Positions 1-63,823 of a stretch of 63,823 nt of DNA are shown here, piece by piece. This stretch comes from Chiloscyllium plagiosum (taxonomy: Eukaryota): positions 535,776-599,598 of the forward strand of contig NC_057753.1 in NCBI RefSeq assembly GCF_004010195.1. Reading direction: 5' to 3'. Within the stretch, counting starts at the first letter, position 1, and each line of letters begins with the position of its first letter. A program made the position numbers and the translations under genes. The notes under the pieces are model-generated. The model saw only the letters and a list, made by a program, of their open reading frames with translations. It had not been told where the DNA came from and made no database searches.

Positions 1-759
1 CTAATTCAGGATCTTTTATGCTTCAAACAAGTCAGCCCTTCCGCTTTTAAATACAAACAAATAAAAACCTAGCCTGTCCAAGTTTTCATGATGAGTTATT
101 GCGTTCATTCCAGGTATTCTTCTGGTAAGCCTCCTCTGAATTGATACTAGCACATCGACACCCGTCCTTAAGTCAGATAGAATTTGAATTTGCATTTCTT
201 TGTTCTTTATGTATGTTCATTCATTTATTTGAAATTGTTGACGCTGTATGGACCAGAACTTATTGTCTATCCCTGATTGCCCCTTGAGAAAATGGCGGCG
301 ATCTGGCTTCTTGAACCTTTGCAGCCAATGTGCTGTCCAGAGATGCACAAACATTCAGACAGGACTTCTAGGAATTTGACCTAGTAATGTGACAGTGTTC
401 TGAATTTGCTCTCAGCAATGCACTGTATAACTAAAGAACAACTTCTCTTCTCTTGAATTCAATTCCTTCACGACAAATTCTTTTCAATTTCGTCATTGGT
501 TGCCATATCTGCATGCTAACCTTTTGTGATGCATGCTCTAGGGCAGATGGATTCTGTTGCATCTCCAAGCCCTGCAATCTCTCACCATTTGGGTTATATT
601 CTTCTATATATTTCTCCTTGACTAATGGATAATCTCACATTTTCCAACATGTATTGCATTTGCCACACCTTTTTCCATTCACCAAATCCATCCATGTCTC
701 ACTTAGCTTTGTTAAACTCCCTTCACAATTTGCAGTGGAACCCAAACCATTTTGGCGAC

Positions 760-930
760 AGTACACATTCGTCAAAAGTGCCCAAGAAAGTTTCCTAAAT
801 CAATATGTAGAAGGGCCTACTCGAGACAGTACAACACTGGACCTCCTCTCAGGAAAAGAGGTCGGCTGAATGACTGAAGTGCCAGTCGGAGAGCACTTTG
901 GTTCCAGTGACAATAACACTCTTAACATAG
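760..930 (+). mobile_element. CR1-type LINE ORF2 endonuclease fragment
   Basis: FLNQYVEGPTRDSTTLDLL...VGEHFGSSDNN, typical C-terminal part of the CR1 APE domain. Confidence 0.85.
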
Positions 931-1530
931 TTAAAAAAATCACAGAACACCAGGTTATAATTCAACAGGTTTATTTGGAAGTGCTAGCTTTCAGAGAGCT
1001 GCTCCTTCATCAGGTAACTAGTGGGCAGGAGCATAAGACACAGAATTTATAGCAAAAGATTACAGTGTCATACAACTGAAATAAATTAGTGAACAAACCT
1101 AGATTGATATTAAGTCTTTCATCTTTTCGAATGGGTTGCAGGTTTCGGTTCATTAATATGTAAATCTCAGAACTTCTTTTAAGTCACATTTTTGGAAAAC
1201 AAGTTTTTTTTTAAAAAAGTGACTCGTCAGGTCAGACAATATATTAAAGATGTGAGGTTAGAGCCTGTCTGCATCCCAATCTTGAATCAGACCGGTTCTA
1301 TTTCCAAAGTAGGAATTGATAAAATGCCACATGGATTGACTGCTGCATTGATTTCCTGCAGGTTGTGTGCTTTTTGAGCAAAAATAGAATGTTATCCGTA
1401 AATACAGTTCTGCAAATGTAAATTCACCACATAAGCTTCCGCAAATACAGTTCTGCAAATGCAAGATTGGGATACAGACAGACTCAAACCTCTCACGTTT
1501 AATACATTGCCTGAGCTGATTAATGCCCTG
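930..1530 (-). mobile_element. Penelope-derived non-autonomous element with hammerhead core, inserted in CR1
   Basis: Shares the AATCACAxAACACCAGGTTATA...TTTGGAAG..CTAGCTTTC...CCTTCATCAGG end with copies at ~10250, 29760 and 60900; internal ~35-bp inverted repeat (1251-1285 vs 1461-1496). Confidence 0.6.
983..1016 (-). ncRNA. Minimal type I hammerhead ribozyme-like motif
   Basis: Minus strand reads CUGAUGA-A-GGAG CAGCU CUCU-GAAA-GC-UA: both catalytic boxes intact, stem II present, palindromic AGCU in place of stem III; stem I weak. Confidence 0.55.
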
Positions 1531-3042
1531 AGCCTGATCAAGTCCATCCTCGGGCATCGTAAGAGGCAAGGGAAGAAATTGCCAAGGCCTTTGCAGAGAT
1601 TTTTGATTCATCATTAGCCACTGGTGAAGTTCTGGAAATCTGGAGAGTGGTTAATGCTCTTGCATTGTTTAAGAAAGGAGACAAGCCAGGGAATTACAGG
1701 TCAGTGAGCCTGCCATCAGTGGTAGGCAAATTGTTGGAGACACTACTGAGGGACAAGATCAATCAACATTTGGATAGTCCAGGTCTGTTTAGGGATAGTC
1801 AGCATGGATTTGCACGTGACCATTCATGTCTGGCATACCTTTTAGAGTTTTTTGCAGAGTAACCAAGAGGATAGATGAGGGTAGCACAGTGGCTGTTCTC
1901 TATATGGGCTTTCATAAAGTCTTTGACAAGGTCCTGCACAGCAGGCTAGTCATGAAAGTTAGGTCGCATGGGATCCAGGGAGAGCTAGCTAATTGGATTC
2001 AAAAATTGGCTTAATGGTAGGAAACAAAGAGTGATTGTTGAAGGTTTTTTCTCAGACTGGAGGCCTGTGACCAGTTGTGTGCCACAAGAATCGGCGCTGG
2101 GATATATGTTATTTGTTATTAACATAAATGACATGAATGTACAGGGCATGATCAGTAAGTTTGCAGATGTTGCACAAATAGGAGGTGTCATTCAGATGGA
2201 GAAGTGGACTGTTAATTGGCAAATGCAATTCAATCTAGACAAGTATGAGTGTAGCAATTTGGAAAGTGAAACCAAAGTAGGTCTTATACAGCACACGGTA
2301 ATGTCCCGAGGAGTTTTGTGGAACAGAGGGACCTAGGAGTACCAGTACATAGTTCATTGAACCCAGCATCACAGGTAGACAGTGTGGTGAAGAAGGCGTT
2401 TAGCATGTTGGCCTCCATCTGTCGAGGTACTGAGTATAGGAGTTGGGACATTGTTACAGTTGGATAAGTCACTGGTGAGCCCGTGCATGGAGTGTTGTGT
2501 ACAGGTTTGTTAACCCTGTCATATAAAAGACGTAGTTAAACTGGAAATAGTGCAAAGACGATGTTTGAGGATGATACCAGGACTAGTAGGCCTGAGCTAT
2601 AGGCAGAAGTTGCCATGATAGGATTTTATTGCTTGGAACGTAAGAGAATGAGGGGTTACCTTATTGAGGTGTATACAATCATGAGGGACATAGATAGGAT
2701 GAATGCAGATAGTCGTTTTTCCCAGGGACGGGGAATTGAAAACTAGAGGGCATAGTTTTAAGGTCAGAAGAGAAAGGTTTAAGAAGGACATGAGGGGCAA
2801 CGTCTTCACGCAGAGTGCTGTGTATATGGAAAGGGTTGCCAGAGAGAGTGGCTTAGACAGATACAATTGCAACAGTTAAAAAAAAAACGTTTAAATAGGT
2901 ATATGGTTGGGAAGGGCTTGGAGAGATATGGACTAAATGCGGGCAAATAGAATGAGCTGAATGGGCACCACAGTCAGCATGAACCTGTCTGGGCCAACGG
3001 GCCTGTTGCTATCCTATGTTATTCTATGGTTCTATGGTTCTA
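1530..3042 (+). mobile_element. CR1-type LINE, RT domain to 3' end (decayed)
   Basis: KKGDKPGNYRSVSL, QHGF, VPQES, KFAD motifs with frameshifts; (TTCTATGG)n tail at ~3020-3042. Confidence 0.92.
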
Positions 3043-4099
3043 CTGAAGACATTTTCTTTGGAATTTCCACTACCCTCGTTGAGCTTCTCCAGTGCAGTAG
3101 CAACGCTAACACCCAAAAACGTGGAAAAAAATGCCCACGTACGTCCTTTCCAAAAAAAAAGGGCAGAACCAACTCACCCAATTGCCAAATGGTCAGTCTA
3201 CTGTTCACTGATGTATGACGCCATCAATAGCGCTATCCAGACGCACCTGCTGATCACACTAAATTGCTCACTGGTGCTCAGTTTACATTTAGCTCGGATC
3301 ATTCGTCTGCTGGCTTCATCACAGCCCTGCTTTACTTACTCACTGATTCCACCTGCTGAAACCAATAAATTCACACGAGGGACAGGTTGTTGACCTGTTT
3401 TGTGCTTGTGAATAATTTTCCTCATTCGTTCCACTTTTTAAGACTTCGTTTAACTTTCATTTTTCTTAAGTTTAGCCTTCATCGCAAAAATAGTGTGAGT
3501 GACACAAATACATATAATTTTTAACCAAGGACACCAACACCACACACAGTACTCGAACTGTGCTCTCATCAAGGCCGTGTATGACGCATAATTAGTTTTG
3601 CACTTTTATTGTGCAACGGTAGGACACATGTTGCCACTTGCCGTGCTAAGCGCTTGCAACACCAGCATGCTAACGTTTTGTGGTTCCTGTATCAGAGCTC
3701 TCAGATTCCACCGTACCTCTGAATTTTACAATCTTCCTTTAAAAATTAAATAGTGAAATGATGCCCGTTAAGGTTCCCAGCAGAGAAGTCAGATCCCAGA
3801 TTTTCAGACAAATATATTATTGTCACAGTATTTCATGAACTACAAACATACAAAGCAGCAGATTTGGCCTCATTGCTAAAACAGGAATTTATTGTATAAA
3901 CGCATGAAAGAAAAACAAACAAACTAAGCTATCCAAAACATAGCATAGTAAATTTCTATCTGCCTCCAAACACTGTACAATTAATCCAAATACAGGTACA
4001 GAACAAAATCCCTTCCCTATCAATTCTGTGGGTTGAATTAAACAGTCATTTTCCGGTTCTCATCCTGCGAACTGCGAAACCCTTTTCTTTAACTCACAC

Positions 4100-4740
4100 A
4101 ACTGTCGTTGAGTGAGCCCTTCAGCCCCCAAAGGTTGCTCCATCATTCCATTTTATCATGACTGATCATTCAGCACAACAACTTTACCCCATTTTCTTCA
4201 TACCGTTTGATCCATTTAACCTTAAGAGCCATATCTAACTCCTCGAAAACATTAAATATTTTCGCTTCAATTGTTTACTGTGACAGAGAATTCTGCTGGC
4301 TCACCAGTCTCGAGAGAAATAAATTTCTCCTCATCTCAGCCTCAAGTGGCCTTCCCCGCGTACTTCGACTGTGATTTCCCATTCTGGGCACTCCTGTCAC
4401 CGGGAAGATCCTTCTTGCATTTCCCTGTCTAGTCCTATTGGAATTGCATTGATTTCAGCGTGAACCCCTCTGATTTTTCTCCCTCAAATATCGTCCTAGG
4501 CAATCCAGTGTCTCTTCATACATGAGTCGTCCATTCCAGGAATTGGTCTGGGAAACAGTCAATGCATTCCATTCATGCAAGAGCGCCCTTCTTCAGGTAA
4601 GGAGACGAAAATGCACTCAATACTGCTGGAGTAGAGTCACCAAGGCCCTCCAACTGCAGTGAAACATCTCTGCTCCTGTACTAGAATTCTCTTGTTAGAA
4701 GGACCAACATACCATTTGTCAGCTTCACTGTTTGTTGTAG
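4100..4740 (-). mobile_element. Old CR1 3' fragment
   Basis: Reverse-complement similarity to the CR1 3' regions elsewhere in the window. Confidence 0.6.
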
Positions 4741-5174
4741 TGATTCTCGCTTTCTCTCGACAATTTGTCTTCTCAGTGTTATTGTTCTTTTGTCTTGCAC
4801 GTCAGCTGAATGCCTGAAGTGTCATTAACGTCATGAATACACACAGGATTCCTCAACAGTGCGGAATGTACATTTTCATTCCATGGTGAAAAGCTGGTGA
4901 CACTTAGCGACTGACGAATTATGTGACTCCATTTGCTCACTGTGTGACATTTCATCCACAAAATCTTCCTTTGCAACATTCTGGAAAACGAATTTAAATC
5001 AGAAATGAGAGCGGGCTGAGAAAACACAAAGGCAGCTTGTGAAATTGATTAACATGTATATGCTAAGTCGGAAAAGGCAAGCACAAAAGCTGATGCATTT
5101 CCAGAAAGTCACAGTTATTCAATAATATCCATGAGGGAAGGTAATTGGTTTGATCTTCCACTTGAATGTTAGAT

Positions 5175-5450
5175 GTGCAGAAGAAAGAGAAAGGGAGAGA
5201 GGTAGGGAATAAGTGTGAGAGAGGGAAAAAGAATGTGGGAGACGGGGAGAATGAGGGGCATGAGACAGAGAGAGAAGGTGGTGGAAGGAGAGCGAAAGGG
5301 AGAAAGGAAGCAATGAGAAATGGGAAGATGATGAAGAGAGAAAGAGAGAGAAATGAAAGGAGAGACATCAAAGAGGGAGAAGGGGAGAAGGGATGAGCTT
5401 GAGCCACACACAGAGAGAAACAGAAAGAAATGAGAGTCTGTAAGCGTGGA

Positions 5451-5483
<33 letters not shown>

Positions 5484-5520
5484 AAGGGAGAGAAATAAAC
5501 AGTGAAATGAGATGAGAGCG
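5175..5520. repeat. GA-rich low-complexity tract with (GA)n microsatellite
   Basis: Purine-rich strand; (GA)n at ~5451-5482. Confidence 0.9.
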
Positions 5521-5879
5521 AAGAAGATGGGTTTCATAACTTTGGAATTCAATCGGAGCTTCTGTAAAATCTCTCAAACGTCTATGCACTGGAAATGAAA
5601 GGCAGCAAATACGCATGAGTGCAATCATTTCCAATTTTGCTTTCAAGTTATTGAGCATTGCGCCTTGCAATAAATACTCTCTGGTCCTTCTTTTGCTGAG
5701 CCACAGCCCTTGAATGTAGGATGTTGCTGAATGAAATTGTCGAAGTACCTCCACCAGATGCCGTCCAAGAAGAAGATGATCTCCCTTAATTGTTCCATCA
5801 ACGACTGCCCGGAGATGAACGATAGCCTTTCTATTAAAGCTGCCCGGGAGATCGTGAGGAATAGAGACGCTGAAGAGTC

Positions 5880-5978
5880 AGAACGATAAGTGTGCCGCTG
5901 GAAAAGCACAGCAGGTCAGGCAGCATCCAAAGAGCAGGAGATCTGAAATTTTGGGCATAATCCCTTCATTAGGAATGT
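5880..5978 (-). mobile_element. Penelope-type terminal repeat fragment with degenerate hammerhead
   Basis: GCTGGAAAAGCACAGCAGGTCAGGCAGCATCC...; minus strand reads CUAAUGA-AGGG AUUAUG CCC-AAAAUUUC; homologous to 15756-15934. Confidence 0.65.
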
Positions 5979-7315
5979 CAAGATCACACCCTTAGAATTA
6001 AAAGCCTTCACTGTATTATTTCAAATACAAACTACCACTTTATGTTGTTTGGATAGTGCCTGTTTATCAAGTTATTTTCCCCTGAAACTAACAATGTTGG
6101 GAATGCTTGGCAGCTTCTGTTGCGAGTAAATGAGCTCAGGTTTAAGGATTTCATGGTTTGTTAAAGTTAACATGACACAAAACGGCAGTAGGGGTCTTTC
6201 ACACAATCATATTCAAGCATTTTCAAATGTCATTTATTAATATTAACTCAAACGTTTGACACCACTGCCAGTTTTGCGCAGAATCTGAAACCCCGAAACT
6301 TCACTTTCAGTTAGGAATCGATCACACTTTTACACGAATCTCGGATTGGAAACCCAATTCCAGAATTTCCCATTGTCCAGTTGTAAAGGAACAAACACTG
6401 AAAAAAATGCAGGAAGTCAACAGGTCTGACCCATCCTAGAGTTCTGCAGAAGGGGCATACTGGATTTGAAGTGTTATCTCTGCTTCTGTGTCCTAAGATG
6501 CTGTCAGTTAACATTTCCAGTCTAGTAATCTTTTATTAAAGATAAACGTGGTTGTTTTAATGCTGCGAACTGACACTACATGAACGAGACTGCAACTGAC
6601 TACCTGCAACTGGGAACATTACCAATTGGAAATTCTAATTCAAACCACTCACCATTCCGACTTGGAAATGTGTTGCTATTTCTTCAATATTGCAGAGTCA
6701 ATATCCTGGTGTTCTCTCCCTAATGGCATTACATATCTACCGTCAACACATTGACTGCATGATTCAAGATGGTAGTTCATTTTCCCCCCTCTCCATTATG
6801 GACTGGAAATGACCATCTCAAAAGAGTTCAAGAAGGTAACCTAGACCTTAACATTTTATGTTAAAGGCAGAGGTGAAGTGACTATTCCAGGTGTGATTCA
6901 GCTGGTCATACAACTTCGCTTTAAGTAAATCAATATTTTCTTTAAAACTATAGTTGAAACACAAACAAAAGAAAGCAGAATTTAGAATAACTTGTTGGAA
7001 AATCCAACACAGCAACTTAAGTAAGAAACTTCTCCAATCAAGCAACAGCCCATAAACACACCCGTTGGCAAAAGGGAAATTCAAACACAGGTTCTTACCA
7101 GTTGGAGAGAACAACCTCCAGAGATTTCAGAGAGGTGCGTCAACTTGAAATCATCTCCTGAAGTTTGGAGCCCTGTTACACTCCAACTGCTTCTGTCTGT
7201 TACTGTGAAACCGAAGTTCAAAAAGCTTGAACGTGGAGAACTGTTAACTCCCTTGCCATTGCTCAACTAAGCTTTTCCGAAACATTTTGGTACCTCTGTC
7301 TTTACGAAATCTTTC

Positions 7316-8157
7316 AAAAGAAAACAAGGACAAAATAATCTTTTTAAAGAGACATCATTGTCACACCTCCACCTTCTCAAGGAGCAACGAGGATGGGCAC
7401 TAAGCACTGGATCCAGATAGCGATGTCAAATTCCCATATAGCGAAGTGCTCCCCCCAGTATTGTAAACACATGAGCATTGTCAAAATCAGCAATAACATT
7501 TGAGGTAAACACTGAGTACTGCACTCTTCAACTTCTTCCTTTCCGAAAAAAACAAGACTAGTCACTGCAATTACAATTTTGTTTGGAAATTAACGCATGC
7601 CTTTCTGCCAGTACCCCTATCCTGTGAACAATTGAAAAGAAAAGCCAGGAATTTGCTTGCAGTGAAATCCTACTTATGAAGACAAAAGTTCAATTTTCCA
7701 AGAACGGTGCAACTTGTAGATAGGTTTTTGAGTGCAAAAAAGAAAACAAGGACAAAATAATCTTTTTAAAGAGACATCATTGTCACACCTCCACCTTCTC
7801 AAGGAGCAACGAGGATGGGCACTAAGCACTGGATCCAGATAGCGATGTCAAATTCCCATATAGCGAAGTGCTCCCCCCAGTATTGTAAACACAGGAGCAT
7901 TGTCAAAATCAGCAATAACATTTGAGGTAAACACTGAGTACTGAACTCTCCAACTTCTTCCTTTCCGAAAAAAAAAGACTAGTCACTGCAACTATAATTT
8001 TGTTTGGAAATTAACGCATGCCTTTCTGCCAGTACCCCTATCCTGTGAACGATTGAAAAGAAAAGCCAGGAACTTGCTTGCAGTGAAATCCTTCTATGAA
8101 GACAAAGGTTCCATTTTCCATGAACGGTGCAACTTGTAGATAGGTTTTTGAGTGCAA
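7316..8157. repeat. ~421-bp tandem duplication (7316-7737 / 7738-8157)
   Basis: Two near-identical adjacent copies with scattered substitutions and small indels. Confidence 0.95.
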
Positions 8158-8600
8158 GGAATGAGGAGCAGGCCATAAAGACAATTAATTTTCTCAGTTA
8201 AGATTTGCAAAATGGTGCTCAACCACTGAATGTGTTAACTCATTGCCTTCCCCAGTGTGCAGTGAAGGCCGGGCCATTGCATATTTTTTGCATTAAAAAG
8301 GAAATCATGATTTGGGAGAGCAGTCTGCAATTGGAGTTAGGCTGGAATCAAATGAGCCGTCGTCTTATCACATGGCAGAACAGGTTCAAAGGAGCAAGTA
8401 GCCTACCGCTGCTCCTATTTCTTATTGCCTTACTTGGGATTACACAAATCCAGTCAGTTTTATAGTAAGGTTACAGGCATGGCGGGTGAAGGTATTACTG
8501 TTGATTATGTGTACAAGGCAAAACAGGAAGAATCACTGCCTAGGTGTCTACACATAATTGAAGGTCACAAAATTAAATATGCAGCTCGAAATGGTTGCAA

Positions 8601-8681
8601 AATCCCGAAGAACATACGAAGGAGAAGGTTGCGCTGATTAATCCCGAAGAACATACGAAGGAGAAGGTTGCGCTGATTAAT
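8601..8681. repeat. Perfect 39-bp tandem duplication
   Basis: AATCCCGAAGAACATACGAAGGAGAAGGTTGCGCTGATT x2. Confidence 0.95.
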
Positions 8682-9849
8682 TGGTTCATTAAAAAAAGAT
8701 GGTGGAGAAAAGATTCTTTTTCACTCAGTTTCCAGGGTTCTTGCTCAATTTGATATAAATGTGCTGATTTGGCTGTATCAATAGAGGGCGCAGTTTATAG
8801 ACAGGCCCAGCTGTCGTCTCATTTTCGATTGTCAGCTGGAAGGACTAAAATTATTTTCATTCATTCAAGAGACAGTGAGAGTCAGTAAGTACGCAAGCAT
8901 TTTATTGCCCACTCCGAGCTGAGATGGTGTCAATGATACGCAGCAGTCTCTGATCTTGCAGAGACAACCACAGTGCTGTTGAGAAGGTCTGACAAAGACT
9001 GTACCCTTCAGGAATGAGCAACACTGCTGGAGCTGCGATATAACTCCAAGTCAAGACGGTGAGGGGCTTGGAAATACATTGAATTTATATGTGTTCCCAT
9101 ACATCTGCTGCCCCATCCTTCTCAATTGTAGAGGTCATTTGTAAACCATATATTGTAACAGGTCTTAATGAGAACAAAGGACACAACATATTACAGTAAG
9201 GTACGGGTTTGGTTACCTCGGTTGGCTGAGTGTTTAGTTTCTGATGCAGAGGACAATAGCGTTGGTTGAATTCCCTTGGTAAATTTGCATTTACTGTCAG
9301 GGAGGATGCAATCGAGAATCTGGTGGTCTGAACGAAAAAAAAGGGGACTGAAAGGAAAGGCATTTGACATATCGAAGTCATACAACCAAGACAGGATGTA
9401 TGCTATTGAGAATAAGGGACGTGAGGTGAGGTTTATGGAAATTCTGACCACAGTGTTCCAAGTCTAATGTTTTGAAGGACCTCACAGCAGGAATGGAGGA
9501 TTGTAAATGTGAGCCTCTTATTTAGGATCGTGGAAGGGGCGTGCAGCAAACACCCAAATGCCAGTAACATCAATTGGAAGCGTGGTCACAGTCAAAGTAA
9601 AGAACACTTGTACAGAATATGGGTAAAAACCAACATTTTTTGTTGACTTGGTACCGACCGGGATCTGAATTTCCATTGGCATTTGACATTTTGCAAGGGC
9701 GGAAACCTCGCAAAATGGGTTGGAATAGACCATCAGCAGTAAACCGTATTATGGTTTCATAATTCTATCCATAACCCTATTGCTTTATTAATACAAGATT
9801 TATTTTGTCCTGTTAAAAACACGGAGGACACCAATCATTTAGAGACATG

Positions 9850-12310
9850 CAGTCATAGAGTCATGCAACATGGAAACTGCCCCCTTCAGCCCAACTGGTA
9901 CATGCCATCAAGGGTTCCTAAACTGAACTTTCCCATTTTCCTGCGATTTGTCCATATCTCTATAAACCTTGGCAATCCATGTACCCGTCCAAATTCCGTT
10001 TACATGTTAGAACTGTACCTGCATCTACCACTTTCTCTGGCAGCTCATTCTATCTATGCATCACCCTCTGTGTGGAAAAGTTGCCCCTCAAGTCACTTTT
10101 AAATTTTTTTTCCTCCCACTCTAAACTTCTGCCCTCTTGTTTTGGACTGCTGTACAGTGGGGAAAAAAAGACCTTGGCGGTTCACCCTTTAAATGCCACT
10201 AATGATTTTATGATATGGAGGTACTGGTGTTGGAGTAGGGTGGACATGTTCAGAAGTCACACAACACAAAGTTACAGTCCAACGGGATTATTTGAAATCA
10301 AAAGCTTTCAAAGTGCTGCCCTTTCATCACGTGAAGTGATGAAGAGGTAGTGCTCTGGAAGGTTGTGATGACAAATAGACCTATTTAACTACAACTGGAA
10401 GTCATGTGACTTTTGACTATGACTTTATGACTTTATGACTCGTAAGCTCCAGGGAATAACAGTCCGAGTTTATTGAGTGTCTCCTCATAACTCAAACCCT
10501 CCTACCTTTGGGAAAATCCTTATAAATCTTTTTTGCACCGTACCATTTTAATGACATCTGTCTTGTCGGCCGACCGGAATTGTACACAGTACTCCAAATG
10601 TGGTCTCACCAATTATGTTAACATCCATAACATGAAATCCCAAACTCCTGTAATCAATGCTCTGACAGATGAAGGCAAGTGTGACAAATGGCCTTTTTCA
10701 CCAACCAGTCTACCTGTGACACCACTTTCAATGAACTGTGCATCTGCGCCCTGAGACATGTCAACATGCCCTTGGGTTCTTCCATTAAGTCCTGCTCTGG
10801 TTTGTCTTAAGAAAATGCAACACTTTGCATTTAAATAATTTAAACTCCATCTGCCATTCTTCGCACCATTGGCTCAGTTCTCCTCGTATGGAACCTTCTT
10901 GACTTTGTATTTAATTGGGAGTTGTTCACACACTCATGAACGATGCCTTAGATTTTCTCAACTAAAACGTTTACTTAACTGATGAATAACAGTGAAACAA
11001 ACACCAATACATGAGGCACACCACTGGTCACAACCTCCAGTCTGAACCACAACCTCTATCACCACCCTCTGTCTATGAGCATAAAGCCAAATTTTCCAAT
11101 TCGCTAGCTCTTCCCATTTGTTCTCATGGTATTATCCAGTCTGCCATGCGAAACCTTGTTAAAGGCCTTGCCAATGTCCATGTGCACAATGTCTGCCATT
11201 CTGTCTTAATCTACCGTCTTGGTCACCCCTCCAATGATCTCAGTCAAATTAGTGAGACACGATCTCCCACGTGCAAAGTCATGTTGAGTGTCCCTCATTA
11301 ATCCTTGCCGTTCCAAATGCACAAGGATCTTTTCTCTCAGAATCCCCTCTCATAACTTGTCCACCACTGACGTCAGGCTTACTGTTATATAGTTCCCAGG
11401 CTTTTCTTTACAGTCTTTCTTAAACAATGACACAATACTTGAACCCTTCAGCCTTTTAGCAGTTCACCCGGGGTTGTCCATGTCACAGATATTTCTGCCA
11501 GAGGCCGCAATTAAATTTCTAGAGTCCCACACCTAAGCATGTCCCAGGGATTCGTCTACTTTTATGCATTTTAAGGCCTTCAGTATCTCCTTGTCAGTGA
11601 TGTGGACTCTTCTCAAGAGATGAATATTGATGTTGCTGAGTTGCTCGCTTCCATGTCTTCCTGCGTTCTGCCACAAAATATTCGTTTGGGACCTCGCCCA
11701 TCTCCTGTCGTTTCACACATGTATGTGACCCTTTCTTTAAGGGGCCCTATTCTCTCCCTAGTTACGTTTTCGCCCTTAATATACATGTAAAATCATTTTG
11801 GATTCTCCTTAATCTAAACTGCCAAAACTATCTCCTATCTCCTTTATGCTGTACTCGTTTTCCTCTTAAGTGTGCCCTTATACCCCCTTTACTCTCAAAG
11901 GATTCACTGATCTCCGATGTTCATAACTGAAATATGCCTCTTGCTTTTTCTTGACCAGAGCGTTAACATCTCTCCTCAGTCAGCGTTCCCTACTCCTGTC
12001 AGCTGTGCCCTTCACTCTCACAGGAACATGTTGTCTCTGAACTCTTGTTATGTCCCTTTTGAAAGCTTCCAATTTGCCAGATGTCCTTTTGCTTGCGAAG
12101 AGCTACACCCAATCAACTGTTGACAGTTTCTATGTAATAACATCAAAATTGGCCTTACCCTGATTTGGAATTAAACTTGTGTATTAGTTGTATCATTTTC
12201 CATTACTATTTTAGGGGAATAGAATTATAGTCACTGGTCCAAAGGTTCTCATCCACTTGCCTGACTTATTTCCCAAGAAGTGGTCGACATTTGCCTCTTC
12301 TCTGTACATC
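9850..12310 (-). mobile_element. CR1-type LINE (decayed, ~2.4 kb) with nested PLE-derived palindrome
   Basis: Starts with the (AGTCATAG)n reverse 3' tail and continues as the reverse complement of CR1 RT/endonuclease sequence. Confidence 0.85.
10215..10420. mobile_element. Head-to-head pair of Penelope-derived termini (imperfect palindrome)
   Basis: Left arm 10251-10330 is an inverted copy of right arm 10338-10417; each carries a degenerate GUGAUGA...GAAAGCU-type core. Confidence 0.7.
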
Positions 12311-12829
12311 CACCTACATATTGATTAAGAAAACATTCTCCCTTGGAAAGGAAGCGTTGCTGCACCCATATCAGTGACATGAGAGGATGAATAATAATCC
12401 ATACGAACTACTCCATTGACACATTTGTGGTTGAACAGAATTATAGACCCATGCAACATATCGACAGGCTAATCTGCCAGTTGTACATGTGTGCTGGCTA
12501 CCTTAAAAGAGACATCGAATTTGTAGCACTTTAAATCACTTTCACATTGATTATTTTATTTGCAAAGTACCCATTCTCTTGCTTTTTCATGGTCATCGGT
12601 GTATCTGTTGCCAATACGTTTAGGCAAATATCGACTCTGCCCAGACAATTTGCTATTTCAAACCAGAGCTAATCGTTTTTCTGTTGTCCCTTGTTTTAAA
12701 GCAATTATCTTACATTCATGCTTAGCTACTGACAGCACTGACAGAGAAAATGCTTTATTCCTATAACCAACCTATAATCTTTAATCCATCAATTAAATAG
12801 TCTCTGCAACTACAGAAATACGGCAATAG

Positions 12830-13510
12830 AAAGTGGAGTTGCAGGTCGAGAGGATAGTGAAGAAGGTGTTTGCTATGCTTGCCTTTATTGGTCACTCCAT
12901 TGAGTATTGAGTTGAGAGGTCATGTTACGGCTGTACAGAACATTGACTAATCTAGTTCTGGAGGACTATCCACAATTCTGGTCTCCCTGCTGTAGGAAGG
13001 ATGTCGTGAAACCTGAAAGTGTTCACCAAAGATTTACAAGGATTTTGCCATGATTGGAGGGTTTGAGCTATCGGGAGAGTCTGAATAAACTGGGGCTATT
13101 TTCCTTGGAACATTGGAAGCTGAGGGTTGAACTTATAGAGGTTTATAAAATCATGAGGGGCAAGGACAATGTGAACACTCAAGGTATTTCCCTGAGTTCG
13201 AGGAGTCCAAAAACGGAGGGCATAGTTTTAAGGTCTGATGGGAAAGATTTGAAAGGAACAAATGGGGCAACAGTTTCACTCAGACAGGTGCTGCCTATAT
13301 GGTCTGAGCTCCAAGGGAAGTGGTGGAGGCTGGCACAATTGCAACATTTAAAGAGCATCTGGATGGGTATATGAATAAGAACCGTTTAGAGGAATATGTG
13401 CATAAAGTTGGCAGATAGCACTAGATTCATTTAGGATATCTAGTCAGCATGGACAGGTTGGGCTGAAGGGTCTGTTCCTGTGCTGTACTTCTCCACGACT
13501 CCATGACTCT
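12830..13510 (+). mobile_element. CR1 3' fragment
   Basis: MEGLSYRESLNKLGLFSLEHWKLRVELIEVYKIMRG; 3' UTR with GAAGGGTCTGTT motif. Confidence 0.9.
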
Positions 13511-14019
13511 TGCTGTGGGATTTTACATTGCAACAATGTATTTTCTACCATTTTCAATATTTACAATTCTTCATAACTGTGGTAATTTCAATAAAAGTGA
13601 CAATATCAAGGGCACGCTTTATAATTGCAAAGGCTGTGCACTGGCACAAAACAGATCTCTGATTGATTCAGTGATTTGTGAAGAATGACCATGTCTTCAT
13701 AATGTACTTTCTCAGTTCCCCTTATAACCAGACCAAAGGCTTTAGCTATAGCATTTAAGAATCTCCTGTCCCTCCACAGATTTGATCTGAAACCTCAAGG
13801 TTCATATCTTTGAAATTCCTTTGCAAATTATTCGCAAAAGAAACAAAAAAAAAACCTTTCCTTCATGTCGCAGAGCAATGTTTGTATGTTTTCTTGAGTT
13901 TGGTCTCGATAACCACACATGTTTTCGAATATATCAACCATGATTTTGTTACGGAGCACAGTTTGACATCTGCTCTCCACTGTTCACCTCCTTCAGCAAC
14001 CTTCTCGTTTAGAATGTGA

Positions 14020-14570
14020 AACCTGGAGCAGAATTAGACCATTCAGTCTATCGAATCTGTCCCGCTATTCAATGAGATCATGGCAGATCTGATAAACCTG
14101 GACTTCAATTTCCTGACTTTTCCTTTAACCAATTGATTCCTTTACTGAATAAAAAACCTATCCGTCACTGCCTTGAATATTTTAAATAACCCAGCATCGA
14201 CCCCCCTCTATGATAAGAAATTCAACAGCTTAGCAATCTTTTCATAGGACAAATACCTCACCACATCTACGTTTAATAGGTGAATCGTTACACTGATTGT
14301 GTCCCGTGGTCCTAGACAGTCCCACTAGGGGAAACAGTTTCTCCAAACCTCTTGCTGATTACAATTGGTTTGATAAGATCGCCTTTCAGTCTTCTCAACT
14401 ACAAGGCCGATTCATATAATTATGTTTATTTAAAAAAACCCTTCATATCCGTGATTAGCCGAATGAAATTTATCTGAACTCCATCCAATGTCAAAATATA
14501 TTTCGATAGGTAAGGGGACCAAAGGCTGTTCACGGTTTTTTGCCGTTATTTGATTATTGCTTTCTATGGC
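14020..14570 (-). mobile_element. Old CR1 3' fragment
   Basis: Reverse 3' UTR (GGAGCAGAATTAGACCATTCAGTC) and RT C-terminal similarity. Confidence 0.6.
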
Positions 14571-14839
14571 TTCAGAAAGCCTCTTTCCACAGCTCATAAG
14601 AAGATGACCAAATATGAGTTAATTTGCAGGTGCCGATACTTTTAAAGTGAGACCGGTTTTGTCCCCAATTTGCATAATGACCTACTTATGGAAAGAAGAA
14701 TTGAGAAGTTAGTCATTCACCACGCCTTACTTAAAAATAACAACGAGCTAATTATAATGTATGCTGTCATCATTTCAGTTGGATTCCAGATAATGTGAGA
14801 GCGATTGTTCTTTATTGACCAAATAGGGAGTCAATGATT

Positions 14840-15360
14840 TCGATCAAAATTGGAGCCACTGAGAATCAGGTGAAAAATCAATGCTTTGCGCCATTCCTAG
14901 CAAATGGAAAATGATTGGTGTTGTTGGAAATCATTAATCTCAGCGCCAGGACATCTCTGCTGAAGTTCTTCAGGGGAATGATCCTGGCTGAACTATCTTC
15001 ATCCGTTTTATCAACGACCTCCCCTACACCATAAGAGCAGGAGCAGGGATGTTTACTGGTGATCGTACAACGTTCAGCACCATTCATAACTCTCAAATAC
15101 TGAAGCAGTCCATGTCTAAATGCACCACGATCTGGATCCATAGCACTTTTTGGGCTGACAATTGTTAGCGAAAGTTCCTGCCACTCTAATACTAGGCATT
15201 GATCATCACCAATAAAATTACCCGGAGACATTCAGTGATATTAACTTTACAGGGTCACCCAATATAGACAACCTGATTGTCACCATTGACCAGAACCTGA
15301 ACTGCTGTAGTCATATAAGTACAGTCGCATCAAGAAGTGGTCAGAGGCCAGAAATCTGAT
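14840..15360 (+). mobile_element. LINE (CR1/L2 clade) RT fragment
   Basis: Decayed SAEVLQGMIL...FINDL...MFTGD RT motifs; related minus-strand copy at ~19300-20180. Confidence 0.6.
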
Positions 15361-15369
15361 TCACTAACT

Positions 15370-15725
15370 ATAGGATGGTGCGTTGCCTCCTTGGAAGGGA
15401 ATGATATTATGGTGTGGGTGCGGAATTCCTTCTCGGGAAGATGGCACTCTCAGATGTCACTGTCCATATTGGTGCTAACAACATAGGCATGAAGAAGACG
15501 GAAGTCCTGAAGACGGATTTCAGCGAGTTAAAAATGAAATTGAAAGACAGATTCTCAAAGGCAGTAATCTTAGGCAGTATCAATGGGTAAAAGAACAGAA
15601 GGAGTGATTGGTTCAAAACGTTTTGAAGAGCAGGTGTAGGAAAAGGCGCTTTGAATTTCTGAGGAATTAGAATGGATTCTGCAGCAGGTTGAGTCAGTGT
15701 CATCTGAACCTGCTACATCTTCACT
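15370..15725 (+). mobile_element. CR1 ORF1 SGNH-esterase fragment
   Basis: VTVHIGANNIGMKKTEVLKTDFSELKMKLKDRFSKAVI, resembling the HIGTND block of CR1 ORF1. Confidence 0.75.
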
Positions 15726-15755
15726 GGTTAGTCTTCTCAGATGCTGGAGATCAGG

Positions 15756-15934
15756 GTCGAGAAGTGTGTTGCTGGAAAAGCACAGCCAGTCCAGCAGCAT
15801 CAGAAAAGCAAGAGAGTAGACTTTTCGAACATGAGCACTTAATCAGACGAAGAGCTTATGCTCAAAACGTCGACTCTCCTGTTCCTCGGATTCTGCCTGA
15901 CCGACTGCGCTTTTACCGCACCACACTTTCTGAC
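15756..15934. mobile_element. Head-to-head pair of Penelope-type termini (~180-bp imperfect palindrome)
   Basis: GTCGAGAAGTGTG...(centre ~15845)...CACACTTTCTGAC; arms carry CUGAUUA...GAAAAGUC (-) and CAGACGA-AGAGC UUAU GCUC-AAAACGUC (+). Confidence 0.75.
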
Positions 15935-16227
15935 TATTTCAGTTTCTGTTTAATTGTAACTCACAGGGTGTTGGCAGACGGATAATTCAGTGACTGAAAA
16001 ACCATTGGGTATGAAGTGGTAATAGCTAGAGGTCTTGTTGTGTCGATGATCATTGGATGGATCTCAGAGCATTTGAAATCCACCAAAAGTACCAGCAAAT
16101 TCGGTGAAAATATCATGTGATAATTGATTCCGTGTTGAATGAGGCAGAGGTGCAATTTAGACACGAATATGTATATACAAGTATTTGAGGTATATGTATG
16201 TACATTTCTCTCTGCGTGTATATATAT

Positions 16228-17360
16228 AGAGTCATAGAGTCATAGAGGTGTACAGCATGGAAACAGACCCTTCGGTCCAACCTGTCCACGCCAACTAGAC
16301 ATCCCAACCCAATCTACTCCCACCTGCCAGCACCCGGCCCATATCCCTCCAAACCCTTCCTATTCATATACCCATCAAAATGCCTCTTAAATGTTGCAAT
16401 TGTACCAGCATCCACCACATCCTCTGGCAGCTCATTCCATACACGTACCACCCTCTGTGTGAAACACGTGCCCCTTAGCTCTCTTTTATATATTTCCCCT
16501 CTCGCCCTAAACCTATGCCCTCTAGTTCTGGACTCCCCAACCCCAGGGAAAACNNNNNNNNNNNNNNNNNNNNNNNNNNNNNNNNNNNNNNNNNNNNNNN
16601 NNNNNNNNNNNNNNNNNNNNNNNNNNNNNNNNNNNNNNNNNNNNNNNNNNNNNNNNNNNNNNNNNNNNNNNNNNNNNNNNNNNNNNNNNNNNNNNNNNNN
16701 NNNNNNNNNNNNNNNNNNNNNNNNNNNNNNNNNNNNNNNNNNNNNNNNNNNNNNNNNNNNNNNNNNNNNNNNNNNNNNNNNNNNNNNNNNNNNNNNNNNN
16801 NNNNNNNNNNNNNNNNNNNNNNNNNNNNNNNNNNNNNNNNNNNNNNNNNNNNNNNNNNNNNNNNNNNNNNNNNNNNNNNNNNNNNNNNNNNNNNNNNNNN
16901 NNNNNNNNNNNNNNNNNNNNNNNNNNNNNNNNNNNNNNNNNNNNNNNNNNNNNNNNNNNNNNNNNNNNNNNNNNNNNNNNNNNNNNNNNNNNNNNNNNNN
17001 NNNNNNNNNNNNNNNNNNNNNNNNNNNNNNNNNNNNNNNNNNNNNNNNNNNNNACCCTCCACCACCACCATCTATCTTCTACCTTTGAGCCAGTTCTGTC
17101 TCCAAATGGCTAGTTCTCCCTGTATTCCAAGAGATCTAACCTTGCTAATCAGTCTTCCATGGGGAACCTTGTCGAAAGCCTTACTGAAGTCCATATAGAT
17201 CACATCTATTGCTCAGCCCTCATCAATCTTCTTTGTTACTTCTTCAAAATACTCAATCAAGTTTATGAGACATGATTTCCACACACAAATCCATGTTGAC
17301 TATCCCGAATCAGTCCTTGACTTTCCAAATACATGTACATCCTGTCCTTCATGATTCTCC
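16228..17360 (-). mobile_element. Young CR1 3' fragment spanning an assembly gap
   Basis: (AGAGTCAT)n tail and low apparent divergence; RT sequence resumes after the N run. Confidence 0.88.
16554..17053. other. Assembly gap (500 N)
   Basis: Run of N. Confidence 1.
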
Positions 17361-19299
17361 TCACTTCTGTCTACTTCAGACCCTGTTTGGTCGGTACCTT
17401 AGATCCATTGACTTATGCTGAAATAGAGACATCGAGGCCTACAAAACAGTAAACGTCCAGTCCCTCCGTCTTGGGCTGAAGTGTGGTTTATCCATCGTTG
17501 CTCTCCCTCAACGGCTTTAACATATTTTCAGCAATAAGGATTCAAAAATTCACACAATGCTCCAGGTGAGGTCTAACAAAACTGCTTTACAAATGAGGCA
17601 ACACTTCACTACTCCTGCACTCAAATCCTCTTGTGATGAAAATTAAATTCTATCAACCTTTCTAATTGCTTGCTGCAAGCGGATGTTAGCCTTCAGAGCA
17701 TAATTGGGAAGGGCACCCAAAGCCTTTTGTTCCACTTCTTTTACAACCTTTCTTAATTTGACAAATATCAAGCACATTGTTTCTTTCCATAAGAGTGGGT
17801 AATCTCTCATTTTCCCAGGATATTTTCAATCTGCTATTACCTGATCATTGTTTTAACATGAATTACCATAAGCTCGCGGGCGATTTTACTTCGTGCCCCC
17901 AGGAACCAGATCAAATGTTTTGTGTGTGTGATTAATATTCTTTTGACTTTTTCTGAATATTTTAATTTTTATGTCTGTGAAATTCATGGTTTCATTTTCT
18001 ATGAGCCGTCAGAAAAAAAAAAATCCCCTGACATTGTCAATTTGATACATAACATTCCAGGAAAAGAAAACTTATTTCATGTTACATAGAGGTGTTGGTC
18101 TGATAGCCATTTCAGACCATCTGGAGATGTCAACCGTGATATTGATACTTTGCATCTTTCGTTATTTCCTGTACGCTGTTTATCTCAGTCCACACATTCC
18201 AATTTTACATGGTTGAGCACAATCTTGACCAGAGACATCTATTTTAATCAAGAGTCTGGAATCTGCTTTACGCTGAAAGGGGCTTCGCTCCTAATTTTCA
18301 ATGCTTTTTACTTTTTGGATTTTAAAGAAATAATGTTCAATAAGTATAGACGCCTCAAAAGTTCGATTGCCTGATGCAGATAAGTACTTCCATTAGTGCA
18401 GCTGAATAGGGAGGAACAGTTGTTAATCTGTCAATAATGTTTGTATCTCTAAAGACAGACAACTATTGAGAACCTGTATTTTATCATAGAAACCTGGTTG
18501 TTGCAAAACATCGTCAAGCTTCGAGACTGCAAAATATTGATCAATTTCTGCACGATGGGCTCGGATCAGCCATCAATAAATTGTAACATGTATGTGCATA
18601 ATGCAAGTTATTGTGCTGATTAATATTTCATATTTAAATTCAATGCTCTGCTGTGCCATTTATTTGTAATACTTTTAGGAATTTGTCAAGATTAATATCC
18701 ATTGCTATAATTCTACTAAAGATGATGCTTGTACACTTACAAAATTACTGAATGATGTTGATTTTGGTTGAACTCCGAAACACATCACTGATTTTTTTTT
18801 TTGTTTTAAACATCTGTTTTACAGGAAGGTATGGCAGAACTGAGATGCCTATCAAGCAGATTTCTAATGCATTTCCTAATTTACTTGATTCAACGATTAA
18901 TTGCTTTGAGAGCAAATTCTGGCTGAGGCACTGAGCTGCAATCTGATTCAGTGGAGGCTTGTGCAACTTGATTTCTCAGCTCTATCTGCAACAAATAACT
19001 GTCAACCAGATTGCAATTGACTTAAAGTGAACTCAGTTGCGAGGGACATAATACACAACAACTTCTTGGCGTCAAGAAACATTTGAAAGTACTGGACACA
19101 GCAAAGGCTATTTTTGCTGCCAAAGTCCATGCAGTAGTTACAAATTTAAATGCTCCATATCTTTCCAGTACAAGCGCTTCCAGTGCAACTACATTGCTGT
19201 CAACTTCCAGCAACACAGAACCCTTCCCACATGCATCCTGCCCAGGAATATAGGGCAATAACAAAAACAGAAAATAGCACAGCAGTTGACTGCTGTTAG

Positions 19300-20180
19300 T
19301 CATTATAAACAAAAAGGAGGGCAATCTCAGTGATACGGGGGAATTCAGTGAGTGTAATGGTATCAAGTGGTGATGGCAAGATCCTTTCTTGTTGCAGATG
19401 GTTACTGGCTGACCATGTGAGGTGCTAATATTTGTCATTTCCAGGTCTTACTGCATTTGGCCACGTATGCCTTTCATTTCTGAGGAGTTGTGAATTGTAT
19501 TGAATATTGTGTCTTCTTCAGAAAACATCACACTTCTGATCTGAAGATGATAAATGAAGTAGCTGAAGATGGTTTAATATATGACATTACTTTGAGTATT
19601 TCCAACAGAGATGTTCTGGAGCTGAAATATCTGACATCCAATAGCCACAGCGATCCTCCTTTGCAATAGGTATGATTGGAACCAGTAGAGAGTTTTGATT
19701 CTGACCGATTTCAGTTTTGCGAGGGCTTCTTCATTCTACACGCGATCAAATGTGTCCTTGATATGAAGAATTCACTCATCTGCTTCACCTCTGGAATTCG
19801 GCTCATTTGTCCATATTTGAACCAAGACTGCACTAACGTCAGTATCTAAGCAGCCTTGGCCGAAGTCATACTTACTGCAAAGCCATTGGTTCTCTTTAAC
19901 TCTGCTGAAGAGCCGTATCATCACATTTCCAGTGATCAAGAGTTTACTGATTGGGTAATAATTGTTCGGAATGGATAAGGAAATAACGAGGCAATGTTCA
20001 TCATTGCTGTTTAGATGGCATTATTGCAGCTTTACCAGAACAACTTGGCTCGTGGGACAACAGGTTTTGCAAAATAATCATTGAGCACATTTGGAGGAAC
20101 GTTGTAAGTCCTCATTGAATTATCCGGAGCCTACAGATATTTGATGCTATGATCAAGAATGATTCGAAACTGAAGACTGG
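19300..20180 (-). mobile_element. LINE RT fragment (decayed)
   Basis: Reverse complement resembles 14840-15360 (GCTGAAGATGG...GATGTTCTGGAGCTGA...ATCAAATG). Confidence 0.55.
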
Positions 20181-21639
20181 CATGTTCGATTTCTGGGGCC
20201 TCTGCCAGAACAGAAATTTAAGAAGATTACTGACCACCTTCTGAAGGGCAAGAAGGAATGAACAATAAGTGCTAGCCCAACCGTGTTATACATATCCCAT
20301 GAATTAATCAGTTATGAAATAGCAGTGCTCCAATTTTCAATGCACATATTTACTTTGACAGAAATAGACAGGGGTGATAATAAGCTGCAAGTTTCCTTCC
20401 AAGCTTGGACTAACATTATGTTCTCTCACGAATTTTAAGAAGCTGCATTGGAACTTTCTGACAGGAATGTGGGAGCTTCTCCTGAGAGTATGAAGTGATT
20501 CAAGAAGATGTCAGTCCATTATCTTCTCAGGACTAATTTGGAACTGTAGCCAAAACAGGACGGAGTGTTCTCACTCTTTTATAAATGTAGAGTTGCATTA
20601 TCAATGAAAAGAAAACGCTTATTACTCGATCTAAAAGGAGTTACGTAGCCCATGTGCAGCTCATGATAACTGAGGTGCATTCTTCCCATTAGGTATTGAT
20701 TTGTGGCAAATTCTCAGTTGTTTTCAATTGGAAATATTGTTCTGGACGGTAACTGATGTGAGGAGCATTAGTTATTGATTTTACGGAAGCGGGAAGGTGA
20801 AGGCAATAAGAGACAAGAAACGAGCTAGTTCCTTCTTTTAGTTCCCTTATGATACAGGAACATTGGGCCATTTGTGGCATCGGGGCGAACCCAACTGTAT
20901 GTTGCGGTGAGCACTGCATTTATTGATTGGCTGAACTGCAGTTATTATTTATGTTTAGAAAAGTTAAACATTTGAAACTGTGTTCATGTATTTCGTAAAC
21001 TGCAGTTTTTCGGTTTGTTTAATTGCAGTCTTATATAAAATATATCAAGTCGTTTGCATGAAGTAATGAGGGTCGTTAAATCTACAACGGAGCTTACATT
21101 TATATAAGTGTTTCCCTGTCTCATGCCGGCGACAGAGCTTCACAAACAATGCGTATTCTTGTAGGCAAAGCAGTGAAAGATATATAGTAGATACATTGTT
21201 TTAGTCTCGACAACTAATTCTAAATATTATTTTCTGATACATTTGTTTATGCATTCCATGTTTAATATTCTTCCAGCACCACCCACAATTCATATTGCAT
21301 TCAAAATTGCTCACACTCAAGCATTATTAGGAATTCTAAGCGTTACTATACAACCATCAAAACAACCTGGTGTGGATTCTGAGTAGAGACCAATTTATGT
21401 GCATTCTGGCGAAAATGTGACACTTCTTCTGCTTCAACATGTTTTGTGGATTAATGTAACTTTAGGGTTGTGTGTGTGCTTTATAACAGTATGAATAAGT
21501 TCTACTAGAAGATAGAGGAAATTTAGAGAGTTGAGAACCCCCAACTGACTGCATTCACAATAGTGTAAAAGACTCTGCAAAATGTGTCAATATTAAACTG
21601 TAAAACTTTCAGACGTGGGTTATTAATAAGTTCATTTAG

Positions 21640-22860
21640 AATACTCGATCTGCTCCGTCATTCGAGCATTGCTGACATGCCTCTCAACCCCATTCTTCTG
21701 CCTTCTCTCCATAACCATTGATCCCTTTCTAATCAAGAAACTAAATCTGTATTAAATGCACTCAATGATTTAGACTCCACAGACCTCTGTGACATGGAGT
21801 TATACCCTTTTGTTGAATAAATTCCTCTCCATTTCAATTTTGAAGGATCGTCCCTTCACTCTGAGGCTATGCCCTAGAGTCGAAGTCTGTAGTGCGAGGG
21901 AAATTATCTTCTGCTCATCCGCTGTATACAGGTTTCTCAGTATTGAGTAAGATTCAACGACACTCCACCCTTATTCTTCTAAACTGCATTGCGCTCAGAG
22001 AATCTTCAACTGATCTTCATAAGATAAGCCTGGTATCCAGTGGATCATTTATGTAAAGCCTCTGTGGACTCCCTCCAATGCCACACGTCCTTCGTTAGAC
22101 AGGAGTCCAAAACTGCTCACAATATTCCAAATGTGCTCCTAATGGACCCTTATACAGTTGGACTTCCAACTCCCATCATGCTTCAAGTTTCAGAAGTCCT
22201 TTCCCATTTAGGAAATATTTCTCATATTTATCCTTCCAACAAAAATTCGTAACCTTACATTTCCCCACATGATGTTCCATCTACCACTTCTTTGCTAATC
22301 CCCCCGACAGTCGAAATCCTTCAGCACAATCCATTTCCTCAGCATTTCTTGGCCCTGAAACTATCTTTGTATAATCTGTGACGCTGGCAACAATGCCCTC
22401 AGTTTCTTCGTTTAGATCATTTATGAATGAAGTGAATAGTTGTGGTCCCAACGCTGACCCTGCAGAAATCCAGTAGTCACTGGCTACCATCCTGAAAAAT
22501 GACCTCTTTATCCCCACATCTTATCTTCTGCCAGTCAGCCAATTCTCCAGTTCTGACAGTGAGTTATGCCAAACACTATGGCTCTTATCTTATTTATCAG
22601 GCCTCTGTGCTTGTCAAAATCAAAATACATCGTGTTTACTGGGTCTCCTTTGTCTTACTTGCTGGTTGCCTCCTCAAATAATTCTTTCAGATTTGTGAGG
22701 CATGGCTTCCCATTGACAAAGCTGAAACAACCCTATTTTACCAATCACACGCAAGTGTTCTGCAATCTCACGTTGAATAATGGGCACGAAAATCTTACCA
22801 ACGACCGAGGTTAGGCTAACCAGCCTAAATGTCACGGCTTTTGAGTTAACTAATTCGTTG
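21640..22860 (-). mobile_element. CR1 fragment (RT to 3' end)
   Basis: Minus-strand RLVSLTSVVGK and SALGPQLFTSFINDL motifs. Confidence 0.85.
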
Positions 22861-22957
22861 CAAGAGACCGGATAATAATAGATTTCCATTAATCTTTCTT
22901 AGCTAAGCTTTCTTAGAGAAGCAATAAAAGAAGGATAAAGCCATTATGGCTTTAATT

Positions 22958-23715
22958 AGAACAAAGAACAAAGAAAACCTACAGTCCAGGAACAGGCCCT
23001 TCAGCTCTCCAATCCTGAGCTGATCCAAATCTATTGTCTAGACCTGTCGGCCAATTCCTAAGCATCTGTATCACCCTGCTCCCCACCTACTCACGCATCT
23101 GTCCAGACACATCTTAAATGAAGCTACCACGCCTGCCTCTATCACCTCTGCCGGCAACGCGTTCCAGACACCCACTGCCCTCTGTATAAAGTACTTGCCG
23201 TGTACCGCGTGTGGGTGGCACGGTGGCCCAGTGGTTAGCACTGCTGCCTCACAGCGCCAGAGAGCCGGGTTCAATTCCCGCCTCAGGCAACTGACTGTGT
23301 GGAGTTTGCACATCCTCCCCGTGTCTGCGTGGGTTTCCTCCGGGTTCTCTGCTTTCCTCCCACAGTCCAAACCTGTACAGGCCAGGTGAATTGGCCATGC
23401 TAAATTGCCCCGTAGTGTTAGGTAAGGGGTAAATGTAGGGCTATGGGTGGGTGGCGGGTCGGTGTGGACTTGTTGGGCGGAAGGGCCTGTTTCTAATCTA
23501 ATCCCCCTTAAACATTTCACCTCTTGTTATTGAAACCTGGGAAAAAGCTTGCCTCCATCCACCCTGTCTATACCCTTCATGACTTTGTATATATCTCAAT
23601 CAGGTACCCCCTCAATCTCCCTTTTTCTAATGAACACAGTCCTAACGTTTTCATCCTCTCTTCATAGCTAGAACCATACCAGGCAACATCCTCATAAAAC
23701 TTCCCTGCACCCTAT
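22958..23715 (-). mobile_element. CR1 3' end with nested SINE
   Basis: (AGAACAA)n reverse tail; QRAVGVWNALPAEVIEAG-type 3' sequence. Confidence 0.8.
23213..23502 (+). mobile_element. HE1/V-SINE-type tRNA-derived SINE
   Basis: A box TGGCCCAGTGG (23224), B box GGTTCAATTCC (23268), V-domain TGTGTGGAGTTTGCACAT.CTCCCCGTGTCTGCGTGGGTTTCCTCCGGG, CR1-derived 3' tail. Confidence 0.92.
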
Positions 23716-23974
23716 ACCCTGGAACATCTAGTTGCCAATAATGACCTTCTTTCAACCAAGTCTCTATGATTGTAATACGTCATACTCACAGGCACCAATC
23801 CAAGTCCTAGGTTTATCTACCTTACACACGATACTCCTTTCATTAACGTAAATACACTTCAGGTCACCAGTTCTTTTGCATTCATCTGTTATCTGCCTAC
23901 TCTTCCACTTATTAATGCTATCTTTATGATTCTTACATATCTAGTATACACATCGCTATCTAATTCCATTCTCT

Positions 23975-24185
23975 TCTGGTTCCCACTACCCCTGCCACAT
24001 TAGTTTAAAACCTCCCCAACAGTAGTAGCAAAACCTCCCCCAAGGACATTGGTTCCAGTCTGTTTCAGATGTAGACTGTCCATTTTGTAATAGTCCTACG
24101 ATCCCCAGAACCGGTCCCAATGTCCAACAAATCTGAACCCCCTCCCTCCTACACCAACCCTCAAGCCACGTGTTCATCCTGCCTA
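23975..24185 (-). mobile_element. CR1 ORF1 C-terminus / ORF2 junction fragment
   Basis: MNTWLEGWCRREG... and GLHLKQTGTNVLG in another frame, typical end of the CR1 ORF1 esterase. Confidence 0.75.
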
Positions 24186-25329
24186 TTTTTCATTTCTACG
24201 CTGGCTATCAAGTGCCTTGTGTAGTTTCAGAATATTCTCCAGAAACATTGGAAACAACGGATCAGACTAAATTCGATAGAAGGCTGATTTTCAGACCTGG
24301 TTTAATTAAGACGCTATTATTGAGGAAAACTCAGCAAATAATGAGTGAATACCATAAAATGAACCATTGCGATCCAGGATAAAAGTTAAGGCACACTAAT
24401 CAATAATAAAACCTATTATCATGATGTTAATAAAGTACAACGTTCTCACATGCAGAGAGATCTGGCTTTCAGAATGGACATTAGTCAAGAAAGTTAAATG
24501 AAACTTATGTGTTTTTGTGACAGCAGTGCACTGCAACACTATAACAGCTTCTGTTATATAGGGCATTGCTAAGATAAAAATCAGATATATGTTGGACAGT
24601 GTTGGCCACTGTGCTTATGGAAATGTTAATGAGAAAGAAGAGAAAATAGGGGAGAGAGGCGAGGTCTGCATATTCTGGAATTAAGCAGAAACAGAGTTCA
24701 CTTAATTGAAACATATGGAGTGCTGAGGAAAATAGGCGGGGTCGATGATGAAAGATTGTTTCCTTTTTTGGGGAAATAACGAAAAGAAATCATAGTTTTA
24801 ACACAAGGACTCGTCCATTTCAGACAGACATGAAAGGGAAAGAATTGCTTATATATATTGTGAGTCTTTGGAATGCTCTTCCACAAAGATAGAGAAATAA
24901 GAACGGTATTAAATATTTATAAGGAAAGGTAAATGAATTATTGATTTCAAGGCGATGAAACATTATTCAGTATGCAGGAATGTGAAGTTGAGGTTAATTT
25001 CAGATCAGCCATCATCTTCTTGAATGCTGTAGCAGGGCTAGAAATGCGGGGGTGGGGAGGGGGGGGGGGCATTCTTGTTGCCTCTTCTGAAGAAATAAAC
25101 GGATAATAATCAGGAAGGAATTCGATATTACTCAGTTTCAGCCAAGCAGCCTCAAGAACTCCGATTCCCTCCACTCCACCTCCACATGGCAAACAGCATG
25201 CGATGATGCTGAACGTTTTGCATTAAAAACGGGCAAATAGAATACACTGAAAATGCTAAAACAACGTTAGCAGTCTCTGAGAAGAGCAGAACAAAGTTCA
25301 GACTTCACGCCATGTGTTTTAATCGGAGC

Positions 25330-25365
25330 CCATCTGATGAAATATCATGATATGAAACCACAACC
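25330..25365 (+). ncRNA. Hammerhead-core remnant (likely inactive) of a PLE-derived repeat
   Basis: CUGAUGA-A-AUAU CAUG AUAU-GAAA; the downstream CCAC lacks the stem III/NUH site. Confidence 0.4.
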
Positions 25366-26591
25366 CTGGTAAAAGTTTTCACAGCATCATAACGCTGTCT
25401 GCGAGGGTGTGGCTGCTTCCCCCGACAAAGATTTCACATTTAAACGTATATGCACGGCTCCTGTTTCCAGCTTATGCAATCTCTCGAAGTTCTCTTTCTC
25501 GATGCAAACATTTTCCGCCTGTTCATAATTCAAACGCATATTATGTGGGCCAACAATTGCAGTTCTTTGAATAAAGAAAGCTCATTTTCCATGTAGTCAT
25601 CATATTAATATTTCCACGTCAGTCAACATTCTGGATAATCGTTGGTGCAAGCTTTGAAATCACAGCATACAAACTCTTTGGTGGAGTCAAACGCTGATCT
25701 GTGATATAGTGTTGGGATTTATCATTTGCACCATTTTGAATTGATTTAACAAGCATGAACTGGAATTTCATTTGACTCTTTGTGAAATCCTACCAAGCTC
25801 TAACGTTATGCTCAAAAAGGCGCCTTCCTCAACGAAACAAAACACTTTGAACAATTCAACGCATATCGAATCCTCTTTTGATTAACAAATGCCAAAAACA
25901 TTTTACACTTGCTCCTGAGTTCTGTCTGCTGCTTTTGAACTAAATCACACCAATCTATCAATATCGCTTTGGTCTTCTGAATTGCGAGCCATATTTGCAG
26001 TTGAACAGAACATTCAAGTTTCAGCAGCATCGTCTCGAAGATTATACCCAAGTGGATGATGTCAACGTGACGAGAAGCTTCTATCCATTTTTAAACAGGC
26101 TGAATTTCGTCTCTTTTTTCGTGTTTCTCAGTTCTGAATTCTTGAATTGACTTCACTGACCAGTTTCAAATTTTGAATTCTGCAAAATCTGTACTTACTT
26201 TCATAGCTACTAACAGTCAAGGACTTTCAAATATTGACACACATTTCATGCGAAATTTTCAAGGAACGAGAGACGCCAATTAAATTGGATGTTTCTAATT
26301 TTATGGTTCTAGCGAGCATTGCATGCATACATAAGACTGCGTGACCACTCGGTTGTCAGAGGTCACCATGTGTGGGTTTCAGTCTTAATTATTTAAGTGC
26401 CCCCTTTGTTCATGAATTCGCTGCCTGAACTTGACAAATGTTCACGGATATGAAATTAAAATGTCACCAAGTTAAAGACAAGGAAATAAGCACATGATGT
26501 TAATGTCTCTATTCTCAATTGATGCAGATTTCCATGATGTGATGTTGGTTCGTCTGCATAAAGCTCAGCCTGTCACAATTCGTGAGTTAGA

Positions 26592-26654
26592 GTCAACGTG
26601 ATTGGTTTCTCGCTCCACAGATGCAAATGAGCAGAGTCTCCCGTGGTTTATAAG
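26592..26654 (+). promoter_or_regulatory. IgNAR V promoter: reverse CCAAT, perfect octamer and TATA box
   Basis: ATTGG 26601-26605; ATGCAAAT 26621-26628, overlapping E-box CAGATG 26618-26623; TATAA 26649-26653, ~90 bp upstream of the leader ATG. Same layout as tetrapod IgVH promoters. Confidence 0.75.
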
Positions 26655-26742
26655 GTCGGTGCTCCGACACACACTGTTACACAGAACAGTTTTAATTCCA
26701 GCATTGACTGCGTATGAAGTTCTAATTGTTGGTGCAGAAACA

Positions 26743-26785
26743 ATGAATATTTTCTTGTTTTCGTGCCTTTTAGCCTGGTTACCAA
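26743..26785 (+). CDS. IgNAR: IgNAR leader (signal peptide) exon 1, MNIFLFSCLLAWLP
   Basis: ATG in acaATG context at 26743; hydrophobic peptide typical of IgNAR leaders; phase-1 donor A|GTAAGT at 26785/26786; a 126-bp intron splices in frame to V. Confidence 0.95.
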
Positions 26786-26911
26786 GTAAGTACGGTTTCT
26801 TATAGATGTTACGCATATAAGGACCATGTTTATATTATTGAAATGTCCTTGTCTGAAACTCTCCCGATGAGAAATAAATGTCATGTATTAAATATATTTT
26901 TCTCCGCACAG

Positions 26912-27181
26912 ATGTCTTTACTCAATGGGTTGAACAAACACCGACAACGACAACAAAGGAGGCAGGCGAATCACTGACCATCAATTGCGTCCTAAAAGGT
27001 TCCAGCTATGCATTGTGTAACACGTACTGGTATTTCACAAAAAAGGGCGCTACAAAGAAGGAGAGCTTATCAAATGGCGGACGATACGCGGAAACAGTGA
27101 ACAAGGCATCAAAGTCCTTTTCTTTGCGAATTAGTGACCTAAGAGTTGAAGACAGTGGTACATATCACTGTAAAGCGTATA
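26912..27181 (+). CDS. IgNAR: IgNAR V segment (VNAR, type II-like), germline
   Basis: Acceptor tttttctccgcacag| at 26911. Encodes (N)[89 protein letters not shown]: canonical Cys/Trp/Cys, short FR2-CDR2 region diagnostic of VNAR, extra Cys in CDR1; followed by an RSS. Confidence 0.97.
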
Positions 27182-27219
27182 CACAATGATAAACCTGATC
27201 TTCCACCAATACAAAAACA
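27182..27219 (+). other. V 3' recombination signal sequence (22-bp spacer, 23-type)
   Basis: CACAATG (27182-27188), 22 nt, ACAAAAACA (27211-27219). Confidence 0.93.
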
Positions 27220-27420
27220 CCTTCAGATCTTCCGTGAAGCAAATTTGCCTTGTTTTGTCTTGTCAACGTTCAACATGCACTTTGAGGCCACTGTTCATGA
27301 AACAGAATAGCAGGAGTCAAGTTCTAAAAGATACTTAACAAAATTCAGCAGGGAAATTCAGAGAAGGCGCACTTGGATATTCAGTGCAGTTGTTTGAACT
27401 TACAGTAATGTGCGAGCATT

Positions 27421-27501
27421 TATTTTTGCACTGGGATGTATCACTGTGTACAGCTGGTTGACCACAGCAATCAATAACTCGACGTCTGTAATACAGAAAC
27501 T
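27421..27501 (+). other. IgNAR: IgNAR D1 segment (TACAGCTGGTTGAC, 27449-27462) with 5' 12-RSS and 3' 23-RSS
   Basis: TATTTTTGC-12-CACTGTG | D | CACAGCA-23-ACAGAAACT. Frames: YSWL / TAG* / QLVD. Confidence 0.92.
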
Positions 27502-27690
27502 ACCAGCACACATTGTTATCAGAACCGCAAACACTTTGATTTATTGGTTATCTGGATGGCCAGCTATTCCGGAGTTTGGATGGATATCAAATTTGGTTTT
27601 CTGAAATAAATGTGAGAAGGTGCACATTGGTAGGAATCCAGATTGCAGTTTGTGCATCGACTTGGTGTTTTTGTATGAATGGCAATGGGA

Positions 27691-27768
27691 AGTTTTTGCA
27701 TTGCTGTGTGTGACTGTGTTACTGTTATACCACAGTGACTAATCTGTGATTCCCGCAATACAGAAACG
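27691..27768 (+). other. IgNAR: IgNAR D2 segment (TTACTGTTATAC, 27719-27730) with 5' 12-RSS and 3' 22-RSS
   Basis: AGTTTTTGC-12-GACTGTG | D | CACAGTG-22-ACAGAAACG. Frames: LLLY / YCY / TVI. Confidence 0.92.
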
Positions 27769-28093
27769 TCCTGCCACATGTGAATCCACTGCTCATATAA
27801 ATTATTATCTGCATGCTTAAGTACCTCATACTGAAATATTTCTTGCAACTTTTAGGGCCTGGCAACTGCTATAGACCGATTTTCATACTCCTTTAGCTGA
27901 TTATTATGCGACTGTTAAAATCATGTTCAGAAAGCAATATAGATAAGTATTCACTATTTGAAGAGTGGCTGAGAATTATAAACGTGACTGGGAATACAAT
28001 ATATAAAGGGAGTGATTTGCGTCACACTTGCTGGATCAATCAATCAATATCTTGGAGCATTTGAAGAATCTTCACTTATATTTGCAACAATGG

Positions 28094-28161
28094 ATTTCTT
28101 GTGCTGGTGTGAAACAATGTGTAGCTGGAATTGCACAGTGACACAAGCCAGAGCACAAACC
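28094..28161 (+). other. IgNAR: IgNAR D3 segment (TAGCTGGAATTG, 28122-28133) with 12-RSS on both sides
   Basis: ATTTCTTGT-12-CAATGTG | D | CACAGTG-12-GCACAAACC. Frames: *LEL / SWN / AGI. Confidence 0.9.
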
Positions 28162-28476
28162 TCTCGGACAGTTATTCCTTTTTTTGCTTCTGGTGAACAT
28201 GATTCCATAATCAACTTTCTGTCATGAATGCTGCTTCATAGAGTTAACATCAATTCCAATTCGTTCCATTATGGAATTGTATACAAGTTTCACGTTGGTT
28301 ATAGATCAGCATGCTAACGTTTCCAATGTCACCCAAACTAGCATTGGAGATAGTGGGTATATGAATGGATTTAAATTGTTAACAAATGAAGATTTGTTAA
28401 TGCTGTGAATATATATGGAAAATAGTGGTGAGGATTTGTTTTGGTATATTGATTATAGGACTTCTGCTTCACTGAC

Positions 28477-28515
28477 ACTTTTTGCATGGCGTTGAATGGG
28501 AGCTGATGGACTGTG
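28477..28515 (+). other. J 5' recombination signal sequence (23-bp spacer)
   Basis: ACTTTTTGC (28477-28485), 23 nt, GACTGTG (28509-28515). Confidence 0.9.
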
Positions 28516-28560
28516 ATGACTATTATGAAGGAGGCGGCACCATTCTGACTGTGAAACCTG
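28516..28560 (+). CDS. IgNAR: IgNAR J segment, DYYEGGGTILTVKP(G)
   Basis: GxGT FR4 motif (EGGGT); phase-1 donor G|GTAAGT at 28560/28561; preceded by the 23-RSS. Confidence 0.96.
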
Positions 28561-29754
28561 GTAAGTGACCCTTTTGCTACTTATCGCTACGATTTTGCAG
28601 TTTAGTTATTTAAAAAAAAGTTTTCTCATTAAAACAGGCTCAACTGCACAACGTGAGAGTCAGAACATTTTCTAATCGACATATGTTGCGTACTATAATT
28701 TATGCGTCTTCCATTTCAAACTCATTTGCAGATTTTGTTTGAGTCAATTTATGCTAATATACAAATATAGACGTAAATGTAGCTGAGAACAAGCCAATAC
28801 AGTATCTAAATGTTTAACTTGCTTGGCATAGAGTATGTAAGATTTTATTTGCGTAGATGATGGCTTTCGCTGTTTACGCAGGAAACTGCCCACGATGTGA
28901 AGCTGTACTAAGGCATGCCAGTGTGCCAATGGTATGCAAAACTTCTAATCTGAACAACTAATGCAAGTCTAGATTGAGGAAAACTTGCTGCTAACATTAA
29001 TGTTTTGGATTGTGTCCAAAATCAATGTTTCGAAAAACAAGCCTCATTATTTAACATAATTTCGATTACATTAACATTATCACAAAATCAGCAAATGGAC
29101 CGTCCAATTTTGAAACTGGAACAATTGTAGCTCACCAAACGTGGGCTTGGTAAAGGTTGATTGGAGCTGAAGTTCGTCTGCTCCATTTCCACAAAATAGT
29201 GAATAATTGTGCACTGATTTTACCAGTGCCCTATTTCAGACAACTAGTGGAGAGTAATTTCACTGTAATTTAGCACGAATCCAGATTATCTGAAACATGC
29301 TCTCCCAGGTACATGTCCATCTGTGGGTCGAAGTTTGTTGTGTTTAAGAGGGGGTCGAATATTTGAGAATTTTGAACCCACTATGGCTTTAGTGTAAAAT
29401 GTTTACTTGACATTAAAGTGGAAAACAGGTAGCCGATCTGTACGATATTAATTCCTAAAGTAGAATATTCTTTGCCTTACTGATAATATTCATTGCTGTC
29501 CGATTGAATTCTTTTAACCACATCAAGCAACCTGTCTAAATAGTCTTTTGCCTTGCCCTCATGGATCCTCAGGACATCATACCTAACGAAATAGGATCAA
29601 TAAGTCGATGTGTGCACTACAGCATTGCTTTTGTGATGCAGTCACCTTGCTGTCGTATTCTTGGACAGGTATTTACGAGTGCAGGGAATAATAGGGGAAT
29701 CCCAAATCAGTAGTTCACAATTGACAACAACTAACAAAAAAAAAGGTCAGAAAT

Positions 29755-29882
29755 CAGGCTTCACCTGACAAAGGGGCAGAGATAAGAAAGTTTGTGATTT
29801 AAAAAGAAGACCTGTTTGACTATAACCTGATGTCGTGTGACTTTTGACCTTGTCCACCCAGTTCAACACAGGCACCTCCAAA
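29755..29882 (+). mobile_element. Penelope-derived terminus (same family as 930-1016)
   Basis: CACCTGACAAAGGGGCAG...GAAAGTTTGTG...GACTATAACCTGATGTCGTGTGACTTTTGAC. Confidence 0.65.
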
Positions 29883-30679
29883 TATAAAAAAAAATGCAGC
29901 TTTGCCGTGGTATCAATCCCACAACAGGAAGCATTCACTCTGCTAAACAACTTCTGCAATTTGGGCATTCTTAGACTAATGTGTGAACATAGAAAATGAT
30001 TTTAGTGCATCTAGAGGGTGCGTAGAATAGTTTGCCCAGGCAGAAGGTACTGTCATTTTAACTGAAAAGGATTAACACTTTCCACTGCGATATTGTTCGT
30101 GTCGTGGTAAATTTCCAGAAAATAGCTCTGTCTCTTTGAATTGGGTGCGTTTATGCCATGCAAATTTAATTATTTTACCTGATATTTTTTCACGCCAATG
30201 AAAAGTTTTTTTTATGCCATGTCACGTTTCTCTACAATAACTAAAAACTTTACACATTTTATTATTTTGTTATCTATTATACAAGTCTGTGTAAATTTAT
30301 TTTGACTCATACATTAATAGGACTATGTTTGCCACTACAGTGATCACTTACTCTACTTCGGAAACTTCTTCTAGGCCAAAACTACCAGACTCTGTTATTT
30401 TGCCTGCAAAAGGCTAAAATATGTGTTAAAGCAAAATTGCTAAACTTTTTTACCCAAATTCAAATCTGGCCGGGACAATCTGAGAAATTAACTGTTCTCC
30501 ACCTTCCCGTAAGGGGAATTATGCAGTGAATTTTGGGGGACAACAGATCAGCTGGGATGACTACCAAATTATATTAATCTGAAGAATAACCATCCGAATG
30601 AAACACGGAAATTCAGTAAATTGGCGTCACAGAAGACCAGACCTTTTGAAATTACTCCAACATAATTAAGACAGAATGA

Positions 30680-30985
30680 CTACAGTGTGTAAGCAGGTGA
30701 TTCGGCCCAAAAAGTTGATACTGACCCTTTCATGAGTAACCCACCCAACACTCTACATTTACACCTGACCTACACACCGCTGAACTCTATGGGCAATTTA
30801 CTGCAGCTAATTGACCTAACCCGTAGATCGTCAGACCGTGGGAGTAAAGTGGAGCACCCAGAGGAAACCCATGCAGACACGGGGCGAATTTACAAACGCC
30901 ACACAGACAGTCGCCAAAGACTGGATCTAAATCTTTATCCTGCGTATGGCGAGGCAACAGTGCTAACCACTGAGCCACCATGACA
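30680..30985 (-). mobile_element. HE1/V-SINE-type SINE
   Basis: Reverse complement of the 23213 element (GGAGCACCCAGAGGAAACCCATGCAGACACGGGG...GTGCTAACCACTGAGCCACC). Confidence 0.9.
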
Positions 30986-31574
30986 TCCGACCATCTGTCC
31001 GTCCATCCATGATGAATCAGTTAACTCAATCTCTGTATCCGGGTTCTCTGAAGCTGTTTCATCCATTTGCCCTAAATATATTTTTGAATTGGTCTCAAAA
31101 ACCATCAATGGTTTGACCTCAACAGTTTTCTCTGACAGAGAATCTCATCGGTTCACCCGTCTCCTGGTGAACAAATTTCTCATGATCTTATTAGAATTTT
31201 GTGACTATCTATGAGCGTCCCCTCATGCTTTTGCTCTCCAGTGAATATGGTCCGATTGAATTTAGTCTCTATGAACAGATCAGTCCTGTTGACCCAAGAA
31301 TTAGTTTGGTACTCAGTATGGTCAGATGAACTCTATGCATAAAGGAAAATAATGTACACATATGGTTATGAAAAAAAAGTTTCAGAGTTTCAAGAATTTC
31401 ATCATCAATGCAGAAAAGTCAATTGGAGATAGGACACGTTCTAGTAGGACAGAGAAAGGCTCAGTGAGACAATTATTTGGCTTAGGTAATTTGTTCCCAC
31501 CTGAAATCCTCCAAAAACAATTATTTTCCTCCCTGCTTGAACAACACTAATTTTTTATGCATGCTATTTTACCT

Positions 31575-31800
31575 GGGGGATTGGATTACCCCAGTTGGCT
31601 CAATTGTTGGTTTGTAGAGCAATGTGATACCAGCAGCATGGGTTCAATTCCCATTTTTGGTTTGAGGTTATCATAAAGGACTCTCCTTCTCAGCCACGTC
31701 CATCCCCTGAGATGTGATGGCCCTCAGGTTAAATCACCAACAGTCATTTCCCTCTCATGAGACAGCAGCCCCTGTGGTCTGGTAAGAGTATGCTGTCTCA
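31575..31800 (+). mobile_element. tRNA-derived SINE (different family)
   Basis: A-box-like TGGCTCAATTG, B box GGTTCAATTCC, and a body unlike HE1. Confidence 0.55.
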
Positions 31801-32599
31801 GCCAATAACTTCATTTCTTTCAGTTAGTAGTGTCTTTGGGCATTCCATGGAATGCTGAGATGATGAAAACCGAGGTTCAAATGTATTTAACTGAAATAGA
31901 CGAAAGAGATTTTCTGGTTTACTTTGACATTTGTTTTCTCTAACTGTAAACATTGAAAAAAAAACAATTGGATACTGTCTATGCCAGTTTCTTTGACATG
32001 AAAAATGTTTTTTAATATTCCAAGTTTCCCAGCAGTATGAAGTTAATATCGACATTAATGGATATCTTCTAGCTAATTAGTGTCACTTGTTCGAACTTGT
32101 TATTTCATTGCTACGTCTGTCAGTATTTACAGAGTTCTGTCATTTTTATAGTTCTGCCAAATATTAATCACCGTAATGCACCAGTGTGTCTGGGAAGTAT
32201 CCATTATTTCGTGGAAATTCCTTTCCTTTCCATTAATTCTGGGAATTCTACTTTTATTATGAATCTTGCATGACTAAAGCCCATCTGTTTAATAGATTTG
32301 TTTTTAAAAAAAGGGATATGGGCTTCGCCAACTGAGGCAGCTTTCTTTTCGTTTCAACAAAGTCAGGGTACAATGCACTTCACCCTATAAAATATGGTGT
32401 AAACCTGACTATGTTCTTCATTATGATTTCGCAATGTTATTGTAGTTATTGGCAAGTTGTACCAAACCCATCGTTCGGTCCGACATGCAGTTTTATAATT
32501 AAAAGTTACAACCTCTTGCTGCTCCACAGGGTTCATTAATTCTGCCTTTCCTTGAATGTCTTTCATATTACTGGGAAATTGTATCCTAACTTCACCTGA

Positions 32600-34680
32600 T
32601 TTACATTAATAGACTACATTAATCATGGCATATCCACGTACATATGCAGCATTCAAGTATCGATTCCGTCAGGAGGGCTGGAAAGCCATTCCGACAAAGG
32701 CAATTTTTCATTCCAGGGAATTGTCAGGTAACCCTTTCCTGAACGGCCTCTGATGCATTTACATCTCATGTAACTGAGATGACCAATCAGACGCACCACA
32801 CAGTCCAGGAGGAATCTTTTATGTACCTGGTTTATCTGGAAAAAAAAAGCTTCTGCACATTCCCGTCCAGTTTCCCATTTGATAAATGATATCATTGTTT
32901 TAGTTTCCTTAATTATTTGCTGGCCAGATGTGCTAACGTCAAGTGATCCATCCTTTTGGACACCATCATCTTTCTGCAACTCAGAGTTGCACAAAATGTC
33001 ATCATTTTGATTGTTCTTTTCAATTCCTCTTGCTAGATATTCATCCCTTTCACCAAATAACTACATTGCACGTCATTTTCCGTGTTCTTATTCACACGTG
33101 TCAAGATATTCTTGTAGTTTAATTGGGCCCTCTGATGACTTAATGCCTCTTTTTATTTTTGAGAGCTTGTTATGTTTTGCAAACGGAGCATGTTCCACTT
33201 AATCCAACACATAAATTACGAACAGTTGCAATTCCTCTGGCACACCACTTGCCAACCTTAGGATTACTCCTGCACACCTACTGTCAATTTCAGCTATTCT
33301 CCTGTCCATTTCAGTATTGTACAGTCCTCTGTCTTTCATTATCCACTATCACCTTTGATTTGGCATTTTATTGAATATTTACGGGAAATCAACACGCACG
33401 GCAACCGACGATTCCCCTTTTATCCAGTAGATTTCTTAAACATGATTTCCCGTTCATAAAGCCGTGATTTTTTTTGAACTTGTCCAGTTGCACCTTATTT
33501 TAAACAGCTTCTAATATTGCAAACTGACTTGTGCCATTTCTTGCTCGCTGTCTCAAACTGTTTTGATAAACTTATTAAATGTGATGCGTTGCAATCTAAA
33601 GGGCCTTCCCAGCATTGGAGATGATCTGCAACAGTCAACACAAAATGTCAGTTATTTGAATGACATTTTCACTTTGGACGCAGGGATAATGTCACGAGGG
33701 GACAGGCAGGTCTCGGCCCGCAGCTGCAACTATTTATGCAGGACCGTTTCTCTGTTGCATGTCATTTCCCTGCTTTTGCCCTTCCTTTGATTTGCCGATT
33801 CGAGAAAGCTGCTTGTATTCTCTTTCATGAAAATTGTTGGAAAATGAGTGTTCTATTTATTTCTTCTCTGCTGCGTTTGACAGCATGATTTTTCAAACAT
33901 TCATTTCTTGCATGACTAACGTTCACTTTGTAAATTATTTTATTTTCGAAATAGTTACAGGACCTCGTCCTCTCTCTTTTTTTAACTCACTGGTTAGCTT
34001 CCTATCATATTCTGATGATTCAATCTTTTTTTCTTAATTTTCAGACATTTCGTTTCCGAACATTTTAATATTCTGTCTAATTTTCTGACTTAACACCTGT
34101 TTATCCACAGTCACATACGTTTTCCTTAATGTAGATATTATCTTAAACCACAGAAAGCAGTTCTGAACCTTGGAATATTGCTTACTCTTTGGAATGCACC
34201 TGTTTAAGTGATCTGAAATGTCTCCTTAGATGTTTGCCACTTTATCATGATTGAATTCTCCTCCATCTGATTTTCCAGTTCACTTCAGCCAGCTCTGATT
34301 TCGTGCCGACAGAATGTGGTGTTTATTTTTAAAAAAAAGTTGTCTATCTCTCAAATTGATTATATCATGCAATGGAGGTAATGTTGCTGATCCCTGTGGG
34401 CGCCTTTGCAATGAAATAATGAGTTAATCCGATCTCATTCCACCATTGCAGGATGTTCAACAGAGGCTGAAAACTTGCGATTCGAATGAATGATTGCCAG
34501 ATCTATTTTTATGAGCTCCACACGTGGGCTGTCTTTACACATCTAACTTTCACAGTTATTTTACAGATAATAGCTCGCATAATGATTTTCGTGATTTTCT
34601 TACAAGCTGTCGCAATGTCTTCCTTTATGCTCTCCCTATTGTATTGTTACACATGGTGACCCAAACAATGCTTTAGGATC
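32600..34680 (-). mobile_element. Highly decayed CR1
   Basis: Patchy reverse similarity to CR1 RT and endonuclease sequence. Confidence 0.5.
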
Positions 34681-34979
34681 TGGGCAGCAGAGTTCAGATC
34701 AGATTTACTTGAAAGATTTTGGAGATGGGATCCCAGCATTGAGAATTGCAGAATAATCTAGAATACCTTTGAAGAGCTTGGAATTTCTGGTCACAGGTCA
34801 GCTGAGATATTTTCGAGAGTGTAGTTGATTTGATGGAACAAGCAGGTGGTCCTGCTGATGGCTGCATTAAGTATTCTGGTGACTATAACAAGGTCACGAG
34901 TAAACACCAACTTGTGAACAGTGTGGTCAGCTGGTTGCCATTGGTGACAACAGCTTTTGTGTAGAACATATTTGTTCAG

Positions 34980-37167
34980 GTTAACGATGGAAAGGGCCAG
35001 GAGTCATCTATGGGGGTGAAACAATTTTGATGCGATTAGGCAAGAATTAGGACGCATAGGATGGGGAAGGAAACTGCAGAGGACCAGCACAATTGAAATG
35101 TGGAGCTTATTCAAGGAACAGCTACTGTGCATCCTTGTTAATTATATACACGTCAGGCAGACGGAAGTTGTCGGGCGAGGCAGCCGTGGTTTAGTAACGA
35201 ATTTGAGTCTCTTGTCAAGACAAAGAAGAAGGCTTATGTTGGGATGAGACGTGAAGTCTCAGTTAGAACACTTGCGAGTTACAAGTTAGCCAGGAAAGAC
35301 ATAAAGAGGGAGCTAAGAAGAACCAGGAGGGTACATGAGAGGTCATTGGCGGATGGAATCAAGGAAAACCCTGAGGCTATCTTTCGGTATATCAGGAATA
35401 AAAGAGTGACTAGAGTAAGATTAATGGCAATCAAAGGTAGTAGTGGGAAGTTGTGCGTGGAGTCAGAAGAAAAAGCGAGGAATGGCTAAATGAATCTTTT
35501 TCGTCAGTATTCACACTGGGAAAATACTATGTTGTTGAGGAGAATGCAGAGATACAGGCCACTATACTAGATGGGATTGAGGTTCACAAAGAGGAGGTGT
35601 TTGCAATTCTGGAAAGTTTGAAAATAGATAAGTCCACTGGGCCGGATGGGATTTATCCTCGGATTCCCTGGGAAGCCGGAGAAGGGATTGAAAAGCCTTT
35701 GGCTTTGATCCTGGTGTCTTAACTATCTACAGGAATAGTGCCAGAAGACTGGAAAATAGCAAATGTTGTTCCCTTGTTCAAGAAGGTGAGTACAGTCAAC
35801 TCAGGTAATTATAGAGCAGTGAGCCTTACTTCGTTTATGGGTGAAATGTTGGAAAAGATGATAAGAGATAGAATGTATAATCATCTGGAGAGGATGAAGT
35901 TCATTAGGGACAGTAGACACAGTTTTGTGAAGGGTAGGACGTGTCTCACAAGCCTTACTGAGCTCTTTGAGAAGGTGACCAAACAAGTGGATGAGGATAA
36001 AGCGTTTGATTTGGTGTTTATGGATTTCAGTAAGGTACTTGATAAGGTACCCCACGGGAGGCTATTTAAGAAAATACAGAAGCTCGGGATTGATGGTAAT
36101 CTAGTGATTTCCATAAGAAATTGGCCAGATGAAAAAAGACAGAGGTTGGTGGTTATGAGAAATGTTCATGCTGGAGTTTAGTTAATAGTCTTGTATCACG
36201 AGGATCTATTTTGGAGGCACTGCTGTTTGTCATTTTTATAAATGACCTGGACGAGGGCGCAGAAGGATGGTTAGTAAGTTTGCGAATGAAACTAAGGTTG
36301 GTTGTGGATAGTGATTAAGGATGTTGTGGATTACATAGAGACATAGATAAGCTGCCGAACTGGGCTGAGAGATGGAAAATTGAATATAATGCGGAAAAGC
36401 GTGAGGTGATTCACTTTGGAAGGAGTGACAGGAATGCAGAGCACTGTGTTAATAGCAATATTTTTGGTCGTGTGGATGCACAGAGAGATCTCGGTATCCA
36501 TGTCCGTACATCTCTGAAAGTTATCAACCAGGTTGATAGGTTTGTTAAGAAGGCATACGGTGTATTAACTTTTATTAGTGGAGGGATTGAGTTTCGGAGC
36601 CATGAAATTATGCTGCATCTGTGTAAAACTCTGCTGCGGCCGCACTTGGGAGTACTGTGCAGAGTTATGTTCACTACATTCTAAGAAGGATTGAAAAGGT
36701 TCAGAGGAGATTTATTAGGATGTTGCCTGGTATGGAAGGAAGATCTTACGAGGGAAGGCTGAGGGACTTGTGGTTGTTTTCGCTAGAGAGAAGAAGGTTG
36801 AGAGGTGCTTAATTGAGACATATATGATAATCAGAGGGTTAGATAGGGCGAATAGTGAGAGCCTTTTTCCTCGGATGGTGACGGCAAGCACAAGGGGACA
36901 TAACTTTACATTGAGGAGTGATAGGTAAAGGACAGATTTCAAAGATATTTTCATTATTCAGTGAATAGTAGGGGCATGAAACGGCCTGCGTGCAACAGTA
37001 GTAGAATTGCCAAGGTTAAGGACATTTAAATGGTCATTGGATCGGCATACGAATGAAAGTGGAATAATGTAGGTTAGATGGACTTCAGAATAGTTTCACA
37101 GGTCGGTGCAACATCGAGGGCTGAAGGGCCTGTATTGCACTGTAATGTTCCATATTCTATGCTCTAT
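34980..37167 (+). mobile_element. CR1-type LINE, ~2.2 kb, 5'-truncated
   Basis: KSTGPDGIYPRI, EDWKIANVVPLFKK, GNYRAVSLTS, DFSKVLDKVPH motifs; tail TGTAATGTTCCATATTCTATG. Confidence 0.95.
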
Positions 37168-38679
37168 AAAAAGAAAATGTGGTCTCGTTCCCTGACAGGA
37201 ATGCTTTAAATTTATGAGGTCCAATCAGAAATTGAATGGAAAGAAATCCATTTGTCTGTATTGAGAACACGGGGAATTGTTTTTGAAAAAAAAAACCGTC
37301 TAAATTAAGGGAAATATTAAGCGATGTCTTTTATGATCGAGATAAATGTTAGGTTCAAGGAATTTGGCTCCAGACGGAGGGATGCTCACAGAAACACTGT
37401 GTGTACGTTATACAACAGCAATGCGCGAAACATTTTGAAAGCTAATTTTGGGAAAAAAAATGAGGTTATGGGAATTAAGAATAATATTTCGGCCAGAAAA
37501 TAAGCGTTAAGTGTTCATTTCTACTCCTGGTGAAACTCTGACAACTGTGATAGAAGTCACAGTTCGATGATGGGGAATTGATCTATGTGTGCTGCCAACC
37601 TGTACAATGTGTTGGCGAGAACAGGGGAAACAGTCTGAGGATTCGAGCTGGGCCATTTAGGAGAAATTTGAGAAGACATTTGTTCACCTAAAGAGTGGTG
37701 AGAATGTGGAATTCATTACCACAGGAAGTAGTTGATAGTAATATATTGAATGTGCACAACAGGCGGCGAGACGCAGCACTTGGAGTGAATAGGGTAAGAT
37801 GTTGTGGGGAGAAAGCAGGATTAAGCTATTGATTTGGACGATTAGTAGGATCGTGAAGAATGTCAGAGCAGGCTCGAAGGTCTGAATGGCCTGCTCCTGT
37901 TCCTATCTTCTATGTTTCCATGTTTCAATATAGTAGAGATTCTACTTGAGTAAGGAACAATTGTGCTCCCTCAAGTACTTGAACAAGGCCTCCAGATTCC
38001 TTTTGTCTCTGGTGTGTAAACGCACTTCTGTTGATTTAACAAAACCACAATGATATCAAAATGAAGAGCTTGCTCAAAATTATTTCCTGATTATTATATG
38101 AGATCAAATTGCCTCGTCAGCAAGAAATGTAAAACAGATTATTGGAAATAAATCATTAATATTTCAAGACTTGGTTTTTGTTTTAACATAGAAAGAAATG
38201 CTTTAATAAGGAGAGGAGACAAGGTTTAGGGAGACGTATACAGAACGTCGAGTCTCGGAGGCTGAAAGTACATTGATTAGTTTTGGGACAGTTGAAATGA
38301 GGAATTCTTCAGAGACTCGTGCATCAATACAAATTTCTCACACGATTTCAGCTCGAGGAAATTTTAGAGTTAGAGTTGAGTGAAGCCATTGAGAGGTTGA
38401 GGAGAAGGAAGAGAATTCTGAAATCGAGGGATTGCTTGACATGGCAAAATTACATCCCAAAGCAGAGAGCCGGTCCTACGTACTGGGCCTGAGATTAAGA
38501 CTTGGCAGAAGGCGATTAGAAGACCCAAAGTTAGAAAGTGGGAGTTTGGCCAGGGATGCATTTTCTACATTGTACAAATTTGTCTTAATGTTTGCGCAGT
38601 AGATAAGCTCACCGTCAAATCAGACAGTGAAGTTAGATATAAAAATAGGTTGTCTTAACGAGGAAGTTGAGTGGCGACC

Positions 38680-39660
38680 ATTTAGAGGTTTATAAAATCA
38701 TGAGAACAATGTATAAGGTAAATATCAAAGTATATTCCCGAAGAGATATGAGGTCAAATCTAGAATGGATAGGTTTAAGGTGAGACGGAAAAGATTTAAA
38801 GGAATCTGCGGTTCAGGTTTTATTTTTTGCACAGAGCATGATGTGTATATGAAATGACCTTCCAGAGAAAGCGGTAGAAATGGTACTGTAACAAAATTTA
38901 AATGAGTTTCGGAAGGTAAATGAGGAAATGTTTGTAGGATATGGACTAAGTATCAGCAAATGAAGAAGGCCCTTGGAATGCTTTCCGTTATTGGTCAGTG
39001 CACTGAATATGAGTTGGGAGGTCATGTGACAGCTGTACAGGAATTGCTTCGGCCGCTTTTGGAATATTGTCTGCAATGCTGGTCTCCCCGCTTTGGGAAG
39101 GACGTTCTGAAACTTGAGAGACTGCAGAAAAGATTTACAAGGACGTTTCTAGGGTTGAGCTATAGGAGAGGCTGAATTGGCTAGGACTATTTCCCTTGGT
39201 GCGTCAGAAACTGATTTGTGACCTTATCAAAGTTTATAACATTATGAATGGTAATGAGAACTTAAATAGACAATGTATTTTCCCCTGTGTGAGGGAGTCC
39301 AAAGATAGAGGGTGAGGATTAAGGTGAGAGCGGAAGATATGAAAGACTTCTAAATGATATTTTTTTCTCATTGAGGATGGTGCGTTCATGGATTGAGCTA
39401 CCAGTTGGAGGTTTGCAAAATTCCAACATTTAAATCGCATTTGAATGGGTACATGAATAAGAAGGTTATAGAGGGCCTGTGCTGGCAAATGGGACAAGAC
39501 TAATTTCAGATATCTGGTCGGCATGGACAAGTTTGACCAAAGCGTTTGTTTCTTTGTTGTCAATGATTCTATGACCCAAATGGCACATGTTTAATTTGGG
39601 AAAACTGGTCAGCGTGGACGAATTTGACTGAAATGTTTCTTTCTGCTCCTTGGAATTTAT
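38680..39660 (+). mobile_element. Stacked CR1 3' fragments
   Basis: RPLLEYCLQCWSP...KLERLQKRFTR; repeated 3' UTR ends. Confidence 0.8.
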
Positions 39661-39859
39661 CATTCGAACAATTATGGAGCTCACCTCAAGATTAAATATG
39701 ATGCCAACATTACGAGGAACCTCTTATAGCAACATGATATTCTGATACAATTATATGATTTTTTTGGGTATTATTTCAGAGTAATCGATTGTACATGACA
39801 TCACCGAAACAATGTAGCCATCTATACACAAGACAGTAAGTTTTAATTTGTAATTTTAG

Positions 39860-40180
39860 GCAAACAACCTTCTCCACCAATCATCAGTCTACACTACTCT
39901 GCAACTGAAGAACAGAGGGCAAATGGATTTCTTCAACTGATTTGTCTCATCACCGGGTACTATCCTGAAAACATTGCAGTGACCTGGCAGAAGAACGGAA
40001 ATACCATACGTTCTGACGTTACAACTACATCTCCAACGAAAACAGCGACCGATGATTTTAGCTCGACAAGTTCGCTTAAAGTGCCCCTGCGGGAATGGAA
40101 CAGCGACTCTGTGTACAGCTGTCAAGTTTCTCATTCTGCTACCAGTAGTAACCAGAGAAAAGAAATTAGTTCAACATCGG
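39860..40180 (+). CDS. IgNAR: IgNAR C1 exon
   Basis: Acceptor ttttag| at 39859; (G)KQPSPPIISLHYSATEEQRANGFLQLICLITGYYPENIAVTWQKNG...WNSDSVYSCQVSHSATSSNQRKEISSTS; donor G|GTAAGA at 40180; 321 nt, C1-set Ig fold. Confidence 0.96.
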
Positions 40181-41029
40181 GTAAGAAAACTAAACAAACT
40201 CACAGGCTCACATTCATAAGCATAATCAGTTTTGTAATAAATATTAGACAAGATGGAAAATTATTTTGTTGGTTTATTACTGCGGATGAAGCATTCTTGA
40301 ATTAGTTGCAGTGAGTAATATCAATGGGAATTTGTAGTCCAGAGAAATGTTGCAGCAAAAATGAGTCGAAATGAACCAGGTACCTAAAACCGCTCTTTCA
40401 AAAAAATAGTGGAGAATAACATCTTAAATTATTCCCCTTTGCTCTGTATAGGTCTGACTGAAATAACCAAAGTTCTTGGAAGAAGACAGAGGAAAAGAGA
40501 CAGATATAGAGACATTATGAAGAAAGCAACTGAATGAGAGAGATTAGAGAGCAAACCTCTTAACTAACAAGTTTAGGCAGAGTTTCTGGATATTCTCGGT
40601 ATTAAAAATTCTTTATACAACGCTTTTGCTTATTTTCCAAGTCAATTCAGAGCAGCAAAATAAAGCCTTGACAATGCACACACTTCATCACAAAGGAATC
40701 ATTTTCAACAATGCTTATTTGTAAAACTGTCACTAGTGAGGATTTAGTATTTTCTGTTGCTGATTGCTGCCATGCAATTGTAGAAAGGATGTATTGGGGG
40801 GGACAATGTTCAGAGTAGCTAAGGGGAGAGATAAGGTGTCTGGTGGAACAGAGATAGACATTTGTTACTGGAAGAAGTTCGACAGAAACAACATGCATGC
40901 ACCAATATGTTTATTTGGAACATTCATTATATAGATCATCATTTAGACAGGACTTTAAAATACCTATCAGGGATAACGATCTCAATGACCTTCTGTGTTT
41001 AAAATGCATCGACCTCACGATGTGGTAAA

Positions 41030-41480
41030 TTTTCTCTGTCTCTATCAGTCTACCTTGCTCTAGAACTCTCTTTTATTCCTGTTAGTATTTTCCTCTGTCT
41101 TTGTCTATCTATCTGTGTGTCTCTGCTTCCTCTGATCGCTGTCGTTCTGTCACTTCATCTTTCTTTTCACTGATCATGTGTCCATGTCTCGGTTTCTATG
41201 TTTCTCTACATCTTGGAATTATTTCTACTTTCATCTTCCTATTTCTGCAGATTGGAATAATTTCTCGTGCATCAATTACTGTTGCTCCTTTTGCTTCTCT
41301 TAGTATTTGCACCTGTAGGTGTCCAAGCCTCTGTTTCTTATCTTCTTCCCCTCTAACCCTCTCCGTCCCTCTCTGGCTAGCTTCTTTGATCTGTCATCTC
41401 AAGCTCCCATTCACTAGCTTTATATCTCTATATTTCTACCTGACTCACAGTTTGCCTGTCTCTGCATCTGTCTCTATGTA
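41030..41480. repeat. TC-rich low-complexity tract
   Basis: Pyrimidine-rich TCTC/TGTC repeats. Confidence 0.75.
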
Positions 41481-41619
41481 TGATCACTTCACGGATCCAC
41501 ACGAAACACCTCTTTCATCCAAATGTTTCTCTGACTTTCCTTATTGCTTGCTCTGTTTCTTAATTCTATTGGCAGAAGCAAATGATGATGCAAATCAATA
41601 AACCTGAAAAGCAGCAATG

Positions 41620-41756
41620 NNNNNNNNNNNNNNNNNNNNNNNNNNNNNNNNNNNNNNNNNNNNNNNNNNNNNNNNNNNNNNNNNNNNNNNNNNNNNNNNN
41701 NNNNNNNNNNNNNNNNNNNNNNNNNNNNNNNNNNNNNNNNNNNNNNNNNNNNNNNN
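41620..41756. other. Assembly gap (137 N) in the C1-C2 intron
   Basis: Run of N. Confidence 1.
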
Positions 41757-41855
41757 ATCCCATCCTTGTTCACTGATTTTGACATTCTTGTTGCACTCCT
41801 GATTACATTATTGGAACAGGGACCCGAATCTGAATCTCTGATTTCTCTCTAACAG

Positions 41856-42152
41856 AGATCGCTGTATTATTGAGGGATCCATTGGTTGAAGAAATCTGGA
41901 TCAATAAAAGTGCCATTCTGGTTTGCGAAGTGCTTTCTACAGTTTCCAGTGGGGTAGTTATCTCTTGGATGGTGGATGGAAAGGTGCGGAATGAAGGCGT
42001 TCAAACTGAAGCAGCGAACAGAAACCAATATGTGACGATCAGCCGCTTGACTAGCAGCGTGGACGAGTGGCAGAGTGGGGCGGAATACACATGTTCCGCA
42101 AAACAGGATCAATCATCAACTGCAGTATCAAAACGAACAAGAATGGCAAGAG
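41856..42152 (+). CDS. IgNAR: IgNAR C2 exon
   Basis: Acceptor ttctctctaacag| at 41855; (E)IAVLLRDPLVEEIWINKSAILVCEVLSTVSSGVVISWMVDG...WQSGAEYTCSAKQDQSSTAVSKRTRMAR; donor G|GTTGGT at 42152; 297 nt. Confidence 0.95.
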
Positions 42153-42232
42153 GTTGGTGACAAGAAATATGTATTTGTACATGTCATTTTATTAAGGAGG
42201 AAATACTAAAATTGTATGTATTTCTATTACAG

Positions 42233-42550
42233 TCAAATCAATGAAGCCATATATCCGCCTCCTGCCTCCATCACCAGAAGAAATTCAGAACAGCAGCTCT
42301 GCTACTCTCACATGTTTGCTAAGAGGATTCTATCCTGACAAAATAAGCATTTTCTGGGAGAAAGACGGAGCTTCTGTGAACGTGAACATCACCAATTTCC
42401 CCACTGCTCTGGAACAGGACCTGACCTACAGCGCACGGAGCCTCCTCATTTTACCTTCAGCAGAATGGAAGAGCGGCGCAAAATACACCTGTATTGCCTC
42501 GCATCCACCTTCACAGTCCACTGTGAAAAGGGTCATCAGGAGCCCGAAAG
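42233..42550 (+). CDS. IgNAR: IgNAR C3 exon
   Basis: 80-bp intron from C2; acceptor tttctattacag|; (V)KSMKPYIRLLPPSPEEIQNSSSATLTCLLRGFYPDKISIFWEKDG...WKSGAKYTCIASHPPSQSTVKRVIRSPK; donor G|GTAAGG; 318 nt. Confidence 0.96.
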
Positions 42551-43974
42551 GTAAGGACAGTGTTCTAGCAAACATTTTTAACATTAACACTTTGTGCTAA
42601 ATATCAACAGAACATGAAACCTTAACCAAACATTCTAAGGTTCCAGCAATTTTAAAATTCTCTTGGAATGAAACAACTTTTGCACACTGCACATGGCTAT
42701 GAGGTAAACAGGAGAAGCAATAACATTCAACAAGCGCATGGTCTCAAGTAGTGCGAAGATTGCTGATATAAAAAATGGAAGGAAACTCTTGTGGTGCATT
42801 GCCCTCTTGTGGCATCCTGGACCAAGATGCCCGTGTTTACTTGCCACCTCCTCCAGAGTTGTGTGTTGAGTTATCTGAACAGGTTGACGAGAAAAATAGT
42901 TAACTAAAAACGTATATTAAGAGAAAGGGCTTAACCACAAGATTAATGCTTGAACGCGTGTTGTCTTACGAGAACAATGAAATTTGTTGAGAGGATGATT
43001 GTGTCAAAATGATTTTGTGTTTTGCTTGCTTCGGTCACTGCTTCATGCTCCTCCTTTGATACCAGCTCGAGCGGTTGCTGACAGTCAACTGAAAGGTACT
43101 TAGAAATGCAAACATTTCTCGACGAGTAGAACTAATGCACATGAATTACCTTGTGCATTTGAAGGATGATATTCTTCAGCCCTCCGCCCATGGAGGTCAC
43201 ATGAACAGACAAATAATTATGTTATTGACGAGAATAATTCTTGCAAATTACGGAATTGGTTGTACTTCCTGCTGTCCGCTTAGTTGCTGGATCTCACCCG
43301 ATTGTATTATGCACTGTGCTGAAGCCTGTTCATGTCCGTAAAGAAACGAGTAGCAATACATCAATTTGCAACACTGATCTCTGGTCTGTGGTCAAGGAAA
43401 TAGATTAATGGGCTGTGACAAACTTCTGGTCATTCACTTGCCGATTCTTATTGTGTAGATGTGAATGGAACACCAGTTGATTTGACAGACGGATACCAGA
43501 AAATCACATAGAACAGTGGAGAAAGAACAAAGATCCAACCGAGCAAACACTGCTCGTACATGTGGTCACAAACACTGAGCATGGTAGATTCCGTTTGGTG
43601 ACTACCCATGCACTGGAATAGCCATCAACTTGAAACTCGTGCAGTGATTTACCTCAGCTGATGTTTCGTTGAAAGTTACATGAGCATAGACTTAGATGAA
43701 TTCCATACAGTCCCTTTGTTTCGTCTTCCATCTGAGGAGTCTTGCTGAAAATAAAAGCATTTGCGCTTCTGCATTGGCAAGGACGTTTGGGAGTCTTACA
43801 CATTTGCTGTAGAATGGGATGCTTATGCTGTTTTTCTCCTGCTAATAGTATTAAATTCAGATCTTCGATGCAAAGGTGTCCCTGCTAAAATCATCTCAGC
43901 CATGCATTTGAAATTCTGAATTTGCTTGCTTTCAAAAGTAATTGATAAAACTCTGACTTCTGTTTCCAACGTGA

Positions 43975-45018
43975 GGAGAAATTGACGGGCTGTAAGAAGA
44001 CAGAGGTTTGTGGTTGATGGGAAATATTCGTCCTGGAGTTCAGTTACTATGGGTGTACCGCAAGGATGTGTTTTGAGTCCACTACTCATTGTCATTTTTG
44101 TAAATGACCTGGATTGGTACATTGGCGGATGACACTAAGACCAGTAGAGTTGTGGATAGTGACAAAGGATGTTGTAGGTTACCGAGGGACAGAGGTACGA
44201 TGCAGACCTGGATTGAGGGTGCCAAGTGGAGTTTAATGCGGAAAAGTGTGAGATGGTTCACTATGAAAAGAGTTAAATGAGTCAAGAGTACAGGGGCTAA
44301 GATTTTTGGTGGTGCAGATGAGCAGAGGGATCTCAATGTCCATGTGCAGAGATCCTTGGAAGTTGCCACCCATGTTAATAGAGTTATGAAGAAGGCATAC
44401 GCTGTTTTAGTTTTGAGTAGTAGAGGGATTGAGTTTCGGAACCATGAGTTCATATTGCCTCTGTGCAAAGTTCTGGTGCGGCCAAACTTGGAGTATTGCG
44501 TAATGTTCTCGTCACCGCATTATTGGAAGGATTTGGAAGTTTTGGAAAGGGTTCAAACGAGATTTACTAGGATGCTGCCTGATACAGAGGCAGGTTCTTA
44601 TGAGGAAAGGCTTATGGACTTGAGAATATTTTCGTCAGAGTGAAGAAGTTTGGGATGTGACTTCATTGAGACATATAAGATAACCAGAGGCTAAGATAGG
44701 GTGGACAATGAGAGCCTTTATCCTCGAATGGCAATGGATAGCACGCAGGGACGTAGCTTTAAATTAAGCGTGATAGATATGGACAGAGGTCTGAGGGAGT
44801 TCCTTTACTCACAGAGTAGTAGAGACATGGAACGCACTGCCTGCTGCAGTACTTGACTCGCAAACTTGAAGGGCATTGACATGGTCTTTGGATATGCATA
44901 TAGACGAGAATGGCATAGGGTAGGTTAAATTGGCTTCAGAGTAGTTTTACAGGTCGGGGAAGCATCGAGAGCCGAAGGACTTGTACTGCGTTGTAATGTT
45001 CCATGTTCCATGTTCTAG
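43975..45018 (+). mobile_element. CR1 fragment (same subfamily as 34980)
   Basis: GVPQGCVLSPLLIVIFVNDLD; KKAYAVL...RPNLEYC; tail TGTAATGTTCCATGTTCCATGTTCTA. Confidence 0.93.
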
Positions 45019-46401
45019 ATGATTAATTTCTTTCTGATCAGTTTTTTTTCACAATTCCATTCCCGCCACTATCACTTAATTGTATTAGCTGAAAGGTTGT
45101 GAAAAAGCAAGACTATTTGGATGGAACTGATCATGGAACGTAAAATATGAACCACTTATTGAGGAAGAAATGGTAATAGAGCGCGACTGAACTCAGGTTG
45201 CGAATCGACAAATTCATGTTAACAGTCTCCTCGGTTGAACAGAGACGCAGCGGAAGAGATGAACTCAGGACAGCCAGAGGAAAAGCAAGTATTTATACTT
45301 AAGAGTTTGGAATGCGAGACAGTAATATCAGTCAACAAGGGAGTAGTTTTTGCAATATTCCCGCCCAGACAACCTGACAGAGGCACTGACATAACAGAGG
45401 AACCGCATAAGCTTTACAATATGCGCACAAAATAAAATTATGCCGTTTGAACTACAGAATAGACACGGGGCAGCATTCCTCACAAGTATTATTGAAACGT
45501 TCAGAGATAACCCGTTCTGTGAATTGTGTAATTGTACGAAAATTTAAGGTAACAATACAAGCAGAACATTCAAGAACCTTCTTTTCATTTGTCCTTTACG
45601 TTATGCACAAAGAAAGTAACTGTTATTGTACTAAGAGCAACCATTTTTCCTTTAGCAATCTAAATGCATGCTTTCCCCTACGTTATGCATTCCTTTAAAA
45701 TTATCACATCTCTGAATAACTGTTAGTTTTGGCTATTCCCAACACCAGAGTTGAGAACTGAAAGACATGTGCTCGCAATATTTTAGATTTCCTCACTTAA
45801 CACTCTTCAAAGAAGAGTAATATGAAAAACATCTCTTGAATGGGCCCTTGACTGGAACTGAATCATGCAGCAACCATCTTTTATTTTCAAATAAAAGCCT
45901 GCCAAGGAAATAGGACAGCAAAATCTGTTGAAAGGATGCAATCAATCAAAATGCAGTTTGATACCAGGTCAATTTCTCCATGAGTTTTTCTGACACAGTG
46001 CAAATGATGTTAGCTCATGAACAGGAGACACGTATGATATGTGTTTGCTCGTCTGGTATCGGATTCCGCAGTTCATGTGGCAGCAACTATCTTCTGGCAT
46101 TGGTAACTGCAATAGGTGAAAATGTGCAGCACTCGAACGGAGACATTAGGCCTCAGTATACCCAAGGCAGAGCAGTTTCCTAATTGTTCAAGATTATATC
46201 GGAAATATTACTGAAGGCTTATCCATAATATTCAGAGTGAATGCAGCCAATACGAAAAGGAGGACACAGCATCTGATTAACTAAGCCTAAACGATCTCAG
46301 AAAACAGATCGCAGTAAGTAAAACTATTTCCAACTCTAGTAGTGTTTTGGAATTGATTTCGATATCACAGCCTGAAAACATGCATTCCTTTCTGTTTCCA
46401 G

Positions 46402-46722
46402 GTGATTGCCGTCAGACCGATATTGCTGTCAATCTACTGAAACCTCCATTCAAAGAGATTTGGACGCAAAAGACAGCGACCATTGTGTGCGAAATCGTTT
46501 ATAGCAACTTAGAAAACATCAACGTTTTCTGGCAGGTGAATGGGGCTGAAAGAACGAAAGGAGTCAAGACAGAAAATCCTGATTGGAACGGAAGCAAATT
46601 CACCATTGTGAGCAAACTTAAAGTCATTGCGTCAGAATGGGACAGTGGTGCCGAATATGTTTGCTTGGTAGAAGACAGTGAATTACCAACACCAATGAAA
46701 GCGTCTCTCAAGAAGAAAATTG
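46402..46722 (+). CDS. IgNAR: IgNAR C4 exon
   Basis: Acceptor cctttctgtttccag| at 46401; (G)DCRQTDIAVNLLKPPFKEIWTQKTATIVCEIVYSNLENINVFWQVNG...WDSGAEYVCLVEDSELPTPMKASLKKKI; donor G|GTAAGT; 321 nt; extra N-terminal Cys. Confidence 0.96.
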
Positions 46723-46974
46723 GTAAGTCGGGATGGTACTGCAATAACAACAAACTAGAATTGATTTCGGAAGTCTGAAATAAAAAAATATTTCGAAGAA
46801 ACAGAGCAGGAATGGCAGAATCTATGGAGAGAAAAATAGGGTGAACGTTTCCAGTCCAGTATGTATCTTTCTAAAAATAGTAATTTATGATACTTTGATA
46901 TAAGCCTGACTCATACACTAGTTCAATGGAAAAAAATCCTGTCAAACCATTAATGCATTACACTAAATGGCCCC

Positions 46975-47232
46975 AAGTCAGCAGCAGCAAGTGGCTCACT
47001 GGTTTGCACTGCTGCCTCAGGGCACAGGTTCAATTCCAACTCTGTGTAGAGGGTTCCCATGTTCACGTGGGCTTCCATTGCGAGCTCCAGCTCTCGTCGA
47101 CAGTCCAAATATGTGTATGTTAGATGGATTGGCAATGAATAATGTGCTTTTGTCGGGAGTGGGTCTTGGAGGGATGCTCTTTGGCGTGTGGGTATGGACT
47201 TGTTGGGCCGAATGGCTTGTTAAAACGCTATG
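46975..47232 (+). mobile_element. HE1/V-SINE-type SINE (decayed)
   Basis: GTGGCTCACTGGTTTGCACTGCTGCCTCA...GGTTCAATTCC...GGACTTGTTGGGCCGAATGG. Confidence 0.8.
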
Positions 47233-47524
47233 AGGAAATCATGGAAAGCAAATAGCCGTGGCTTCTTCTTTACTGAAAATGAGAGTGATGAACTGTAAGT
47301 GGATGAATCATTTGCACCCCACGAATAGCAATCTTTGCAAAATGTATGATTGGCTCCAAGATTTAACCCAGCAAAGTAGGGGACATGAAATGCTGTAGCA
47401 TTCAGAAATATTTGCATAGTCTGACAGATAGGAAATATTTTATAAACTATATGCATTATTAGCAATGAAATTCTAATGCAGATGTAACATGATCTCAGTT
47501 AAACAAACATCATTCTCTTTGCAG

Positions 47525-47907
47525 ACGACCAAATGCGTCCTCCTCAGGTTTATCTCCTGCAGCCATCGACGGACGAGATTGACACTGAGAATTCAGCGAC
47601 CCTGATGTGTCTCGTCACCAGCTTTTACCCAGCTGAGATCTACATTGGCTGGATGGCCAATGACACCCTTTTGGATGCCGGGTACCGAACCCAAGTAGAT
47701 AGCGAGGAGGGGAATGCTTCCAACGTCGTGACCAGCAGGTTGAGAGTCTCAGCGGCGGAATGGAACAGTGACACCACTTACTCCTGCTTAGTGGGACACC
47801 CATCCCTCAGCCGGGAGTTAATCAGGAGTACAAATAAATCTCATGGTAAACCGACATCAGTCAATGTTTCAGTCGTATTAAGCGACATTGTTAAATCCTG
47901 CACATAA
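47525..47907 (+). CDS. IgNAR: IgNAR C5 exon plus secretory tailpiece (internal donor at 47845/47846 for the membrane form)
   Basis: Acceptor ttctctttgcag| at 47524; (D)DQMRPPQVYLLQPS...CLVTSFYPAEIYIGW...YSCLVGHPSLSRELIRSTNKSH|GKPTSVNVSVVLSDIVKSCT*; IgM-like tail with an NVS sequon and penultimate Cys; G|GTAAAC internal donor. Confidence 0.96.
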
Positions 47908-48227
47908 CTTGCAGTGATTGACTAACTGTTTTCCATAGATAGGTTAATGTTACTGTGGCAATAACTGTTTAAGTAACCGTTTAAGCATTTTCAATTCATT
48001 GCACGCATCAGTCACATTTATGATCAGTGATCACTTTTGTAAAAAAGAAAGTAGCCACTATTCCAAATTGCATCTGTTGGTAAAAGATAATTAAGCTTAG
48101 ACTCTGAAATGCAAGGAAAGCCTTGTCTTGTAAATCTAATCGTTCCGAAGATCGCTTGAAACGTTCCACCCCGCTACTGCAGGAAAACTAAACCGTGTTT
48201 AAGTCTGTATGTGGCTCCGATGGTTCT

Positions 48228-48233
48228 AATAAA
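48228..48233 (+). terminator. Poly(A) signal of the secreted IgNAR mRNA
   Basis: AATAAA ~320 nt after the secretory stop, followed by T/GT-rich sequence (48249-48280); a second AATAAA lies at 48475-48480. Confidence 0.7.
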
Positions 48234-49262
48234 TGCAGAATGGAAATACTTTGACTTACTTATTCTTGGTTTGCATGTATAGTACTTCCAAAAAGGTGAT
48301 TTTGACCTTGATTGAAGTGTGTGATACCCACTTGTGAGTCGCCAGCACTGCAGCTTGTTTACATGTGCAGACCTTTAGAGCCACTCGGCTTCACTCTGAA
48401 TAAGCCACACTTATCCTCACCATTTTTGGCTGCATTCCTCCATCATGCAGAGCCAATGGGGCATCGCGTTGTTAAATAAAATGATTGAAGATATCGTGGT
48501 GTCAACTTGTTCAATGTGCTAATCAGTTCTCCAAATTGCCCTTATCTTCATGTAACCAGTCTTGCCAAGTACTCTACGTCCAGTCGTGACGTCCAGTCAT
48601 AGTCTGTCGTATTTGTGTTGCATTTTCACAAGGATCCATGCTTGAGCCCTCATCCAGAGCAGGCTACACGCATTCCATCACAGATATCATGCGAGCAAGC
48701 TCAGACTCCACTTCGACACTGATATCACATACTTCCCTCTCACAACCGTCTATTTTTTCTCTATTTACGTCTAATACATCCTAAGACGTGACATAAAATC
48801 AAACAATGCAGAATCCGAAATCATTGTCCTCTGTTCTGTCGACACCTCAGGTTCGTCACTCATTGGCATCATTCAGCTTTTGTCCATTTCCTGTGGTGAC
48901 AGTTGTTTTCTTTTCTAACTTGAAATTCGACATAAATGGAATATTTAAGCTGATCAATCAACCCAACAGAAGACTGCCATTTTGTGGTTTGTCTGCTTTC
49001 ACCAAAATCATACTGACTGTTTCACCCATTCGTTGTCTGCTATATATCTTTCACTGTCTATAGTCTTAAATTTACACCAAACTTAATTACCAGGCATATG
49101 AATTCGCAGAAGTTCCCATTTACCCATCACTACTGAACATTTCAACCATGTCTATTAATGCTTCCCTTGCAAAACGCTTCCTCACTTATCGAAATAACAT
49201 TCAGTGAGTCAAATTCGTGTTTGGATTACCCTTACCTTCACTTCACCAGTCTTTCCATATAT

Positions 49263-49520
49263 TCCATAGAACATAGAACAATACGCTGCAGAACAGGCCT
49301 TTCGGCCCTCGATGTTGCACCGACCTATGGACTTTTCTCAACTCGTCTCCCTACACTATCCCAAAAGCATTCATGAGCTTATCTAAGGATTGTTTAAATC
49401 TCCCTAATGTGGATGAGTTGACTACCTTAGCAGGTAGGGAATTCCACGCCCTTACCACTCTCTCTGTAAAGAACTTGCCTCTAACATCAATCTTAAATCT
49501 ATCACCCATTAATTTGTAGT
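49263..49520 (-). mobile_element. CR1 3' end
   Basis: (CATAGAA)n reverse tail; DVRGKFFTERVVRAWNSLP. Confidence 0.88.
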
Positions 49521-49854
49521 TATAAATTCTGATACAGTATGACGGATTGCACTCGTACAACATCACTCCTGCATCAGTGCAAGAATCGCTGCTTTGAACT
49601 TCACCCATGTCGAATCTCCACGCTTACTCTGACTATTAGCAGGCGAAATCAGAATCCACCTGGACAATGAAAGCATCCATTTGAAGTATTATATGTGGAT
49701 GCAAATCCATTATCAATTAGCTGATCCTATCGTTGGTGTAATAGCGTTATGTCATTTCCAACCTGTGCACCTAACAGACCATTTTCCATGTATCAGTAGG
49801 TCTCCCAGCATCTGCGAAGAGAAAGCATTATCATTTTGTTCAAGTGACCTTCAT

Positions 49855-50140
49855 TAAACCCAACGAGGAAGGGTCACTTTAAACGAAACGTCAACTCTGA
49901 GTTTTCTCCACAGATGCTGAGAGTTGGGTGGGTATATAAATAGGAAGGATTTAGAAGGATATGGGTCAAGTGCTGGCAGGCGGGACTAGATTGGGTTGGG
50001 ATATCTGGTTGGCATGGACGGGTTGGACCGAAGAGTCTGTTTCCGTGCTGTACATCTCTACGACTCTATGACTGTATGTCCTGAGTCTTTCGAGCAATTT
50101 TTGCTTTAGTTTCTGATTTGCAAGATCAACAGATTTTTTT
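49855..50140 (+). mobile_element. PLE-type terminus (degenerate hammerhead) interrupted by a CR1 3' end (49925-50075)
   Basis: GAGGAAGGGTCAC...CGAAACGTCAACTCTG...CCACAGATGCTG, then the CR1 tail, then the PLE end resumes (CTGAG...TTTCTGATTTGCAAG). Confidence 0.65.
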
Positions 50141-50804
50141 TTATTTAAAGTGTCATGGCTGAAATATCGCACACAATAAGCTGAAACCAATGCAGCAATC
50201 TGGGGAGTTGGTTGGCAGGTTGTGTCTAGTTTCAACTGCATCTACGATGCCTCTTCTCCCAAAAAAACTACATTTTAACATGGGAGGAAAAAATCTTTCG
50301 CAAAACATTTGCAACATTCCGAATCTGCAAGGCACAAATTTCACATTGGCTATTCTGATTCGAAGTTTTTCGTGAAGTATGTGTTCTGATTAGTTTATGA
50401 GGGAGGAATGCAAAGGGTTGTGGTTCTGAAATGTATACATGACCACGAAAGCCTACACCATTGGTCAGGTGTAAGATAGCATGCTCAGGTAACCTGCTTT
50501 GGTAAACATATATGTCTGACCCGCTGTTCATGAATGTGATGAAAATGTTTGACATTCAGCAGTTTTGGCAGTTTCATGACATGAGATTCTTATTCTCAGT
50601 AGATTGTATCTCCGCATGTGACACTCTGCTTTGCACTTCGATGTGACATAACTCCATGTGGAAAGGCATATCTTTGTGTGGATAGATCTGTTCAACGTGA
50701 TGTGACAACTGTTCGTGCTGGATTGGTGATTGGAGAGTTCATTTCAATTGTCTGTTCTGTGTATCCATGCGTGAGGCTGTCTCTGAGTGGGAAAATATCG
50801 AAAC

Positions 50805-51945
50805 AAGTTCCGCGTTTGATAAGTTTCCCCATGGTAGGCAATTGCACAAAATATTGAGGCATGGGATTGAGTGTGCTTTCACGGTTTGAATCAAAAATTG
50901 GGTAGCTGAAAGAAGAAGGTGGTGTTTGATGGGAAATATTCTTCGTGGAGTTCAGTTCCTAGTGATGTACTGCAAGGATGTGTTTGGGATCCACTGCTGT
51001 TTGTCATTCTTATAAATAACCTATATGCGGCATAGGAGGATGACTTAGTAAATTTGTGGCTGATACTAAGATCGGTAGGCTTGTGGATGGTGCCGAAGGA
51101 TCTTGTGGATAACAGAGAGACATAGATAAACTACAGAGCTGTGCTCAGGTGGGGCAAGTGGAGTTTAGTGCGGAAAGGTGTGACGTGATTGACTTTGGAA
51201 AGAACAGCAGGAATAAAGAGCACTGGGCTAATAGTAAGATTCTTGGTTGTGGAGAGGAACAGAGAGATCTCAGTGTCCATGTACATAGATGCTTAAAAGT
51301 TGCCACCCAGGTTGATAGGGTTGTTAATAAGGCATACAGTGTGTTAGCTTTATTTGTTAGAGGGATTGAGTTTCGGAGTCACACGGTCATGCTGTAGCTG
51401 TGCAAATCTCTGGTGTGGCCGGACTTGGAGTATTTTGAACAGTTCTAGTCAACGCATTATAGGAAGGATGTGGAAGCTTTGGAAAGGGTTCAGACGATAT
51501 TTACTATGACTTTGCCCGTATGGAAATAAGACCATATGAGCAAAGTCTGACTGACTCGAGGCTGTTTTCATGAGAGAGAAGAAGGTTGGAGGTGACTTAA
51601 TTGAGACATACAAGATAATCAGAGAGTTAGATAAGGTGGGCAGTGAGAGCGTTTTTCCTCGGATAGCAATGGCTCACTCGAGTGGACATAGCTTTAAATT
51701 GCGGGACGGTAGTTATAGGACAGATGTCTGAGGTAGTTGCTTTACTCAGAAAGTAATAGGGGATTGAACGCACTGCCTGCAAGAATAGCAGACTCGCCAA
51801 CTTAATGGCACTTAAATGGTCATTGTCGAGGCATATGGACGAGAATTGAATAATGTAGGTTGGATATACTTCAGATTGATTTCACAGGTCGGTGCTACAT
51901 CGATGGGCCTGTACTGCACTATAATCTTCTATGATCTGTGTTCTT
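50805..51945 (+). mobile_element. CR1 fragment (same subfamily as 34980)
   Basis: KVATQVDRVVNKAYSVL; near-identical 3' UTR. Confidence 0.92.
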
Positions 51946-53289
51946 TGTGGTATCTGGTTCTGCAGTGACTGTTTCGTTGTATATTAGAAAGACCGTGCTG
52001 TATACTGTCCAGCTTTTCAGTACTGGTGGGGGTGTCAGTAACTAGAGCAGATTCCTCAGGTCATGTAATGGGGTATCTATCCATGTCAGAAACTACCTTT
52101 GAATTGAAGAATGATGCTGCTACTAACCTAGAATCTGTACATGTACAATCTTGCGTGACATGATGACAATACAAATGGCGAAGCTTTTTATATGGTATCT
52201 GTTCATACTAAAACAAATACTCATTTATTGACGGTTCCATGACATTACGTGTTGGTTAGTTGTTGAAATGTGTAAGCCACCATTCTACATCAGCTATTTG
52301 AAACATATCTTTTGGACAGAAAGAATTGAAATAAAGTTTGGGAATTGCCTTCTGTCTATTTCTCGATTTCGCAGTCGAGATCCACTGTGCCAAACTATCT
52401 GCTTGCCACCTTAATCCGTCATTTTCATTGTTCTCTCCTCAGTAATTCGATACCAACTCACCCAACTCCACTGAAGTCTTGTTATTAATTGCATATGCGT
52501 AAACAAAACTGATTTGCTTTTTGGATGCGATAAATGCCAGTTGCAGCTGTTACTGAGAGCACACAGCAGGTCAGTTCAAACCAAAATGGCATTGATAGAC
52601 TAAAACCCTGGACGTGAGCTTTGAATGCATTCTGTGAAACAGTTTATTCTGTGACAAGTACGAAACTTCTGCGACCATGATTGTTTTTGATGAAATGTCC
52701 AAATGCCTGAACACATTATGAGCACTAATTTCTTCGCATTAACTATACTGGTGTGAATTCAAGATTTCTTGAAGACAGACATTATATTGGCATTAATTAA
52801 GGTTTCAATAATTTGAAGAAAACATTGCGTCAGGCGAAATGGAATGCATAAACTATCATTCTATTGTTGGACGATTGTTATAAATGATGTAGTGTAAGGA
52901 ACAATATTTGTGCACTCGTTATTCCTAAGCTGCATCAATGATTATGAGGACACCATGCAAGATTTTCAGCATTGTCAGTGGCAATTAACTACGTGGGTCG
53001 TGATAAGAAAGCAAGGAGGCTCCTAACTGATATGGACAGTCTGATGCCTGGGCAAGAAGAGATCAGATGGATTATTTTGTAGATTAAGTACAAGTTTATC
53101 CTCTTTGGCATAACGGCCTTCAATGAGGAGTATCCCTGAAAAGCCAGGAGAATGGGAAATGTTAATGCTAAAAGGGAATTGTGAGTCTGACTACATTAGT
53201 TATTGAAATCTAACAAATGCAAGAAAGAGATGGAATGCTAAAAGGGTTGGTGTAAAGACAACAATCAATAAAACGAAGGAGTTGAGCAT

Positions 53290-54010
53290 TGCCTTGTGGA
53301 AGTGAAGTTGACGGCATGCCCCTGTCTGCATCAATAGTGCTGAGATGGGGTTCATCCACAGTGTCAAGGTTCTGGAAGTGATTACGACCAACAAACTGTC
53401 TGGTCTACCCATGTCGTCTCAATGTTCAAGGAAACAAAAGAGCATCTCTACTTCCTCAGGTGGCTGAAGGAAATTTGATATGTCCACAAGCACTCTTATC
53501 AATTTTCACAGATGCACCATAGATAGCCTTCTCTGTGTCTGCATCATAGTGCGATTGGGCAACAGCTTTTCCCATTACCACAAGAAACTACAAGAGTCAT
53601 GAACACAGCCCCGTCCATAACATAATCCAGCCTTCCAGCATTTGAAGACGTGTTGATTTTCCATTGTCTTGGGAAACCAACTAATTGAATCAAAGACCGC
53701 TTTCACTCCTGCTACGTTTTCTTCCAGTCTCTTCTCTCAGACAGAAGACATAAAAGCTTGTGCACATGTGCAAATATATTCAAGAATAGCTTCTTCCCTG
53801 CTGCTATTAGATTCCTGAATGGAACTCTCAAATATTATATTTCATGTTGATCTCTCTCTGTGCCTCTTATCTGCAGCTGTAGCATTTTATGTTCGCTCGG
53901 TCCGAGGACCATATATACTTTGTTTGGTATGATCTGCCTGCACTGCACGAAAAACAAACCATTTTACTGTACCTAGGTATATGTCAATAATAATTCCAAT
54001 CAAATCAAAT
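53290..54010 (+). mobile_element. Rex1/Babar-like LINE 3' fragment
   Basis: Decayed LYFLRWLKEI...INFHRCTIDS...HKKLQ motifs and FKNSFFPAAIR; short repeat tail CAAATCAAAT. Confidence 0.65.
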
Positions 54011-54559
54011 TTGTTAGAAAGCAATGAACAGCAACTATGTTTTAAGGAGTTCAATCGCAAGTAAATTTGATGTGAATGCACGTATTGCTTCAAATTTGTA
54101 GTATTGCTAAGATTGCACCGAGACATAGTGCAAAATCTATTACCTTCACTTAAGTTAGGATGCAATTTCCTTTCAAATGAATTGTGATGGACGTCCAGAC
54201 AAATTTGTGAGATTGTCATACCATCCCATGAAACGACTTTGAAGAGACAGCACTAATAGTCTGAGCTAATCGAATAATGAGAGATTGACCGAGGATGTGC
54301 ATGACAGTGTACGGTTGGTGTTTGATGTTAATGACATTAGCGGCAATGTGGATGTATGGAAAAATGACTCGAGGTAGGCGATCCCATACTGTCGAGAATG
54401 GTGAATCAGTATCAAGGGGTGGGACGGTCTGCTCCATGCTTCCATATTCCTGTCATCTAAACAGCAGCAAGCTACAGAATCGAAGATAATTAAAACAAAA
54501 AGGAGAGTAGCAAATCAACGAGAGAATTAATAAAATGATGGAAAAGTTAAGGCATACCT

Positions 54560-55950
54560 AAGTATGTTTTCATTGAGCTATTTCAGGGAAGAATGTGAAT
54601 AATGAAAGCATTGGGATGAACAGGAGTGGCCATTGTAACTGTTTCTTACAGAATTCTTTGTCTCCACTAAGGAGGGAATTAATGCAAAGAGTGTAATTAA
54701 AAATGGATTCCAGTAAAATTTTAGATTAAATAATAATGAGAATGAAAGTATTGTAGAGTCAAACCTCCTGGAAAGTGCATAAATATTTCGTGGTAAAAGG
54801 AACCCAGTGAGGAAATAATAGATGCTCAAAGGATCATTTGCCAATTCTCACGAAATGTATGTGAGGTAGCAGAAAATTATAATTGTAAGTCTACAACTAT
54901 TCCAGCCTCGAAAATGTCTTGATGGTAGACCAGAAAGTTAAAGGCCAGTCAGTCTATACTCCATGGAGGGCACTTTACGATAACCAATTATTAGAGGTCA
55001 GGTGGAATGCTACTAAGAAAGAGATGGACTAATCATGGAAAGTCCGAATGAATTTGTGAAGTGAACATCGTGTGTTATGAAGTTAAGCGATTTTTTTTGG
55101 TGCAATAGCATCAAGGGGACTCTTAGGGATAGTATTTCGGTAATGTCTAAATAGATATAGTGAGGCATTTGCCGACGTCCAACGTAGAAGACTTGTCAGA
55201 AAAATAAAGCCCATGAAATACAAGAGAGCGCCAAGTTTGATTACAAAATTGTGTCACCGACAGGAAGCAACGTTTAACACTGGAGAATGTGTTCCTTTGT
55301 TTTTGACCATCTCCAGTGTTGTATGACACGACTTAGTGTTTTATCGCTTGGAATTTGAGGTGTACATTCATGATTTATAGTTTAATGTGAAAGTTTTAAT
55401 TTGGATTTCGTTGATGATACAGAGGCAATGGCGTCATTTAGATTAATGATAATGGCTGTCAAATGTAGCTTTATATTACTGGTTCAGTTCTGCTGGTGAA
55501 ATATGATAATTTGAATTCAGTCTGTAAGTGGGAATATATGAAGTGAAAGGATGTCAGAAACTTTACAGTATACGTCCACCAGTCCGTGATTGCTGAAGAA
55601 CAGGTGATGAAGTGGTTTTTAAAAAAAAAGGCATGTGTGAACCATTGAGATGTTTTCCTGCTTTTGATGAAATGTTGAACACAAAATATATGCAATGCTC
55701 GAACTCTGTGGGTAGTTTATTGAATCAAATGCAGCAGTTTTGTGTCGAGTCCAAGTCACCACGTTCGTGGAAAGGCAAAATTGTTCAGGATAGAGGACAA
55801 CAAGTTCTATAAGAATGATGTGAGAAATTTTAAATGGATGTACCATTGTTGTTTTCCTTCTAAGACAGGCGGCAGAGTTCTAACTAAATTGAACAGTACA
55901 AAATAATGAGGGGTTTATGTAGTCTGGGCAGCGAAGCCATGGTATTATTG
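54560..55950 (+). mobile_element. Highly decayed CR1
   Basis: Remnant RPVSL, ESPNEFVK and downstream RT-like sequence. Confidence 0.45.
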
Positions 55951-57119
55951 CGGGGAAGGCAAATACATTAATGTATTATAAACAAGTAAAGTAATTTTTG
56001 TTTTACAGTCACATTCTGTAACTAGAACAAAATAACTGATCGTCGTTTAACCAGAGGGTCCCTCTAAGGACGACATAGTAAGTAAGGGAGAGAAAAGCAT
56101 TTCCATCCGATGCTGGGAGCTGTCTGGGATTTGCTTCCTGGTTTGATGGTTGAGACTGAAATCCTCAAGTTATTTGGAAGCATTTTGGATGTGAAGCTGG
56201 GGTGTTGTGTCATTCAGTAATGTTGTATGGTTCTATAGTTCTGCAAAGTTTCATTTATAACGTGATCGCTAAATTGATCTCTTCAAACCTGTCAATGGAA
56301 CTTTATTGGTGGGAGCTGTTTTGAACTTAGAATGAATCATTTTGGATCAAGTTATCAGTCAGTTGGAGAAATGTGCATTAATTACAGAAATGAACCCATG
56401 ACTCAAAACAGGAAAAAAAAGGTGTTCAAATAATTGAATGGTATTTTGACGAGTAACAAAGTGTCATATGGTTGAAATGCTGTCATGAAATTGCAAGAGG
56501 AAGAGAATCAATACTTTTCTACAATTGTAAAGTCCCAGAATACAAAGCCAATTGTAAAAGATGACAGGAAGTCATATAATTGCCAAATGAGATGGAGTAT
56601 CTATGTGCTTCCGAATTGAGAAAACATATATAGTGATCTGTACTGAACAGGCCACTGGTTAAATCTTTCTATGAGAACTGGCGTTCTCTTCCCCGTCCCC
56701 AATAATTGTCTATTTCACATAATCTTTAATACCTAATTAGCATCTGATTCCACTTTATGTCTACGAATGTTCTGCACCGAGCGATATCAAGTGCAATTAT
56801 TTTAGATGGATTTTGTTTAATTGTTGTTGGTATCAAGAGGCAAGATATTAGTTGGTGGTCACCAGATGCTGTTGTCATTCTCACTTTTTTCTCCGAACGT
56901 AAAAAGCACAATTGTATGGGACATTAATACATTTTACAGATCCATAGATGCACAGATTCATAACAGCACAGAAAAGACCCTTTGCTCCATCGTGTCTCCT
57001 CCAACATGCACTAAACGTGCACTAATTGCAATTTACTGCACTTGTCCCATATCCCTGAATATTGTGATATTTGAAGTACTTTTCCATTTCTTCAAAGTTT
57101 GCAAGGTTTCCAGCCAACG

Positions 57120-58940
57120 TGAGAAGTTGTTGGCTGTTAGGAACAAGGGAAACGTGAAGACCTTCTACAGATATATCAGGAATGCAAGAATGACTGGAGT
57201 AAGATCAGGCCAATCAAAGATGGCTTTGGAAAGTTGTGTGTGGAATCTGAGGACATAACTGAAGTGCTTAATGAATACTTTTCGTCAGTTTTCACTTTGG
57301 AAAAGGGAAATGTTTGTGAGAATGCAGAGATGCAGACTACAAGAATTGATGGGATTACGCTTGACAAAGTGGAAGTTTTAGCAATTTTGGAAGATCTGAA
57401 AATAGTTAAGACCCCTGGGCTAGACGGGGTTTATCCTCGAATTCTCGGGGAAGCCAGTGAACAGATTGCAGAGCCCTATGCTTCGATCTTTATGCCACCA
57501 TTCCCGACAGGAGTAGTGCCAGAAAACTGGATGATAACAAACGTTGTTACCTTGTTTAAGAAAGAGAGTCGGGACAACACTGATCATTATAGGCCAGTGA
57601 GCCTTACAGTGGGTTATAAGAGTTACGATATATGAGCATCTGGAAAGGAATGATTTGATTAGGGATAGTCAACACAGTTTTGTGAAGTGTGGGTCGTGTC
57701 TCACTAACCTTATTGAGTTCTTCGAGAAGGTGACAAAACAGGTGGATGAAGGTCAGTCAGTTGATGTAGCGTATTTGGACTTCAGTAAGGCGTTTGATAG
57801 GATTCCACGTTGTAGTCTATTGTACAAAATATGGAGTTTCGGGATTGAAGGTGATTTAATGGTTTGGATCAGAAATCGGCTAGCTTAAAGAAGATAGGGG
57901 ATGGTGCTCGAATAGGAATGTTCATCCTGGTTCTTGGTTATCAGTGGCATGCCGCAAGGATCTGGTCTGGGGGCACTGCTATTTGTCATTTTTATAAATG
58001 ATCTGGATGTGGGCGCTAAAGGATGAGTTAGTAAATTTGCGGATGACACTAAGGTAGGCAGAGTTGTGGTTAGTGCCAAAGGATGCTGTGGGCTACAGAG
58101 GGACACAGTTAAGATGCAGAGCTGGGCTGAGAAGTGGGAAATGGAGATTAATGTGGAAAAAGTGTGAGGTGGCTCACTTCAAAGAAGTAATGGGTACGCA
58201 GAGTACTGGACTTGAGGTAAAATTTTTGGCAGTGTAGATGAACAGACCGATCTCGGTGTCCAGGTGCATAAATCCCTGAAAAATGTCACCCAGTTTGATA
58301 GGGTTGTTAAGAGGGCATATGGTGTATTCGCGTTTATTGGTAGGGAGATTGAGCTTCATAGCCACAAGATCATGCTTCAACTGTCCAAGATATTGGTAAG
58401 GCCGCACCTGGAATATTGCATGCAGTTCTGGTCACCGCACTATCAGAAGGATGTTGAAGCTTTGGAAAGGGTTCAGAGGACATTTACTAGGATGTTGCCT
58501 GGTATGGAAGGAAGGTCTTTTGAAGAAAGGCTGAGGGAATTGAGGCTGTTTCCGTGGGAGAGAAGAAAGTTGAGAGGCGACTTAATCAAAATGTATCAGC
58601 TCATAACATGGTTAGATAGGGTGGGCAGTGAGAGCCTTTTTCCTCGGATGGTGAAGGCTAACATGAGGGAACTGAGCTTAAACTGAGGGCTGTTAGATTT
58701 AGAACAGATATTCGGGGTAGTTTCTTCACTCAGAGATTACTAGGGGCGTGAAATAGCCTGCCTGCAGTAGTAGACTCGCCGAAGTTAAGAGCATTTAAAT
58801 GGGCATTGGGAATACGTTTAGATAATAATGGAATGGTGTAGGTTACATGAGCATCAGAGTATTTTCACAGTTCTGTAAAGTATTGAGGCCCGAAGTGTCT
58901 GCACTGCGCTGTAATGTTCTATGTTCGATGTTCTATGTTA
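57120..58940 (+). mobile_element. CR1-type LINE, ~1.8 kb (same subfamily as 34980)
   Basis: EVLNEYFSSVFT, KTPGLDGVYPRIL, DFSKAFDRIP, KFADDTK motifs; tail TGTAATGTTCTATGTTCGATGTTCTATG. Confidence 0.95.
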
Positions 58941-58944
58941 CCTC

Positions 58945-59870
58945 GCCAATCTGTGCATTCCAAATTCTCTCTACGTGTTGAATGACACTCTGAACCTCAT
59001 GCTCCTGTCGTGATTGACTCCTCAACCAAGGGGGAGGGGGAGGTGTTCTCTATTAAAACTTCCCATACCACTCGTAAACGTATACACGTAAATCATACCC
59101 ATTATGTCTTCTCTTTATTGAAGAAAACGATCCAAACCTATCTAGGGTCGTAACATAGCTCAATTTGTCTGTCCCAGGCAACATCTAGTGAACCTTCCCT
59201 CTCTTCCCTCTGATCCTATCACATTCTTCCTGCCATGACAAGACCAGAACTGGACATTGTACTCCAAACCTGGCCTGACTGACGCTTTGTACAAATCCAA
59301 AATTACTTCTTTATGCTCTATGGCACGACAGATGAAAACAAGTGTGCCATAACACTACTTCATCTTGTTTCTTCTTCCAAAGCATATTATCTCGCACTTA
59401 TCAGGGTTAATTATCATCTGTCTTAGGTCTCCAATCACCCAATAGGATCTTCACTATTTACCACTCTTCCAAATGTGGTGTCTTCTGCAAGTTTGCTTCA
59501 TATTCCTCCTCCCCCCACATTCTTATCTGAATGTTTTGTGTATCCAACGAACAATAAGTGTCCTTAAATTGCTCCGAGTGGTGCACTGTTGCACAGAAGG
59601 CTCCAGTGATCCAAACAGCCTTCTATCATTGTCTTTGGGTTCTATTACAGAGCCAGTTTCTGATCTGGTGTGAAAGCTTTCGCTCAGGTCCATGTGCTTT
59701 AACTGTTTCAAATAATGTACAGTAAGAGGTCTTTCAAAAGCTTTGCTGCAATCCATATATAAACTACATCAACTGATCTCCTGTTGTCCACACATTTTAT
59801 TGCATTTTCAAAAAGTTCCAACAAATTTGTTCGGCATGACATCCCTCTGAGAAAGCCATGTTTACTATTC
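58945..59870 (-). mobile_element. Old CR1 fragment
   Basis: MDCSKAFERP... on the minus strand plus 3' region similarity. Confidence 0.65.
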
Positions 59871-60087
59871 TCTGCCCTCTATTGCCTGTTCTCACAACTA
59901 TGTAGTCTACTCTGTCATGAAAGTCCCATGATAGAACATTAATTCCTTTACTGAAGTTTACTCAGTCTGACAACGAATGTATCAAATAGCGCACAATTGC
60001 CGGTGCCTTGATATTACAGAAAACTTACCGGGACTTTTTTTGTCGACGTGACTAATTTTTCAAAAAAAAATTCTCCACTAATTGCAG

Positions 60088-60245
60088 GTATCTCTGAAAT
60101 AATAGCGGACCCGGTAGACTATGACATCGAAGAAAACGAACGAGAAAATTTCGTTGGAGATGCCAACAGTTCATTATCCATTATGACGTTTGTCGTCCTG
60201 TTTATTCTCAGTACGCTGTACAGCACATTTGTAACTGTGCTTAAG
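60088..60245 (+). CDS. IgNAR: IgNAR transmembrane exon TM1
   Basis: Acceptor ttgcag| at 60087, phase 1, matching the C5 internal donor; (G)ISEIIADPVDYDIEENERENFVGDANSSLSIMTFVVLFILSTLYSTFVTVLK; acidic spacer plus CART motif (TF..LF.LS..YS...T); donor AAG|GTAATA. Confidence 0.93.
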
Positions 60246-61029
60246 GTAATAACACATTTTAATAGCTATGTTACATTCGGCTTTCATAGATGAAATCATG
60301 TTAATCTGCACATAATAATGCAGAGATGTTATTCAAAAAAATCATTAATCCTCTTCAAATGAATGACATTGATCTTGAGTGATTAACTGCCGTCTTGAAT
60401 AATGTCCTCATGGGATGATTGCACAGAGGAATGCAAGCACACATTTAAAAAAATGCGGGATTTAGGAACCAAAATATGTCAGTCATGAAATAATGCTTCA
60501 CGCGTAGTGTCAGCTCATAAAAGGGTAGAAAACGGTTTTTTAAAAAAAGGTAATTCATACTTGCTGGAAATAAGCTAGACATGGTGAAATATATTGAGAC
60601 CCGAGAGTATAAAGGTAAAAACATAATAGATGGAAAGAAGTTCAGCACAAATTGTTTCAAATAATTCTTCATCTCCGTGAAGGAATGAGGAAAATATTTG
60701 TTAATGAATGGGATTAACTAATTAGTTTAGTTTCGATTAGTTTAGTTCAGATTAGTTAATGAATCAGATTAATTAGTGACAGATCAAAGTGAATTTATAG
60801 GAAAAGCATAGGTATGAGAGGCGACTTTATTTGTAACATGCAGGATTCTTCCAGATCTTTACAGGATAGATGCAGAAATATTTAAAAAAAATATTATAAA
60901 ACCAGATTCTAGTCCACCAGTTGCATTTGGAACCACGAGCTTTCAGAGCTCTGCTCCTGTGAAGTGTGATTTTTAGCTTTATCCACCCCACTCCAATACC
61001 AAATTCTCGACATCATGCAGAAAGATTGT

Positions 61030-61640
61030 TTGACTTGGTGGTGGATTAATACAGTCACAGAACGCACAAACGGAATTTCTACAGAGTTGTGCCAATCTAA
61101 TTATTCTAACCGCATATTCCAGCATTTGAGTTGTATGTTAGAATTCTTGAAGTGCTCATCCACGTAAACATTAAAAAGTTCTTTTTCTCACTTCTACTAC
61201 CCTCCGAGGCATTGCCCTGCAGATGCGCACTACCGTCTGGCTGAACAAATACTTCATAAAATTCATTCTAATACACCTACCCACCATTTTCAATTATGTT
61301 CCTTCCTTACTGAACACCTAATTAAAGATAACAACAGTTTCCCATCTACCCTGGCCATGCCACTTGTAGTCATATATATCTCAATCACGTTCCCCCATCT
61401 GTTTCCTCTGTTGTAAAGAAAACAACCTGGATGAACAAAGCATCTGTTAATATTTAGAGCTCTCCAGCGCTGCTTAATCTTCCACAAACTCCCTCCACTT
61501 AAAAAAATTGGTGTTGTGTTGTAAACAGAACTACACACAGTAATCCAGCTGTGGACTCACCAAAGTTTTGTAAAACTCTAACATAACCGCCCTGATCTCA
61601 CATCTCTAAAATAAAGGCAAGGGTCCAGAATGTCTTCTTA
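61030..61640 (-). mobile_element. Old CR1 3' fragment
   Basis: Minus-strand GNVIEIYM...MARVDGKLL-type sequence. Confidence 0.55.
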
Positions 61641-62934
61641 AAAAAAGGCACTCGACATCCACACAATTTTGAGTGGGCGACTTCAACATCTCCAGCGTCT
61701 TTTATAAGAGGAAATGGTTCATCACATCACTCCCTATTATGTTAGCACTAATTAATACTGTTACCAAGCATACTTCTGTACTCTGTGACCATCATCATCA
61801 ATATCACCATTAGATAATGATGATTGAGTTACCAGTTCAATACAAAAGTTTGATGCATCTCAAGAGTTATCCTGTTTCACTGCATTTCGCTCAGAACTAA
61901 TTTCAGACACCTTGTGTCATTCACCTTAATAGAAATCCACCATGATCACGGCAACCATCCAAAATCCATTTGATGTTTGAATGCACGACATTGTTCAAGT
62001 GACTCTGTGTTATGCAGAATCTACCACCAATTTATCCTTCTTGCCGTATGTCCTCTGCAGCCAAACATAAAGTTAAGAATTCAGTGTAACTATAACAGGA
62101 TGACCCGCTCAATGTGTCCCACACATAGCCTTGAATTAGGAATCTGTAATCTATTAATAAAAAACAAACAAATACAGAAGTTCTGAAGAAAGTTCACTGC
62201 ACCTGCAGCATTAAATCTGGTTTCACTGTACATGCTGCCGGAGGTTTTCCATCAATTTCAAAATTTGTTTTTGATTTCGAGTATCCACAGATATTTAGCT
62301 TTTTCATTAATGAAAATGCTTTGGCTGAGAAAAGAAATCCTGCATGACAATTGGTTGCTTCGCAAGTAGGTGAAAGCCTCATTACACGGGGCACCCAATT
62401 GAAATGGAGAAGAAGATTCATAGATTTTGTTTTGAGATTTTCAAGGAATAGTCAAGGGCCTTATTATAATTTTATGTTTAATCTCTTGTGCTTAAATAAC
62501 ACACACAGACATATGGTCCCGTCAGTTCATTTTTCCAACTTTGCTAGAACATTGAATACTGTTTCTCCTGGAATTTCCCACTCTAACTTTAGAAACTTGA
62601 TTCTCGGCAGATTGTCGATATATGCTGCAGAGTGCACTTTTACATTTTGTCCTCAACTGGCCTCTGAAACACGTAATTGCCCCAGCATTACTGCACCGGC
62701 GGTCACTTTGTCAACTGCAAGCACGGTTTTCAGTGAGGCCATTCCAAGTTGCAGGCAGGATGATGGCATCGAGTGAAAATTAATTCAATTAATTTATTAA
62801 CAGGAACTCAGAATTTGCTGATGTTTTGTAATCAAATTTGAACCGTCTTCGCCAACTGTAAACAACCTTTGCCAAAAGAGAGAAAATGCTGGAAAATCTC
62901 AGCAAATTTGGCAGCATCTGTGAGAAGAGAAAAG

Positions 62935-62973
62935 AGCTGACGTTTCGGGTCTAAATGACCCTTTGTCAAAGCT
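62935..62973 (-). ncRNA. Minimal hammerhead-like motif in the PLE terminal repeat
   Basis: AGCU-UUGACAA-A-GGGUC AUUUA GACCC-GAAAC GUC-AGCU: stems I and II perfect, palindromic ACGU, GUC cleavage triplet; the first core box is a variant (UUGACAA). Confidence 0.6.
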
Positions 62974-63511
62974 AAAAAAGGGGAGAAATAGGGAGGTATT
63001 TATACTAGGCTGAGAGAAGCAAAGGTAGCAATAAAGAGGCGATAATGACAGTGCATAGAGAGATTATAGGGAGATTAGGAGCTGTGAATGGGGGAGCGAG
63101 AGCAAGAGAGACAATCAAGAAATAAGAGGTACATAACAGTGAAAAAATAGAAAAAAAGATAAATAAAATAAATGAAATGAAATTATGGAGCAGAATGAAA
63201 ACAGAGGGGTCGAGAAGGGACAATCATCTGATGGTGTTGAATTCAATGTTGAGACCGGCAGGCTGTAACGGGCCTAGTCGGAAGGTGAACTGCTGTTCCT
63301 CCAGTTTGTGTTGAGCTTCACTGGAACATTGCAGCAGGCCAAGGACAGACATGTGGGCATGGGAGCAGGATTGTGTGTTGAAGTGGCAAGCTACGGGCAG
63401 GTCCGGGACCTGATTGCGCACAGATATGGCTCCAGAAGCAAAGGTAGCAACAAAGAGGTGATAATGATAGTGTAAATAGTATAAATACCTCTCTTATTCT
63501 CCCTTTTTTTA

Positions 63512-63550
63512 AGCTTTGAGAAAGGGTCAGTTAGACTCGAAACGACAGCT
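63512..63550 (+). ncRNA. Second (inverted) copy of the hammerhead-like motif, probably inactive
   Basis: AGCU-UUGAGAA-A-GGGUC AGUUA GACUC-GAAAC GAC-AGCU; triplet mutated to GAC. Confidence 0.5.
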
Positions 63551-63823
63551 TTCTTCTCTCCTTACAGATGCTGCCAGACTTGCTGGGATTTTCCAGCATT
63601 TTCTCTTTTTTTTGGTTTCAGATTCCAGCATCCGCAGTAATTTGCTTTTTTCTTACATTTGCCCACACGGGCCGTGATCTAACTTTATTTCCTTGTACTC
63701 GTTTGATTTGCTAAATTGCCAGAGAATTTCTCTGCGCAGTATTTGCTATGCTACTGAACTTAATCTCCTCTACAAAACATGAATCTATGCTTCATTTATT
63801 TTTCTTCCAAGTCCACATTTCTC

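Follow-up and report, generated by a model that had tools for sequence, protein, structure and literature searches.

Do the hammerhead-like sequences scattered around a shark IgNAR locus belong to real repeat families, what brought them there, and could they act on the IgNAR transcript? The window analysed is a 63,823-nucleotide stretch of the Chiloscyllium plagiosum genome (NC_057753.1, positions 535,776 to 599,598 of the forward strand), and all coordinates below are positions within it. The original prediction, made from the letters of the window, listed twelve hammerhead sites, assigned them to three families of Penelope-derived repeats, and described these as SINE-like non-autonomous ribozyme retroelements, some of them within the IgNAR transcription unit. 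Minimal hammerheads in the terminal repeats of Penelope-like elements (PLEs) are a kind already described (Cervera and De la Pena 2014, PMC4209133).

Hammerhead sites and repeat families in the window

We examined if the predicted sites belong to repeat families by leave-one-insertion-out nhmmer, with a decoy made by reversing the window, on which the best E was 0.2 or worse. Eleven of the twelve sites (13 of 14 arms) fell within families fitting a minimal type I hammerhead, and all 13 of these arms were recovered; the site at 25334(+) did not belong. E values were 5e-17 to 1e-9 for family A, about 2e-11 to 3e-8 for family B and 5e-11 for family C; the family D copies at 6444, 46835 and 49863 gave weak matches, E 1e-3 to 2e-5 at best. 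Two arms beyond those predicted were added, both weakly supported: 49794-49850(-), with E 0.009-0.036, and another at ~62183(+), for which leave-one-out recovery failed and a copy is supported by raised depth and bridging contigs. The total is then 15 arms, distributed over 11 insertions at a density of about one per 6 kb. The count of three families held approximately: family A stands apart, and B, C and D have common downstream sequence (the family B model matches family C at E 2e-10); the third family as predicted was a mixture of C, which has a U3-A8 core, and D.

Family A includes an insertion at 933-1519(-), with a long arm at about 933-1373 that has pseudo-LTR (pLTR) sequence upstream of the motif, and a self-inverted part at 1227-1519; CR1-type LINE sequence lies soon after 1519. 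A family A fold-back at 10212-10420 has a minus arm with tail (core 10330-10302) head to head with a plus arm (core 10336-10364), and C3>G in both; in another, at 60877-61017, the minus arm has the CUGANGA box deleted and no tail, and the plus arm consists of 3' end and tail only. Family B is represented by a solo copy at 5862-5976(-), with core changes G5>A and G12>A, and a fold-back at 15735-15936, in which the minus arm starts at C3, has G8>U and a tail, the plus arm starts inside the first box and has G12>A, and both arms are without helix I. A decayed family D copy lies at 6440-6543(+) (A6>C, A15.1>G; weak leave-one-out E of 0.001-0.007), and a probable one at 62178-62294(+), where the first box is intact, the second is changed at two bases, and contigs join 62199/62203 to 63564.

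The CUGAUGA-hairpin-GAAA sequence at 25334-25361(+) was rejected as a family member and is probably a chance match: it has no homologous flank, U16.1, palindrome or helix I, and a loose match of this type arose in 10% of 300 shuffled windows. Candidate sites at 4596(-), 4801 and 12314-12339 were inspected and had no family support. Short-motif matches in viral and metagenome contigs (0, 18 and 81 loci) were likewise put down to chance, none of the 99 extending into the families past the seed. Plain CTGANGA heptamers were not enriched in the window (44 seen against 42.4 expected); the hammerhead signal therefore comes from family membership. An Rfam scan of the window gave no hammerhead match at E up to 5, and two unrelated chance entries.

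Architecture and state of the motif

The minimal type I architecture was borne out, in that the helices differ between families yet still pair: helix I is UCAC/GUGA in the family A majority, AGCU/AGCU in C and AGUU/AACU in D, and the 3-8 pair is C-G or U-A. The majority over 13 scored arms, CTGATGA-A-helix-GAAA-CG-T, contains the predicted CUGANGA and GAAA boxes together with U16.1-H17 (the scored set omits 60935, where the first box is lost, and 49794-49850). Helix III is replaced, as predicted, by a palindromic pair, CG in 5 of the 13 arms and GC in 2, and changed in the other 6. Traits of minimal hammerheads include an unpaired base after position 9 and G10.1-C11.1 (PMC4209133); here an unpaired A follows position 9 in 13/13 arms, and the first pair of helix II is G-C in 6, G-U in 3, A-U in 2 and unpaired in 2. 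Canonical bases occupied 120 of 143 core positions, with no core change in 2 arms, one in 5 and two in 6.

All core bases are kept in just two of the 15 arms. The hammerhead at 1013-985(-) has an AGCU palindrome, a helix II of 4 bp with G-U as first pair, and a weak helix I with one contiguous pair; that at 62969-62939(-) is fully intact, with a U3-A8 core, a helix II of 5 bp, a helix I of 4 bp and an ACGU palindrome. A strict minimal-hammerhead descriptor found these two as the perfect-core matches in the window, versus 0 in 12 shuffles; when one core change was allowed and helix I was required it found 62969(-) and 63516(+), again versus 0 in 12 shuffles.

Within families, one G-C to A-U change (family B, pair 2) was seen among many broken pairs, the copies being few and decayed. 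The motif region is conserved no better than the downstream part (83% vs 80% in A, 81% vs 88% in B); the motif has decayed as fast as its flanks. Local folding z-scores were modest (-2.2 for the 62969 copy, 0.17 for the 63516 and 1013 copies), and folding of the downstream tail was significant for C (z -2.5) and not for A or B. In the minimum free energy fold of 62860-63660 no motif base is paired locally, and 38 and 39 of the 43 are paired to the distant arm. The hammerheads at these loci are predicted to be inert: mutations affect 13 of the 15 arms, the weak helix I of 1013(-) is combined with the lack of an intact like partner on the same strand, and 62969(-) would base-pair with the inverted arm of its own insertion. 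The motif of a parent element would cleave weakly, as a dimer or with help from protein; dimer cleavage is reportedly among the matters treated by Lunse et al.

Origin of the copies

The predicted PLE origin was supported by a GIY-YIG fragment upstream of a motif on the same strand, and by inverted arms with a one-sided tail. The fragment, at 63224-63424(-), covers the C-terminal portion of an endonuclease ORF of the PLE GIY-YIG type, with its stop codon, and lies upstream of the 62969 motif. It was matched by 95 of 98 compared proteins (best 58% over 69 aa, E 2e-19), and of the endonuclease the window contains no more than the final 65-70 aa. The fragment itself had no Pfam match; Pfam GIY-YIG was found in 7 of 18 scanned homologues, in 6 of these below the curated cut-off. 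The CX2-5CxxC linker of one homologue, P0029, favours Neptune/Nematis over Poseidon; the linker part is absent from the window. No PLE reverse transcriptase was found in the window, and protein comparison there found no PLE coding remnant beside the A, B or D copies. Thus the protein evidence ties only family C to PLEs; families A, B and D are probably linked to them by motif and scar geometry, and B and D also by the common downstream sequence.

Head-to-head fold-backs make up 6 of the 11 insertions. Four have a tail on one arm only (15820, 49863, 60935 and 62935-63512); at 10300 one-sidedness is ambiguous, LINE sequence following the plus arm. The endonuclease fragment lies between the two arms of the family C fold-back: a 3' pLTR arm without tail at 62874-63007(-), carrying the intact motif, and an inverted pLTR arm with tail at 63477-63650(+), whose motif (63516-63546) has a U3-A8 core and U16.1>A. 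In contigs of two DNA-type runs, the family C arms had about 2e5 summed depth versus about 30-300 for unique flanks, a summed contig depth not being equal to copy number. Among the variants listed, these contigs give U16.1 at 63545 in over 99% of depth; they also have the tail that is absent at 62881, and include further head-to-head joints, from 62972/3 to 63512/3.

We consider it very probable that these repeats are dispersed, mostly decayed 3'-end (pLTR) pieces of several endonuclease-bearing PLE families, with a minimal type I hammerhead in the terminal repeat, and likely that they were inserted by the parent's own reverse transcriptase/GIY-YIG protein as dead-on-arrival copies. In such an insertion the PLE protein would nick both target strands and cDNA would be primed at two adjacent sites which, with the tail or without it, lie about 70-140 nt downstream of the hammerhead; two short cDNAs would then meet head to head to give a fold-back. 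The core is located on the 5' side of the scissile bond and is contained in the copies, so the template had not been cleaved at that point. An inverted arm and an optional 30-40 nt tail are among PLE features (PMC8557442, PMC3846280), and in vitro work with Poseidon of Anolis found that both strands are cleaved and extended, that initiation is internal at two sites, and that the main substrate is uncleaved RNA (PMC11167929).

Copies within the IgNAR locus

A germline IgNAR cluster was mapped at 26743-60246(+) from Pfam and PDB VNAR matches, with the leader, J and transmembrane (TM) parts read by eye. It comprises the leader, V at about 26912-27180, D segments, J at about 28510-28560, five C1-set exons within 39847-47904 and a TM exon at about 60088-60246. 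Pattern search found no short terminal TM exon, the 3' end of the TM transcript was not located, and there were no single-cell polyA reads on the TM exon. Three insertions do lie inside the mapped gene, as had been predicted, and all are broken. The first is a family A solo copy with tail in the J-C1 intron (29760-29885(+), sense to IgNAR; G8>A, helix II broken), the second a family D copy in the C4-C5 intron (46768-46880(-), antisense to IgNAR; G5>U, helix II broken). The third, a family D fold-back in the C5-TM intron (49781-50134), has the weak minus arm 49794-49850 and a plus arm with its core at 49863-49892, two core changes and a broken helix II; a CR1 3' end at 49924-50077 interrupts this arm, and the tail resumes at 50080-50134.

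Since all three are broken, no effect on the pre-mRNA is expected. That some copies were co-opted to cut or regulate IgNAR pre-mRNA is suggested by the two sense-strand arms in its introns (29765 and 49863), but each of these shows core changes and a broken helix II, both intact motifs of the window are on the strand opposite IgNAR and outside the mapped exons, and insertions are no denser in the gene (3 in about 33 kb) than outside it (8 in about 30 kb). We regard co-option as extremely improbable.

SINE-like spread or run-off copies

The description of these repeats as SINE-like non-autonomous ribozyme retroelements was not upheld: none of the copies forms tandem units or has Pol III boxes at its head, and one copy has PLE coding sequence. 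Elements re-transcribed from their own copies and spreading by means of the hammerhead, like SINEs or retrozymes, would be in keeping with the short end being very abundant (depth 250,717 at 62955 vs 50,472 at 63040 and 13,443 at 63221), with 5' starts common to several copies, with the retrozymes reported in one chondrichthyan genome (bioRxiv 10.64898/2026.07.22.740005) and with the existence of non-autonomous PLE derivatives (PMC8557442). However, no head-to-tail unit was seen, none of 7 tandem-repeat entries overlaps a copy and all paired arms are inverted; no copy has a box A, and box B matches lie elsewhere except one at 29861, in the tail of the 29765 copy; ARAGORN returned 0 genes; the motif is minimal, not canonical; and the short copies lack an upstream TATA. 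A monomer defined by cleavage would, moreover, end with the core, not begin with it. A polyA single-cell run gave 469 aligned reads, 4 of them at at least 99%, with no pile of ends, and a second run gave 0 reads, polyA data being ill-suited to small linear or circular RNA. The structure of the copies, with PLE coding sequence in one of them, makes such an independent existence unlikely.

A refinement, compatible with the repeats being PLE pieces, is that the short copies arose as run-off products from transcripts of the PLE itself and not by random truncation. Here transcription would begin at the 5' strand of helix I under a TATA promoter located in the pLTR; priming by the protein would take place at the initiation-site copy close to the 5' end of the mRNA, and a cDNA of 100-150 nt would be inserted whole. 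Sequence upstream of the motif is kept by three arms only (1013 in A; 62969 and 63516 in C), and each of them carries TATAAAT, a putative promoter box (1045-1051(-), 63004-62998(-) and 63480-63486(+)), 35-38 nt upstream of core position 3 (38 nt in family A); in C the box lies 31-32 nt ahead of the base that opens helix I. Among the other 11 family arms examined, none shows a TATA match within 60 nt upstream. TATAAAT occurs 20 times across the window, a background of about 0.002 per 10-nt span. A CTTCAC start is common to three separate A insertions and an AGTT start to two D copies, contigs from elsewhere join head to head at the helix I start position in C, and a TATA box with initiator has been described in the pLTR of a rotifer PLE (PMC3846280). 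Yet the pattern was noticed after the fact and in two independent families only, the Drosophila Penelope promoter is internal and TATA-less (PMC2377424), and the B and 49863 arms begin raggedly inside the first box. The boundary could also be fixed by reverse transcriptase stalling at the folded motif, or by a splice acceptor (a pyrimidine run then AG, in family C). We therefore hold the run-off reading as a tentative one, with the odds against it.

Discussion

These copies resemble the metazoan PLE minimal hammerheads (PMC4209133) in type I layout, absence of helix III, the palindromic 15.2-16.2 pair, the unpaired base after position 9, G10.1-C11.1, the presence of several families per genome, their occurrence mostly singly or as opposite-strand pairs 100-700 bp apart, and a U3-A8 variant, found there in Schistosoma Cercyon. 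They differ in the shark host, the short helix II (4-5 bp) and the decay of most copies; the one supplementary file of that paper that was searched had no match for shark or four cartilaginous-fish names. The canonical EN+ PLE unit has a pLTR, an adjacent inverted 5'-truncated copy and an optional 30-40 bp tail (PMC8557442, PMC3846280). With such units, and with Anolis Poseidon (PMC11167929), the shark copies share a C-terminal GIY-YIG followed by a motif-bearing repeat, and head-to-head inverted arms with the tail on one arm; unlike them, the window has no full-length ORF and most of its units are just 100-200 bp long. Animal non-LTR retrozymes (PMC7229834; bioRxiv 10.64898/2026.07.22.740005) are also non-coding type I hammerhead repeats related to PLE pLTRs, with one chondrichthyan example, whereas they form head-to-tail tandems of 150-450 bp that usually have canonical motifs and circular RNAs, and the shark copies are solo or inverted with minimal motifs. 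Our literature search found no paper devoted to shark PLE hammerheads; the 2026 preprint includes one chondrichthyan.

The known association of hammerheads with PLE terminal repeats thus now includes a shark IgNAR locus, where the motifs show no sign of function. The scars are many natural records of how PLE cDNA is primed and ended, and the spacing from TATA to helix I offers a cheap test of the run-off origin of the short copies. It is possible, if less than even, that transcription of shark PLEs, driven by a TATA promoter, starts exactly on the hammerhead's first base, such that the ribozyme would be the 5' leader of the mRNA and the hammerhead-headed solos and fold-backs of 100-200 bp would be complete run-off cDNAs, primed at the 5' copy of an internal initiation site on one or both target strands. 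If this is true, a huge "SINE-like" population would be explained without any SINE, and PLE promoters and priming sites could be mapped from genomic scars alone.

Repeat families carrying the motif

Upon self-comparison of the window, the sites originally predicted to be hammerhead-bearing repeats joined into families, here A to D according to their flanks; family A was separate, and downstream sequence was common to B, C and D. To avoid circularity, profiles were rebuilt without the tested insertion (one or two arms, an arm being a single repeat copy with or without the motif), and the reversed window served as decoy. Apart from 25334, every listed arm (13 of 13) was recovered by these leave-one-insertion-out profiles: family A scored E 5e-17 to 1e-9, B 2e-11 to 3e-8, C 5e-11 and D 1e-3 to 2e-5, and the best decoy E was never below 0.2. 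The listed repeats are mostly real; 25334 was rejected as a family member: it is without homologous flank, U16.1, palindrome or helix I, and loose matches of its kind occurred in 10% of 300 shuffles. Two weakly supported arms, 49794–49850(−) and about 62183(+), were added, the latter failing leave-one-out and showing raised depth and bridging contigs from sequencing runs, for a total of 15 arms in 11 insertions. Elsewhere, a recent local duplication (7316–7674 and 7738–8095, 95–99% alike) and a perfect 39-bp tandem pair (8601–8681) could be assembly artefacts; assembly gaps (runs of N) occupy 16554–17053 and 41620–41756.

Integrity of the hammerhead motif

A strict descriptor returned two perfect cores, 62969(−) and 1013(−), and none in 12 shuffles. 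Core changes were scored for 13 arms, leaving out 60935 (first box lost) and 49794–49850; two arms had none, five had one and six had two. The majority over the scored arms kept both boxes, an unpaired A followed position 9 (hammerhead numbering) in 13/13, helix II opened most often with a G-C pair and the palindrome was CG or GC in seven of the 13, these majority traits being those given for minimal hammerheads of Penelope-like elements (PLEs) in PMC4209133. In family C, positions 3 and 8 are U and A in each of the two arms, which belong to one insertion and hence are not independent; this is a compensatory core pair and not decay, and is known from Schistosoma (PMC4209133). The same first box was found in one other contig, and positions 3 and 8 of family C showed no majority change among the rows listed. 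Position 63545 was U in over 99% of sequencing-run depth; therefore the U16.1>A of the window is a private change. Rfam gave no hammerhead match, and within-family helix covariation was not demonstrable in these few decayed copies. Publications already describe this motif class, its U3-A8 variant, pairs on opposite strands and fold-back scars; no paper devoted to shark, elasmobranch or chondrichthyan hammerheads was found in the literature searched, which omits most subscription journals.

Origin of the repeats

The predicted PLE origin was supported; in family C, the last 65–70 codons of a GIY-YIG endonuclease ORF lie between the arms (63424–63224, minus strand) and the intact 62969 motif follows on that strand after about 255 nt, an arrangement as in a 3′ pseudo-LTR (pLTR); near the A, B and D copies no PLE protein remnant was found. 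The fragment itself had no Pfam match. It was matched by 98 representatives, 95 of which map back onto it (best match 58% over 69 aa); Pfam GIY-YIG was found in 7/18 scanned homologues, one above cut-off, and one homologue has the CX2-5CxxC linker, described as a Neptune and Nematis trait (PMC8557442). Family C was very abundant, its summed contig depth in two runs being about 2e5 versus about 30–300 on unique flanks, though such depth does not measure copy number. A 40–45 nt direct copy of the pLTR segment 63015–63053 lies at 63426–63472, flanked by the GIY-YIG piece and the inverted arm, and suggests a template switch during insertion.

The alternative that the repeats are SINEs or retrozymes, the former in keeping with the SINE-like non-autonomous elements first proposed, was not supported: no tandem array covers any copy, no Pol III boxes head the hammerhead copies, and retrozymes are defined by head-to-tail units (PMC7229834; bioRxiv 10.64898/2026.07.22.740005, the latter covering one chondrichthyan). 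With low probability, the short hammerhead copies may be a self-propagating lineage. The window also holds tRNA-like SINE copies with Pol III box matches, at 23210–23410(+), 30790–30990(−) and 46970–47220(+), unrelated to the hammerhead repeats.

Copies within the IgNAR cluster

One germline IgNAR cluster lies on the + strand, with a V-set and five C1-set exons (Pfam); its V matched solved VNAR structures at E 7e-48. The leader (26743), J (about 28510–28560) and transmembrane exon (about 60088–60246) were placed by eye from the sequence, all on the + strand, and the layout agrees with the V-3D-J-5C-Sec-Tm clusters described in PMC8692893. Hammerhead copies had been placed inside this unit, and three insertions do lie between leader and transmembrane exon, 29765(+), 46875(−) and the 49863 fold-back (two arms joined head to head), yet in each of the three arms scored the core is altered and helix II is broken. 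A pattern search for a short terminal exon of the membrane-form transcript, which might reach 60935–63550, had no match, and RNA runs gave zero reads for the transmembrane exon; on the sense strand of 60935–63550 the sole near-intact motif is 63516, without U16.1. A CR1 3′ end (49924–50077) is inserted within the 49863 copy, which is therefore the older. The IgNAR introns also hold four + strand CR1-type LINE RT fragments (35100–37200, 44000–45000, 50900–51950 and 57100–58950), about 70–80% alike and spaced by 7.85, 6.93 and 6.98 kb, an evenness that may be chance or old tandem duplication.

Fold-backs, a possible transcription start and decay

Fold-backs with arms joined head to head make up six of the insertions, four of which carry the 3′ tail (an optional extension) on a single arm; in other contigs the tail is present where the 62881 arm has none, and further family C head-to-head joints occur at the helix I start. 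An inverted truncated neighbour copy and an optional 30–40 bp tail are described as PLE features (PMC8557442, PMC3846280). In vitro work on a lizard PLE (PMC11167929) reports that the protein cuts each of the two target strands and extends it, that reverse transcription begins at two internal sites, located 3′ of the hammerhead and separated by the length of the tail, that the template is mainly uncleaved RNA, and that ribozyme cutting requires the PLE protein. By this model, two short cDNAs would be primed on opposite strands, one per initiation site, yielding a fold-back with a one-sided tail. Since the core, situated 5′ of the scissile bond, is present in the copies, their templates were uncut at that bond. 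The family C region 3′ of the motif, 63555–63655(+), forms an extended stem that the tail closes (z −2.5), a candidate priming structure; downstream folding was not significant for A or B.

Three arms from two unrelated families keep sequence upstream of the motif, and each has TATAAAT 35–38 nt upstream of core position 3. Measured to where helix I begins, the family C spacing is 31–32 nt, as is usual from a TATA box to the transcription start. The background for TATAAAT is about 0.002 per 10-nt span, and the pattern, spotted post hoc, is based on two families; the remaining 11 family arms examined had no TATA match within 60 nt upstream. Copies share only 4–6 nt upstream of the core (three separate A insertions; two D copies), and family C fold-backs in other contigs meet at the same point. 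Tentatively, and with the odds rather against it, transcription might start at helix I and the short copies be run-off cDNAs. A TATA box and initiator are reported in a rotifer pLTR (PMC3846280), the only paper returned by a literature search for pLTRs with TATA, and Drosophila Penelope is described as TATA-less (PMC2377424). In family C, 62973–63000(−) and 63488–63513(+) carry a splice-acceptor-like pyrimidine run to AG at the helix I start; a Drosophila Penelope intron is reported to terminate at helix I (PMC4209133).

The copies decayed once inserted, and the motif part had not been retained better than the sequence downstream of it (identity 83% vs 80% in A, 81% vs 88% in B). The 62969 motif alone folds correctly (z −2.2); in a transcript across the whole family C unit, by contrast, the prediction has 38/43 bases of this motif paired to the inverted arm. 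For the 1013 motif, helix I amounts to one contiguous pair, and the nearest same-strand relative lies 9 kb off and carries C3>G. Published minimal motifs are described as cleaving weakly and as dimers only, and the hammerhead motifs of this shark locus are likely inert.
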